NCBI GenBank assembly: GCA_040285855.1
Contig: JAUFOQ010000004.1
Location: 2,046,001-2,110,000 of the forward strand
DNA from: Eukaryota sp. GEM-RC1
Taxonomy: Eukaryota
Reading direction: 5' to 3'
Length of the DNA stretch: 64,000 bases
A program made the translations under genes and the position numbers. Below the pieces are notes generated by a model. That model was not told the origin of the DNA, searched no databases, and worked only from the letters and a program-made list of their open reading frames with translations. This document shows, one piece after another, positions 1 through 64,000 of the stretch (positions within the stretch are counted from its first letter, which is position 1; each line of letters starts with the position of its first letter).

Positions 1-377
1 AGCTTCAGCAATTGCAATAGCGCCTTCAGGACCAATTGAGTTGTTTCTTAGATCGATCGTAGAAGCCTCATTTCTCACCATCTGATCATAACAATTCTTC
101 AACTTAGAGCTCAGCTTTCTCCAATCAATAACAAGTTTCTTCTCTTCAACTTGCTGGACAGGAGATACATGTTTAACCGATTTGATTGGTAAAACAGTGT
201 CATCTTGGGAGGTAGAAGAAGCAACACTGGATTCAGAATCCACAGACAGAGAGGTTAAACGACGGGAAGCAGCAGAGTAGACTGACAAAAGTTCTTCATT
301 TAGGGAGGAGATGATGGAGGACTGGTGTTGAAGATGGGTGGAAGTAGTTGTAATGAATTGTTCGTTAATCTTTGGTT
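1..377 (-). pseudogene. 5'-truncated LRR cassette (3' part outside window)
   Basis: Same junction (+ strand ...gttaatctttggtt|ggaaaatacag) and same linker plus first LRR as the other cassettes. Confidence 0.85.
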
Positions 378-1381
378 GGAAAATACAGTTTGAGTGTTAA
401 GGTTATGAGGTTTTTCGGACCTTAAAATCTCACGTTTTTCAACAGGCTTTCTACATTTACGATTTTCGTTTTCCAGCTGGTTTACAGAATACATATTCAT
501 ACTCATTACAGTGTAGCTTAGTGAGTGCTAGATAAGTTACTCTATTAAAGATGTACAAAGATCGGTTCTGTGTGTTGAGACAAATACAAAACAAGATGTG
601 ACCTTTAATTAAAGACCATTCACAATCTACGAACAACCAAATTCTAACCAGTTGTTAGCACCAAGTGATATATCTAAATACTTTTTTCCAGTTTTCATTG
701 TGGAACTTCTGAACAAATTCTAAACACAAAGTTTTTAACAATACAAATTCTTAATTTCGTCAACTGTAAACTTCCCCATAAAGAAACCGTGGAAGCAAAA
801 CTTTGATATTGTGGTGTGTTCGTGTTATAACTCCGCCATTTGATTGTCTCCTGCTGACTGCAAACTATTTTGGCAATTCTTTGTCTATAACTAACAGGTT
901 TATTATGCACATGGCAATGAGTACATATAAAAACACATGTAAAATTATCATTGAAAACAAACAAAGCATCATTTAGTTACATTGAATCTTTCAAAAACTT
1001 GTTCTTGAGCGAAAATACAATCGTGTTAATTATGAGTCAAAATGTTGATGATTCCAAGAGTGTAAACATTCGAAATAATGTAGCATTATTTCAGAAACTA
1101 ATTACTATCTGGTGTTTTTGACAACAATAGTAAATGAACTACTGAACACGATGTGTCTATTCGCCAGAGTAGTCTTGTATCTGAAAATCTGCTAAGCAGG
1201 TTTGGTATTGGTTTCTTTGTGGGTCACTTTGGAGTTGTATTTGAGATAATGATTGCTCTGACCTAAACGATATTTGAAGTGTAATACATTCATTCTTTGA
1301 TGGCTGATGATGATGGTGCTCTTGATAAGAAATCATTTATGATTTTTGAGTAATGTGATTTTATGTCCAAGGAAAATATCT

Positions 1382-2202
1382 TTAGAAACGCATTCTATTC
1401 TTGTGTAGTGATTTTAATGACTGTTGTGTTTGACTGTTGATTGAGTTGTTAGATAGATAGATCACAGTAACAGACGAATTCAACTTTAAAGCTTCAGCAA
1501 TTGCAGTAGCGCCTTCATTACCAATTGAGTTGTTATGTAGATAGATCACAGTAACAGACGAATTCAACTTTAAAGCTTCAGCAATTGCAGTAGCGCCTTC
1601 ATTACCAATTGAGTTGCTAGATAGATCGATCCTAGTAACAGACGAATTCAACTTTAAAGCTTCAGCAATTGCAATAGCGCCTCCAGGACCAATTGAGTTG
1701 TTATGTAGATAGATATCAGAAACAGACGAATTCAGCTTTAAAGCTTCAGCAATTGCAATAGCGCCTTCAGGACCAATTGAGTTGTTATGTAGATAGATCC
1801 TGCTAACAGACGAATTCACCTTTAAAGCTTCAGCAATTGCAATAGCGCCTTCAGGACCAATTGAGTTGTTTCTTAGATCGATCGTAGAAGCCTCATTTCT
1901 CACCATCTGATCATAACAATTCTTCAACTTAGAGCTAAGCTTACTCCAATCAATAACAAGTTTCTTCTCTTCAACTTGCTGGACAGGAGATACATGTTTA
2001 GCCGATTTGATTGGTAAAACAGTGTCATCTTGGGAGGTAGAAGAAGCAACACTGGATTCAGAATCCACAGACAGAGAGGTTAAACGACGGGAAGCAGCAG
2101 AGTAGACTGACAAAAGTTCTTCATTTAGGGAGGAGATGATGGAGGACTGGTGTTGAAGATGGGTGGAAGTAGTTGTAATGAATTGTTCGTTAATCTTTGG
2201 TT
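1382..2202 (-). pseudogene. 5'-truncated LRR cassette, 6 LRR strands, frame intact
   Basis: Homology to the full gene starts at PKINEQ. An in-frame TAA lies 7 codons upstream. The ORF-track 'M' is a TTG Leu codon. Equals gene B minus two repeats. Confidence 0.85.
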
Positions 2203-3206
2203 GGAAAATACAGTTTGAGTGTTAAGGTTATGAGGTTTTTCGGACCTTAAAATCTCACGTTTTTCAACAGGCTTTCTACATTTACGATTTTCGTTTTCCA
2301 GCTGGTTTACAGAATACATATTCATACTCATTACAGTGTAGCTTAGTGAGTGCTAGATAAGTTACTCTATTAAAGATGTACAAAGATCGGTTCTGTGTGT
2401 TGAGACAAATACAAAACAAGATGTGACCTTTAATTAAAGACCATTCACAATCTACGAACAACCAAATTCTAACCAGTTGTTAGCACCAAGTGATATATCT
2501 AAATACTTTTTTCCAGTTTTCATTGTGGAACTTCTGAACAAATTCTAAACACAAAGTTTTTAACAATACAAATTCTTAATTTCGTCAACTGTAAACTTCC
2601 CCATAAAGAAACCGTGGAAGCAAAACTTTGATATTGTGGTGTGTTCGTGTTATAACTCCGCCATTTGATTGTCTCCTGCTGACTGCAAACTATTTTGGCA
2701 ATTCTTTGTCTATAACTAACAGGTTTATTATGCACATGGCAATGAGTACATATAAAAACACATGTAAAATTATCATTGAAAACAAACAAAGCATCATTTA
2801 GTTACATTGAATCTTTCAAAAACTTGTTCTTGAGCGAAAATACAATCGTGTTAATTATGAGTCAAAATGTTGATGATTCCAAGAGTGTAAACATTCGAAA
2901 TAATGTAGCATTATTTCAGAAACTAATTACTATCTGGTGTTTTTGACAACAATAGTAAATGAACTACTGAACACGATGTGTCTATTCGCCAGAGTAGTCT
3001 TGTATCTGAAAATCTGCTAAGCAGGTTTGGTATTGGTTTCTTTGTGGGTCACTTTGGAGTTGTATTTGAGATAATGATTGCTCTGACCTAAACGATATTT
3101 GAAGTGTAATACATTCATTCTTTGATGGCTGATGATGATGGTGCTCTTGATAAGAAATCATTTATGATTTTTGAGTAATGTGATTTTATGTCCAAGGAAA
3201 ATATCT

Positions 3207-4911
3207 TTAGAAACGCATTCTATTCTTGTGTAGTGATTTTAATGACTGTTGTGTTTGACTGTTGATTGAGTTGTTAGATAGATAGATCACAGTAACAGAC
3301 GAATTCAACTTTAAAGCTTCAGCAATTGCAGTAGCGCCTTCATTACCAATTGAGTTGTTATGTAGATAGATCACAGTAACAGACGAATTCAACTTTAAAG
3401 CTTCAGCAATTGCAGTAGCGCCTTCATTACCAATTGAGTTGCTAGATAGATCGATCCTAGTAACAGACGAATTCAACTTTAAAGCTTCAGCAATTGCAAT
3501 AGCGCCTCCAGGACCAATTGAGTTGTTATGTAGATAGATATCAGAAACAGACGAATTCAGCTTTAAAGCTTCAGCAATTGCAATAGCGCCTTCAGGACCA
3601 ATTGAGTTGTTATGTAGATAGATCCTGCTAACAGACGAATTCAACTTTAAAGCTTCAGCAATTGCAATAGCGCCTCCAGGACCAATTGAGTTGTTATGTA
3701 GATAGATATCAGAAACAGACGAATTCAGCTTTAAAGCTTCAGCAATTGCAATAGCGCCTTCAGGACCAATTGAGTTGTTATGTAGATAGATCCTGCTAAC
3801 AGACGAATTCACCTTTAAAGCTTCAGCAATTGCAATAGCGCCTTCAGGACCAATTGAGTTGTTTCTTAGATCGATCGTAGAAGCCTCATTTCTCACCATC
3901 TGATCATAACAATTCTTCAACTTAGAGCTAAGCTTACTCCAATCAATAACAAGTTTCTTCTCTTCAACTTGCTGGACAGGAGATACATGTTTAGCCGATT
4001 TGATTGGTAAAACAGTGTCATCTTGGGAGGTAGAAGAAGCAACACTGGATTCAGAATCCACAGACAGAGAGGTTAAACGACGGGAAGCAGCAGAGTAGAC
4101 TGACAAAAGTTCTTCATTTAGGGAGGAGATGATGGAGGACTGGTGTTGAAGATGGGTGGAAGTAGTTGTAATGAATTGTTCGTTAATCTTTGGTTTAAAG
4201 ACTACGGGTTTTCCTGTCTTCAAGTCATTCATAATAGCACAAGAATCCAGCATAGTTTCTTCCAGTAGCAAAGTTAGGCTCTCTTTAATTCGGGTAAATC
4301 CAGTCGTTGCTTGCTGTAGTGCATATTCAGCTGATTGTGTAACCTTTTCAATAGCCACAGACAACTCCTGATTGATAGAGTTTATATTCTGTTCAACGGA
4401 GGCTCGACCTTCATCAAAGGGAAGCAACTTCTTCTTGTGCTGGTCATGATCACCAAGGATAGCACACGTTGAGCATAGGGCAACAGAACAAGAAGTACAG
4501 AAGAGGTCAAAGGATTTGGAAGCATGTATCGGACATTTAGGCACAATGGATGCGTGTTTCTTTTGCAGGGGAATAGCAACATGGGATCGGAAGAGTTTCG
4601 GTCGATGAGTATCCTTAAAGCATTGGTCGCATAAATCGGCATTACATTCAGCACAATAACAAGTCGCAGCAGCTTCATCACACTCAAAACAAACAGATTC
4701 CCCCCTGTCCAGCAACGAAAGCTTCAATGGCCTCCTTCAACTTGTAGTTAGGACAGAGCCTTGACTTGTCCACCTCAGCTCGGCAGATCGGACACCCATC
4801 ATGAGAAACAAGCCACTCCTGTAAATCCGACATACAAAAGGTGTGGCCACACCAAGTAGTTACCGGATTCTTGAGGATTTCATGACAAATGTCACAGAGG
4901 TAGTGAGACAT
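3207..4911 (-). CDS. RING/B-box1/B-box2/coiled-coil/LRR (TRIM-like E3 ligase) gene B, 8 LRR strands; +1 frameshift in C-run 4700-4705
   Basis: ORFs 4684-4911 (RING CDICH...CGHTFC...CPICR) and 3207-4727 together are colinear with intact gene A. The run is C6 here versus C5 in gene A. Confidence 0.85.
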
Positions 4912-5351
4912 TGGAAGAAGAAAATAAAACCCAGATTTAAGATTTCATTTTGGAAAACTCTCAAACTCGTTTTGTCGCACGACAATTTTTTCTCCTTTTG
5001 GGCACTTTCTAAACCTGTTCAAACAGTTATAGCACCATTTATAAGCCAACCTCAATACCTTCTCTTTGCAGCATTCCCATACACCCAATCTAGCTTTATT
5101 GGGGATCATTGTTTTCTTTTTGACATCCAGAAAGGGTAAAGAACAGAGAGTATTGTTAGTGGACTGTTGTTTTTCTTACGCAGCAAAGGAAACATAGGGT
5201 AAACTTAGGACGTGAGTTCACCCTTGTTAATCACCAACACACTACTGTGCTTTTCACCTGAATTGCATATTTCACAACATTCTTACACCTTTTTCCCACA
5301 GACTTTTCACATCAAAATGCCTTCATATCCGTCTCTTCCTTCCAGTGTCTC

Positions 5352-5467
5352 TGCAATAGTATTGCAAAAGATTAAAATAAATATTTTTTATCTACGTGTA
5401 CAAAAATAAATATTTTTCATGAAAAATATTTAAATATTGCAATAGAAATATTTTTTCCCGACCCCTG
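5352..5467. mobile_element. AT-rich terminal fragment of a probable hAT-like MITE
   Basis: Reverse complement starts CAGGGGTCGGGAAAAAATATTT, resembling CAGGGGTGACAAAAAATATATT at 60922. It begins where homology with the gene A upstream region stops. Confidence 0.4.
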
Positions 5468-5468
5468 A

Positions 5469-6635
5469 CTGTCAGGCACCAATTAGTGACCCACCTCCTA
5501 ATAGTGCCCCCCTCCTAATAGTGACCCACTTTAGGGGTGGGGCTATAATTTAGTGCCCCAGTGTTGATCAAGATCACACAAATGGGTGATAAAAACAGTC
5601 TTATGTCAATAAAAAGAATAAACGATTAGATTCAGATTTAATAGTGGTATTTGGAACTGTGATGAAACTGCCATATTTTGTGAACCAAATGAATCAAGAA
5701 CAATTGATTTTATTGACCAAAAGATTGTTGTTGTTAAGTCTGCAGGTCTCGCAAAGGTACGTTTGACCGGAATCGTTATGGCTAACGCTCTAGGAGTGAA
5801 AAAACTCCTGCCATTATAGCACAAAGATCAGGAAACAGAACCAATAGAGAAGAAGGCTGCTTTATCTTGAAAAGAGAATCATCTTTGATGAATGGAGATT
5901 TATTCATCAAATATCTGCAGTTAATGTTTCCATTGACCAGTAAGGCTGCTGCCAACAGAATGCTATTGGTATTTGATTCAGCTCCTGCCCATCGAAGTAA
6001 GAAGGTCAAGGCTTATCTCAAGGAAAGGGGGTTCAACTATGTTTTGATTCTCGGTGGTTTAACTGGATTATTACAGCCAGCAGACGTCAGTTGGTTCAAA
6101 CCTATGAAAGCAACTATCAGGAATTGTATTGAAGAATGGTTGGAGACTGCACCTGTAACGACCTCCAATCGAGTTAGAGCACCTTTGGCTAACGATATGG
6201 CAAAATGGATGAAAGAGTCGTTGGACAAGTTAAAGAGTGAAGTAATATCAAAATCTTTTCAAGTGTCTTTTCTAGGGCCTTCGCAGACCTTATTGATTTC
6301 TCGCCATCCATCAATCCGTCCTCACTTAGATATCAATAGTTTCGATGCATTATTACCATATTCATCAAGTGATGAGGAGGAAGTAATCGATTTGGATTCA
6401 TCGTCTGATGATGACATCGATGACCTTCTTCAACTCAACAATTCATTGAATTTGGGGATGGATAATGATGTTGTTGCAGTCTTTGACTAGAGTTATATTG
6501 AAATATAAAGTTGTTTTATGGGTCATTTATGAACAAAGACAAAAGGATCCTAATAGTGACCCCCTCCTAATAGTGACCCAGTTTGGGGGTGGGGCTATAA
6601 TTTAGTGACCCGGGGTACTATTTGGCGCCTGACAG
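5469..6635 (+). mobile_element. pogo/Tigger-like (Tc1-mariner superfamily) DNA transposon, internally deleted
   Basis: Imperfect TIRs CTGTCAGGCACCAATTAGTGACCC / GGGGTACTATTTGGCGCCTGACAG, TA at the right flank, subterminal CCTAATAGTG(A/C)CCC repeats at both ends, internal DDE_1 motifs. Confidence 0.9.
5645..6490 (+). pseudogene. DDE_1 (pogo/CENP-B family) transposase fragment
   Basis: Motifs GIWNCDET (~5645-5670), LLVFDSAPAH and GGLTGLLQPADVSWFKPMK, with an acidic tail. No N-terminal DNA-binding domain; frame disrupted upstream of 5867. Confidence 0.85.
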
Positions 6636-7622
6636 TATTAAGGTTATGAGGTTTTTCGGACCTTAAAATCTCACGTTTTTCAACAGGCTTTCTACATTTA
6701 CGATTTTCGTTTTCCAGCTGGTTTACAGAATACATATTCATACTCATTACAGTGTAGCTTAGTGAGTGCTAGATAAGTTACTCTATTAAAGATGTACAAA
6801 GATCGGTTCTGTGTGTTGAGACAAATACAAAACAAGATGTGACCTTTAATTAAAGACCATTCACAATCTACGAACAACCAAATTCTAACCAGTTGTTAGC
6901 ACCAAGTGATATATCTAAATACTTTTTTCCAGTTTTCATTGTGGAACTTCTGAACAAATTCTAAACACAAAGTTTTTAACAATACAAATTCTTAATTTCG
7001 TCAACTGTAAACTTCCCCATAAAGAAACCGTGGAAGCAAAACTTTGATATTGTGGTGTGTTCGTGTTATAACTCCGCCATTTGATTGTCTCCTGCTGACT
7101 GCAAACTATTTTGGCAATTCTTTGTCTATAACTGACAGGTTTATTATGCACATGGCAATGAGTACATATAAAAACACATGTAAAATTATCATTGAAAACA
7201 AACAAAGCATCATTTAGTTACATTGAATCTTTCAAAAACTTGTTCTTGAGCGAAAATACAATCGTGTTAATTATGAGTCAAAATGTTGATGATTCCAAGA
7301 GTGTAAACATTCGAAATAATGTAGCATTATTTCAGAAACTAATTACTATCTGGTGTTTTTGACAACAATAGTAAATGAACTACTGAACACGATGTGTCTA
7401 TTCGCCAGAGTAGTCTTGTATCTGAAAATCTGCTAAGCAGTTTTGGTATTGGTTTCTTTGTGGGTCACTTTGGAGTTGTATTTGAGATAATGATTGCTCT
7501 GACCTAAACGATATTTGAAGTGTAATACATTCATTCTTTGATGGCTGATGATGATGGTGCTCTTGATAAGAAATCATTTATGATTTTTGAGTAATGTGAT
7601 TTTATGTCCAAGGAAAATATCT

Positions 7623-8530
7623 TTAGAAATAAATTCTATTCTTGTGTAGTGATTTTAATGACTGTTGTGTTTGACTGTCGATTGAGTTGTTACCTAGATA
7701 GATCTCAGTTACAGACGAATTCAACTTTAAAGCTTCAGCAATTGCAATAGCGCCTTCATTACCAATTGAGTTGTTATATAGATTGATCACAGTAACAGAC
7801 GAATTCAACTTTAAAGCTTCAGCAATTGCAATAGCGCCTTCATTACCAATTGAGTTGTTACCTAGATCGATCCTAGTAACAGACGAATTCACCTTTAAAG
7901 CTTCAGCAATTGCAATAGCGCCTTCAGGACCAATTGAGTTGTTATGTAGATAAATCTGAGAAACAGACGAATTCACCTTTAAAGCTTCAGCAATTGCAAT
8001 AGCGCCTTCAGGACCAATTGAGTTGTTATGTAGATAAATCTGAGAAACAGACGAATTCACCTTTAAAGCTTCAGCAATTGCAATAGCGCCTTCATTACCA
8101 ATTGAGTTGTTATATAGATAGATATCAGAAACAGACGAATTCAGCTTTAAAGCTTCTGCAATTGCAATAGCGCCTTCAGGACCAATTGAGTTGTTATCTA
8201 GACTGATCGCAGAAACCTCATTTCTCACCATCTGATCATAACAGTTCTTCAGCTCAGAGCTCAGCTTTCTCCAATCAATAACAAGTTTCTTCTCTTCAAC
8301 TTGCTGGACAGGAGACACACTTTCAGCAGACTTGATTGGTAAAACAAAGGAATCATCTTGAGACCCAACTGAAGCAACACTGGATTCAGAATCCACAGAC
8401 AGAGAGGTTAAACGACGGGAAGCAGCAGAGTAGACTGACAAAAGTTCTTCATTTAGGGAGGAGATGATGGAGGACTGGTGTTGAAGATGGGTGGAAGTAG
8501 TTGTAATGAATTGTTCGTTAATCTTTGGTT
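7623..8530 (-). pseudogene. 5'-truncated LRR cassette, 7 strands
   Basis: Common junction; open frame; 28-aa repeats xxIxLxxNSIG(P/N)EGAIAIAEALK(L/V)NSSV. Confidence 0.85.
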
Positions 8531-9534
8531 GGAAAATACAGTTTGAGTATTAAGGTTATGAGGTTTTTCGGACGTTAAAATCTCACGTTTTTCAACAGGC
8601 TTTCTACATTTACGATTTCCGTTTTCCAGCTGGTTTACAGAATACATATTCATACTCATTACAGTGTAGCTTAGTGAGTGCTAGATAAGTTACTCTATTA
8701 AAGATGTACAAAGATCGGTTCTGTGTGTTGAGACAAATACAAAACAAGATGTGACCTTTAATTAAAGACCATTCACAATCTACGAACAACCAAATTCTAA
8801 CCAGTTGTTAGCACCAAGTGATATATCTAAATACTTTTTTCCAGTTTTCATTGTGGAACTTCTGAACAAATTCTAAACACAAAGTTTTTAACAATACAAA
8901 TTCTTAATTTCGTCAACTGTAAACTTCCCCATAAAGAAACCGTGGAAGCAAAACTTTGATATTGTGGTGTGTTCGTGTTATAACTCCGCCATTTGATTGT
9001 CTCCTGCTGACTGCAAACTATTTTGGCAATTCTTTGTCTATAACTAACAGGTTTATTATGCACATGGCAATGAGTACATATAAAAACACATGTAAAATTA
9101 TCATTGAAAACAAACAAAGCATCATTTAGTTACATTGAATCTTTCAAAAACTTGTTCTTGAGCGAAAATACAATCGTGTTAATTATGAGTCAAAATGTTG
9201 ATGATTCCAAGAGTGTAAACATTCGAAATAATGTAGCATTATTTCAGAAACTAATTACTATCTGGTGTTTTTGACAACAATAGTAAATGAACTACTGAAC
9301 ACGATGTGTCTATTCGCCAGAGTAGTCTTGTATCTGAAAATCTGCTAAGCAGTTTTGGTATTGGTTTCTTTGTGGGTCACTTTGGAGTTGTATTTGAGAT
9401 AATGATTGCTCTGACCTAAACGATATTTGAAGTGTAATACATTCATTCTTTGATGGCTGATGATGATGGTGCTCTTGATAAGAAATCATTTATGATTTTT
9501 GAGTAATGTGATTATATGTCCAAGGAAAATATCT

Positions 9535-10694
9535 TTAGAAATAAATTCTATTCTTGTGTAGTGATTTTAATGACTGTTGTGTTTGACTGTCGATTGAGTT
9601 GTTACCTAGATAGATATCAGAAACAGACGAATTCACCTTTAAAGCTTCTGCAATTGCAATAACGCCTTCATTACCAATTGAGTTGTTAGATAGATCGATC
9701 CTACTAACAGACGAATTCACCTTTAAAGCTTCAGCAATTGCAATAGCGCCTTCATTACCAATTGAGTTGTTAGATAGATTGATCACAGTAACAGACGAAT
9801 TCACCTTTAAAGCTTCAGCAATTGCAATAGCGCCTTCATTACCAATTGAGTTGTTACCTAGATAGATCACAGTAACAGACGAATTCAACTTTAAAGCTTC
9901 AGCAATTGCAATAGCGCCTTCAGGACCAATTGAGTTGTTCTCTAGATAAATCTGAGAAACAGACGAATTCACCTTTAAAGCTTCAGCAATTGCAATAGCG
10001 CCTTCATTACCAATTGAGTTGTTATATAGATAGATATCAGAAACAGACGAATTCACCTTTAAAGCTTCAGCAATTGCAATAGCGCCTTCAGGACCAATTG
10101 AGTTGTTATATAGATAGATATCAGAAACAGACGCGTTCACCTTTAAAGCTTCAGCAATTGCCATAGCGCCTTCATTACCAATTGAGTTGTTACCTAGATT
10201 GATCACAGTAACAGACGAATTCAACTTTAAAGCTTCAGCAATTGCAATAGCGCCTTCAGGACCAATTGAGTTGTTATATAGATTGATCACAGTAACAGAC
10301 GAATTCAACTTTAAAGCTTCAGCAATTGCAATAGCGCCTTCAGGACCAATTGAGTTGTTAGATAGACCGATCGCAGAAACCTCATTTCTTACCATCTGAT
10401 CATAACAGTTCTTCAGCTCAGAGCTCAGCTTTCTCCAATCAATAACAAGTTTCTTCTCTTCAACTTGCTGGACAGGAGACACACTTTCAGCAGACTTGAT
10501 TGGTAAAACAAAGGAATCATCTTGAGACCCAACTGAAGCAACACTGGATTCAGAATCCACAGACAGAGAGGTTAAACGACGGGAAGCAGCAGAGTAGACT
10601 GACAAAAGTTCTTCATTTAGGGAGGAGATGATGGAGGACTGGTGTTGAAGATGGGTGGAAGTAGTTGTAATGAATTGTTCGTTAATCTTTGGTT
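9535..10694 (-). pseudogene. 5'-truncated LRR cassette, 10 strands
   Basis: Common junction; open frame; LRR repeats as in the other cassettes. Confidence 0.85.
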
Positions 10695-11697
10695 GGAAAA
10701 TACAGTTTGAGTGTTAAGGTTATGAGGTTTTTCGGACCTTAAAATCTCACGTTTTTCAACAGGCTTTCTACATTTACGATTTTCGTTTTCCAGCTGGTTT
10801 ACAGAATACATATTCATACTCATTACAGTGTAGCTTAGTGAGTGCTAGATAAGTTACTCTATTAAAGATGTACAAAGATCGGTTCTGTGTGTTGAGACAA
10901 ATACAAAACAAGATGTGACCTTTAATTAAAGACCATTCACAATCTACGAACAACCAAATTCTAACCAGTTGTTAGCACCAAGTGATATATCTAAATACTT
11001 TTTCCAGTTTTCATTGTGGAACTTCTGAACAAATTCTAAACACAAAGTTTTTAACAATACAAATTCTTAATTTCGTCAACTGTAAACTTCCCCATAAAGA
11101 AACCGTGGAAGCAAAACTTTGATATTGTGGTGTGTTCGTGTTATAACTCCGCCATTTGATTGTCTCCTGCTGACTGCAAACTATTTTGGCAATTCTTTGT
11201 CTATAACTAACAGGTTTATTATGCACATGGCAATGAGTACATATAAAAACACATGTAAAATTATCATTGAAAACAAACAAAGCATCATTTAGTTACATTG
11301 AATCTTTCAAAAACTTGTTCTTGAGCGAAAATACAATCGTGTTAATTATGAGTCAAAATGTTGATGATTCCAAGAGTGTAAACATTCGAAATAATGTAGC
11401 ATTATTTCAGAAACTAATTACTATCTGGTGTTTTTGACAACAATAGTAAATGAACTACTGAACACGATGTGTCTATTCGCCAGAGTAGTCTTGTATCTGA
11501 AAATCTGCTAAGCAGGTTTGGTATTGGTTTCTTTGTGGGTCACTTTGGAGTTGTATTTGAGATAATGATTGCTCTGACCTAAACGATATTTGAAGTGTAA
11601 TACATTCATTCTTTGATGGCTGATGATGATGGTGCTCTTGATAAGAAATCATTTATGATTTTTGAGTAATGTGATTTTATGTCCAAGGAAAATATCT

Positions 11698-13193
11698 TTA
11701 GAAACGCATTCTATTCTTGTGTAGTGATTTTAATGACTGTTGTGTTTGACTGTTGATTGAGTTGTTAGATAGATAGATCACAGTAACAGACGAATTCAAC
11801 TTTAAAGCTTCAGCAATTGCAGTAGCGCCTTCATTACCAATTGAGTTGTTATGTAGATAGATCACAGTAACAGACGAATTCAACTTTAAAGCTTCAGCAA
11901 TTGCAGTAGCGCCTTCATTACCAATTGAGTTGCTAGATAGATCGATCCTACTAACAGACGAATTCACCTTTAAAGCTTCAGCAATTGCAATAGCGCCTTC
12001 AGGACCAATTGAGTTGTTATGTAGATAAATCTGAGAAACAGACGAATTCACCTTTAAAGCTTCAGCAATTGCAATAGCGCCTTCAGGACCAATTGAGTTG
12101 TTATGTAGATAAATCTGAGAAACAGACGAATTCACCTTTAAAGCTTCAGCAATTGCAATAGCGCCTTCAGGACCAATTGAGTTGTTATGTAGATAAATCT
12201 GAGAAACAGACGAATTCACCTTTAAAGCTTCAGCAATTGCAATAGCGCCTTCATTACCAATTGAGTTGTTATGTAGATAGATATCAGAAACAGACGAATT
12301 CAGCTTTAAAGCTTCAGCAATTGCAATAGCGCCTTCAGGACCAATTGAGTTGTTAGATAGATAGATCACAGTAACAGACGAATTCAACTTTAAAGCTTCA
12401 GCAATTGCAGTAGCGCCTTCATTACCAATTGAGTTGTTATGTAGATAGATATCAGAAACAGACGAATTCAGCTTTAAAGCTTCAGCAATTGCAATAGCGC
12501 CTTCAGGACCAATTGAGTTGTTATGTAGATAGATATCAGAAACAGACGAATTCAGCTTTAAAGCTTCAGCAATTGCAATAGCGCCTTCAGGACCAATTGA
12601 GTTGTTAGATAGATAGATCACAGTAACAGACGAATTCAACTTTAAAGCTTCAGCAATTGCAATAGCGCCTTCAGGACCAATTGAGTTGTTATGTAGATAG
12701 ATATCAGAAACAGACGAATTCAGCTTTAAAGCTTCAGCAATTGCAATAGCGCCTTCATTACCAATTGAGTTGTTAGATAGATAGATCACAGTAACAGACG
12801 AATTCAACTTTAAAGCTTCAGCAATTGCAGTAGCGCCTTCATTACCAATTGAGTTGTTATGTAGACCGATCGCAGAAACCTCATTTCTCACCATCTGATC
12901 ATAACAGTTCTTCAGCTCAGAGCTCAGCTTTCTCCAATCAATAACAAGTTTCTTCTCTTCAACTTGCTGGACAGGAGACACACTTTCAGCAGACTTGATT
13001 GGTAAAACAAAGGAATCATCTTGAGACCCAACTGAAGCAACACTGGATTCAGAATCCACAGACAGAGAGGTTAAACGACGGGAAGCAGCAGAGTAGACTG
13101 ACAAAAGTTCTTCATTTAGGGAGGAGATGATGGAGGACTGGTGTTGAAGATGGGTGGAAGTAGTTGTAATGAATTGTTCATTAATCTTTGGTT
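11698..13193 (-). pseudogene. 5'-truncated LRR cassette, 14 strands (A-type N-terminus, B-type C-terminus)
   Basis: Common junction; open frame; linker VGSQDDSFV as in gene A, terminus KNRMRF as in gene B. Confidence 0.85.
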
Positions 13194-14196
13194 GGAAAAT
13201 ACAGTTTCAGTATTAAGGTTATGAGGTTTTCTGGACCTTAAAATCTCACGTTTTTCAACAGGCTTTCTACATTTACGATTTTTGTTTTCCAGCAGGTTTA
13301 CAGAATACATATTCATACTCATTACAGTGTAGCTTAGTGAGTGCTAGATAAGTTACTCTATTAAAGATGTACAAAGATCGGTTCTGTGTGTTGAGACAAA
13401 TACAAAACAAGATGTGACCTTTAATTAAAGACCATTCACAATCTACGAACAACCAAATTCTAACCAGTTGTTAGCACCAAGTGATATATCTAAATACTTT
13501 TTCCAGTTTTCATTGTGGAACTTCTGAACAAATTCTAAACACAAAGTTTTTAACAATACAAATTCTTAATTTCGTCAACTGTAAACTTCCCCATAAAGAA
13601 ACCGTGGAAGCAAAACTTTGATATTGTGGTGTGTTCGTGTTATAACTCCGCCATTTGATTGTCTCCTGCTGACTGCAAACTATTTTGGCAATTCTTTGTC
13701 TATAACTAACAGGTTTATTATGCACATGGCAATGAGTACATATAAAAACACATGTAAAATTATCATTGAAAACAAACAAAGCATCATTTAGTTACATTGA
13801 ATCTTTCAAAAACTTGTTCTTGAGCGAAAATACAATCGTGTTAATTATGAGTCAAAATGTTGATGATTCCAAGAGTGTAAACATTCGAAATAATGTAGCA
13901 TTATTTCAGAAACTAATTACTATCTGGTGTTTTTGACAACAATAGTAAATGAACTACTGAACACGATGTGTCTATTCGCCAGAGTAGTCTTGTATCTGAA
14001 AATCTGCTAAGCAGTTTTGGTATTGGTTTCTTTGTGGGTCACTTTGGAGTTGTATTTGAGATAATGATTGCTCTGACCTAAACGATATTTGAAGTGTAAT
14101 ACATTCATTCTTTGATGGCTGATGATGATGGTGCTCTTGATAAGAAATCATTTATGATTTTTGAGTAATGTGATTTTATGTCCAAGGAAAATATCT

Positions 14197-15104
14197 TTAG
14201 AAATAAATTCCATTCTTGTGTAGTGATTTTAATGACTGTTGTGTTTGACTGTCGATTGAGTTGTTAGATAGATCGATCCTACTAACAGACGAATTCACCT
14301 TTAAAGCTTCAGCAATTGCAATAGCGCCTTCATTACCAATTGAGTTGTTAGATAGATTGATCACAGTAACAGACGAATTCAACTTTAAAGCTTCAGCAAT
14401 TGCAATAGCGCCTTCATTACCAATTGAGTTGTTAGATAGATTGATCACAGTAACAGACGAATTCACCTTTAAAGCTTCAGCAATTGCAATAGCGCCTTCA
14501 TTACCAATTGAGTTGTTACCTAGATAGATCCTAGTAACAGACGAATTCACCTTTAAAGCTTCAGCAATTGCAATAGCGCCTTCAGGACCAATTGAGTTGT
14601 TATGTAGATAAATCTGAGAAACAGACGAATTCACCTTTAAAGCTTCAGCAATTGCAATAGCGCCTTCATTGCCAATTGAGTTGTTACCTAGATCGATCCT
14701 ACTAACAGACGAATTCACCGTTAAAGCTTCTGCAATTGCAATAGCGCCTTCAGGACCAATTGAGTTGTTAGATAGACCGATCGCAGAAACCTCATTTCTC
14801 ACCATCTGATCATAACAGTTCTTCAGCTCAGAGCTCAGCTTTCTCCAATCAATAACAAGTTTCTTCTCTTCAACTTGCTGGACAGGAGACACACTTTCAG
14901 CAGACTTGATTGGTAAAACAAAGGAATCATCTTGAGACCCAACTGAAGCAACACTGGATTCAGAATCCACAGACAGAGAGGTTAAACGACGGGAAGCAGC
15001 AGAGTAGACTGACAAAAGTTCTTCATTTAGGGAGGAGATGATGGAGGACTGGTGTTGAAGATGGGTGGAAGTAGTTGTAATGAATTGTTCGTTAATCTTT
15101 GGTT
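14197..15104 (-). pseudogene. 5'-truncated LRR cassette, 7 strands
   Basis: Common junction; open frame. Confidence 0.85.
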
Positions 15105-16107
15105 GGAAAATACAGTTTGAGTATTAAGGTTATGAGGTTTTTCGGACCTTAAAATCTCACGTTTTTCAACAGGCTTTCTACATTTACGATTTTCGTTTTC
15201 CAGCTGGTTTACAGAATACATATTCATACTCATTACAGTGTAGCTTAGTGAGTGCTAGATAAGTTACTCTATTAAAGATGTACAAAGATCGGTTCTGTGT
15301 GTTGAGACAAATACAAAACAAGATGTGACCTTTAATTAAAGACCATTCACAATCTACGAACAACCAAATTCTAACCAGTTGTTAGCACCAAGTGATATAT
15401 CTAAATACTTTTTCCAGTTTTCATTGTGGAACTTCTGAACAAATTCTAAACACAAAGTTTTTAACAATACAAATTCTTAATTTCGTCAACTGTAAACTTC
15501 CCCATAAAGAAACCGTGGAAGCAAAACTTTGATATTGTGGTGTGTTCGTGTTATAACTCCGCCATTTGATTGTCTCCTGCTGACTGCAAACTATTTTGGC
15601 AATTCTTTGTCTATAACTAACAGGTTTATTATGCACATGGCAATGAGTACATATAAAAACACATGTAAAATTATCATTGAAAACAAACAAAGCATCATTT
15701 AGTTACATTGAATCTTTCAAAAACTTGTTCTTGAGCGAAAATACAATCGTGTTAATTATGAGTCAAAATGTTGATGATTCCAAGAGTGTAAACATTCGAA
15801 ATAATGTAGCATTATTTCAGAAACTAATTACTATCTGGTGTTTTTGACAACAATAGTAAATGAACTACTGAACACGATGTGTCTATTCGCCAGAGTAGTC
15901 TTGTATCTGAAAATCTGCTAAGCAGTTTTGGTATTGGTTTCTTTGTGGGTCACTTTGGAGTTGTATTTGAGATAATGATTGCTCTGACCTAAACGATATT
16001 TGAAGTGTAATACATTCATTCTTTGATGGCTGATGATGATGGTGCTCTTGATAAGAAATCATTTATGATTTTTGAGTAATGTGATTTTATGTCCAAGGAA
16101 AATATCT

Positions 16108-17351
16108 TTAGAAATAAATTCTATTCTTGTGTAGTGTTTTTAATGACTGTTGTGTTTGACTGTCGATTGAGTTGTTACCTAGATAGATCTCAGTTACAGA
16201 CGAATTCAACTTTAAAGCTTCAGCAATTGCAATAGCGCCTTCATTACCAATTGAGTTGTTATATAGATTGATCACAGTAACAGACGAATTCAACTTTAAA
16301 GCTTCAGCAATTGCAATGACGCCTTCATTACCAATTGAGTTGTTATGTAGATCGATCCTACTAACAGACGAATTCACCTTTAAAGCTTCAGCAATTGCAA
16401 TAGCGCCTTCATTACCAATTGAGTTGTTATATAGATTGATCACAGTAACAGACGAATTCACCTTTAAAGCTTCAGCAATTGCAATAGCGCCTTCATTACC
16501 AATTGAGTTGTTATATAGATTGATCACAGTAACAGACGAATTCACCTTTAAAGCTTCAGCAATTGCAATAGCGCCTTCAGGACCAATTGAGTTGTTATAT
16601 AGATTGATCACAGTAACAGACGAATTCACCTTTAAAGCTTCAGCAATTGCAATAGCGCCTTCAGGACCAATTGAGTTGTTATATAGATTGATCACAGTAA
16701 CAGACGAATTCAACTTTAAAGCTTCAGCAATTGCAATAGCGCCTTCAGGACCAATTGAGTTGTTATGTAGATAAATCTGAGAAACAGACGAATTCACCTT
16801 TAAAGCTTCAGCAATTGCAATAGCGCCTTCATTACCAATTGAGTTGTTATATAGATCGATCCTACTAACAGACGAATTCACCTTTAAAGCTTCAGCAATT
16901 GCAATAGCGCCTTCATTACCAATTGAGTTGTTATATAGATTGATCACAGTAACAGACGAATTCAGCTTTAAAGCTTCTGCAATTGCAATAGCGCCTTCAG
17001 GACCAATTGAGTTGTTATCTAGACCGATCGCAGAAACCTCATTTCTCACCATCTGATCATAACAGTTCTTCAGCTCAGAGCTCAGCTTTCTCCAATCAAT
17101 AACAAGTTTCTTCTCTTCAACTTGCTGGACAGGAGACACACTTTCAGCAGACTTGATTGGTAAAACAAAGGAATCATCTTGAGACCCAACTGAAGCAACA
17201 CTGGATTCAGAATCCACAGACAGAGAGGTTAAACGACGGGAAGCAGCAGAGTAGACTGACAAAAGTTCTTCATTTAGGGAGGAGATGATGGAGGATTGGT
17301 GTTGAAGATGGGTGGAAGTAGTTGTAATGAATTGTTCGTTAATCTTTGGTT
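16108..17351 (-). pseudogene. 5'-truncated LRR cassette, 11 strands
   Basis: Common junction; open frame; translation identical to the cassette at 20183. Confidence 0.85.
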
Positions 17352-18354
17352 GGAAAATACAGTTTGAGTATTAAGGTTATGAGGTTTTTCGGACCTTAAA
17401 ATCTCACGTTTTTCAACAGGCTTTCTACATTTACGATTTTCGTTTTCCAGCTGGTTTACAGAATACATATTCATACTCATTACAGTGTAGCTTAGTGAGT
17501 GCTAGATAAGTTACTCTATTAAAGATGTACAAAGATCGGTTCTGTGTGTTGAGACAAATACAAAACAAGATGTGACCTTTAATTAAAGACCATTCACAAT
17601 CTACGAACAACCAAATTCTAACCAGTTGTTAGCACCAAGTGATATATCTAAATACTTTTTCCAGTTTTCATTGTGGAACTTCTGAACAAATTCTAAACAC
17701 AAAGTTTTTAACAATACAAATTCTTAATTTCGTCAACTGTAAACTTCCCCATAAAGAAACCGTGGAAGCAAAACTTTGATATTGTGGTGTGTTCGTGTTA
17801 TAACTCCGCCATTTGATTGTCTCCTGCTGACTGCAAACTATTTTGGCAATTCTTTGTCTATAACTAACAGGTTTATTATGCACATGGCAATGAGTACATA
17901 TAAAAACACATGTAAAATTATCATTGAAAACAAACAAAGCATCATTTAGTTACATTGAATCTTTCAAAAACTTGTTCTTGAGCGAAAATACAATCGTGTT
18001 AATTATGAGTCAAAATGTTGATGATTCCAAGAGTGTAAACATTCGAAATAATGTAGCATTATTTCAGAAACTAATTACTATCTGGTGTTTTTGACAACAA
18101 TAGTAAATGAACTACTGAACACGATGTGTCTATTCGCCAGAGTAGTCTTGTATCTGAAAATCTGCTAAGCAGTTTTGGTATTGGTTTCTTTGTGGGTCAC
18201 TTTGGAGTTGTATTTGAGATAATGATTGCTCTGACCTAAACGATATTTGAAGTGTAATACATTCATTCTTTGATGGCTGATGATGATGGTGCTCTTGATA
18301 AGAAATCATTTATGATTTTTGAGTAATGTGATTTTATGTCCAAGGAAAATATCT

Positions 18355-19178
18355 TTAGAAATAAATTCTATTCTTGTGTAGTGATTTTAATGACTGTTGT
18401 GTTTGACTGTCGATTGAGTTGTTATGTAGATAAATCTGAGAAACAGACGAATTCAACTTTAAAGCTTCAGCAATTGCGATAGCGCCTTCATTACCAATTG
18501 AGTTGTTATGTAGATAAATCTGAGAAACAGACGAATTCAACTTTAAAGCTTCAGCAATTGCAATAGCGCCTTCAGGACCAATTGAGTTGTTACCTAGATA
18601 GATCCTAGTAACAGACGAATTCAGCTTTAAAGCTTCTGCAATTGCAATAGCGCCTTCAGGACCAATTGAGTTGTTATGTAGATAAATCTGAGAAACAGAC
18701 GAATTCACCTTTAAAGCTTCAGCAATTGCAATAGCGCCTTCATTGCCAATTGAGTTGTTACCTAGATCGATCCTACTAACAGACGAATTCACCGTTAAAG
18801 CTTCTGCAATTGCAATAGCGCCTTCAGGACCAATTGAGTTGTTAGATAGACCGATCGCAGAAACCTCATTTCTCACCATCTGATCATAACAGTTCTTCAG
18901 CTCAGAGCTCAGCTTTCTCCAATCAATAACAAGTTTCTTCTCTTCAACTTGCTGGACAGGAGACACACTTTCAGCAGACTTGATTGGTAAAACAAAGGAA
19001 TCATCTTGAGACCCAACTGAAGCAACACTGGATTCAGAATCCACAGACAGAGAGGTTAAACGACGGGAAGCAGCAGAGTAGACTGACAAAAGTTCTTCAT
19101 TTAGGGAGGAGATGATGGAGGACTGGTGTTGAAGATGGGTGGAAGTAGTTGTAATGAATTGTTCGTTAATCTTTGGTT
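18355..19178 (-). pseudogene. 5'-truncated LRR cassette, 6 strands (chimeric)
   Basis: First three strands match the cassette at 14197; last three match gene A. Confidence 0.85.
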
Positions 19179-20182
19179 GGAAAATACAGTTTGAGTATTA
19201 AGGTTATGAGGTTTTTCGGACCTTAAAATCTCACGTTTTTCAACAGGCTTTCTACATTTACGATTTTCGTTTTCCAGCTGGTTTACAGAATACATATTCA
19301 TACTCATTACAGTGTAGCTTAGTGAGTGCTAGATAAGTTACTCTATTAAAGATGTACAAAGATCGGTTCTGTGTGTTGAGACAAATACAAAACAAGATGT
19401 GACCTTTAATTAAAGACCATTCACAATCTACGAACAACCAAATTCTAACCAGTTGTTAGCACCAAGTGATATATCTAAATACTTTTTTCCAGTTTTCATT
19501 GTGGAACTTCTGAACAAATTCTAAACACAAAGTTTTTAACAATACAAATTCTTAATTTCGTCAACTGTAAACTTCCCCATAAAGAAACCGTGGAAGCAAA
19601 ACTTTGATATTGTGGTGTGTTCGTGTTATAACTCCGCCATTTGATTGTCTCCTGCTGACTGCAAACTATTTTGGCAATTCTTTGTCTATAACTAACAGGT
19701 TTATTATGCACATGGCAATGAGTACATATAAAAACACATGTAAAATTATCATTGAAAACAAACAAAGCATCATTTAGTTACATTGAATCTTTCAAAAACT
19801 TGTTCTTGAGCGAAAATACAATCGTGTTAATTATGAGTCAAAATGTTGATGATTCCAAGAGTGTAAACATTCGAAATAATGTAGCATTATTTCAGAAACT
19901 AATTACTATCTGGTGTTTTTGACAACAATAGTAAATGAACTACTGAACACGATGTGTCTATTCGCCAGAGTAGTCTTGTATCTGAAAATCTGCTAAGCAG
20001 TTTTGGTATTGGTTTCTTTGTGGGTCACTTTGGAGTTGTATTTGAGATAATGATTGCTCTGACCTAAACGATATTTGAAGTGTAATACATTCATTCTTTG
20101 ATGGCTGATGATGATGGTGCTCTTGATAAGAAATCATTTATGATTTTTGAGTAATGTGATTTTATGTCCAAGGAAAATATCT

Positions 20183-21426
20183 TTAGAAATAAATTCTATT
20201 CTTGTGTAGTGTTTTTAATGACTGTTGTGTTTGACTGTCGATTGAGTTGTTACCTAGATAGATCTCAGTTACAGACGAATTCAACTTTAAAGCTTCAGCA
20301 ATTGCAATAGCGCCTTCATTACCAATTGAGTTGTTATATAGATTGATCACAGTAACAGACGAATTCAACTTTAAAGCTTCAGCAATTGCAATGACGCCTT
20401 CATTACCAATTGAGTTGTTATGTAGATCGATCCTACTAACAGACGAATTCACCTTTAAAGCTTCAGCAATTGCAATAGCGCCTTCATTACCAATTGAGTT
20501 GTTATATAGATTGATCACAGTAACAGACGAATTCACCTTTAAAGCTTCAGCAATTGCAATAGCGCCTTCATTACCAATTGAGTTGTTATATAGATTGATC
20601 ACAGTAACAGACGAATTCACCTTTAAAGCTTCAGCAATTGCAATAGCGCCTTCAGGACCAATTGAGTTGTTATATAGATTGATCACAGTAACAGACGAAT
20701 TCACCTTTAAAGCTTCAGCAATTGCAATAGCGCCTTCAGGACCAATTGAGTTGTTATATAGATTGATCACAGTAACAGACGAATTCAACTTTAAAGCTTC
20801 AGCAATTGCAATAGCGCCTTCAGGACCAATTGAGTTGTTATGTAGATAAATCTGAGAAACAGACGAATTCACCTTTAAAGCTTCAGCAATTGCAATAGCG
20901 CCTTCATTACCAATTGAGTTGTTATATAGATCGATCCTACTAACAGACGAATTCACCTTTAAAGCTTCAGCAATTGCAATAGCGCCTTCATTACCAATTG
21001 AGTTGTTATATAGATTGATCACAGTAACAGACGAATTCAGCTTTAAAGCTTCTGCAATTGCAATAGCGCCTTCAGGACCAATTGAGTTGTTATCTAGACC
21101 GATCGCAGAAACCTCATTTCTCACCATCTGATCATAACAGTTCTTCAGCTCAGAGCTCAGCTTTCTCCAATCAATAACAAGTTTCTTCTCTTCAACTTGC
21201 TGGACAGGAGACACACTTTCAGCAGACTTGATTGGTAAAACAAAGGAATCATCTTGAGACCCAACTGAAGCAACACTGGATTCAGAATCCACAGACAGAG
21301 AGGTTAAACGACGGGAAGCAGCAGAGTAGACTGACAAAAGTTCTTCATTTAGGGAGGAGATGATGGAGGATTGGTGTTGAAGATGGGTGGAAGTAGTTGT
21401 AATGAATTGTTCGTTAATCTTTGGTT
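20183..21426 (-). pseudogene. 5'-truncated LRR cassette, 11 strands
   Basis: Common junction; open frame. Confidence 0.85.
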
Positions 21427-22430
21427 GGAAAATACAGTTTGAGTATTAAGGTTATGAGGTTTTTCGGACCTTAAAATCTCACGTTTTTCAACAGGCTTTC
21501 TACATTTACGATTTTCGTTTTCCAGCTGGTTTACAGAATACATATTCATACTCATTACAGTGTAGCTTAGTGAGTGCTAGATAAGTTACTCTATTAAAGA
21601 TGTACAAAGATCGGTTCTGTGTGTTGAGACAAATACAAAACAAGATGTGACCTTTAATTAAAGACCATTCACAATCTACGAACAACCAAATTCTAACCAG
21701 TTGTTAGCACCAAGTGATATATCTAAATACTTTTTTCCAGTTTTCATTGTGGAACTTCTGAACAAATTCTAAACACAAAGTTTTTAACAATACAAATTCT
21801 TAATTTCGTCAACTGTAAACTTCCCCATAAAGAAACCGTGGAAGCAAAACTTTGATATTGTGGTGTGTTCGTGTTATAACTCCGCCATTTGATTGTCTCC
21901 TGCTGACTGCAAACTATTTTGGCAATTCTTTGTCTATAACTAACAGGTTTATTATGCACATGGCAATGAGTACATATAAAAACACATGTAAAATTATCAT
22001 TGAAAACAAACAAAGCATCATTTAGTTACATTGAATCTTTCAAAAACTTGTTCTTGAGCGAAAATACAATCGTGTTAATTATGAGTCAAAATGTTGATGA
22101 TTCCAAGAGTGTAAACATTCGAAATAATGTAGCATTATTTCAGAAACTAATTACTATCTGGTGTTTTTGACAACAATAGTAAATGAACTACTGAACACGA
22201 TGTGTCTATTCGCCAGAGTAGTCTTGTATCTGAAAATCTGCTAAGCAGTTTTGGTATTGGTTTCTTTGTGGGTCACTTTGGAGTTGTATTTGAGATAATG
22301 ATTGCTCTGACCTAAACGATATTTGAAGTGTAATACATTCATTCTTTGATGGCTGATGATGATGGTGCTCTTGATAAGAAATCATTTATGATTTTTGAGT
22401 AATGTGATTTTATGTCCAAGGAAAATATCT

Positions 22431-23969
22431 TTAGAAATAAATTCTATTCTTGTGTAGTGATTTTAATGACTGTTGTGTTTGACTGTCGATTGAGTTGTTA
22501 TGTAGATAAATCTGAGAAACAGACGAATTCAACTTTAAAGCTTCAGCAATTGCGATAGCGCCTTCATTACCAATTGAGTTGTTATGTAGATAAATCTGAG
22601 AAACAGACGAATTCAACTTTAAAGCTTCAGCAATTGCAATAGCGCCTTCAGGACCAATTGAGTTGTTACCTAGATAGATCCTAGTAACAGACGAATTCAG
22701 CTTTAAAGCTTCTGCAATTGCAATAGCGCCTTCAGGACCAATTGAGTTGTTACCTAGATAGATCCTAGTAACAGACGAATTCAGCTTTAAAGCTTCTGCA
22801 ATTGCAATAGCGCCTTCAGGACCAATTGAGTTGTTCTCTAGATAGATCTCAGTAACAGAAGAATTCACCTTTAAAGCTTCAGCAATTGCAATAGCGCCTT
22901 CAGGACCAATTGAGTTGTTAGATAGACCGATCGCAGAAACCTCATTTCTCACCATCTGATCATAACAGTTCTTCAGCTCGGAGCTCAGCTTTCTCCAATC
23001 AATAACAAGTTTCTTCTCTTCAACTTGCTGGACAGGAGACACACTTTCAGCAGACTTGATTGGTAAAACAAAGGAATCATCTTGAGACCCAACTGAAGCA
23101 ACACTGGATTCAGAATCCACAGACAGAGAGGTTAAACGACGGGAAGCAGCAGAGTAGACTGACAAAAGTTCTTCATTTAGGGAGGAGATGATGGAGGACT
23201 GGTGTTGAAGATGGGTGGAAGTAGTTGTAATGAATTGTTCGTTAATCTTTGGTTTAAAGACTACGGGTTTTCCTGTCTTCAAGTCATTCATAATAGCACA
23301 AGAATCCAGCATAGTTTCTTCCAGTAGCAAAGTTAGGCTCTCTTTAATTCGGGTAAATCCAGTCGTTGCTTGCTGTAGTGCATATTCAGCTGATTGTGTA
23401 ACCTTTTCAATAGCCACAGACAACTCCTGATTGATAGAGTTTATATTCTGTTCAACGGAGGCTCGACCTTCATCAAAGGGAAGCAACTTCTTCTTGTGCT
23501 GGTCATGATCACCAAGGATAGCACACGTTGAGCATAGGGCAACAGAACAAGAAGTACAGAAGAGGTCAAAGGATTTGGAAGCATGTATCGGACATTTAGG
23601 CACAATGGATGCGTGTTTCTTTTGCAGGGGAATAGCAACATGGGATCGGAAGAGTTTCGGTCGATGAGTATCCTTAAAGCATTGGTCGCATAAATCGGCA
23701 TTACATTCAGCACAATAACAAGTCGCAGCAGCTTTATCACACTCAAAACAAACAGATTCCCCCTGTCCAGCAACGAAAGCTTCAATGGCCTCCTTCAACT
23801 TGTAGTTAGGACAGAGCCTTGACTTGTCCACCTCAGCTCGGCAGATCGGACACCCATCATGAGAAACAAGCCACTCCTGTAAATCCGACATACAAAAGGT
23901 GTGACCACACCAAGTAGTTACCGGATTCTTGAGGATTTCATGACAAATGTCACAGAGGTAGTGAGACAT
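22431..23969 (-). CDS. Intact RING/B-box1/B-box2/coiled-coil/LRR (TRIM-like E3 ligase) gene A, 512 aa, 6 LRR strands
   Basis: ATG at 23969. RING CDICH-CGHTFCMSD-CPICR, B-box CFEC..CAEC..LCDQC..H..H, B-box CPIH..FCTSC..LCSTC..H..H, helical segment, Ser-rich linker, 28-residue ribonuclease-inhibitor-type LRRs. Confidence 0.93.
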   Translation of the reverse strand: MSHYLCDICHEILKNPVTTWCGHTFCMSDLQEWLVSHDGCPICRAEVDKSRLCPNYKLKEAIEAFVAGQGESVCFECDKAAATCYCAECNADLCDQCFKDTHRPKLFRSHVAIPLQKKHASIVPKCPIHASKSFDLFCTSCSVALCSTCAILGDHDQHKKKLLPFDEGRASVEQNINSINQELSVAIEKVTQSAEYALQQATTGFTRIKESLTLLLEETMLDSCAIMNDLKTGKPVVFKPKINEQFITTTSTHLQHQSSIISSLNEELLSVYSAASRRLTSLSVDSESSVASVGSQDDSFVLPIKSAESVSPVQQVEEKKLVIDWRKLSSELKNCYDQMVRNEVSAIGLSNNSIGPEGAIAIAEALKVNSSVTEIYLENNSIGPEGAIAIAEALKLNSSVTRIYLGNNSIGPEGAIAIAEALKLNSSVTRIYLGNNSIGPEGAIAIAEALKLNSSVSQIYLHNNSIGNEGAIAIAEALKLNSSVSQIYLHNNSIDSQTQQSLKSLHKNRIYF

Positions 23970-25403
23970 TGGAAGAAGAAAATGCAACCCAGATTTAAGA
24001 TTTCATTTTGGAAAACTCTCAAACTCGTTTTGTCGCACGACAATTTTTTTCTCCTTTTGGGCACTTTCTAAACCTGTTCAAACAGTTATAGCACCATTTA
24101 TAAGCCAACCTCAATACCTTCTCTTTGCAGCATTCCCATACACCCAATCTAGCTTTATTGGGGATCATTGTTTTCTTTTTGACATCCAGAAAGGGTAAAG
24201 AACAGAGAGTATTGTTAGTGGACTGTTGTTTTTCTTACGCAGCAAAGGAAACATAGGGTAAACTTAGGACGTGAGTTCACCCTTGTTAATCACCAACACA
24301 CTACTGTGCTTTTCACCTGAATTGCATATTTCACAACATTCTTACACCTTTTTCCCACAGACTTTTCACATCAAAATGCCTTCATATCCGTCTCTTCCTT
24401 CCAGTGTCTCTGTAATAGTGTGTCCAAACTCATAATCCTTGACTCTCCTGACTCCTTCAAACTGGTATACACTTTTGACATGATCAATGCCAAACATTAC
24501 ATGTCAGTCTTGTTACTTGTAAACCTAAGGGCTGCTTGAAACTACTTATGACTAGATAACAACCATCTTGGGTTCTTACGTGGTAAGCCAATTTCTCTAT
24601 TTCCTTTGTGTGTAGTCCCGAGTTATCGAAGCTCTGTGTATAGCAGAAATGTGTGATCGTTTTATTAGGTAAACGTATGCATATTCTCAATAAATAGCTA
24701 GTGCTGAAAGTACCATAGTCTAACACCAATGCTACATATATCATATGAAGAACAGTGGTTCATGAACTGATCACGGACACTCACGTAAATAACGGAAAAC
24801 AAAGTCATGACTCATGAGTGGTCATGTTATGTTCAACTCAGATGTGGGTATATTCTGTAGAACGAAGATCTGTTTATTGATTAACCCAGGATAAAGTGTC
24901 GATCCTTGTTCTTGTCTGAAGTTCCTAGTTAATTCGTAAACAGAAGTCTTTTCGAAAGATCCCTTAAGAGAGAACCGTGATTGAACGATGGAAGCTGTTG
25001 GGTGTCTCTGACTAACAGATTCTCCCCGCATATGCACTGAATGAAGATCTAACTAGCGGTAGATAGAAAGATACAAAATGTGACGTCCGTGACGCAACAA
25101 GCATAGAACATGTGAAGAGTAGGAGCTTGCGCAGGAGTATAAATATCACCTATCTCGATCATCAAACTGTGACATAAACGTGTCATGAAGACAGGAATGC
25201 TGTGAAATCCGAAGATATCAAGGAGTATAATGGACGGCGTCTAGGAAGAATCCACAGCATCAGTATGATAAAGCCATGAATATGTCTATACAGTGCGTAC
25301 TTCTGTATCTTCACTCGCGTGATATGTTAGAGTGAAGAGATCTACGTCATGATCGCAGAGAAGGTCTAAAGATCGAGTCATGTAGAAAATGATCTGTGTG
25401 AAA

Positions 25404-26114
25404 TAGGACTAGGATTGTAATTTTGAGTCAAGCTGACTCACTGAGCTTTGAGTTAGTCAGCTCGGGTCAGGCTCATTTGACTCATGAGTCGAGTCAAGCC
25501 TATGTTTCTGTCTGTCAGTCAGCTCTACTCAAGTTTACTCTAATGAATATAATTTAGTACAATTTAAACATATTCTATTACAATCACGTGTACATGGAAT
25601 TAGTAGCAGTTCTCTGTATAAATTCATTTGCATGTTAATGTGCGGGATGAGCTGAGAGCTTACTTATCAACAGGCATAGTCGATGCCCTAGATTGATGGA
25701 AACGCTACCAATCAGATTATCCTAGCTTAGCTTGCTCAGCTCAACCATTCAGCCAAGTTCAGTAGCAATTGAACGTTTGTTCTCTGCTGCAAACCAAATT
25801 GTAACAAAGAAAAGGGCTAGACTATCTGCAATACTGCAAGGTGTTTATTGTGTTTACACTCGTGGTACGGAATAGGTGTATTAAATTCAGATCAGTAGAA
25901 AACAGTAGAGATTTGTGTTATGTTATAAAGTCCAATAGAAAAGAGCATTCAAAATGAGTCAGCTCGAGTCAGGCTCAGTTGACTCATGAGTCAAGTCAAG
26001 TCAAAGATAGTCAAAATGAGTCAGCTCGAGTCAGGCTTGGTTGACTCATGAGTCAAGTCAAGTTTCAAATTGTAGGCTTGACTCGACTTGACTCAGCTCA
26101 TTTTAACAACCCTA
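25404..26114 (+). mobile_element. Non-autonomous hAT transposon 1
   Basis: Ends TAGGATTGT (25410) / ACAACCCTA; many subterminal GACTCA/TGAGTC motifs; internal PSSVAIERLFSAANQIVTKKRARLS (hAT dimerisation domain, from 25753); flanked by GTGTGAAA on both sides. Confidence 0.85.
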
Positions 26115-26122
26115 GTGTGAAA

Positions 26123-27027
26123 TAGGGCTCCCGTTTCACCCAGTGACCCCACCTCACCTGACTTTTCCAAATTTCACCTGGGGTCACCCAGACTTTCACT
26201 CACCCGATGTCACCCGATGTCACCTGGACTCACCCGTTTCACCTAGTGTCACCCGGTACTATATATTGGGAAAATATAACAATATGTAACACACACCTTC
26301 ACTTTACCGTTCTTAGAACTGGAAGCAGAGTTGGCGTTCTTTATAAATTACGAATGAAATACAAAACTAAGAACATAGGAAGATTCAATTAAGGAATGTC
26401 ATCCAATCCTTCAAACATACTCTCTCACGTAATGACTTATCCGACATGGAGCATCGTTGTTTTCTTTTAATGAAAGCAGCCACTGAAAACAACGATTCTG
26501 ATGCTACAGAGGTGGAAGGAACTGCAAGAAAATCTCTTGCTAAAGAAGCACATCCAGGATATCTAGTCTCATTTTGTTTCCACCACAACAAAACATCATG
26601 ATCATCATCAATTCGTTCTTCCAACTTAAGCCTCTCAAGTTCTGGAAGTGTAGAAGAAGTTTTTGGGGGTGATTTTACTATTAAATTGCCAATAGATGAA
26701 GCTGTTCTTTTCCGTCCAGCTGAAGAGTTAGTTTCTGAAGTAGTAGAAACATGTTATCACAAAATGAATTCTATTTTGTACAATATGCTTTTATCTTATT
26801 GTTGTAGAATGTAATTCAGCCAAAACTGTTTACCTGTACGTAAAACGTAACTAGAAAAAAAAATTTAAGTCATTTTGAAAGAATCAGTCTTTAGTATGGG
26901 GTGAGGTGAAATGACCCCACAAAATCAGAATTTCACCCGGGGTCACCCGAATCATTGTGCTGGGGTGACTCAGGTGAGGTGAGGTGACCCTCACCGGGTG
27001 GCCGCCAGGTGAAAAACGGGAGCCCTA
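26123..27027 (-). mobile_element. Non-autonomous hAT transposon 2
   Basis: TIRs TAGGGCTCCCGTTT / AAACGGGAGCCCTA; 8-bp TSD GTGTGAAA; subterminal TCACCC/GGGTGA repeats; ORF 26385-26624 (WWKQNETRYP..LARDFLAVPSTSVASESLFS) is a hAT dimerisation domain. Confidence 0.93.
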
Positions 27028-27798
27028 GTGTGAAATAATACAATGTGGGGTAATTGGAAAAGTCCCACAAATGCACTTAAAATTTCACAGTACTCTTTAG
27101 CTTATTATCTTTTAACCACACCCTATATTTTATCTCCCTCTTGTAGTTTCTCTCCTTTAAGAACAATCGTCTCGTAAGAGTTTAACTGCTACTAACTTCT
27201 CTTCACAAATTCAATTCTACATAGGAATGATCTCAGAACAAGATCTTTATGATTTGTCTCTTTCTGTATCTGAAACTTGAGTTGTTCCCCATCAGATTCT
27301 CAATTTCCCCGTTTTCTGTTTTAGTCACTTTGACCAGGAGTTCGCTACCGAAATTCTTCTCTTTTTGGAATAATACCATCTAGATTCTTATACAGTCTTG
27401 AAACACCTGTCTGATGTATTTAACCTTATGCTTCCTCCAAACACTTCTACTGCGCTCCCTGTTCTCAATGTGATCATGATCAGCGCTTTTGGGTCTGAAG
27501 CAGCGATTGAGGTACCTTAAAAACTCTACTACATCATATCCAAAAGCTGTGTTTCTCATATCGCTTCTTCATCAAGCCTGAGTCGGTTACTATCTCTCGG
27601 TTCACTCCTTCTACTTTACATTGGGTTATATCGTACAATGTAAATAGGAGGTCAGTCTTTAATGTGAATCGGGAATTAACGGTGTAGGTTTCTATGAAAG
27701 CCTCCCCATTAACCTGCTTGTTCTACAAGTCAGTTTCTTTTATTATATCTATTTCTTATGTTTCTGTGTATATTCCTTAATCGTATTAAGAGATATAA

Positions 27799-28227
27799 TG
27801 TGCTGATTGTGATACTAAACTATGTGCCCAATGTTTCAAAACCACACATCGTCTAAAGTTGTTCCGATCCCATGTTACAATTCCTTTAGATAACAAACGC
27901 GCCTTTGTGGCTAAATGTCAAGGTGAAAAGACTACTTTAGCCACCAAATCTGTTGAAGTTGAAGAGCAAGTTGAAGAGAAGAAACTTGGAATTGACTGGA
28001 GCAATCTAAGTGCCAAGTTGAAGAGTTGCTATGATCAGATGATGAGAAATGAGGTTTTTGAGATCGATCTAGAGAAAAACTCAATTGGTAATGAAGGTGC
28101 TATTGCAATTGCAGAAGCTTTAAAGGTTAATTCGTCTGTCTCTGCGATCTATTTAGGTAACGACTCAATCAACAGTCAAACACAACAGTCATTAAAATCA
28201 CTACACAAGAATAGAATCTATTTCTGA
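27799..28227 (+). pseudogene. 5'-truncated B-box/LRR paralog collapsed to 2 LRR strands
   Basis: Close copy of 38070-39255 lacking the internal repeats. 3' flank 28228-28780 is homologous to 39256-39790. Confidence 0.85.
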
Positions 28228-28859
28228 ACATAGATTATTTTGATTTATTCGACATTTTTTACTGTACACGGAGTGAAAACCATAAACTTTAGGATTCTGA
28301 AACACCGTTAGTGTTGTTTGTATCATTGTTTTATATAAAAAGAAACACCCTTTTCACGAAATTATTACCGAAGATGAATTTACAGTATGATCGTTTGATT
28401 AACGATTAGTTATGAACGTATTGAAACAAATTCTATTTAGCCGATGATCAAATGTTTTTTAATTAGGCCAGTCATTACTTCATGATCAGGTTTTGTCCCC
28501 AGTGAAGTTGTTTTTTCGTATAACCCATGGAAGACACAGATAATGTACACTTACAGTACCATTGTAACATTCATTTGTAGTTACAAATGCAAATGCAGTT
28601 TCTTAATCATCTATCAACCATTTGTTTTGGTTGAGTAGGTTTATGTTTGCGTTTGTTTGAATTCGACTTTTGGTAAGTTGTTTGATGAAGGCAGAAGGAT
28701 CATATTTCAGATACTTCAATTTGTTTCGTTTGGTTATCATTTTTTAATACGTATATTTCACTGTATTGATCATAAATCCGTTATTGTTTTAAAACCATTT
28801 TAAGCAACTGTTATTTTGGGTTAGTTCTGAACAGAATGTCGTAAGACCTGTAACATAAC

Positions 28860-29110
28860 CCGGTTGGATACCATAATAGTTGTATTATTTCGATATGTAT
28901 GGTGAGAAGAGATTATTATTATAACAAATTCTTATGGAAAAAATTATGTAATTTCAAGCTACACTTCCAACAGTGAGTGATTCAGTCGTTATTAACATTT
29001 ACAAGACACGGTTTTTTGATGATCAATAAGTTTGTTCTTTTGGATATAGGATCTGCGAAGATTTTAAATTATCCATCTTGCTCTTCTGGAGCTAAAAGTG
29101 TTCCTGATCA
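28860..29110 (+). repeat. Dispersed ~250 bp repeat (second copy ~43338-43585)
   Basis: Shared strings such as tatggtgag..gagattattattataacaaatt and gatataggatctgcgaa...ttgctcttctggagctaaa. Confidence 0.75.
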
Positions 29111-29951
29111 ACTACTCGAGACCAAACAATGTTTCTAACGGGAGTTCTTCCAGTGAAGAATCCACTCATCGCAGTTAGTCAAGCTCAGATGAAAGTGCTA
29201 GTACTGATGTAAGCCCTGATTCGTCAGGCAATCGAAGTCCCTCTCATCCTATAGGAGGCGGAAACTTGTCTTCATCATCCTTCACGGAAGGCCAAGATAA
29301 AAGTCCAGCCCTCATCCAATACGGAAGGCGGCAGTCAAGGAGGTGAAATTCCATTCAACAGTGGCCACTGAGTCCTTGTTGACTAAATTCAGACCTTCTG
29401 AAGGTTATCAGCAGGGCCACGCTGCCACTTTTGTGGTTGAAAACAGCAATGAACCTGTTTCTGGTTCTTCAGGATACTCTCAGTCCTACTTCTCATTCTA
29501 GTAGTAACGATAATTATGATAAAGACAGTTCTTGTAGTTTTCCAACATCTCAGGTAAATTCCGCTGATGTAGCTGGAAGCCATTCGCTTGTTACAGGAAT
29601 CTCTCACTAAAGAAAAGATCATGAGAGCTGAAGCTGAAAGGAGACTTCTTGCTGTCCGGAATCAACAAGCGATAAACATGAGTTTATCTCCAGAAGAACG
29701 TGCTTGCATCGTCGACCAGCTTGTTTGGATGTAACGGGATGTGTTTTCATCGTGATGTTATCCATGAAAGATTGATTCCTTGGGTAAGGCCACAAAATCA
29801 AAACATCTCCATTTCTGACTCAGACAAGAAGACAAGAAGAAACATGAATCTAGTCAATCTGTTGCCAGATTTGCCACGTGTTAATTTGTTATGTTGTTTG
29901 TTTTGATCTTATAAACGCTCTTTTACCTTTCTATTTTTGGCCAAAGGTAAC

Positions 29952-30322
29952 AAATCATTTAAAGTTGGTGATCTTGTGTACATTCGCCAAAACTAGTAAG
30001 CTCCATGGTAATTACACTGGACCTTTTCTAATCTTTTTTTAGTTGATTCGAAATCCTCTGTATCACTAAAGAATCTGATCACTGGATATGTTAGTAAGAC
30101 TAGCATTCATCAATGTAAGATCTTTCAATCAGATCTACCTGCTGATCATGATCTCCACAGAGCAATTGCTTCTAGGGATTCTGAAGAACACATTGTGCTT
30201 AAGATCCTGGATAGGTTCGATACACCCGATGGTGAGTATTGTACTGTACTTTGGTTTGGTGGTGATACTTCATCAGTTCCCACCATGGACATCAAGAACA
30301 CCAAGGCCTACAGTGAATTTGT
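29952..30322 (+). mobile_element. Degenerate Ty3/gypsy integrase C-terminus with chromodomain-like segment
   Basis: Translates in pieces to SFKVGDLVYIR..SKLHGNYTGPF (GPY/F motif), then VLKILDR...YCTVLWFG..DTSSVP. Confidence 0.6.
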
Positions 30323-30489
30323 AAAATTAGAAAATGAAGATTTATTTCATAGTAATAACAAGAAGCCTAAGCTTAAACGCACCTCAAGTAGTAAGAGTAA
30401 CCTAAGTCACCCTCTAACAATCATGATGAGACAACAATCTTCGTTGAGGAAAACCATACATATGAAGCCGTAAACAGAAGTACTGTTTT

Positions 30490-30776
30490 CAGTAAAAGGC
30501 CATCCTCATGAAAGATGTAGACTCACTGGAATTTCTTGTGCTTCAGCTACAGGTTTCAAACATCATCTTTAAAAATCCTATTGTTTCACAATGAAGTTAA
30601 TTCGATCAATTTTTCAAGAGACCGTGATGACCACAGTTTCAAGAAGTATTCCAGGAAAGTATGAATTCGGAGTTGTTCATCATGTTATTAGACTGTTTAT
30701 TCCCACGTTACGAAACAATTCTGTTTTGATCATAGACTCAGCTCCTCGTCACAAGTCAAATAAGGTCAAGGACTAT
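30490..30776 (+). mobile_element. pogo-like DDE_1 transposase remnant
   Basis: RLTGISCASATG and VLIIDSAPRHKSNKVKDY align with RLTGIVMANALG and LLVFDSAPAHRSKKVKAY in the element at 5469. Confidence 0.7.
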
Positions 30777-32213
30777 ACCGGGGATACCCCTCGTGGTATT
30801 AGGGGAACAGCTAGTAATTCAGTTGAAGTCTACTTTAAACTAAAAACAAGAGAACTGTGTATTGTCAACTATAACAAAATGTTTTCTTCATCAATCCTAG
30901 ATTGATCTTCAATTGAAATATGTAATGGCTCTTCTTTTCATCAATTTCTTCGTGTGACCCATTACTGGGGGAAACAATCTGTTGTCCTTCAAGCCATTCG
31001 GTAAAAATCATTATGAAAACTCTCTAGGAATAACCGATTACTGGCAAAGTAACTTTCAAGAGAACGTCATTGGACAGTTGCTTTGAATGAATGTCTCTCT
31101 GAATGCAATCAGTCACTTTTTGATCTGTTTGTACCTTCACTTTCGAAGCCGTTTTATGCTCCCGTTGAAGTCAGAAGTAGAAGTGATCTATCCTATTACG
31201 ATCTACGTGCCATGTTAACTGCGCTTAGAAAAAGCGAATTGTTTGGCTCTTCAAACTTTACGGTATTGGGTGATTTGTCTTTCCAACACACTTCCAAGTT
31301 TCGAAGGGAATTGAGATAACGGTTTGTATGGATCTAGTATTAGGTAAATTAGAGTATATGGAAAAGTTGAAAAGAAATTCAGAGTGACTAAAATTACTTT
31401 CATCACTGAATAGAATCACTTTTGAAATCAAACTGTAAACAAATTCATAGATGTTCACTTGACACATCGATCATAACGTCATCACTGTCACTTTTCCGGA
31501 AACAAATTAGTAAGTTTCAGAAACATATAGTAGTATTACACACCATTTAAAAAAATGAAAAATTTCATCAACTTGAGGAAGACTTAAAGAATTAACGACC
31601 ATACCCAATCAAGCAATCCAGCTGATCAAAGTAAAGAAGAGCTCAAAGAGAGCTCATATATCACGATACCAAGGTCACTAAGTATCATTAGGGAACACTG
31701 TCTGTCAAACTGTTAAGAAGCCATGTATTACCGTGTTACTAGTGAAATATTGGGTTGATGAAAGAATTCTTTAAGACCAATATCATCCACTTTAACCACG
31801 GCCATCCACCCATAGAATGATTGATAGTTTCAAATCTTCAAAATTGAGGATCATGAACTAGCTTGTGGTGTACTTGTTGGTCAAGGATAACATCGAAGTG
31901 TTCATCACTGGTAATACTGGCGATGTAATCGGGTTCCTACAAAACAAATATTCGAACACTCCCCTGCAATTCTACAATAGCATTGACGTAATACGGAGAT
32001 ACGTTTACTTGAGTGGTTGATGGGAAAACTCCGTGAGGTCAAGGCATATTTGAAGTGGTAACCCAGTTGAGAGATGGACAAAGAAGTCAAAACCATGTTA
32101 CTTGAAGTGTTGGAGATGAAGGATTCTGTGGAGTTCTTATATTCATTAGGTAGAAGCTCCGTGCTGTAAGAGAAGCGTTGTTAGAGAAGCGTTGTTACAG
32201 AAAGCGGGAGTAA

Positions 32214-34347
32214 TGGTATTGTCCAACCTCTGGGAATCCTATCACAGACGATCCTGGTTATAAGACGAAAGTTCTACAGCTGTGTAATCAGCTTAAAGAA
32301 CTCGATGGGGTTTCGCTATTGAAAGAACGTGAAGATGACAATTTAACAGTATTAAGAAGAGCTTTATGCAAGATCCAGAAAGAAAATTCTAAATTAAGAG
32401 CAAAGATTGATGTGTTGAATACTGAGTTGAGTAGGGCTCACGGTCAGATTCATGTACACCGTCCAGTTGAGGAAGGAGCTGCAATTTCTGTATTGCGGCG
32501 ACAAAATGCTGAGAAAGATACAGAAATAGAAAGGGGTTTGACTAAGAATCAGCAGCTTTCGGAACAACTTTCTATCGAAAAGGAAAAGAGAATGGAAGCA
32601 GAATCTCGTGTTTCTGAGTTAAATAATCTAAATTCCACAAAAGATTCTGAAATTACTACAATTTTGACTAAGAATCAGCAACTTTCGGAACAACTTTCTA
32701 TCGAAAAGGAAAAGAGAATCGAAGCAGAATCTCGTGTTTCTGAGTTAAATAATCTAAATTCCACAAAAGATTCTGAAATTACTACAATTTTGACTAAGAA
32801 TCAGCAACTTTCGGAACAACTTTCTATCGAAAAGGAAAAGAGAATCGAAGCAGAATCTCGTGTTTCTGAGTTAAATAATCTAAATTCCACAAAAGATTCT
32901 GAAATTACTACAATTTTGACTAAGAATCAGCAACTTTCGGAACAACTTTCTATCGAAAAGGAAAAGAGAATCGAAGCAGAATCTCGTGTTTCTGAGTTAA
33001 ATAATCTAAATTCCACAAAAGATTCTGAAATTACTACAATTTTGACTAAGAATCAGCAACTTTCGGAACAACTTTCTATCGAAAAGGAAAAGAGAATCGA
33101 AGCAGAATCTCGTGTTTCTGAGTTAAATAATCTAAATTCCACAAAAAAATCTGAAAATACTAGAATTTTGAATGAAAACAGTCAGCTAATTCAGAAAATT
33201 TCACTGCAAAAACAGCGGACAGTTGAAGCTGAAGCTGCTATTTCTCAACTTCAAAAACAGTATTCAGAAAAGGATACAAAAATCTCTACATTGTCCACCC
33301 AAAATCAACTACTTTCTGAACAACTTTCAATTGAAAAAAAGAAGAGTGCCAAAACTGAGTCGTCTCTCTTTCAACTTCAACAGGAAAATTTTAAAAAGGA
33401 TCAGCAATTAAACGAATTTTCTAAGGAAATTCAAAAGATGTCTGAAGGTCTTTTGCTTGAACAGTATCGCATAACTGAGCTTCAATCTAGTTTTGAAGAA
33501 GAAAAACGAGAGAATATAGAGTTAAAAAAGGAGCTGAAATCTGTAAAGGCACAGTTGGGTACAAGAAAAACTGAGTTTTCTAAAATTTATCACCGTTTTG
33601 AAAAGCAGAAGTTTGAGTTGGAATCCAAATTTTCTATTATGTCTTTAAAATTGACTTCTTCGCAACAACAATGTCAGCAGTTACAAAGTCAATTGTCTTC
33701 TCTTAAAGCTCAAAATGCAAATTCTCTTTCTGAATTAAGTATGGCGCACTCAAATCTTGAATCCCAAAAATCCAAAATATTTGAATTAGAACAACTTTTG
33801 AATTATCGTGATTCTGAAATTGAAGTTACTGTAAAAGCCTATGAACACGCTGCTTCTGGAAATAACATCTTTAAAAAAATTCATTGATGTTGAGAATCCC
33901 TCTAAAACTGACATTTCTTCCTTAAATGATTTATTAAAGGATCAGGAATATCAGTACAGAAATGTTCTCACAGACAATGCAAGACTTTCTGAAGAAGTCA
34001 AGCGATACACGTCATTGTTTCAACGACTTTCTGATAAAAATTCTTCTCTACGAAGGGAAGTTTCTGAACATCAGTCACGAGTCCATGATTTAGAAAACTT
34101 GTTCACTCAAAAGAATATTGAATTAAGAAACAGTGTAAATCAGCTCAAGAGTCAGCTTTTTAATGAAGTTAGTAAGGTAAAGGAATTGGAGAATGAGTTG
34201 AAGTTCTCGAAACAGCAGTTGGCGGAATCTTTGAAAGCTAACGAAGGATTTTCTAGAGAAAATTTTACTTTATCAGGGAAAATTGACAAGTTACAACAAG
34301 TTGTTCATCATTTACAGTCATTGAATACAGTTTTGACCACGGAATAA
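32214..34347 (+). CDS. Long coiled-coil protein (start unresolved; frameshift near 33830-33880)
   Basis: E/K/Q/L-rich heptad pattern in overlapping ORFs 32319-33887 and 33841-34347. The frame is open from 32214 with no early ATG. Confidence 0.6.
32538..33150 (+). repeat. 126-bp (42-aa) coding tandem repeat, ~5 near-perfect copies
   Basis: LTKNQQLSEQLSIEKEKRIEAESRVSELNNLNSTKDSEITTI repeated; actaagaatc recurs at 32541, 32667 and onward. Confidence 0.95.
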
Positions 34348-35162
34348 AATGTATTAGTATTACTGCCTTAATCAGATGTCTTTTCTGTTGACGAGGCCAT
34401 TATATATGATTGGAACAATGGCCTTTCAATCATAGTTGATTTCAAACAAGTAAATCATTTGGATTCAATGAAAGACAGGAACAATAGATTGATGTCTCAC
34501 TTGGACAGAATATCCAAATTTTAGGGTCGTCAAATTGAATTTGGAAAACGGAAAAAGTATATAGATGAAATGCTCAACAGTTAATATAATGTATCGATAT
34601 ATAGCACTAGGGCAGATACAATTCCTGTTCAACAGCACAACACAGTCAACTTAGTGGTATTTGTTTGTTTAAAACTGGGCACCGGTCGGAACAGAAAAAA
34701 TTACATGATTTTGTCAAAGTAATATGCTGAACCTCTTATTCTGATACAGACTTCCAAATAAACCCAAATCAGGTTTAAATGAGAAGCCATTTCACCAATA
34801 CTACAAAGAATAGAAATATCAAATGGAATATCTACAAATTTCGCGTAACAGTTGAAAGTTTGATTGCAACAATAAGAAATACATACTAATTCAGAAAATG
34901 AAAGCAGCTAAATTTTCCACATCAACACGAGAATTATCCCTATACAACTTCGAATAAATGGAACTTAAATACTTGGGAATGCTTTTATAAAGAGCAAACA
35001 TAATTCTATTAATCGATGCAGAACCATAGAAACCTTGCCCTTAGAACGACACAAAAGACTAAAATCGCTGAAAATTTTTGAACTGCTGGACCAATATTTC
35101 CAAAATCTGGAAATAACAAATGGAACATAGGAAAGCTTAACCAGAACACTTTCACTGTTCAG

Positions 35163-36066
35163 TAGTGTTGGCAAATAACGTGATGCGTTGTAATGCGTTG
35201 TGACGTGACGCAACGCAACGTGTGATGTAACGCAAATATTTCAGATTACTCAACGTGTGATGAAACACAAGTATTTTTCTCGTCACGTTGCATCACGTCG
35301 TGACGTACTTATCTGTTTTCAATGTATCTTTTTATGCAACCATAATCGTGATGAAGAGATGAGGTATCCATCTGTCATTGCTGTTATTCTTTTATGCCAA
35401 CGACAACTTAAAATCTGTTTATTTCTGAAACTAAATGTTGTTCTTCAACCATGAACAGAGACATAACTGTTTGAACTGGTGAATTACCAAGTACGTTACG
35501 TTTTTTTGTCACTACAAGACCAGCTTCTGAGAAAAGTCTTTCATTGGGGATGGAAGTGCATTGAACAGGAAACCGACTCTGATTTTGTTTCCATTAAGTT
35601 ACTATGTCAATTGACTCAACGGTTCCTTCAAATACACACACAACTCATCTTCATGAGTTTCGATGTCTTTAACATCCGAATCGTCGGAAATTTTATCACA
35701 AGTATCCAATGAAGATGCAGCAGAGTCTGACATCTGTTCAGCTTATACATGATAAATTTATCCGGAAATACAGATTCGGTGTTGAAAGTGCTAGTAGTTT
35801 TACGTTTTTTGAGTTTTGGGTTCAATAAACAAAGCAAATAGGCTGTGGAATTGCTCATATGATGTACTAGTATGTATTGCCTCACTTTGGAGTACATGAT
35901 TTCAAATATTTTCTTAAACAACGTATAATATTTAATATGTTTAAAGAGTTTCACGTACGTCAACGTGACGCGACGTGACGCAACGTAAGATGTGACGCGG
36001 AAATATTCTACGTTGCGTCACGTCACGCAAAAACTTGTGACGCATCGTGATCATTTGCCAACACTA
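35163..36066 (-). mobile_element. Non-autonomous hAT transposon 3
   Basis: Perfect 14-bp TIR TAGTGTTGGCAAAT / ATTTGCCAACACTA; 8-bp TSD CTGTTCAG; subterminal GTGACG/CGTCAC repeats; minus-strand PVQCTSIPNERLFSEAGLVVTKKRN (dimerisation domain, ~35495-35570). Confidence 0.95.
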
Positions 36067-37145
36067 CTGTTCAGCCTTTTCAAGATGGCCATTTGAATCA
36101 TTCAAAATGGACTCTTTGTAGACACTACAAACATTTCGTCTAACTGACAGCAAGTTGAAGGAATGCCTGTAGATCTGATATTCCAGACACAAACATAAGT
36201 GTTAAGCAAACCATCGAATAAATCCAGTCGAAGACGCAGATTTTGCTTACAGGCATCATTTTTAATTGTAAGCCAAAAGGTCTAAGTAGATGAAGCTAGA
36301 ACAGTTGATGCTAAAAAAACCGCCTTTCATTTAAATTTACAATTACAAATATAAAATATTAACAACGGAGATACTAATTCCTCCACATCATATTACAGTC
36401 ATTGTGCCAAGTCAGAGAGACTGTTTAAAATCGAGTCTGAATATCTAATCAATGCTTTGAAGAGGGAACATGTCAACCTTCTTTCCAATCACTTTCATAA
36501 AAATTCTTTCCATACTATACTGCTTACACTTTGCTGAAAGTGTGAAAATTGTTGTCCAAAAAAGCCATGTAAAGAGCAATAGCAAAATGATGGAAACCAA
36601 ACGGATTGTGTCGACGAGTATTTTTTTTGATAATTAATTCATTATAGAGATCTGATTTTTTCCTTACAGCAGTTCCAAGAGTTTAACTACATTTCGTCTA
36701 AAATTTTGTTAATAGAAGATGAGTTACAAGGACTGTAGTAAAGTCCATAATTAGTCCTGTATGGGACAAACGAGAATCAATCAACTCTCCTCTTCTCTAA
36801 TCTCTCATAAATGAGTTAGACAAAGTTCTAAAAACTGATTCGATTCTCCCATGAACACTATTGGTCTTGAACAATTTTAAACATTGATCACTAAACTGTT
36901 GTAAATGATTGATCATAAATGAATAGACTTATGACAGTTGCCCACATGATTGAAAGAGGCTAAAGAAGGACCACATACACAAGTAGACTTTTGACGGAGA
37001 CCAACAAACATTTCAGCTAACATCAAGCAAATGTTGATAAGCTATTCATGATCTTTTAAGTGGAAACTATATCTTTGAGGATATCGAATTTATTTTTAAA
37101 GTGAAAGAAGTTATCATTATATCCCAGGAATTCATGTTTAGCAAG

Positions 37146-37697
37146 TTAATAACAGACTCTACTCTTGTGTAATGATTCTAATGACTTTTTTGTTTGTCTG
37201 TTGATTGAGTTCCTACATTGAAAGACCACCTTAAGAGACGAATTCACCTTTAAAGCTTCAGCAATTGCAATTGCACCTTCATTACCAATTGAGTTTTTCA
37301 TTAGATCGATCCTAGAAACAGAAGAATTCACCTTTAAAGCTTCCGCAATTGCAATAGCACCTTCATTACCAATTGAGTTGGCATGTAGATAGATCCCAGA
37401 AACAGACGAATTCACCTTTAAAGCTTCCGCAATTGCAATAGCGCCTTGAGAACCAACTGAGTTGTAACCTAGTTCGATCATAGAAACCTCATTTCTCACC
37501 ACTTGATCACAACAATTCTTCAACTCAGAGCTCAGTTTGTTCCAGTCAATAGAATCAGTGGAATAGTCAGGCAGAAGTTCTTCATTTGAAGAAGAGTTAA
37601 TGGAAGATTGGGTTTCCAGAGGGGTGGAAGTAGCGGTTAGGAACTCTTGCCTAACCTTTGGTTTGAATACGGGTAATGCTAACTTTGCATCGTTCAT
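37146..37697 (-). CDS. Diverged N-terminally truncated LRR paralog, 4 strands
   Basis: MNDAK..PVFKPKV..QSSINSSSNEELL aligns with the gene A linker; same LRR scaffold; no RING or B-box upstream. Confidence 0.7.
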   Translation of the reverse strand: MNDAKLALPVFKPKVRQEFLTATSTPLETQSSINSSSNEELLPDYSTDSIDWNKLSSELKNCCDQVVRNEVSMIELGYNSVGSQGAIAIAEALKVNSSVSGIYLHANSIGNEGAIAIAEALKVNSSVSRIDLMKNSIGNEGAIAIAEALKVNSSLKVVFQCRNSINRQTKKSLESLHKSRVCY

Positions 37698-37769
37698 AAG
37701 GCAGGAGAATCAAAGAAGGTGTCCATCATGTAAATCCTCCACTACTATCAAACTTACTCAGCATCATAT

Positions 37770-39255
37770 ATGGGCACCACCCACTCTTCACGAAAAAAAG
37801 TTCACCGTGAAATGCCACCACATTATCTCTGCGACCTGTGTCATGAAACTCTCAAGAATCCTGTAACAACTTGCTGTGGCCACACCTTCTGCAGAGCCCA
37901 ACTTGAGGGATGGCTTCTCTCACATGATGATTGTCCAGTCTGTAGGTCCGAGGTGGACAAGACAAAACTTTGTCTCAACTACACGTTAAAAGATTCCATT
38001 GAAGAATTCGTTGTTGGTCTAGCAGAATCTACCTGTTATGAATGTCAAGAAGCTTCCACGACCTGTTATTGTGCTGATTGTGATACTAAACTGTGCGTCC
38101 AATGTTTCCAAAACCACACATCGTCTAAAGTTGTTCCGATCCCATGTTGCAATTCCTTTAGATAACAAACGCGCCTTTGTGGCTAAATGTCAAGGTGAAA
38201 AGACCACTTTACCCACCAAATCTGTTGAAGTTGAAGAGCAAGTTGAAGAGAAGAAACTTGGAATTGACTGGAGCAAGCTTAGTGCCAAGTTGAAGAGTTG
38301 TTATGATCAGATGGTGAGAAATGAGGTTTCTGAGATCGATCTAGAGAAAAACTCAATTGATTATGAAGGCGCTATTGCAATTGCAGAAGCTTTAAAGGTG
38401 AATTCGTCTGTTTTTACAATCTATCTAAATAACAACTCAATTGATAATGAAGGTGCTATTGCAATTGCAGAAGCTTTAAAGGTGAATTCATCTGTTTCTA
38501 CGATCGATCTGCGTAAGAACTCAATTGGTCCTAAAGGCGCTATTGCAATTGCAGAAGCTTTAAAAGTAAATTCATCTGTTTCTGAGATCGATTTAGAGTA
38601 CAACACAATTGGTCCTGAAGGCGCTATTGCAATTGCACAAACTTTTAAGGTGAGTTCGTCTGTTCATATGTTCTATCTAGGTAACAACTCAATTGGTAAT
38701 GAAGGCGCTATTGCAATTGCAGATGTTTTAAAGGTGAATTCGTATGTTTCTGAGATCTATTTAGGTAACAACTCAATTGGTCCTGAAGGCGCTATTGCAA
38801 TTGCAGAAGCTTTAAAGGTGAATTCGTCCGTTCATAAGATCTATCTAGATGACAACTCAATTGGTAATGAAGGTGCTATTGCAATTGCAGAAGCTTTAAA
38901 GGTGAATTCGTCCGTTTATAAGATCTATTTAGGTAACAACTCAATTGGTTATGAAGGCGCTATTGCAATTGTAGAGGCTTTAAAGGTGAATTCATCTGTT
39001 TCTACATTCCATCTAGATAACAACTCAATTGGTAATGAAGGTGCTATTGCAATTGCAGAAGTCTTAAAAGTGAATTCGTCTGTTTCTACAATCTATTTAG
39101 ATAACAACTCAATTGGTAATGAAGGTGCTATTGCAATTGCTGAAGCTTTAAAGGTGAATTCGTCCGTTTCTACAATCTATTTAGGTAACAACTCAATCAA
39201 CAGTCAAACACAACAGTCATTAAAATCACTACACAAGAATAGATTCTATTTCTAA
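37770..39255 (+). CDS. RING/B-box/LRR paralog, 11 strands; +1 frameshift near 38108
   Basis: ORFs 37770-38165 and 38038-39255 overlap. The paralog at 27.8 kb reads ttcaaaacc where this copy reads ttccaaaacc. Lacks B-box2 and coiled coil. Confidence 0.8.
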
Positions 39256-39654
39256 ACATAGATTATTTTGATATATTCGACATTTTTTACTGTACAAGGA
39301 GTGAAAACCATAAACTTTAGGATTCTGAAACACCGTTAGTGTTGTTTGTATCATTGTTTGATAAAAAGGAGCACCCTTTTCACGACATTATCACCAAAGT
39401 TGAATTTAAACTATGATCTTTTGATTACCGATTAATTATGAACGTATAAAAACATATTCTATCCAGCCGATGATCAAATCTGTTTGAATTAGGCCAATCT
39501 TTACTTAATGATCAGGTTTTGTTTACAGTGAAGTTGCAAAACCCGGTACTAAAAGACATAGATAATTTACACTTAGAGTACCATTGTAACATTTGTAGTT
39601 ACAAATGGAGTTTCTTAATCATCTATCAATCATTTGTTTTGGTTGAGTTGGTTT

Positions 39655-39800
39655 CGGTTTGCGCTTATTTCAACTCGACTTTTGGTAAGTTGTTTGGTGA
39701 GGACAGAAGGATCATATTTCAGATACTCCAGTTTGTTTCGTTTGGTTATCATTTCTCTAAAAACGTATAATTCACTGTATTGATCATAAACCCGGTATTT
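39655..39800 (+). mobile_element. Short degenerate 3' end of the RLE non-LTR retrotransposon
   Basis: YFNSTFGKLFGED resembles YFNSILGKLFGDG at 63367; tail tgatcataaaccc is shared. Confidence 0.65.
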
Positions 39801-41243
39801 CAGGATGTCGTGTCAATACAAGGAATTTATATTTAGAAGAATTTATACACATATAAAAAATTCATTGGGTTCAGATACTTGTTTGCACTTGCCTTTGACT
39901 GTTAAATGATACCTTCAATTATGGTCCAAACATGCGCTTATCTGCGATCGAAAATTTTAAATCAGAGTCAATACAATGTTTTTGAGACGAATAGAGATCA
40001 TAAATGGACGAATTAAACAAGATTTATGAGACGCCACAGTTTAGTTGAGTGATGATGAATCGATGAACTGAATGTGAGTTTTTATGTCAATGAATGTTGA
40101 TTTAAGGTTATTGAATTTTAGTTTTTGATTTATCTTACTGATTTCAAAAAAACGGGGTTTATGATCAGTCAGTGAAATAAATGCATTTGCAGAAATTAAT
40201 AACTAACAGACACTAACTAAAGTATCTAAACTATGATCCTTCTGTCCATCACCGAACAACTTACCTAAAATTGAATTAAAATATCTGTGCATTGAACGAA
40301 ACAACGCAAACGTTAACCTACTCAACCAAAAATTTCCATTGAAAGCTTTAATATACTCAGAACACAATTTACCAAAGGAAGTTAAAAAACCTTGTGCAGC
40401 TGGTCCAATAATACCGTATATCGACATCGCAAAAGGTTGAAACACAAAAGAATTGTACCTGTCAACATTCAATTGGTTAATTAAGTGACAGTACTTTGTA
40501 TTTTTTCCTTTTTCAGCCACTTCAAGAGCAGAAAAATCATCATCAAAAATTTTGGAAATTGATCTTGAATTACAAGGATCAACAGTCGTGAAATCCATAA
40601 TAATTTCCTGACAAAATAACCAAGGACCAATCAAATCACCACGACTTCTATCAATTTTTGGCTGATCAGAAAGATTAGCAAGTAAAGGTTCAATTTTTCC
40701 ATGAAAACCATTAGCCTTAAACATATCCAAACATGTATCCCAAATAATGTTGTGGATTATTGATCGAAAATGAATAAATTGATGGCAGTTAACTAAATGA
40801 TGAAAATTTGAAGCCTTGGAACGACCACACAGACATGGAGAATGCTTCAAAAGACCTGAAGGCCATAAACCTAACCTAAGTATCATGTTTATAGGCCATT
40901 CATGATCCTTAAGATTAAAACAAAATTTTCTTGGCAAACGAGAAACAAATGAAGACGCAGCGCTTGAAGAAATATCATTCAAAAATGCACAAAAAGCGGG
41001 ACTCTTAGTCTTAGCCAAGCTAATACGGTTTTTGAAGTCCAAGCTTTCGTGAAACAAAACAAACTTCTTCTGTAACTTGCGAACACACAAAGGCAAAGAG
41101 AAAATGCTTCTCTGCTGAATTTCTGTGACCCCAACAGGAAATAACTCTGACCACAAATTGGAGTCAAGACTATCAGCTAAATTTTGAAGACTAATTAACC
41201 ATGCACAAGGTGAGTGAAGTAAAAAATCTTTCGTTTTCCATAA

Positions 41244-42333
41244 TGTTAGTGAAGATAACGATACCTAGTAGATATCTTCACCTCTGATGACGTGGCATCT
41301 ATTCTTAAGGATCTCTAGCAACAATAAACTCTTCTTCTTTCCATTTGTATCAACGTTGACCTTACAGCAACAATAATTATTGGCCCTCACTGCAGATGTT
41401 TTCTACCCGCGTAGTTCTCCCCTCACTTTCTTCCATGAAAGTAGAAGACGTACTCCTGTTCCTACAACAGTGGAAAGTGTACTCTTCCGTCACCCCGAAA
41501 AAGGACCTTGTTCCGCCAAGGCTCCTCATCGACCCCTTCTTACTAGAGTCTTTGATTCTTACTAAGCCTGGGGTTGATGCCTCTGAAGAGGTTTTCTTGG
41601 ATCACCTGAGATCCACCACCTCGTTCTCGACGTACGAGGAATTCCACTCTGCGATATCTGAGATTAGAGTTGATGTCCGAGAAGGCGATGTCCGTGAACG
41701 AATGTCGGGCTACCTGAGGCGTTTCCTTCAGGCGAAAAGCCGGGCTTCCGGACTGAAGTTGCCTGACTCAGCTTTTATGACACGATTTGCCAAGGGGATC
41801 CTTCCCATGGGCTTGCAAAAATCGTTGATAGCTCGGATCCGCGATGAGGTCTTCCCTGACTTCTCTACCTTAGTAGATACTGCAACGGATGAGTTGCTTG
41901 ATTGTTCCAGAGTAGCCTCATGGAATAAGTCTACAAGGATTCCTGCCGAAAACTGCGATCCCTCCCGTCAAGTTGGCACGAAGTCTCGTTCTTCGGATAG
42001 ATCTCGCAATCTGGCTAATGGTACTTGTTTTAAGTGCCATCAGAATGGCCATTTGGCTCGCGATTGTCCTTCCAAGGTAAAACACGAAGTTCACTTCCTG
42101 TCTCATGCAAATGACTCGTATCCAGGTCCCAAGCATTTGTTGAACCCCCTTTCTGAGTTCAAATAAGTTCTCTGCACAGCTTCAAAAGAAATGGGAAAAT
42201 GTAGTGTTAGTGAAGATAACGATACCTAGTAGAAATCTTCACCTCTGATGACGTGGCATCTATTCTTAAGGATCTCTAGCAACAATAAACTCTTCTTCTT
42301 TCCATTTGTATCAACGTTGACCTTACGGCAACA
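41244..42333 (+). mobile_element. Gag-only non-autonomous LTR retrotransposon (1.09 kb)
   Basis: 129-bp LTRs 41244-41372 and 42205-42333 (TGTT...AACA, two mismatches seen); ATAA target duplication inferred from the empty site near 62410-62425; purine tract before the 3' LTR. Confidence 0.92.
41396..42166 (+). CDS. Retrotransposon Gag-like protein with CCHC zinc knuckle
   Basis: 256-aa ORF between the LTRs containing CFKCHQNGHLARDC. Confidence 0.85.
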   Translation: MFSTRVVLPSLSSMKVEDVLLFLQQWKVYSSVTPKKDLVPPRLLIDPFLLESLILTKPGVDASEEVFLDHLRSTTSFSTYEEFHSAISEIRVDVREGDVRERMSGYLRRFLQAKSRASGLKLPDSAFMTRFAKGILPMGLQKSLIARIRDEVFPDFSTLVDTATDELLDCSRVASWNKSTRIPAENCDPSRQVGTKSRSSDRSRNLANGTCFKCHQNGHLARDCPSKVKHEVHFLSHANDSYPGPKHLLNPLSEFK

Positions 42334-42937
42334 ATAACACAGGATAACGATTCTGAAATTCAAACAAAAAATTCTTTAAAGACCCCAAAAAGGCACCATC
42401 ACGCATGTACTTAGCTTTGATGAATCCAATACCACCAAAAGAAGTAGAAGTGAAACAATGAGAAGGAAGTGAAGAGTCTTTGTTACCAACCAGATAACTA
42501 ACAAAATTTGTGCGCAATGAATTAAAATTACGAGATAATTCGAGAGTTAGTTCAGGTGGTAAACCACGTAAAAAGCGATTAATTTTACCACCAAAACAAA
42601 CTTGCAGCATAGCAAAAGAAACTTGTTTGCCTACATCTAGACCAACGATTTGGTTAAGCTGCTGAAAGATACAATTATTCTTATGTGATAAAGTCTCCTT
42701 AATTTTGTCATCATTACCAATATAATTGCCCAAAAACTTGACACATTCATCTGAATAATTGACAAACGGAATGGAAGATTCCCCAAAATTCAACTGAAGA
42801 GCGACTAACTGATTTCATACTCTGAACCAAGATAATTTAGTCGGCATCTCAAATGGACCATTGCCACAAATATAAGAATTTGTAAAAACAAATTAAATCT
42901 GCTCTGAACTAAGTAACAATTGTAGTCTTAATTGATG

Positions 42938-43037
42938 TATCTTTGAGGTCCTAATACAAGCAAGGTTCTAATACAAGCATAGTAGAGGGTATGCTCGTAT
43001 GATATTCAAGGTTGCTTGTATTGGGACCCCGACGATA
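42938..43037. mobile_element. Very small MITE-like inverted repeat
   Basis: GGTCCTAATACAAGCAA is inverted with TTGCTTGTATTGGGACC (one mismatch); internal direct repeat ctaatacaagca. Confidence 0.5.
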
Positions 43038-43689
43038 GAATTAAGAAGTGGTTTCGTAATGCTTGTTAAAATTATTACTGAAACAGGCTAACCATAGATT
43101 GAAATTATGAGCTGGAAAAACAATTACTGTATTTTTACTGTTACAAGCATAATTGCATTATGTTGAAACCAACAGTTATTATACCCACACAAAATCCATT
43201 TTTGGCAAGCTACCTAAAATACACTATCTTACGTGTCCAACTCAGTTGAATTGGAATTCAACAGATGTTGTTTCTTCCTTGATATCAGCGAGCTCTGAAA
43301 ACTCCTAAATTGATGTGTATAACCAAAGGTAAGACTGGTTGCATTCTATAATAGATGTATTATTTCTATAAGTATGGTGAGGAAGAGATTATTATTATAA
43401 CAAATTTTTATAGAAAAATTGTGTAATTTCAAGCTACGCTTCCAACAGTGAGTGGTTCAGTCGTTATTGACATTAACATGACACGCATTGTTGATGATCA
43501 ATAAGCTTCTTCTGTTAGATATAGGATCTGCGAAAATATTTCATTATTCAGCTTGCTCTTCTGGAGCTAAAGGTCTTCCTGATCATTTAATACATTGTTA
43601 TTCAGTGATTACTAATTCTTTAATAAAAAATTGGATTTGTGCCACCACATATGGACTCCCACCACATATCAACTATTAAAAAGTCTGCT

Positions 43690-44644
43690 CACAAAATTAG
43701 AACATTATGACTTTTTTTCTCCCTTTATGTGTGGTCAAACTTCAAAATACGCTTTGAAGGCATTTGAAAACCTGGATTTTGAAAATCGTTTTAGTGTTAC
43801 TAAAATTAATAATCCCGTTTATGCTGCTTTCTTAAATGATATTAAGAATTCAACTTGTTCGATCACTCAACAACCACGTCCTTTTGGTTTGCATTTGTCT
43901 GATGAGGCTTGGAAATTAAATATGCGATTGCGTTTAGGTTTGTTTTCAGCAGAATTGCTGGACAATTCTGAATGCGTTTGTAGTCATCGTCGCATTGCAC
44001 CTTTTTGACAATTAATTAATTGCCCCAAATTAATTCAATTTCGCTCAGTTCTTCATCATGCTGTAAGAGATGTTACATTTGAAATGTTTAAGGCTCATGG
44101 ATTTCATGCCAAAGTTGAACCTTTATTTAGAAAGTTGGGTCTTGATTTAATGAATAATTCTCGTCGAGGTGACTTACATGGTCCTTTTGTTGATTCTAGT
44201 CAAATTGTCCTTGATGTTACAACAGTTGATCCATGTGCTCAAACTTATGTTAATGGCTTGAATTCAAAAGGTTTTAATTACCTAGAAACAGCTGAAAAAC
44301 GTAAAATTGATTTGTATTCCAAAGATGATGCTAAACTCAATCAAAATTTATATTCAAAATTTATATTTGTTCCATTTGTAATTTCTATTTTTGGTAGTAT
44401 TGGTGAAATGGCTTCTAAGTTTTTGACTGATTTTGGATCTATGTGTAAGTCTCAGAATAAGACATTTAACTTATCAATTTGGCATAACCGTTTGATTTTT
44501 TCTTTGTTCCGTTCGGTGCCTAAGTTTTTTAAATCAATTTCACAAAGTTGTATAAAAACTGTGTTACTGTTGACGAGGAATTTTCGGTGTCTAGTGTTTC
44601 ATAGCTTTTGTTATGATATGTATTTTTGTACCCTCCATCAATAA
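43690..44644 (+). mobile_element. Second family of RLE non-LTR retrotransposon, C-terminal fragment (disrupted)
   Basis: WKLNMRLRLG..CVCSH, then RRGDL..IVLDVTTVDP..AEKRKIDLY..FVPFVISIFG; homologous to but diverged from 40203-41156. Confidence 0.85.
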
Positions 44645-45474
44645 ACTGTATTGTAAATGATGACTAAACACAACGACATGTTACAACAATCATATCAGAG
44701 TAAAGCAATAAATTTGACAACAAAACGATGACATATGCATGAGTATGATGTACCAATGTAACGAAAAATTTGATTAGATTTTAAAAATTTGAAAGATTAT
44801 CTGAAGACGAACACAAAGAAATAACATGACCAGTCTAGGTGTTCCTCAACAGTCGAGAACTCACAACTTTTCTCTAACTGGGATTTATTGAACTCAAAAC
44901 ATAACTATCAATAAAACTTCTAAAAACTGATGACATCGTTTAATTCAAAGAAGTGATATGTGAATCACGTCTGGAATCATATGTTCCAAAAATCTAACTT
45001 TTAGAACTGAGTCTGATGATCAAATAAAGCCAATCACAGAACCTTGAAAAAATAAACACATCAGTGGGAATATCTATAGCCGCACTCCATCAAGAGCTGA
45101 CCTCCTAGATGCTATCGGACAAGGTAAAGTGGAAGGAAAAACAGGTTCTGGAAAGGAAGCAGTGGAGATTGTAGTTTCCCTCCCCAAATACAGATACAGT
45201 TGATTCCTGCAGACATGATTAAGGTGACGTGGGGATCATTAAGAACATGAAGAGTAGTCGAGGGGTTCGAGAGAAAAGAAGAAGACGTATTAGATATATT
45301 AGGAAGGACTTGAGTATTCTACAGGAAGCATTTTGATTTAAGTAAATAGCAGTATGCAAAGTAAGATTCGATTTGCCGTAGCGATGTTCTGAAGTCGAAG
45401 TGTTTGATAGAAGACATAAATTTCATAGGTTATGTGATAATGAAGCCAACCAAGTGAAGTTTTTTCTTCTTGAA

Positions 45475-46566
45475 ATGTCTCACAATCTGTGTTACACTTC
45501 TCATGATTGTGATTGCTCTGATTTACGCAAATCTGCTGAAAGTGTATCTGCTCTCCAGCAGGTTGAACTTGTTATTGACTGGACCAATATGAGTCCCAAG
45601 TTGAAGAAGTGTTATGATCAGATGGTGCGAAATGAGGTTTCTAGGGTCTTTCTACAGATGATCTCAATTGGTAATGAAGGCGCTATGGCAATTGCTGAAG
45701 CTTTAAAGGTGAACGCCTCTGTTTCTTTGATCTATCTACAGAACAACTCAATTGGTAATGAAGGCGCTATGGCAATTGCTGAAGCTTTAAAGGTGAACGC
45801 GTCTGTTTCTACGATCTATCTAGATAACAACTCAATTGGTAATGAAGGCGCTATGGCAATTGCTGAAGCTTTAAAGGTGAACGCGTCTGTTTCTACGATC
45901 GGTCTACAGACTAACTCAATTGGTAATGAAGGCGCTACTGAAATTGCTGAAGCTTTAAAGGTGAATTCGTCTGTTTCTGAAATCAATCTACGTAACAATT
46001 TAATTGGTCCTGAAGGTGCTACTGCAATCGCCGATGCTTTAAAGGTGAATTCGTCAGTATCTAGGATCGATCTTTACAACAACTCAATTGGTCCTGAAGG
46101 CGCTATTGCAATCGCAGAAGCTTTGAAGGTGAATTCGTCTGTTTCCCAGATCTACCTAAGTAACAACTCAATTGTTAATGAAGGCGCTATTGCAATCGCA
46201 GAAGCTTTGAAGGTGAATTCGTCTGTTTCCCAGATCTACCTAAGTAACAACTCAATTGGCCCTGAAGGTGCTATTGCAATCGCAGAAGCTTTGAAGGTGA
46301 ATTCTTCTGTTTCTTTGATCGATCTCAATACCAACTCAATTGGCCCTGAAGGTGCTATTGCAATCGCAGAAGCTTTGAAGGTGAATTCTTCTGTTTCTTC
46401 GATCGATCTACAGTACAACTCAATTGGCCCTGAAGGTGCTATTGCAATCGCCGAAGCTTTAATGGTGAATTCTTCTGTTTCTGAGATCTTTCTATATAAG
46501 AACTCAATCAACAAGCAAACACGGCAGTCTTTAAAATCATTACACAAGAATAGAATCATTTTCTAA
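45475..46566 (+). CDS. LRR paralog with in-frame loss of RING/B-box region, 11 strands
   Basis: ATG at 45475 (MSHNLC, cf. MSHYLC) joins almost directly to KSAESVS..VIDW; open frame to KNRIIF. Confidence 0.8.
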   Translation: MSHNLCYTSHDCDCSDLRKSAESVSALQQVELVIDWTNMSPKLKKCYDQMVRNEVSRVFLQMISIGNEGAMAIAEALKVNASVSLIYLQNNSIGNEGAMAIAEALKVNASVSTIYLDNNSIGNEGAMAIAEALKVNASVSTIGLQTNSIGNEGATEIAEALKVNSSVSEINLRNNLIGPEGATAIADALKVNSSVSRIDLYNNSIGPEGAIAIAEALKVNSSVSQIYLSNNSIVNEGAIAIAEALKVNSSVSQIYLSNNSIGPEGAIAIAEALKVNSSVSLIDLNTNSIGPEGAIAIAEALKVNSSVSSIDLQYNSIGPEGAIAIAEALMVNSSVSEIFLYKNSINKQTRQSLKSLHKNRIIF

Positions 46567-46889
46567 AATGCATTCCTTAGATAAAAACATTATTTTTTCA
46601 ATAATCATCTTATAGACCACATATCTAAAATGGATGAACTGATGACAGTTCACCAGATGATGAAAATTGGAAGATGATGAGCGACCACAAGGACATGGAG
46701 GCCCGAAGGTCATAAAACTAACCTAAGACACAATGTCTTACTATTGTTTGTTTGTTTTTGTAAATTTAGATTTTTGAGGGAAAGTACAATGTATCCTGTA
46801 TAAGTTTTGAACACCGTGGTGTTTCAAAAAGAAATAATTCATGATCATTGAAAGAAGATGATCTTTAGCACTAAAAAATATATGTGTAG

Positions 46890-48012
46890 AAATAAACTCT
46901 ATGGTTGTGTAATTATTTTAATGACTGTTGTGTTTCACTGTTGATTGAGTTGTCGCTTAGATCAATCTCAGCACCAGACAAATTCACCTTTAAAGCCCCT
47001 GCGATTGCAATAGCACCTTCATTACCGATTGAGTTGCCACTCAGATCAATCTCAGCAACAGAGGAAGTCACCTTTAAAGCTTCTACAATAGCAATAGCGC
47101 CTTCATTACCGATTGAGTTGCCACTCAGATTGATCACAGAAACAACCGAATTCACCTTTAAAGCTTCGGCAACTGCAATAGCACCTTCATTAGCGATTGA
47201 GTTGCCACTCAGCTTGATCTCAACAACAGACGAATTCACCTTTAAAGCTTCGGCAATTGCTATAGCGCCTTCATTAGCGATTGAGTTGCCACTCAGATTG
47301 ATCTCAACAACAGACGAATTCACCTTTAAAGCTTCAGCAATTGCAATAGCACCTTCACTACCAATTGAGTTGACATGTAGATCGATCCAATAAATAGACG
47401 AATTCATCTTTAAAGCTTCGGCAATTGCTATAGCACCTTCACTACCAATTGAGTTGACACGTAGATCGATCCAATAAATAGACGAATTCATCTTCAAAGC
47501 TTCTGCAATTTCAATAGCGCCTTCAGGACCAAGTATGTTGTGATGTAGATCGATCGAAGTAACAGACGAATTCACCTTTAAAGCTTCGGCAATTGCAATA
47601 GCACCTTCAGGACCAATTGAGTTCATACCTAGATTTATAGAAGAAACTGCATTTCTCACCATCTGATCATAACAATTCTTCATCTCAGAGCTCAGTTTAC
47701 TCCAGTCAATGACAAGTTTCTTCTCTTCAACTTTCTGGACAGGAGAAAATATAGATTCTTCTTGACAAGTAACGACGGCCTCGATGGCTTCCTTCAACTT
47801 GAAGTTTGGGTATAACCTAGACTTTTCCACTTTAGCTCTACAGACAGGGCAATTATCATGGGAGAGGAGCCATTCCTCAAGTTCTATCTTACAGAAGGTG
47901 TGACCACACAAATTGTTACAGGATTCTTGAGAATTTCATGACATATTTCGCAAAGGTAATGACGGTGTACTTCATGGTGACTTTTCTTTCGAGAGGAGTG
48001 AACGGTGCCCAT
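46890..48012 (-). pseudogene. RING/LRR paralog without B-boxes, 9 strands; frameshift near 47912 and TAA near the C-terminus
   Basis: HYLCEICHEILKNPVT and CGHTFC..CPVCR are in different frames. SLK*LHNHRVYF versus family SLKSLHKNRIYF. Confidence 0.8.
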
Positions 48013-48216
48013 GAATTGATGATGATTCAAATTCATAACCTGTTCCAAGAAGAAATCATGGTTTGTAATTGAACAGATTTTCATCCTCCAGATTCTCAAT
48101 TTTAGTAATTCGAGTAGCGTAGTTTAAATGATGGTCCAAATTTTCATACAAAATACGTTGAATTCAACGTATATAAATTATAAGGTGTAGTAATTATTAT
48201 AATATATACTGTGTTA

Positions 48217-48337
48217 TAGTTGGGACGAACTCTGGACTTGTTCATTTAAGCACGACAGATCGGACACACATCAATCATGGATACAAGCCACTTCTGAAAG
48301 ACTGATATACATAAGAAAAGGTCGCACCAAGTCGTCA
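48217..48337 (-). pseudogene. Degenerate RING-coding remnant of the same family
   Basis: gacttg..cagatcggacac..acaagccact..caccaagt is colinear with 4745-4860. Confidence 0.65.
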
Positions 48338-50664
48338 ACCTAATCACAAATGGCTGTCGATTTCCTAAATTGAATTCTGAAAGATGGCTGTCTCTGCTCA
48401 AAGGGAATCAAATTTAATTTTCTCGGTGAGTTTGTTGAAAGTCCTTTAAATACAATATATTTGGATATATTCAAATTTAGAATTTAATTCAGAATGTAGG
48501 TCTTGTCCTTTTCCTAGAAGTATTCTTCAAAAAGGTTCTAAAGATCTTGACCGTTGTGTTTGTCCTTTAAACACTCTAGATTCTGTAGATTCTTATTTAC
48601 CGTGTTTTTATCTAGCTGAATAGATATGAAAATTTAACTGAAATTCATTCTGGTTTTAGATTAAGTACTGATACTTGGGAACTAGATGAGTGTGTTTTTT
48701 GGTTCAATTGTCAAGAGAATTCTTGCAGATCACGTCATGCTTATGGATATTTGTGTCAATACTGTACTGAAGATGCTGTTTCCAGTGGGATTTACTGTAT
48801 TGGAAATGAACATTCATTGATGTTCTTGGTACTTTTTGTACTGATTTGGTTTACATTAATAATTGCTGTTCGGATTATCATTACCGATATTCGTATTTTC
48901 TGCGAATAACATATGATTTGATGGTACCGTAATATTAGAGGAGTAGGTTCTGTAGGTACGTCATCAATATTGTTGAAACTGGATAATAACACATAATGAT
49001 TACAGCACTACTTCTTTCAAATAGAATATAATGTATAATGTTTCTCATTGAAAAGTAATTCAAGAATATAGGGGTACCACTAATAGTAAGTAATCCGAAT
49101 CCGAGTTCAGTTTCATGATGTACGTATTGGAAATCGTTGATATAAATTCGAGTTATTTACTTCAACAACATTCATGGGTTATCAAGAAGCAGGGTATACT
49201 CTGTAATCAAACGGGATTCTTGGTTCACAACTAAGTCTAAGTAAATACAAATATTAAATGTTCAATTCACTAACATCTTTGAATCTGATAAAAACTGCGT
49301 TTTTCAACATTATAATGCACTCCCGTGGTGTAATACCAATGTTGTTAAATTCATTCGGTTAGGTTTTCCACCATAATTACAAGTCATGTATTTTGACTTT
49401 GTGATATTTAATATAACAACAATCACATCATGAAGTTCGTGATGTTCGAGTATTTGACATCACAAATTCACAATGATTGAACTATTCATTCTTTGGAAAT
49501 TGAACAATTGATGAAGCATACGTCTTGTTCTTCCGCTTAGTTTCACGTTCGTTGTAGAGGACCTTCGATCTTTTCAGTAGTAAGGTCCAGTAATAGTTCA
49601 AATCTTCGTTTTTGAGGAATAGTGTAGTGTTATAATGACACTATGACACGTCACCAGTAATTAGAGTGCGTATATTTGACCTAATAAAGTATTCCTTCAG
49701 TTTCATATCTAGATATCGGCACAATAGAATCACTTTCCAAATGGGGTTGACCGACTTCGAAACTAACGAAAATTCGGCAGATAGATCTGTGATTGTAAGT
49801 TAGAGGTGTTCTGTCTTGGAGTAAATGACAAATTGGCCAAGAATGTACCAATGTGTCCGGATTGTATTGTTTTTGAAGTTAATTATACGTCTATATGTTA
49901 ACGGTTATATCCAAACCCTCGTATGTAACAATGTGTTCGTTTAAAGTACACATAGTAGTGTAGAATCATCGACTATTAATTGAATATATCACAACAATTG
50001 CATCCCAAAAAGTTGTGATTTGCAACAAAGGTTTTCGTTTTCATTGATTTCTAGGTTTCACATTTGCAATCACAGAAAATACAATTCAAAATTGATTTTA
50101 AAAACAGCACCACACGACCAATTCCACCGTCATTAAAAGTGTAATTAGAAGTCTAAAATTGAATTGATCCGTCTGTTAACTTCTGCCCATTTTGGTGGTA
50201 TTGGTTTTACCAACTTTTGAATTCTTTGCAAATCTGCTTTTTAAGAAGGTACTCAAAACCTTAATTTTTTTCCACTACAATTCAATTATTGAACAAACAA
50301 ACACTTACAATAACAAGATAACAACTATAACTCAATAGCATTAAAACAGCATCCATAATGATTGAAACTCGCAGAAGCTCTTCTCTAAAAATGGACGGTA
50401 GTGATATAACTTATAACTTTCAGAGAGTTTTTGCTGATGATTGTCTTATTCAACAGGGGTGATATTTGAAATGTGTAGAACATCACCTCAATTCGCTACA
50501 CCTTAATGAATTAAGACTAGTCGTGATCATTTGTCAAATAGCAACGGTTTTCGTCAATCTCTACTACAGGATTGAGGAGTGTTGATTGATCTGAGCTAAA
50601 TGATTTTTTTGTGGGTGTACTACATTCACCATTAGGATGACTGATGATGAGATAACAGTGTTTC

Positions 50665-51209
50665 AGAAAAAACGTGATGCCTGCTTAGAGATATTTAAAG
50701 CTAATAGTTTTCATGGAAAGGTTGAACCGCTACTAGTTGGACTCTCAGATCAGCCTAGATTTGATAATAGTCGTTGTGATTTAATTTCTGCTTGGATTTC
50801 GTCTCAAAGCATTATTATGGATTTCACTACCGTTGATCACTGTAATTAGTTCAGTCTCCAAAATTCTGGATGAAAATTATTCACCTCCCATGACTGCGGA
50901 AAAGGTAAGGACACACAATATAGTGACTCAATTATTAGGCTGAATACTCATAGATATTATTGTTTTGTTTTTCAGCACTTTACTATGTCACCTTATGGTA
51001 AAATTGGTCATTCAGTCCAACATTTTTTAGTTCTTATGGAAAAATCTGTTCAGAGTATAGAAAATATGTTCAATGCGGAATTTTGGCTATCAAGATTGAT
51101 TTTTACTTTGTTTCGGTCGATGTTTAGATATTTCAATTCTATTTTAGCTAAATGGTTTGATACTAGTCATATGGAGTTTAGTTCAGATACTTTCACTAGT
51201 GTCTTCTAG
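50665..51209 (+). mobile_element. Degenerate RLE non-LTR retrotransposon 3' fragment
   Basis: RDACLEIFKANSFHGKVEPLL..IIMDFTTVD and FWLSRLIFTLFRSMFRYFNSIL match the 40.2 kb and 62.4 kb elements. Confidence 0.85.
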
Positions 51210-51835
51210 TTCTAGTTAGTGTACATTGTACGTGGTAAGTTGGTGTCTTCAAATTAAATATATTTGTTTATACTACTACTATTGTAGGACTATATCGATA
51301 TGCAAACTACTTCATCCCTAACGGCAAAAGAGCACGTATCTCAACATTAACCTTCACACTAAACCTGTACAATTTTTCAACTACTCCACAGAAATAGAAA
51401 AACATTCTCAGATGTGTGGAAAACACATCACGGTTTTTCAATTCAGCCGTTCTAACCTTACACTTGTTTTATTTACAACGTTCTTCAAAATCATAAAAAA
51501 ATATCCTGCAACACTAATCGATCCAAAGAGAGAAACAGCAAAAGGTTGAAACAGCTCAAAATCAGCATAGATTTCATCACCACTACTACACTCATCAAGA
51601 TAACCGAACCGCTATCATCTGTTCCATAAATGAAGACCTACTCCGACCCTTCAATTCTGATAGTGATTGCTTACTCCACAGATGAATGAACCTTTGATGT
51701 TATTATTCCCCCAGTCAATTGCTCCTAAAACTAGACTCACCGAGAACTAGCAAAAATGGTGACTTAGAGGCTAGGTGTAAGACATTTTAAAAAATGGTAA
51801 ATGTAGTTTATAAACAGAAATCTAAAAAAAGGAAT

Positions 51836-54800
51836 CTAAACATGCATATTGTCTAAGTTTTGTGTTAGACGGGTCAATAAATCTTGACCTGTAGTACGGC
51901 TGTTTGTGGACAAAAGGACATGACTACCACCTCCAATTTGAGCTCCACATTCAGAACAAGTTGCCGTCATTACTGCACCTCCACAGTTTCCAATGACATA
52001 CGGATGACCATTGGGACAAAGGTAAAACCTACCAAAGGATTGCGCGTGACCAAATTCACTGTGTAAGGCCTTGAAAACCCCAGCAAGGGCCTTCTTTTCC
52101 TTTTCAACTAGTTCACGTTTGATTAAATCATCTAAAGATTGAAGCAATGAGGAATGTTCATGACGACATAAATTTGATTCATGTGTCCATTGTTTGAACA
52201 CATTTAAAAGAATCTGAAGTTTTTGAATTGACAATCTTGTTGTAAGTTCAGAGATCATTTTGGCATAATTATTGAAAACAGAATCGAAAAAACTGTAAAT
52301 TGAACCATCAAGACGTAGTTCATGTGCTAATTCTGCCAAAACTGACCAACGATGATTACAAAAGATTCCAGTATCTTAATAATCCATTCGAATAAAATTT
52401 CATTAATATCATTCTCATTTGCTTGTGGACCTGTACTTGGAAGTAAAAGCCGAACATTACAATTGAGGTGAATAATGGAAATCAATTTCTCACAAAATTC
52501 TAAATCATTAAAAAGAAGGGAAATTTTCTGAAGATTCAAAAGACACAAACAAAGCATTTCAAAGTAATAAACAGACATTGTACTTTTAGCTTTTTCCAAC
52601 TCAAACATTGTTGTGGGAAAAGCTTCAGGAATTGTAATTAAAGATTTGTCCAATAGATTTCTTGAACAAAAAGAGTAAGCTGAATCTTTAGCTATTTGAA
52701 GAACATTTAATTTTTGTTTCAATTTTGATGAAATTGGATTGATTTTAAAAACGGCAAGCATGGCATTTTTGAGTGCTCCGGTTTTGGTGTTTGGGTTTTT
52801 CGTCTTTTTTCTGAAGCCGTTGATGTGCTTAACCAGCTGAGTGTTAGTGTTAGTTAAGCAATGATTAACGAAATAGTGATATTTCTGAGCAGATATTAAT
52901 AATTGCTCAGTTTTTAAAATTCTGTTATAACGAGAAATTCCCTGTAACTTGCCCCTACAATTAGGACAATTAGTCTGGGAAAAGTCGGGTTCCGATGGGA
53001 AAGGTTTAAGATCAAAAGAACCGTCGTCTAGTCGTTCATAGTAAGATTTAAAGTGTAGCATTTCATCTAGAAAATCGACAGTCCAAAAATGACCACAATT
53101 TAAAACAATAACTGGAAATTCATCGAGATTGATATCTTTGAATGGTAAAAACTCAATTAGATCAACAATTTCATCTCCTTTTGTTCCACACTTCTGACAA
53201 TAATCAGCAGAAGGACATACCTCAGAGCACATACTTGGACATTGACAACCACAGGGCAAAGTCTTCGTACACCTGAATTGACAAGGGGGAAGCAAGCACG
53301 GAGATGAACATGGTAGTGGACATTGCCCTCTGTGACTACAGTGTTCAAGGCAAGGGTTAGTACAAGGAGTACAAGGGACTGAACAAGTCTCCTTGCAGAC
53401 AACTCCGTGACCACACTTCTTGTCACAAGGGTTGGTACAAGGAGGACAGGAAGTGGTGGGATGGCAAGATTGCTTGCATGAATGGCCACAGTTTTTGAAT
53501 TCTTTATTGCAGATTGCCCTGCATTTATCGTGAACTGATGGAGTTAGTGGAAATTCTGGTTCAACTTCTTGTTCAGCCAGATGATGTAACGTCTTTTCAC
53601 AACAATTTCCACAGAAGTCAATACATTCATGATCACACTCCAACTCTTCATGACACAATTCTTTGCAAATATTTAAAAATTTAGAAGGATTTCTACGAAT
53701 CCTTTGAGCTTCATGACAAGGAACTTTCTGTTCGTGTTGACACCAAGGCAAGTCAAGATTAACCAACTCACAACATAATGGTAATGAATTTCTCTTAAAA
53801 CATTCTGTATATATCGAATGCATACAAGGACGATCAATCTTAACCATACGTTTACACTGACATTTCTGGAAGCATTTGAGTTTACAGTGAGACCCACAAT
53901 CACTACAAATTCTAGAACAGGGCTCATTGCAATCAGTGATCTCGTGATGGGGGTCTGACACGTGGCATCTTTTCTGACATAAATGGCCACAAGGACGACG
54001 GATTCCACAGAGTTCATCGCATCCACCAGATTCAACTTGATTCCAGTCGTTGACCGAGTAAATAAGAGTAGAAGTTTGATGTGCTGAGCAATAGGTCTCA
54101 AAATAATCAAATATTAAATTCTGAGCTTCAAATTGATTGACAACTTTAGAGATCAATGTTTCTGGAGAAGGATTTGCTCTAGCAAGGTTCTTCGCTTCAT
54201 ACTTTTCAATTGTGATCTTCGATCCAAGCACATACATTCCATGCTTCGCTCTGGACAGCATAACATTAATTCTATTGTCAAATTTTAAAAATCCAATAGA
54301 ACCAGCAGAGTTGCAACGTGTCAAGGAGACAATCACTATCGTGGCTTCTAAGCCTTGGAACGTGTCGATTGTCGCTAACTTAACTTGTCCTAATGCTTGT
54401 CCAGTTACTGCCTTGGTTTTAGGATCATTTAGGTCAGAAATAGTGGGATTTTGAGCTTCTTCGTTTTCATCTTCTAGTTTTTCGATTTCAGCTGCATCGC
54501 CTTCATTTAAAATGATGTCAATATTTGTAGATTGTAAAATTTCGCGAAGTACAAACATTTGTCCTAAATAAGGAGTGACGATGGCAATATCTTCGCCAAC
54601 ATAACCTTGATGCATTAGGTAAAGAGCCAAATTAACCGCCATTTGAGCCTCGAACACGTTGGTTTTTGACTTTGACAAGTCATCATTATCACCATCTTCA
54701 GGATGATCGTGATTAAAGAACATTAAAGACTGCTTCATTCCTTTGACTGGAGGATATTCGTGGACATTTGACCCATCTTCAATGGTAAATTGAGGGTAGA

Positions 54801-57800
54801 AAGGCTTAATTAGACCAGAAATCTCTGGTCTCATTCTATACTGCGTTAAAAGAGTGCAGAAAGGGAAATTGTTGGAAATTAAGCGCTCAAATAGCGACAT
54901 GTCTAAGTTCCACCCCTTATTACTTTCCATTTTCAACTGGTAAAGATTGATTTTGGGTTTCAATTGCTGATGATCCCCAATCAAAATCAAGTGATTGATT
55001 GACTTGCTTAAGGCAGTTAACACGTGAGCCTCCAATACTTCTCCTGCTTCTTCTACAATACAAACCTTGGCTGAAACTGCTTGAAGCAAGTCTAATTGCT
55101 TACAAGCAACTGGAAGTAGTTGCCCCAATTATAGTTTGTCTAGATAAAAGGTCTAAGTTATCGTGGAAATAAGCCTTTTTAAAGTCCTCACTAATAGTAG
55201 TAATTTCGTTGAAAAGATTAATGTACTGGTAGAGGCTATCCAAGGAGACTTCTTTTCGAATGGCTAAATACTGAGCTATTTGGAGTTCTGGTGGTAGGTC
55301 AGAAAAGTCGTAACCATTACAATCAACTAGGAATTGATTTAGGAACTGATCAATCAACAAGAATTCTTCAGAAACTCCAGGTAATTTTGATTCGTCTAGA
55401 GTGGGTGATTCTTCTTCATCCTCTTCTTTTCGTACATTGAATAACGATCAACAACAGGGAGTAGGGCTGGATCATGACCAAGAACATTGGGACAACGAAT
55501 GCCAGCACGGCACTTTTCCCCGGTAAGAAAATGGAAGCAGAGGTGGTTCTTGAACTTGTACCATTCTTTACCATGACTTTTTCGGCATCTACCCGAGTGT
55601 CTGCAACTTCCTTTACAGAAGAAGAAAGGACATGGAGAACCTCGAGGAAAGTTTATACGTGGCAAAAGGAAATCAAGATGTGACTCACGGAAAGCACACT
55701 GATCTCCATTAAGGCACTTGCCTTTATTAAGCCACTTCTTACAGACTTTGTTTTTTACAGTATTCCATTGGGGATTATGAGATCCCTGCGAACAGTTTTC
55801 CTTTTACAGTCATTGAAAAGGAAATTAAAACAAGGTCGGTCCTCAGGAAATTCAAATTTGTTAACTTCTTGGTTTAAAAACTGACCAAATACTGGGAAAT
55901 TGTCTTGAAGAAACTTCTTTGATTCTGCTATAAAGTGACGATAAAGTGCTGAATCTCCACCTCGTTGACGACGGAAAGCACCAAGTGCAAACTCAGGAAA
56001 GAACATTTCTAAAAAGGGTTTGCATTTAACAAGTAATTCAGGGTTTGAACGATGAAGAATTTCGAAAACATTGACCTTCTTTAAAAATTTAAAATCATAG
56101 AAGAACTTTCGAGATTGAGCGAACCGGCCAACTTGGAGCCCTTCTAAATCACCTTTAAGTCTCGCTACTGTTGAACCACCAGTTCTTCCAGTAGACGCTC
56201 TAGCTTGTCTATTAATCAAACAAGATTCTAACTCAGGAGACTTCGTGTGACTTCCTAGCTTTGTGACCTGTTCTCGAGGAACAATTTCTTCCTCAATTAG
56301 ATCAAGTAGGAAAGAGTCTAATGCGTGATTGGAGTAGGAAAGAATTAGAATTGGTTTTGGAGTTTGGACTTGATTAACCAACAACTTGACTATAAACTTA
56401 CCGAGAAAACTTTTCCCTGTACCAGGAGGTCCTTGGATTAAAGAAACATTGTGGGAAAGACAGTGAAACAACGAGTCTAATTGAGTGGGATCAAGAACGG
56501 AAAGATCATCATTTTTGATTAGGTTACGTGTTTTTTGGAGGGCACTCATAGTACTAGGACAAGAAACACGCTGATTCTTAGACAGAATTGGTTTAAAATC
56601 GATCTGTCTCCCCTCCAAATACTTTGGCAACTTCAAATCCTGAAAGTTATACTCTGAAAAAACCGAAGCAAAAGGTAAAGAATCCAGGTTCAACTGTTGT
56701 AATCCATTCAACACGGGATGTAACATTGGATAAAACACTGCTGGTACCAAGAACATGAACTGTCCAGACTCTTCAGGGGACAATCTTTGTGAATAACAAG
56801 CATTTAGACAGTTACCAAAACGAAAAGCTTCAGTCTTTGGTACTGAGCAAGTAATGACGAGTCTATTATCATTAGAAATTTCTGGATCTACCGCAATAGT
56901 AAACAAAAAGTATTCCTTGGCTAGTGAGTGGTAATAAATTCCAATTTGAGTGTTACTAAAAGCACGTGTACCCCTGTTAGAAAGCCATTCTTTCATTCTT
57001 TTACGAGACTTTGGCACACTTAAAGGGATATCAAAGGAAGCTCGGAAGACCACTCCGTGATGGATGTCTCCAGAAATGGTGTGGATGTCGGTGTTGTAAC
57101 CAGCGACCATTGCGTAGGAGTCACCAGAACCAGGGGAAGCAAGGTTCTTGATGTACATACTTTTGCGGTTAATTTGAGCTGCAACGTGATCATATGACGA
57201 TTTTTGATCCTCTGGGGCTTCAACCTTACCAAAAACAATAGAAAGATTAGACAAAACCACTGTCAATGGGAACAAAAGCTCGTGCCTAAGTAGTCGATAC
57301 TGCTTATCTAGCAATCGATCAACTTCATTTTCAAAGTAGTTATACCTCGTATTACTTCTAGGTAACCAAACACTTCCAGATCCATTAATGAGAAACTCAA
57401 CCTCCCCAGATGTGGGGAGAACGACAATGTCCCGGTAGTTGACGTGGTCGTTATCGTGACCTAATTGACCGGGACAATTAGAAACAGGATCATCTGTAGG
57501 GGCAGTTGATCGCGTGACCGATTGTTCTTTATGAGCTATTGCTCGGATTTCCTTATATCGATCTGAGAAGACCTTGAATTGAGAGGAATGATGTTTAACT
57601 TCTTGTAGAGCATCAGTGTTTCCCTCAAGTGTTTCCAGATCATTTATCAAAGACTTTACGAGGTTCCTCCAACTTAAAAAGTGGGGAGTCCCAGCTACTT
57701 CAGGTTTGTTAGTATAGATGGTGTCAATTGTGATGCACACCAACAGGAGGGCTTCGGAGATGGAGCGGACGCACCAGTTTTCTGGGTTGGCAGCTCTTTC

Positions 57801-58214
57801 ATGCCATCCTTCTTCAACAGCAGCCATGAGCTGATTCAAAACCGAGGAGATGAAGGGAGAGTTACTGACTTTGTGGAGGAACTCAGTTACTTCCCATAAA
57901 GGGACAATGCTGAGGGGTTTAGGATCAAGTAGTTTGAGAAATCCAATGGCAATACGTTGAAGGGAGAGAGAGCCCAAGTATCTCTCACTGTACAGTGAGA
58001 ACTGGGCTTTTAAGAGGACATCAAGAGTTGTGTCCTGTTTCTCCAGCAGGTTGTGGATGATTTCCGTCCGATTGACATTATTGAGAGCACCACGGAGAAA
58101 TTTGAGTACATTGTCGCTCTGATGGAAGGAAGCATAAGAGACCCTTCCAGGTCTGGAATTGGGTGGTCTTTTGCCACGATCGGGCCGCCGTCCGCGAGAA
58201 GATCTGGGATGCAT
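51836..58214 (-). CDS. ZNFX1: ZNFX1-like UPF1-family SF1 RNA helicase with NF-X1 zinc fingers and C-terminal RZ finger (several apparent frameshifts)
   Basis: HDNDH..YRDI..LPT..E, LIQGPPGTGKS, SYSNHALD, IVEEAGEVLE, LIGDHQQL, SLFERL, LTQYRM, TIDTFQGLE, RINVMLSRAK, then repeated CGH.C...CH fingers and FYLCPNGHPYVIGNCGG....CSECGAQIGG. Confidence 0.9.
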
Positions 58215-58491
58215 TTTGGCTTCTTAAGTGCCGAAATTTAACAGCTTTCAATCAACAATGACAACAAATTGACAACCTGACATCACAACAAATCAATGCC
58301 TTCATCCAATATGGTCTTTTGACACAATTTCTACAAACGTTGATGTAATACACTAACTGTCATAAAGGAATCCAAAATAGCAAAATAATTTATCAAAAAA
58401 CAAACTCACTAAGCAAAAAGTAATATACAGTTAAGGCAAGTCATTCACTGGAATGTTTACGTCCATTTTCCAGTAATTGGCAAAATTAAGT

Positions 58492-60629
58492 TCAGATTCC
58501 TCTTCGTCCTGAACTGCTTCCCTTCTGCACATCTACCTCCAACTCATTACCTGTTTCTTCTACATCACCAGAAGCTTCAACCATTGGTTCCTCCTGGTCT
58601 TCTTGACACTGATGGTTACTTGTGACCACACTAAACTCTTCATCATCAAATCCATACTGTACTTCATCATCCTCAAGATCGTCTTTCTTTACAAAATCGA
58701 AGGGATCATCGTCAAACTGAATCTCGAAGACTGCTTCGTCAACATTCCAATCAAAACACGATTCATCTCCGTTTCGTATCTTGTTACCTACAATTTGATT
58801 AAATAGATCACTACCTCTGTCCATATCCAGATCTACATCTAGAGGTACTGTAAACTCATCGTCTGAACCAGGGAGACTTTCCATATCATCAACAGCATAA
58901 GCTGACTTGGCATGACTTTTTTCAAGTGTTGGGTTGATGACGTCATCATTGAACCATCTCCATTCAGGATTCTGTTCAATCAGATTTGATATGTCTATTT
59001 GATCCACTATGATTTTTCCCAATGAAATCAAATTGCTAATATTTGCTTGTCTTGGAGTGGCTTCTAAACATTCTCGCATGGCTGTTGGTAAAACGAATAA
59101 CAAATTACAATCATCAACTAAAAATTGAATAATTCGAAGTTTCTGTTCTCTCATCGCTGCCAACGTTTTGGTTGAGAACAACTCATCTGTATTAGGTGAT
59201 TCACTTTCACCTTCAAAAACAATCATTTTTGATGATGCTGACGAGGTAGAGCTCAGAGTGGAAGGTTCCATTAAAGCATAGACCAACTCCAACACAGACA
59301 AATGCAGAACTGAATGATTAGGATACAAAAGAACAACCTAAACGCTTCTTCAACACATCCTGATGACAAAATGTTCTGTGCCAAATCACAACTAGCTACA
59401 AATCTACAATATCTGATTACTGAGAGCTTTCCCTTACCCAAATAGGGTTTGAACGGAACATCCCCCATGAACATTTGGAAACTAGGTGATAACTGGGGAG
59501 ATTCTCGTTTGATTAGCTCTCGTAGATGGGCTAGGAAGTCTTGGTCAATGCATAGGCGGACAACACGGTGTTTAACGGTATCAATGGTGGGAAGTTCAAC
59601 ATCAGAAGGATCAGATTCATAGAGCTTGGGTCTCCAGAAACGTTTGAGCACGTCATCGGATGGCAGGATGGCAAAACTATGTTGAGGAGCGTCTTCGTCA
59701 ATAAAGTCATCTCTAAAGTCAGAATCAGCAAGGGATTCGGGGATAATGACACGTTGAAGGAGAACAGCGAAAACGGAAAGAACTGGTTGTAGCGTGGGAA
59801 CAGCCGATTCAACAGAGAGTATAGCAGAGAAAAGAGTCTCGAGGCAGGATTGGTCAGGGGAGAGGAGTCTAAGGAAGAGAGGACAGTGGAGGTAGGAGTG
59901 GAGGGAGCTACGTTGATCGCCTAGGGACACGAGGATGATCTGGCGGAGGGTTTCCCCCTGCGTGTGTGGTTTTGGTGAGCCAATCGGGAGAGGAATCGCT
60001 GCGGAGACCGTCTTGGAGAACTGATATGAGGAATTCAATGATGCCACTGCGAGCGAGCCATTCTTTGACTTGGAAGGAGCGGTCTGGTGTGAGAAGTTTT
60101 AAGAGGAGGTCGAGAGCTGTTGTGGATGTGAGAGAGTGTTTAACGAGATGGAGAGCGAAGTCTGGAGATGAAGAGAACATTGAGATAGCCTCGGTTTCGT
60201 ACATGGAGAGAAGTGATGAGAGAATACGTTGGACATACTGCAGATGGACTGATGGGAGTGGGTCTGAAGAGGAGAAGAACTCAATGAGCTTTGATGAGAG
60301 GATTTGGGGCTCGCAACGAAGTATGATAGGGAGGGTTTTGGAGTGCAGAGCGAGTATAACTTCTGTGGCTACATATGGGATCTTCTGTTTGCGGTCTTGG
60401 GTGCTGGATTCGGTCGCAGGTACGGTTATTAAGTCCAAAAGATTCGACAGTGTTGTTGTGTTAGTGAGGAATTCCATGAGTTTGGGATCCTCAGCCATTG
60501 CTTCTTGGATGACATCTTCTTCAAGAAGGATTGTTTCCAAATTAGGGTCTTTTGCTTAAGCAGATATGAAAGAGTATAAGAAGATGGTCGAAGGTTGTTA
60601 AACCTCCACGTGCCGAAAACGGATGACAT
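58492..60629 (-). CDS. SIT4-associated protein (SAPS) / PP6 regulatory subunit family (frameshifted in this sequence)
   Basis: N-terminal W-R-F..LSYLL..ETILLEEDVIQE...KLMEFL, KIPYVATEVI, LGKGKL, FF.YPNHSVLH and an acidic tail, spread across overlapping ORFs 60429-60638, 59908-60540, 59271-60047 and 58492-59328. Confidence 0.8.
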
Positions 60630-60921
60630 ATTTTCCAAGGAAATTGGTAAGTGATATTTTTAGTTCCTGAAGAGGACAACCTTGGAAGATGATCCTCTTT
60701 CAAATCTCACTCTTCCTTGACTCTCAGTGTTGCTATTGATGGTGTAAGACAGACTCTCTGTTTGATTTACGGTTTCTCTGAGGAATGTACACATTGTTGC
60801 TAGTTTGTTTTTCAATCTTGATCTACTGGCGTTTATGCAACTATCAGTGAATGCAATCGTAAAAATCGTCACTTTCAACAACATCTTAAACTGAATGATG
60901 ACAAATTTCATGTCTGCTGAC

Positions 60922-61073
60922 CAGGGGTGACAAAAAATATATTTATATTGTATTCATTGCAATAAATATCTATCTATTTATTTATTGTTCTGTAAGTTAC
61001 CGACAATATATTTATTGTTGGTCGAAACAATAAACAATATTATTGCAATATATTTAAATATATTGGCACCCTA
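60922..61073. mobile_element. AT-rich MITE-like element
   Basis: Ends CAGGGGTGACAAAAAATATATTTA / TAAATATATTGGCACCCTA form imperfect TIRs; no clear TSD. Similar AT-rich motifs at 61450-61550. Confidence 0.45.
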
Positions 61074-61550
61074 TTTTGTCTGTTTTTACAGTTTTACATT
61101 GTGATATTTTTGAAGAAATACAGTGTAAAGTGATCGATTGGAGGTTGCTGAGCACGATACAATTCTATCTTTATCTTCTTAATTTCTGAACATAAGGAAA
61201 TTGTTACCCACTACTTTTCAAATCTGTATTTGAGACGATTTGTCCTGCTTAATATGACGGAAACCCAAACTGTTTTGTGGTTGTGCAATTGGCGTTACTC
61301 CAAAGAAGTATCTTCAATCAGAGTCTTATTCACTACACGATCTATTGAGCTTTTTTAGGACGATGACGAGTCAGAGGAACATTTGATATATCATAAAAAG
61401 TGTTAGAGCTGTTCTTGTCTGATTATTGACACATAGAAACTAAATAAAATTAACCAATATTTATTGACAATAAATAAATATATTTATTGTTTTCGATAAC
61501 AATAACAATATATTTATTTCTGTCAAAAATAATAACAATATATTTATTTT

Positions 61551-62125
61551 CAGATCGTTAACAATGTTGTCATGTGAACCAAGATAGCAACCTAGAAATC
61601 TAAAGCTTGAAGATAAGTAGTTCACAAAGGGAACCTCTAAAGAATTAACAATTAAAGTTACAGGTACTTTGGCAATCAAAAACATTTTTGCACATTTAAT
61701 TGAAGTCCAATTGCATCGTACAAATCAGCAGCCTTATTCGCAATAATACGAAGAGTTGACATAGGAGCAATAAAAGAAATGTCATCCATATAAGCTACAA
61801 TTTCTAAGTCTGCATGTTCTTCTTTGAGTTTTTCAGGATTGGATGAATAGCCAAACAAAAAAAGAAGGGACCAAGAGGATCTCCTTGTTTAACACCAGAA
61901 ACAGAATTAAGAACAAATGAATTAAAAACCAAGTCAGAAGAGTGACCATAAAAACAATGAAAAAAGGTACCTAACTCGGGAAAACTCTTTACCAATTCAG
62001 AACAAATGGCAGATCGTTTAACAGAATTAAAAGCATTCTTAAAATCCAAATTGAAAATGCAATTATTTTCAACCGCGTTGAAGAAAACATCAGAAGAAAG
62101 GGCAGCCACAGAAGCTCCATCAATG
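61551..62125 (-). mobile_element. Non-LTR retrotransposon reverse-transcriptase core fragment
   Basis: LDFKNAFNSV, GVKQGDPLGP, AYMDDI, GLQLNVQKC and FRFLG motifs across three frames. Confidence 0.9.
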
Positions 62126-62135
62126 GTTTAAAAGA

Positions 62136-63505
62136 AGCTTAACCAAATTGTTGATCTAGATGTAGACAAACAAGTTTCTTTTACTATGCTGCAAGTTTGT
62201 CTTGGTGCCGAATTATCTCGTGGTTTCAATTCATTGCGCACAATTTCGTTAGTTATCTGGTTGGTAACAAAGACTCTTCACTTCCTTCTCATTGTTTCAC
62301 TTCTACTTCTTTTGGTGGTATTGATTTCACGAAAGCTAAGTACATGCGTGATGGTGCCTTTTTGGGGTCTTTAAAGAAATTTTTGTTTGAATTTCAGAAT
62401 CGTTATCCTGTGTTATGGAAAACGAAAGATTTTTCACTCACCTTGTACATGGTTAATTAGTCTTCAAAATTTAATTGATAATCTTGACTCCAATTTGTGG
62501 TCAGATTTATTTCCTGTTGGGGTAACAGAAATTCAGCAGAGAAGCATTTTCTCTTTGCCTTTGTGTGTTCGCAAGTTACAGAAGAAGTTTGTTTTGTTTC
62601 ACGAAAGCTTGGACTTTAAAAACCGTATTAGCTTGGCTAAGACTAAGAGTCCCGCTTTTTGTGCTTTTTTGAATGATATTTCTTCAAGGGCTGCGTCTTC
62701 TTTTGTTTCTCGTTTGCCAAGAAAATTTTGTTTTAATCTTAAGGATCATGAATGGCTTATAAACATGAGACTTAGGTTAGGTTTATGGCCTTCAGGTCTC
62801 TTGAAGCATTCTCCATGTCTTTGTGGTCGTTCAAAGGCTTCAAATTTTCATCATTTAGTTAACTGTCATCAATTTATTCATTTTCGATCAATTATTCACA
62901 ACAGTATCCGGGATACATGTTTGGATATGTTTAAGGCTAATGGTTTTCATGGAAAAATTGAACCTTTACTTGCTAATCTTTCTGATCAGCCAAAAGTTGA
63001 TAGAAGTCGTGGTGATTTGATTGGTCCTTGGTTATCTTGTCAGGAAATTATCATGGATTTCACGACTGTTGATCCTTGTAATTCAAGATCAATTTCAAAA
63101 AAATTTGATGATGATTTTTCGGCTCTTGAAGTGGCTGAAAAAGGAAAAAATACAACGTACTGTCACTTAATTAACCAATTGAATGTTGACAGGTACAATT
63201 CTTTGTGTTTCAACCTTTTGCGGTGTCGATATACGGGAATATTGGACCAGCTGCACAAGGTTTTTTAACTTCCTTTGGTAAATTGTGTTCTGAGTATGGT
63301 AAAGTTTTCAATGAAAATTTTTGGTTGAGTAGGTTAACGTTTGCGTTGTTTCGTTCAATGCACAGATATTTTAATTCAATTTTAGGTAAGTTGTTCGGTG
63401 ATGGACAGAAGGATCATAGTTTAGATACTTTAGTTAGTGTCTGTTAGTTATTAACTTCTGCAAATGCATTTATGTCACTGACTGATCATAAACCCCGTTT
63501 TTTTT
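62136..63505 (+). mobile_element. 5'-truncated RLE non-LTR retrotransposon (sibling of 40146-42800)
   Basis: ORFs 62387-63268 and 63205-63447 are nearly identical to 40203-41156; shared 3' UTR ends in cataaaccccg(T)n. Confidence 0.9.
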
Positions 63506-64000
63506 ATTGTGAGTGTAAAGAAAAGACATTGATGTACAAGCCACACTGTTAGCCTTTCTTCCAAACCCAAATATCAGTTTAAATGTTCCTGTGAATTGAA
63601 GCAAATTTCATCTTGAATAATTGAAGACTCAGATGTAGTTTCCCACTAATTGAGAAGTATAAGTCAAAAGTCTATCAATTCCAAATCCAGAGAGTTCCTA
63701 CTAGTATTTGTACTCACGAGCTTTTATGCAGAACACACTTCGTATAATTTAGACCATTTTCATACAATAGCTTGGAAACATTCAACAACAAAAACACCAC
63801 ATCCACCCTTTCGAAATTTACAACACGTTCAGAACACGTTCACACTCAACACCGTGTTCAAACACGCCCGGTGTTTTGTGTACTATGGTTCAGATACTTC
63901 CCAAAATGTCCTTCAGGCTTGACTCATCATCTCTCCTCGTTACTCTGTTTCATGACGGACTCTTTCATGATGTTGAGGTTACTCTCGAAAACCAGCGATT

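Follow-up and report, generated by a model that had tools for sequence, protein, structure and literature searches.

We found that, in Eukaryota sp. GEM-RC1 (GenBank assembly GCA_040285855.1), likely a free-living anaerobic protist, a complete gene for a TRIM-like LRR protein is followed by an array of headless LRR cassettes, an arrangement that was confirmed as real and far beyond chance. It lies in a window of 64,000 nt (contig JAUFOQ010000004.1, positions 2,046,001 to 2,110,000), and coordinates below are those of the window. Judged from sequence, the array is likely a silent reservoir that would give new binding ends to a predicted intracellular ligase by ordinary homologous recombination, to which we assign a probability of about 0.5. 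On our best reading, its nearest counterpart would be the repeat pools of Podospora HNWD, its layout would resemble that of Borrelia vls, and it would not be programmed in the manner of VLR or vlsE.

The complete gene, gene A (22431-23969, minus strand), runs from an ATG at 23969 to a stop that ends at 22431 and encodes 512 aa: a RING (residues 6-43), two B-boxes (73-111 and 124-160), a coiled coil (about 166-231), a linker, and six LRRs of the RI/NOD2 type. Pfam matched the RING to zf-C3HC4 (E 1.5e-6, above cut-off) and to U-box (E 1.8e-10), and zf-B_box in two stretches (E 8e-12); the sixth RING ligand is Asp29, not Cys. The predicted structure model has helices at 166-231, and gene A resembles the TRIM28 RBCC structure (6h3a, E 1e-11). 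The RING/B-box/LRR domain call of the earlier note is supported. The protein has the N-terminal RING, two B-boxes, and long helices of a coiled coil in the order of TRIM/RBCC E3 ligases, from which it differs in that its C-terminal domain is an RI-type LRR.

Scanning the hydropathy of gene A revealed no hydrophobic signal or membrane segment (the highest 19-residue value, 1.68, fell within a B-box, and the N-terminus reached 0.32), which bears out the earlier statement that no signal peptide or TM segment is evident. The product is a predicted intracellular ubiquitin ligase whose ligase activity is putative. The 15 Pfam families matched by gene A do not include NACHT or WD40, and no LRR family appeared among the best five Pfam matches of each of 32 outside relatives picked from 150. 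In a clustering atlas, used for leads only, the best matches were B-box/RING clusters (0.91-0.92) and clusters with a B-box plus LRR_4 (0.86); the linker had no usable match in the protein cluster atlas.

Behind gene A, we found seven 5'-truncated copies arranged head to tail, all on the minus strand as are gene B and its cassettes. After the first 1.0-kb spacer, which is the gene A 3' flank (21427-22430), these are c1 (20183-21426; 11 LRRs), c2 (18355-19178; 6 LRRs), c3 (16108-17351; 11 LRRs), c4 (14197-15104; 7 LRRs), c5 (11698-13193; 14 LRRs), c6 (9535-10694; 10 LRRs), and c7 (7623-8530; 7 LRRs). Gene B (3207-4911; 8 LRRs) is followed by at least two more cassettes: c8 (1382-2202; 6 LRRs) and c9 (1-377), which is cut by the window edge and, according to gene model P0130, continues with 5 LRR motifs. 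The higher coordinate of each cassette is its first shared base; the spacer joins the linker at the same base in 9/9 cassettes, as had been claimed. The earlier positions, strands, and counts held on re-check, as did its LRR numbers (6, 7, 10, 14, 7, 11, 6, 11), which list c1-c8 in reverse order. As a correction to the earlier note, the LRR regions of c1 and c3 are identical; hence, only 7/8 complete cassettes are distinct.

Gene B has a 5' half nearly identical to that of gene A, and its linker end and LRRs are of a different type. As assembled, its frame is broken by a single surplus G within a run of Gs at 4705, which is probably an assembly error. Genes A and B share 1168 nt at 99.4% identity (5 positions differing) from 24419 and 5360, respectively, to the junction; over the final 175 nt of the linker, however, about 30 positions differ, as do all modules. 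The shared stretch includes a 5' flank (23970-24419 for gene A; 4912-5360 for gene B, a copy of the former; both minus strand), which is absent from the cassettes and is the presumed promoter; beyond 450 nt the two flanks differ. Since A and B are near-identical 5' and divergent 3', one RING half has been joined to two different LRR ends or homogenised across them.

The spacer is present in 10 near-identical copies in the window (1005-1006 nt; 0-8 pairwise substitutions, 99-100% identical), in line with the earlier description of almost invariant 1.0-kb spacers. It holds no ORF of 100 aa, no RNA element by Rfam (the one match was chance-level and outside the spacer), and, by tblastn, no homology to the gene 5' half upstream of the junction. 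Origin of the spacer by decay of the gene 5' half was rejected, with 8/100 and 57-173/500 shuffles scoring as highly. A search for a recombination signal at the junction returned only short repeat and inverted-repeat matches of chance size, and a promoter scan gave background level with a bacterial model, which is unsuited to a eukaryote. In the structure model, the cut point falls in a loop between two long helices (residues 232-243). Six odd differences cluster at the c4/c5 junction; they might reflect errors in long reads or a patch derived from an older copy of the junction. A pogo-like DNA transposon remnant (5468-6636, plus strand; DDE_1 domain, 25-nt terminal inverted repeats) interrupts the spacer between c7 and gene B, inserted some 17 nt before the junction. 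Five more partial or broken copies of the family, with other breakpoints, also lie in the window.

The 76 LRR modules are recombinant mosaics with a mean of 7.1 differences per 84 nt, and 6/6 pairs of variable blocks within the module failed the four-gamete test. Among 38 distinct modules, pN/pS was 0.43/0.098 at codons 23, 24, 26, and 28, which were singled out after being seen to vary, and 0.038/0.050 at other codons. These four codons map on or beside the LRR beta-strands, on the concave face of the structure model. Hence, the variation proposed for the predicted binding face is focused on four concave-face codons per module. The cassettes carry 20 surface types, 13 of which are absent from genes A and B, in agreement with the notion of a store of diversity; the variable alleles may have been selected in expressed genes rather than in cassettes. 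Framework changes private to cassettes were 6 synonymous and 5 non-synonymous (24% expected; P 0.03 by hand tally), a synonymous excess that weakens to P 0.1 when only the linker and tail are counted.

Past exchange between genes and cassettes, which the earlier note had proposed, is recorded in c2, c5, and c6 and in the A/B pair. Cassette c2 consists of two exact segments only, 236 nt from c4 (5') and 283 nt from gene A (3'), and reads as a c4/gene A crossover product with the crossover near 18640-18680. Cassette c5 joins an A-type linker to B-type last modules, tail, and spacer, the composition of an A/B hybrid. Cassette c8 parses into two segments, both from gene B, and equals the gene B LRR region without two modules. 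In c6, the first 69 nt of module 3 (10191-10108) match modules 2-3 of a RING-less LRR paralog 35 kb away (45475-46566, plus strand), which has its own start and carries the three rare alleles of this module; c6 is likely the recipient. No sign of one-way or programmed conversion was seen; c2 is a crossover-type product, and c6 shows apparent import into a cassette.

Loci outside the window were judged from protein models. On another contig, P0140 and P0142 have 2 and 5 extra linker-LRR units that start at VFKPK or EKFT; their linkers are 98-100% identical to those of their own genes and 75-77% to those of the gene A/B array, and the tree groups them by locus. These models suggest the same gene-plus-cassette layout in a subfamily diverged by 23-25%. 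The joins in P0140 and P0142 are probably false introns of automatic models, and the units could be joined whole genes rather than cassettes. P0131 and P0144 look like further cassettes. Hence, the proposal that the layout recurs elsewhere gains probable repeats at other loci, seen as protein models. Full-length paralogs beyond genes A and B are also present on other contigs. Two full-length paralogs, P0002 and P0122, are identical at 335/340 N-terminal residues and have 9 and 11 different LRRs. Hence, LRR diversity arises without cassettes; full-length paralogs are just as varied in how many LRRs they have and in what order, so the shuffling belongs to the repeats and not to the cassettes. 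The BTB-LRR models P0042 and P0123 have the same LRR instability. Metagenome scans gave 43 pattern matches, 0 of them confirmed, and a degenerate N-terminal pattern gave 0 matches.

All eight complete cassettes (8/8) are open to the normal stop. Only 0.46 stops are expected by chance in these frames (P of none 0.63), so we rejected open frames as evidence of selection; the earlier observation stands, but it is uninformative on whether the cassettes are maintained. The gene start is absent from the cassettes as had been stated, yet every cassette has an internal in-frame ATG just before its LRRs.

A simpler account, which we regard as unlikely though worth serious weight, is plain recent tandem amplification of a gene fragment, with functionless cassettes whose 84-nt repeats recombine fast and exchange with genes as a by-product. 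It fits the near-identity of the spacers, the stops not yet being expected, the equal LRR instability of full-length paralogs and BTB-LRR genes, and the transposon remnants and five broken copies nearby; one unequal crossover explains both c2 and the identity of c1 and c3, and the genome of named relatives is 48% repetitive (PMC11316075 Table 1). However, the same cut point seems to recur in the diverged subfamily with arrays that match their own genes, the cassette alleles absent from A and B mean that cassettes are not mere copies of the present genes, and there is the weak synonymous excess. That the array, or much of its variation, stems from faulty assembly or polishing, through haplotypes joined wrongly or short reads mixed together, we consider highly improbable. 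Two neighbouring conserved genes do contain seven frame breaks, mostly at short homopolymers, the odd c4/c5 differences and the c1/c3 identity are of the kind an artefact might leave, and gene B could be an allele of A. However, the units, each of 1.8-2.5 kb, are set apart by entire 84-nt modules and by codon alleles of several bases rather than by error-like changes, similar units occur on other contigs, and the A and B flanks diverge; for Podospora, the cited part of PMC12222747 reports that long reads recover such repeat domains accurately.

Cassettes might instead be expressed, which strikes us as improbable: splicing could join the RING-B-box exon to any of them as an alternative last exon, or translation from the internal ATG could yield proteins made of LRRs only. 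Gene A has an in-frame GT 12 nt before the junction, at about 23264, and every cassette an in-frame AG 6 nt inside it, along with its own stop and 3' flank, and in the automatic models P0130, P0131, and P0144 cassettes gain a spliced-on exon of two codons. However, these splice signals are weak; neither a WCTAAY branch motif nor GTRAGT or GTRTGT occurs in the spacer, c1 and c3 have lost the acceptor on which the three models rely, and about 8.5 kb of two neighbouring conserved genes, read by eye, has no intron. Translation from the internal ATG is opposed by three out-of-frame ATGs ahead of it, and 0/8 ATG-started cassette or gene-B proteins are on record by exact match in an annotation that masks repeats. 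Slightly less probable still is programmed one-way conversion as in Borrelia vlsE or chicken pseudo-V, with dedicated machinery and a high rate in clonal lines. The complete gene with contiguous headless cassettes, the segmental mosaics, and the diversity held in cassettes resemble such systems, but there are at least two full-length genes in the window and more elsewhere, exchange includes the reciprocal-type c2 and import into c6, junction repeats do not exceed chance size, and no recombinase or deaminase gene occurs among the 15 window ORFs scanned.

Germline VLR genes of agnathans are incomplete and are assembled somatically from short cassettes. Gene A, in contrast, is a complete frame, its cassettes are whole linker-LRR-stop units, and its LRRs are of the 28-residue RI type, so the VLR analogy drawn in the earlier note is not supported, although donor-cassette LRR modules also diversify a binding surface in the VLR account cited (PMC12264053). 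Chicken immunoglobulin pseudo-V genes, as described in the cited passages (PMC449846, PMC11427246), likewise pair a functional gene with a cluster of non-functional binding-domain donors; there, the process is initiated by AID and is somatic in B cells. Borrelia vlsE/vls, in the cited descriptions (PMC11499132, PMC3828179), shares the complete gene beside contiguous headless variable cassettes and the segmental mosaics, and the cassettes here are contiguous and without the gene 5' end. It differs in that conversion runs in one direction, the expression site is single, and the product is a surface lipoprotein that serves immune evasion, whereas the system described here has several full-length genes and thus apparently no single expression site, two-way-looking exchange, 1-kb spacers, and a product predicted to be cytosolic rather than surface-exposed.

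The nearest parallel is Podospora anserina HNWD/NWD (het-d, het-e), for which the cited passages (PMC1805685, PMC12222747) describe an intracellular protein with C-terminal near-identical repeats, four hypervariable binding-surface residues per repeat, repeat exchange within and between loci, and non-functional copies with intact repeats. Near-identical repeats with few hypervariable surface residues, and repeat exchange between loci including non-functional copies, are found here as well. The differences are that those proteins combine WD40 with HET-NACHT, whereas here LRRs follow RING-B-box and the central NACHT and the WD40 are missing, and that three scattered pseudogenes are reported there, against copies that share one cut point and stand head to tail immediately after the gene. 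Tetrahymena genes with 90-bp LRR exons (PMC6564038), as far as the source describes them, are a young LRR family reshuffled by unequal crossing-over, and Ectocarpus ROCO LRR genes (PMC3341825, PMC11378527), likewise a young family, in a brown alga, show, in the passages cited, exon shuffling by unequal crossing-over with diversifying selection. Both organisms are eukaryotes other than animals and plants. In both, the repeat is the exon, whereas the repeats of the present array lack introns and it is entire 3' halves that are arrayed.

The common start, near-identical spacers, mosaic modules, and gene-cassette recombinants are direct observations. From these, we propose that the 3' half of a RING-B-box-coiled-coil-LRR gene was amplified head to tail behind the intact gene and that copies exchange LRR sequence among themselves and with full-length genes. 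The cassettes would be untranslated since the 5' flank and start are absent. If a gene and a cassette downstream of it crossed over within the 330-nt linker or any 84-nt module, the product would stay in frame and have the LRRs of that cassette under the RING, and short conversion tracts would swap single modules. The four variable residues per repeat would set specificity for a ligand that is probably foreign or fast-evolving. Since it seems to be shared by a diverged subfamily, the layout may be of old or repeated origin and maintained by selection; for Podospora, the part of PMC1805685 cited states that exchange with active loci preserves the WD repeats of pseudogenes. Diversification would probably proceed on a population time scale and not through a programmed per-cell switch. 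Thus, the donor library put forward in the earlier note keeps its layout, exchange, and binding-face variation, and loses the arguments from open frames, one-way conversion, and VLRs.

Even read conservatively, these results describe, in this protist lineage, a family of RBCC-LRR proteins whose surface is hypervariable, and our search of the literature on that lineage found no description of one. It is also conceivable, though doubtful, that selected silent LRR libraries stand behind several TRIM-like genes and feed them fast enough for a changing clonal repertoire of intracellular receptors, an anticipatory defence directed inward. If true, this would be cassette-fed anticipatory defence in an organism that is neither an animal nor a parasite. 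Most known silent-cassette systems belong to pathogens that evade their hosts or to vertebrate lymphocytes, and a binding domain fed by cassettes on the TRIM-like ligase of a free-living protist would extend their logic to cell-autonomous defence in unicellular eukaryotes. Such a protist would also allow one to test in culture whether diversity that is not expressed is maintained by selection.

The cassette array is a real feature of the window. Six-frame ORFs and a unit-by-unit parse gave the following order along the minus strand: gene A (23969-22431; 512 aa), the 5'-truncated linker-LRR cassettes c1-c7, the remnant of a transposon, gene B (4911-3207), c8 and a cut c9. Spacer and linker join at one identical base in 9/9 cassettes, within the KP codons of FKPKINEQ, and the frame is open to the stop in 8/8 complete cassettes, which carry 11, 6, 11, 7, 14, 10, 7 and 6 LRR motifs from c1 to c8. 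Layout, shared start, open frames and LRR counts are as the earlier note had described them, and so are the near-invariant spacers (n=10; 0-8 differing sites per pair; in all, 11 columns with substitutions and 1 with an indel) and the 5' sequence shared by genes A and B but missing from the cassettes (1168 nt at 99.4%). At the c4/c5 junction (13180-13295) six differences are bunched, the remainder of that spacer having none. Derivation of the spacer from a decayed gene front was rejected after sequence comparison. AT-rich elements with CAGGGGT-type ends (5361-5466 and 60925-61075) are probably hAT-derived MITEs; one of them adjoins both a pogo-like element and the flank of gene B, which raises the possibility that a transposon-linked rearrangement brought gene B to its place.

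The 76 complete modules (84 nt each) comprise 38 distinct sequences, and nearly all amino-acid differences among them fall at codons 6, 18, 23, 24, 26 and 28. Codons 23, 24, 26 and 28, which correspond to the exposed residues of LxxLxLxxN, map on or beside strands of the predicted fold (e.g. 374-376). There pN is 0.43 and pS 0.098, versus 0.038 and 0.050 at the remaining codons, a contrast that is descriptive because the sites were picked after their variation was noticed. Four blocks with 2, 3, 9 and 5 alleles yield 36 combinations among 66 modules (excluding c3, twin of c1), and four-gamete cases occur in 6/6 block pairs within modules. Module diversity comes from old alleles reshuffled by recombination, not from new mutation. 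Surface types number 20 in cassettes and 8 in genes A and B, 13 being cassette-only.

Past exchange between genes and cassettes is evident from the sequences. We found c2 to consist of 236 nt from c4 and 283 nt from gene A, and c3 to equal c1, which would fit c4 and gene A having undergone a single unequal crossover; in the reciprocal product, gene A would carry the last LRRs of c4. Likewise, c8 equals gene B less two modules, c5 joins a linker of A type to a final 236 nt of B type, and genes A and B have nearly the same 5' half but linker ends differing at ~30/175 nt. Three alleles in c6 module 3 occur in none of the remaining 75 modules, and 69 nt of this module match modules 2 and 3 of the 45475-46566 paralog exactly, pointing to a probable import into the cassette. 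No exchange case had an unambiguous cassette-to-gene direction.

The gene A protein has Pfam RING/U-box, two B-box and LRR_6 matches and, going by these domains, is presumably a ubiquitin ligase. At the sequence level its N-terminal portion aligns with the RBCC region of TRIM28, and a search for a hydrophobic segment found none, in keeping with the earlier note's absence of a signal peptide or TM segment. In the fold predicted from a 30-row alignment, the LRR domain is confident (pLDDT above 90) and the RING poorly modelled, with long helices at 166-231 and 244-281; NOD2 LRRs are the best structural matches (E 8e-13, rmsd 1.7). Cassettes begin at residue 240, in the loop that connects these helices. 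Hence, a swap there would exchange a whole domain. The other hits to the B-box-to-linker region (281-896 aa) are all named GEM-RC1 (6/6), as are the closest relatives. Among the Pfam matches listed for 32 outside-family relatives, scanned out of 150 listed for the N-terminal 350 residues, no LRR family appears. P0005, a model of a relative, has an RBCC front and a non-LRR end. The family's 28-residue LRR is also joined to many N-termini (kinase, BTB, reticulon-like, unknown) in P0016, P0023, P0026, P0042, P0054, P0079 and P0123, which suggests a genome-wide LRR effector-swapping expansion.

We infer that GEM-RC1 is the Skoliomonas sp. GEMRC of PMC11316075 and that this organism, or one closely related, is the source of the window. 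The available part of that paper describes a free-living metamonad whose genome, from Illumina-corrected Nanopore reads, is 48% repetitive with automatic, repeat-masked gene models; that part and the text-readable supplements leave LRR and ubiquitin unmentioned. Residual assembly error is gauged by a SAPS/PP6R-like gene (58492-60630, minus), whose frame is broken three times, each by a single base at a homopolymer run. Together with a ZNFX1-like SF1 helicase gene (51836-58223, minus; AAA_11/AAA_12, cysteine-rich repeats, four frame breaks), it has seven breaks in ~8.5 kb, mostly at short homopolymers as read by eye, one of them, as in gene B, a surplus G within a G-run. Hence, gene B is probably intact despite its frame break as assembled. 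Runs of four or more bases number 24 in the cassettes versus 151 in those two genes, so cassettes free of homopolymer errors are unsurprising. An array produced by misassembly is the least probable reading. The ZNFX1-like gene, in the same neighbourhood as the TRIM-LRR cluster, has a C-terminal RZ-type finger (by eye); ZNFX1-type genes are RNA-sensing and defence-type. The paralogs P0137, P0138, P0139 and P0141 (n=4) lose frame at one common point past the second B-box, which reflects either a mutation common to them or systematic error at homopolymers.

Other elements of the window include one full of TGACTCATGAGTCA palindromes beside an hAT remnant with a dimerisation domain (E 1e-18; 25410-26110, 26120-27030), a long coiled-coil ORF (32214-34347, plus strand) with five to six 42-residue tandem repeats at up to 99% DNA identity, several copies of a non-LTR-like retroelement with an RVT_1 fragment (40146-44644, 50673-51211 and 61804-63504), and a gag-like zinc-knuckle ORF between 136-nt direct repeats (41241-41376 and 42202-42337).

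That the cassette array functions as a reservoir is likely, at a probability of about 0.5. Neutral debris is a weaker candidate, and several results argue for it against a dedicated system: the spacer tree, at ~10 substitutions per kb, predicts 0.46 stops, so that zero stops has P 0.63; full-length P0002 and P0122, 335/340 identical in front, have 9 and 11 unlike LRRs; the BTB-LRR models P0042 and P0123 are one module apart; and the window holds five further partial or broken RING-B-box-LRR members with differing deletions and other breakpoints (27799-28227, 37146-37790, 37807-39255, 45475-46566 and 46890-47980). In the 37.1-37.8 kb copy the break falls ~60-90 nt upstream of the cassette junction, and this copy and its neighbour are arranged head to head. 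Framework changes private to cassettes, tallied by hand, came to 6 synonymous and 5 non-synonymous versus 24% expected (P 0.03; P 0.1 for linker and tail alone), a synonymous excess that hints at constraint and could also reflect import from working genes. Expression of the cassettes themselves is improbable. As alternative last exons they would have an in-frame GT 12 nt before the gene A junction and an in-frame AG 6 nt inside each cassette, but these splice signals are weak, the branch motif is absent and neighbouring genes show no intron; for LRR-only translation, each has an in-frame ATG ahead of the LRRs, preceded by three out-of-frame ATGs. Programmed conversion is about equally doubtful; in the spacer we found no clear signal repeats and no RNA family.

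Among known systems, the Podospora HNWD family appears closest in working to the cassette array, although the gene A protein lacks NACHT and WD40; in the accessible part of PMC1805685, four residues per HNWD repeat are positively selected and exchange keeps pseudogene repeats intact. The Borrelia vlsE likeness drawn previously holds for layout, going by the accessible parts of PMC11499132 and PMC3828179, but the array has neither a single expression site nor a surface product. The likeness to agnathan VLRs was abandoned, the system being judged not a VLR. In Tetrahymena and brown algae, LRRs are known to be shuffled by way of exons, according to partial sources. A literature search covering few subscription papers found, in the text available, no description of an RBCC-LRR family.

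The layout, sought in relatives, apparently recurs in P0140 (985 aa) and P0142 (1763 aa), protein models placed on a contig other than that of the window's own proteins. Each has a full RING-to-LRR protein plus extra linker-LRR units (2 and 5, respectively) that start at VFKPK or EKFT and vary in LRR number and order; the last P0142 unit closely repeats P0142's own gene. The simplest reading of these models is a gene stitched to headless cassettes via false introns by the gene predictor; joined whole genes are possible. Linkers in these models share 98-100% identity with their own genes and 75-77% with the window array. In a tree of 26 linkers (partial P0128 omitted), the window set is a clade with support 100/100, and the other arrays form a second (89/92, not starred). 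Hence, either the layout predates the ~23% protein split and was homogenised per locus, or it had two origins at nearly one point. On the window's own contig, the protein models P0131 and P0144 start like P0130, the model of c9, which suggests further cassettes. This apparent recurrence at other loci gives the array well more interest than a one-off duplication would have.

What the first reader, a model, noticed from the sequence alone, without database searches (positions are those of the whole stretch)
7623..22940. Variation concentrates in four solvent-exposed LRR beta-strand codons and is combinatorial
Seen: in the 84-nt module most positions are constant even at synonymous sites, with only minor scaffold variants (P/N, V/L, I/T). 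The xxIxLx strand varies: first pair SD/SQ/SR/TR/TV/TE/SA, middle Y/D/N/G/S, last H/Y/G/S/E/D. These occur in many combinations (SDIYLH/Y/G, TVINLY/G/S, TVIYLH/S/G, SRIDLS/G/Y/H, TRIDLG, TRIYLG, TEIYLG/E). Known: these x positions form the concave ligand-binding face of LRR solenoids. Inference: diversifying selection plus exchange at sub-module, codon-scale resolution.
Basis: partly seen in the sequence, partly recalled or inferred. Interest (0 to 1): 0.8.

Follow-up and report, generated by a model that had tools for sequence, protein, structure and literature searches.

The report
Shuffled LRR cassettes behind TRIM ligase
One complete TRIM-like gene in a single-celled eukaryote is followed by seven headless copies of its leucine-rich-repeat end, whose 84-base units have been swapped and recombined so that the predicted binding-face residues vary, which likely lets the gene renew what it recognises and tags with ubiquitin.

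Summary
Observation largely confirmed. In 72 modules (7623-22940, minus strand) all 17 listed strand types are present and 59 of 84 bases are invariant. Three codons (module positions 3, 5, 7) are hypervariable and lie on the predicted LRR beta-strand; position 2 is only S/T. Replacement changes at strand positions run about 3 times the synonymous rate, scaffold about 0.3 times. Combination is uneven: codons 2-5 fit one mutation tree, while codon 7 is reshuffled against them (at least 7 events). Sub-module exchange is shown directly: a 29-70 nt tract shared with a paralogue 35 kb away, and a chimeric cassette made of cassette U4 and the head gene. A codon-targeted mechanism is not required. 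The larger feature is the anatomy: one RING-Bbox-Bbox-coiled-coil-LRR (TRIM-like) gene followed by seven headless, in-frame LRR cassettes with near-identical spacers, repeated in a second array. Named relatives are all from Skoliomonas-type metamonads. It works like fungal NWD repeats and algal LRR shuffling, but with a TRIM head, no introns and adjacent spare cassettes. Expression, function and the 4.1-kb duplication need reads.

The parts
22431..23969 (-). U0, complete head gene, 512 aa, one unbroken ORF: RING, B-box, B-box, coiled coil, linker, 6 LRR modules, cap
23841..23954 (-). RING/U-box-like finger (residues 6-43; one usual Cys ligand is Asp, read by eye)
   Evidence: Pfam zf-C3HC4_2 E 1.3e-8, U-box E 1.8e-10
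23490..23753 (-). two B-boxes (about residues 73-111 and 124-160)
   Evidence: Pfam zf-B_box 2 stretches, E 8.2e-12; TRIM28 alignment E 3.5e-12
23127..23477 (-). predicted coiled-coil helices (about 165-222 and 244-281), low to moderate confidence
23247..23254 (-). 8-nt microhomology in the head gene at which every headless cassette begins (residues 239-241, just before the second long helix)
20183..21426 (-). U1, headless cassette: second helix, linker, 11 modules, cap, in frame
18355..19178 (-). U2, headless cassette, 6 modules; chimera: first 227 nt of LRR equal U4, last 316 nt equal head gene U0; breakpoint in 18638-18676
16108..17351 (-). U3, headless cassette, 11 modules, identical to U1
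14197..15104 (-). U4, headless cassette, 7 modules
11698..13193 (-). U5, headless cassette, 14 modules; last 247 nt and cap shared with second-array units B0/B1
9535..10694 (-). U6, headless cassette, 10 modules; module 3 carries a 70-nt exact run (10123-10192, three diagnostic bases) shared with the paralogue at 45400-46566
7623..8530 (-). U7, headless cassette, 7 modules
21427..22430 (.). non-coding spacer of about 1.0 kb, repeated after every unit (99.4-100% identical)
14564..22752 (.). direct duplication 14564-18676 / 18638-22752: 0 substitutions, 2 homopolymer indels; one unequal crossover or a misassembly
5469..6635 (+). DDE_1 (pogo-type) transposon remnant with 19-nt terminal inverted repeats, ending array A about 20 nt before the cassette junction position
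3207..4911 (-). B0, second head gene (7 differences from U0 in 1170 nt; one extra G in a G run at 4705 shifts the frame), 8 modules
1382..2202 (-). B1, headless cassette, 6 modules, same junction, B0-type linker
1..377 (-). B2, start of a further headless cassette running off the window
45400..46566 (+). dispersed LRR paralogue (11 modules) that shares the tract seen in U6 module 3

Best explanation
The locus is one complete RING-Bbox-Bbox-coiled-coil-LRR gene followed by seven headless in-frame LRR cassettes whose 84-nt modules have been exchanged in part and whole, and it likely works as a TRIM-type ubiquitin ligase whose predicted concave recognition face is renewed from a likely silent cassette reservoir. 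Shown: the anatomy, the module mosaic, sharing of tracts between cassettes, head genes and a distant paralogue, and the excess of replacement changes at strand positions 3, 5, 7. Inferred: a microhomology-mediated tandem duplication made the first headless unit; unequal crossing-over and short conversion (tracts of tens of bases, possible because the scaffold is kept near-identical) expand the array and reshuffle it; a crossover or conversion into the head gene gives it a new LRR; selection acts on expressed heads and its variants spread through the pool by concerted evolution. Untested: expression, ligase activity, and a defence role against viruses, prey bacteria or other foreign proteins.
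For: Head domains and TRIM28 match. Sister TRIM-like proteins of Skoliomonas types carry other C-termini in the same place, while only 4 of the 150 best head-region hits carry this LRR, all GEM-RC1-named. P0002 and P0122 have near-identical heads and different LRR arrays. LRR fold and strand register. Replacement/synonymous ratio 3.1 at strand sites, 0.34 in the scaffold; older paralogues in the window 2.0 and 0.41. One codon per residue at codon 7 across many backgrounds, with no extra mutation needed in a copying model (mu7 fitted 0). Spacer plus linker differ by only 0.3% between cassettes while module orders are scrambled. U2 is a U4/U0 chimera and the spacer variants follow it, i.e. an exchange that involves the head gene. 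U6 module 3 shares an exact 70-nt run with a paralogue on the other strand (0 differences in nt 25-84, nearest array module 3). The same pattern of one block with different position-7 residues occurs inside 4 of 23 family proteins examined.
Against: No event is caught moving cassette sequence into the head: the clearest product (U2) received head sequence, and the reciprocal is only inferred. The intact frames of the cassettes say little, since at 0.3% divergence few stops are expected. The 4.1-kb duplication has 0 substitutions, which a misjoin would also give. The sequence has frame breaks beside homopolymer runs in single-copy genes (read by eye), so its accuracy is imperfect. The selection test rests on 17 and 10 changes. 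One haplotype only, so no polymorphism between cells or isolates. No ligand or phenotype.
Confidence: 0.55

Rival explanations
1. Neutral accordion: the cassettes are a by-product of a recent tandem duplication in a repeat-rich genome. They recombine because they are alike, their strand diversity was selected earlier in expressed paralogues, and they feed nothing useful back to the head.
For: Very recent origin (0.3% spacer divergence); array cut by a transposon; several neighbouring paralogues are broken or truncated; ordinary uniform exchange of about 40 nt fits nearly as well.
Against: The same head-plus-cassette layout occurs twice, and each head's cassettes carry that head's linker type; head and cassette sequences are demonstrably mixed, so return flow follows from the same chemistry.
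Confidence: 0.22
2. Alternative last exons: the head's RING-Bbox-coiled-coil part is spliced (cis or trans) to any of the cassettes, giving eight ligases from one promoter.
For: Each cassette starts right after an AG that is in frame with the LRR, and the head has a GT 18 nt upstream of the same point in phase 0 (read by eye); all cassettes are open.
Against: The 18 nt encode V[FIM]FKP, conserved as protein in paralogues; no CTRAC...YAG branch-acceptor motif (the metamonad consensus is recalled) lies at the junction and no GTATG/GTAAG-type donor near it; the junction reads as a microhomology join.
Confidence: 0.09
3. Part of the pattern is an assembly or polishing product: a misjoin duplicated U1-U2, and mis-mapped reads mixed neighbouring modules.
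For: 0 substitutions in the 4.1-kb duplication; homopolymer indels in spacers and in single-copy genes; 6 of 21 strand types are seen in one unit only, and the cycle count falls to 3 without them.
Against: 15 of 21 strand types recur in two or more units and still need 3 recombinations (some of these units are the duplicate pair); no chimeric codon occurs at position 7; mixing spares codons 2-5, which noise would not; runs of 180-247 nt recur in non-duplicate units; the pattern recurs in proteins on other contigs.
Confidence: 0.1
4. A targeted, codon-level diversifier (retroelement-templated or enzymatic) rewrites the strand codons.
For: Switch rate about 4 times background either side of codon 7 and zero inside codons 2-5 (uncalibrated); 4 module pairs of 42 distinct modules differ only at codon 7, one by two bases.
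Against: No adenine bias (5 of 25 A positions polymorphic, 17 of 59 others); a closed set of reused codons rather than fresh random ones; 12 pairs share everything from codon 7 on with different blocks, as single crossovers give; the excess fades if some blocks are themselves recombinant.
Confidence: 0.04

Closest known systems
Podospora anserina NWD family (het-d, het-e) WD40 repeats (PMC1805685, passages read)
   Same: Near-identical repeats under concerted evolution within and between loci; four codons on the interaction surface under positive selection; pseudogenes keep intact repeats.
   Different: Here the repeat is a 28-aa LRR, the head is RING-Bbox-Bbox-CC rather than HET/NACHT, and the spare repeats sit in tandem headless cassettes directly behind the gene.
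Brown-algal LRR-ROCO genes (PMC11378527, passages read) and Tetrahymena 90-bp-exon LRR genes (PMC6564038, passages read)
   Same: LRR units shuffled by unequal crossing-over; in ROCOs four positively selected sites on the concave face; immune role proposed, not shown.
   Different: There each repeat is an exon between introns and alternative splicing is seen (ROCO); here repeats are contiguous coding sequence and breakpoints fall inside repeats.
TRIM/RBCC ubiquitin ligases (PMC2533329 and PMC3503706, passages read)
   Same: RING, two B-boxes, coiled coil in order, then a C-terminal domain; best solved match of the head is TRIM28.
   Different: C-terminal domain is an RI/NOD2-type LRR; 'LRR' and 'leucine' occur 0 times in both papers' main text; outside animals the second paper reports only the MATH-bearing subfamily A. 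The first long helix is about 60 residues, shorter than in animal TRIMs (recalled).
Expression-site plus silent-cassette systems: Borrelia vlsE, lamprey VLR, trypanosome VSG (recalled; not read)
   Same: One complete gene beside an array of incomplete donors; LRR modules as the varied unit (VLR).
   Different: No evidence here of programmed, one-way or somatic conversion or of a dedicated enzyme; the protein has no signal-peptide-like start (read by eye) and looks intracellular; the clearest event looks like an ordinary crossover.

Membership tests
TRIM/RBCC | N-terminal RING finger | tested here: met
   Pfam zf-C3HC4_2, zf-C3HC4, U-box on residues 4-68; one ligand is Asp (read by eye)
TRIM/RBCC | B-box 1 then B-box 2 after the RING | tested here: met
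   zf-B_box 2 stretches; collinear alignment to TRIM28 39-210, MID1 74-160
TRIM/RBCC | Coiled coil directly after B-box 2 | tested here: inconclusive
   Long helices predicted at 155/165-222 and 244-281 with pLDDT about 45-68; no TRIM_CC Pfam hit at E 0.001
TRIM/RBCC | E3 ligase activity and antiparallel dimer | not testable with these tools
   needs biochemistry
RI/NOD-type 28-residue LRR | 28-aa beta-alpha repeats, LxxLxLxxN strand, solenoid | tested here: met
   period 28 in every unit; NOD2 Z 25.2, rmsd 2.6, 187 aligned
NWD-like hypervariable repeat receptors (works like) | Near-identical repeats exchanged within and between loci | tested here: met
NWD-like hypervariable repeat receptors (works like) | A few surface codons under positive selection, scaffold purified | tested here: met
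   ratios 3.1 and 0.34; small counts
NWD family proper | NACHT domain and WD40 repeats | tested here: not met
   neither domain; not a member
NWD-like hypervariable repeat receptors (works like) | Repeat polymorphism between isolates; non-self recognition | not testable with these tools
   one haplotype only
Exon-shuffling LRR genes (ROCO, Tetrahymena) | One exon per repeat | tested here: not met
   contiguous ORFs
Silent-cassette conversion systems (vlsE/VLR type, recalled) | One complete gene with adjacent incomplete cassettes | tested here: met
   seen in two arrays
Silent-cassette conversion systems (vlsE/VLR type, recalled) | Cassettes not expressed | not testable with these tools
   needs RNA data
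Silent-cassette conversion systems (vlsE/VLR type, recalled) | One-way, programmed copying from cassette to expressed gene | tested here: inconclusive
   sharing between head and cassettes shown, direction not; U2 received head sequence
Diversity-generating retroelement | Adenine-specific variation against a template repeat | tested here: not met
   5 of 25 A vs 17 of 59 non-A positions polymorphic

The most novel reading that the evidence does not exclude
A free-living unicellular metamonad runs an anticipatory receptor system: one expressed TRIM-like ligase gene draws LRR modules and half-modules from a dedicated silent cassette array at a rate high enough to give different cells of a clone different specificities, a VLR/vlsE-like design coupled directly to ubiquitin-mediated destruction.
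Probability: 0.13. Interest if true: 0.9.

Novelty: new variant of a known kind. Interest (0 to 1): 0.62.

Why it matters
Immunity in free-living protists is mostly conjecture. Here a recognition repeat under diversifying selection is fused to a TRIM-type ligase head, so recognition and effector sit in one protein, in a lineage far from animals. The head-plus-cassette layout also makes the question testable in a culturable organism: sequence the single head gene's LRR across clones and see whether it changes using cassette modules. If it does, it is an independent origin of cassette-fed receptor variation. If not, it is still a clean, intron-free record of how repeat receptors diversify (conserved scaffold as recombination substrate, breakpoints inside the binding strand).

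Tried and rejected
No whole genome is held for this window, so other loci were seen only as proteins. Sequencing runs: none was listed; this says nothing on expression. Metagenome scans with the head (46 pattern matches, 0 confirmed) and with a scaffold motif (0) and a viral scan (0) gave no loci. Exact look-up of 7 cassettes and the B0 LRR part from their first in-frame Met: 0 of 8 in the collection; a linker search found only U0 and one model for B2 whose first two residues do not match the contiguous frame, an unverified gene prediction. Homodimer prediction of residues 120-285: no answer (score 0.23, mark 0.32), no evidence either way. A forward simulation of conversion timed out and was replaced by enumeration of single breakpoints. 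Pairwise pN/pS of 9-13 at the four codons was set aside as inflated by site choice and shared ancestry, in favour of counting alleles once. Copying-model p-values are pseudo-likelihood and uncalibrated. U3 was dropped from the linkage tests as a copy of U1; first modules were dropped from pair tests; terminal modules count only for codons 1-10. DGR-type mutagenesis rejected. The VIA-align rows covered only residues 324-512, so the head's fold was not tested by structure. Earlier-findings look-ups returned nothing. Literature: 0 papers for TRIM-LRR, RBCC-LRR, B-box-LRR and like terms; searches listed nothing on such a locus (listings only); the Skoliomonas genome paper has 0 occurrences of 'leucine' in its main text; its supplements were not seen and may list these families. 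Against uniqueness: the ESM Atlas shows clusters combining B-box with LRR_4/LRR_8 (score 0.86, lead only, taxa not recorded), so B-box-plus-LRR proteins probably exist elsewhere.


Full report
What is there. Ten minus-strand ORFs between 1382 and 23987 carry 84-nt tandem repeats. Translation shows a 28-residue LRR. In the finding's interval there are 72 modules in 8 units, U0-U7, of 6, 11, 6, 11, 7, 14, 10 and 7 modules. Only U0 is a complete gene: 512 aa, with RING/U-box, two B-boxes, predicted long helices, a low-complexity linker, LRRs and a cap. Its head best matches TRIM28 among solved structures (E 3.5e-12, residues 39-210). U1-U7 each begin at the same 8-nt microhomology within the head's coding sequence (residues 239-241), are preceded by an in-frame stop about 27 nt upstream (read), and have out-of-frame ATGs before the first in-frame Met. 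Each is preceded by the same 1.0-kb spacer, 99.4-100% identical. A pogo-type DDE element ends the array. Beyond it lies a second head, B0, with 7 differences from U0 in 1170 nt, one of them a frame-shifting extra G in a G run, followed by cassettes B1 and B2 with the same junction.

Organism. The best hits of U0 are all named Eukaryota sp. GEM-RC1; all 6 other hits of the head region are too. Nine of 10 further head relatives looked up are GEM-RC1 or TZLM1-RC. A paper on Skoliomonas metamonads describes a Skoliomonas sp. GEMRC genome of 36.9% GC, 48% repetitive, assembled from nanopore reads with Illumina polishing (PMC11316075, passages and section 6 read). I infer a Skoliomonas-type free-living anaerobe. 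These organisms have many TRIM-like proteins with other C-termini, some SPRY-like by eye; 4 of the 150 best head hits carry this LRR, all GEM-RC1-named. The same module is attached to BTB and kinase domains in other GEM-RC1 proteins.

Checking the observation. All 17 listed strand types are present, 23 in all. 59 of 84 bases are invariant in the 64 non-terminal modules. Positions 3, 5 and 7 have 6, 5 and 6 residues, each with one codon; position 2 is S/T and no more variable than P/N at 13 or V/L at 25. With V344 as position 1, the modelled strands E346-350, E374-378 and so on are positions 3-7 (3-5 in the alignment-based model; LRR pLDDT 77-95). The domain superposes on NOD2 (Z 25.2, rmsd 2.6, 187 residues). 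By established LxxLxLxxN geometry I4 and L6 are buried and x3, x5, x7 face the concave side; exposure was not computed. In 107 distinct modules from 23 family proteins (21 of the 22 GEM-RC1-named hits, plus P0122 and P0123) entropy is highest at 7, 3, 8, 13 and 5.

Selection. With strand positions fixed in advance as 2, 3, 5, 7, 8 and each allele counted once by the path with fewest replacements, array A has 17 replacement changes on 11.6 strand sites, 8 on 51.0 scaffold sites and 10 synonymous changes on 21.4 sites. The ratios to the synonymous rate are 3.1 (p 0.003) and 0.34 (p 0.019). The 35 modules of four older paralogues in the window give 2.0 and 0.41. The counts are small and the test ignores mutation bias.

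Recombination. Without U3, codon 5 against codon 7, three constant bases apart, needs 5 events; the block of codons 2-5 against codon 7 needs 7; codons within 2-5 need none. With array B one incompatibility appears inside the block, and the B2 model adds a TRIN block at protein level. Recurrent mutation is a poor account of codon 7, since TCT, GGT and CAT, two bases apart, recur on several backgrounds with no alternative codon and a copying model fits extra mutation there at zero. That model gives a mean tract near 40 nt, with rates about 4 times background around codon 7 and zero inside codons 2-5, but its p-values are uncalibrated. Under uniform breakpoints 36-51% of novel strands would be new block-by-codon-7 pairs; the observed share has P from 0.0007 to 0.21 by how many blocks are taken as recombinant. 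So breakpoints do fall inside the strand, but targeting to codons is not established. Three direct cases: U6 module 3 shares an exact 70-nt run, with three diagnostic bases spanning 29 nt, with the paralogue at 45400-46566 on the other strand. U5's last 247 nt, cap and spacer variants match array B. U2 equals U4 for 227 nt and U0 for 316 nt, with the switch in the constant scaffold of module 3; U3 equals U1; and the private linker variant follows. One unequal crossover between cassette U4 and the head gene gives exactly U0-U1-U2-U3-U4, and its reciprocal would be a head gene with U4's LRRs (inference). Spacer and linker differ by 0.3% between cassettes while module orders are scrambled, so module exchange outpaces point mutation.

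Artefact risk. The duplication has no substitutions in about 4.1 kb, which fits a very recent event or a misjoin. Frames of single-copy genes in the window break beside homopolymer runs (by eye), so B0's shift may be an error. The module mosaic is harder to blame on the assembly: 15 of 21 strand types recur in two or more units and alone need 3 events (some recurrences are the duplicate pair), no chimeric codon is seen, and one block with several position-7 residues occurs in 4 of 23 family proteins.

How it most likely works. A TRIM-like ligase uses its LRR, in the place where animal TRIMs carry SPRY or NHL, to pick substrates (inference from domain order). A homogenised scaffold lets modules pair out of register, so crossovers and short conversions recombine strand residues within units, between units and with dispersed paralogues. 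Headless cassettes raise the number of donor modules behind U0 from 6 to 72. Selection on expressed heads favours new concave-face residues and concerted evolution spreads them. A defence role is the usual reading of this signature but is untested. Confidence 0.55; rivals are a neutral accordion (0.22), partial artefact (0.10), alternative last exons (0.09) and a targeted diversifier (0.04).

Comparison. The evolutionary mode is that of Podospora NWD repeats, where four surface codons are positively selected and even pseudogenes keep intact repeats (PMC1805685, passages). It also resembles brown-algal ROCO LRRs, with four selected concave sites (PMC11378527, passages), and Tetrahymena LRR genes (PMC6564038, passages). 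It is not a member of these families (no NACHT, no exon per repeat). The TRIM surveys read report no LRR C-terminus and, outside animals, only MATH-bearing TRIMs (PMC2533329, PMC3503706, passages); a search for TRIM-LRR terms found 0 papers, though Atlas clusters with B-box plus LRR exist as leads. The expression-site-plus-cassette layout recalls vlsE and VLR (recalled), but programmed one-way copying is not shown.

Verdict. A real feature and a new variant of a known kind. Interest 0.62.

Noticed in passing
window 5469-6635: The pogo-type element sits about 20 nt from the position where every cassette junction lies in the 1-kb spacer; either chance or a link between this element and the origin of the duplication. 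Its other flank lacks the matching TA.
   Followed up: partly
window 37770-39255, 46913-47962, 37146-37697, 27796-28227, 45400-46566: Five dispersed paralogues of the same family, some RING-Bbox-LRR or RING-LRR with frame breaks, some truncated; 78-87% identical modules. They reach the same strand residues with other codons (e.g. STIDLR, SRIDLY), i.e. parallel change.
   Followed up: partly
window 3890-4010 and matching B1/B2 linkers: The B-array linker differs about 8% from the A-array linker in one 130-nt patch although heads and spacers are over 99% identical; each head's cassettes carry its own linker type.
   Followed up: partly
window 32319-34347: Long coiled-coil gene with five 126-nt repeats at 98% identity; another homogenised coding repeat.
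   Followed up: no
window 52327-58214: Large AAA_11/AAA_12 helicase with cysteine-rich repeats, split over several frames at homopolymer runs; resembles ZNFX1-type helicases (recalled), which would be of interest beside a candidate defence cluster.
   Followed up: no
window 58492-60630: Gene split over three frames with breaks at homopolymer runs; resembles SIT4-associated (SAPS) proteins by recall, no Pfam hit on the part scanned.
   Followed up: no
window 40146-41243, 62413-63504, 50673-51211, 41396-42166, 44084-44644: Repeated ORF fragments that look like retroelement remnants by recall (96% identical pair; no Pfam hit for two scanned) and a gag-like ORF with a zinc knuckle.
   Followed up: no
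proteins P0127-P0138: Skoliomonas-type genomes hold an expanded TRIM-like family with varied C-termini, some SPRY-like by eye; TRIMs of this RING-Bbox-Bbox-CC form outside animals were not reported in the two surveys read.
   Followed up: partly
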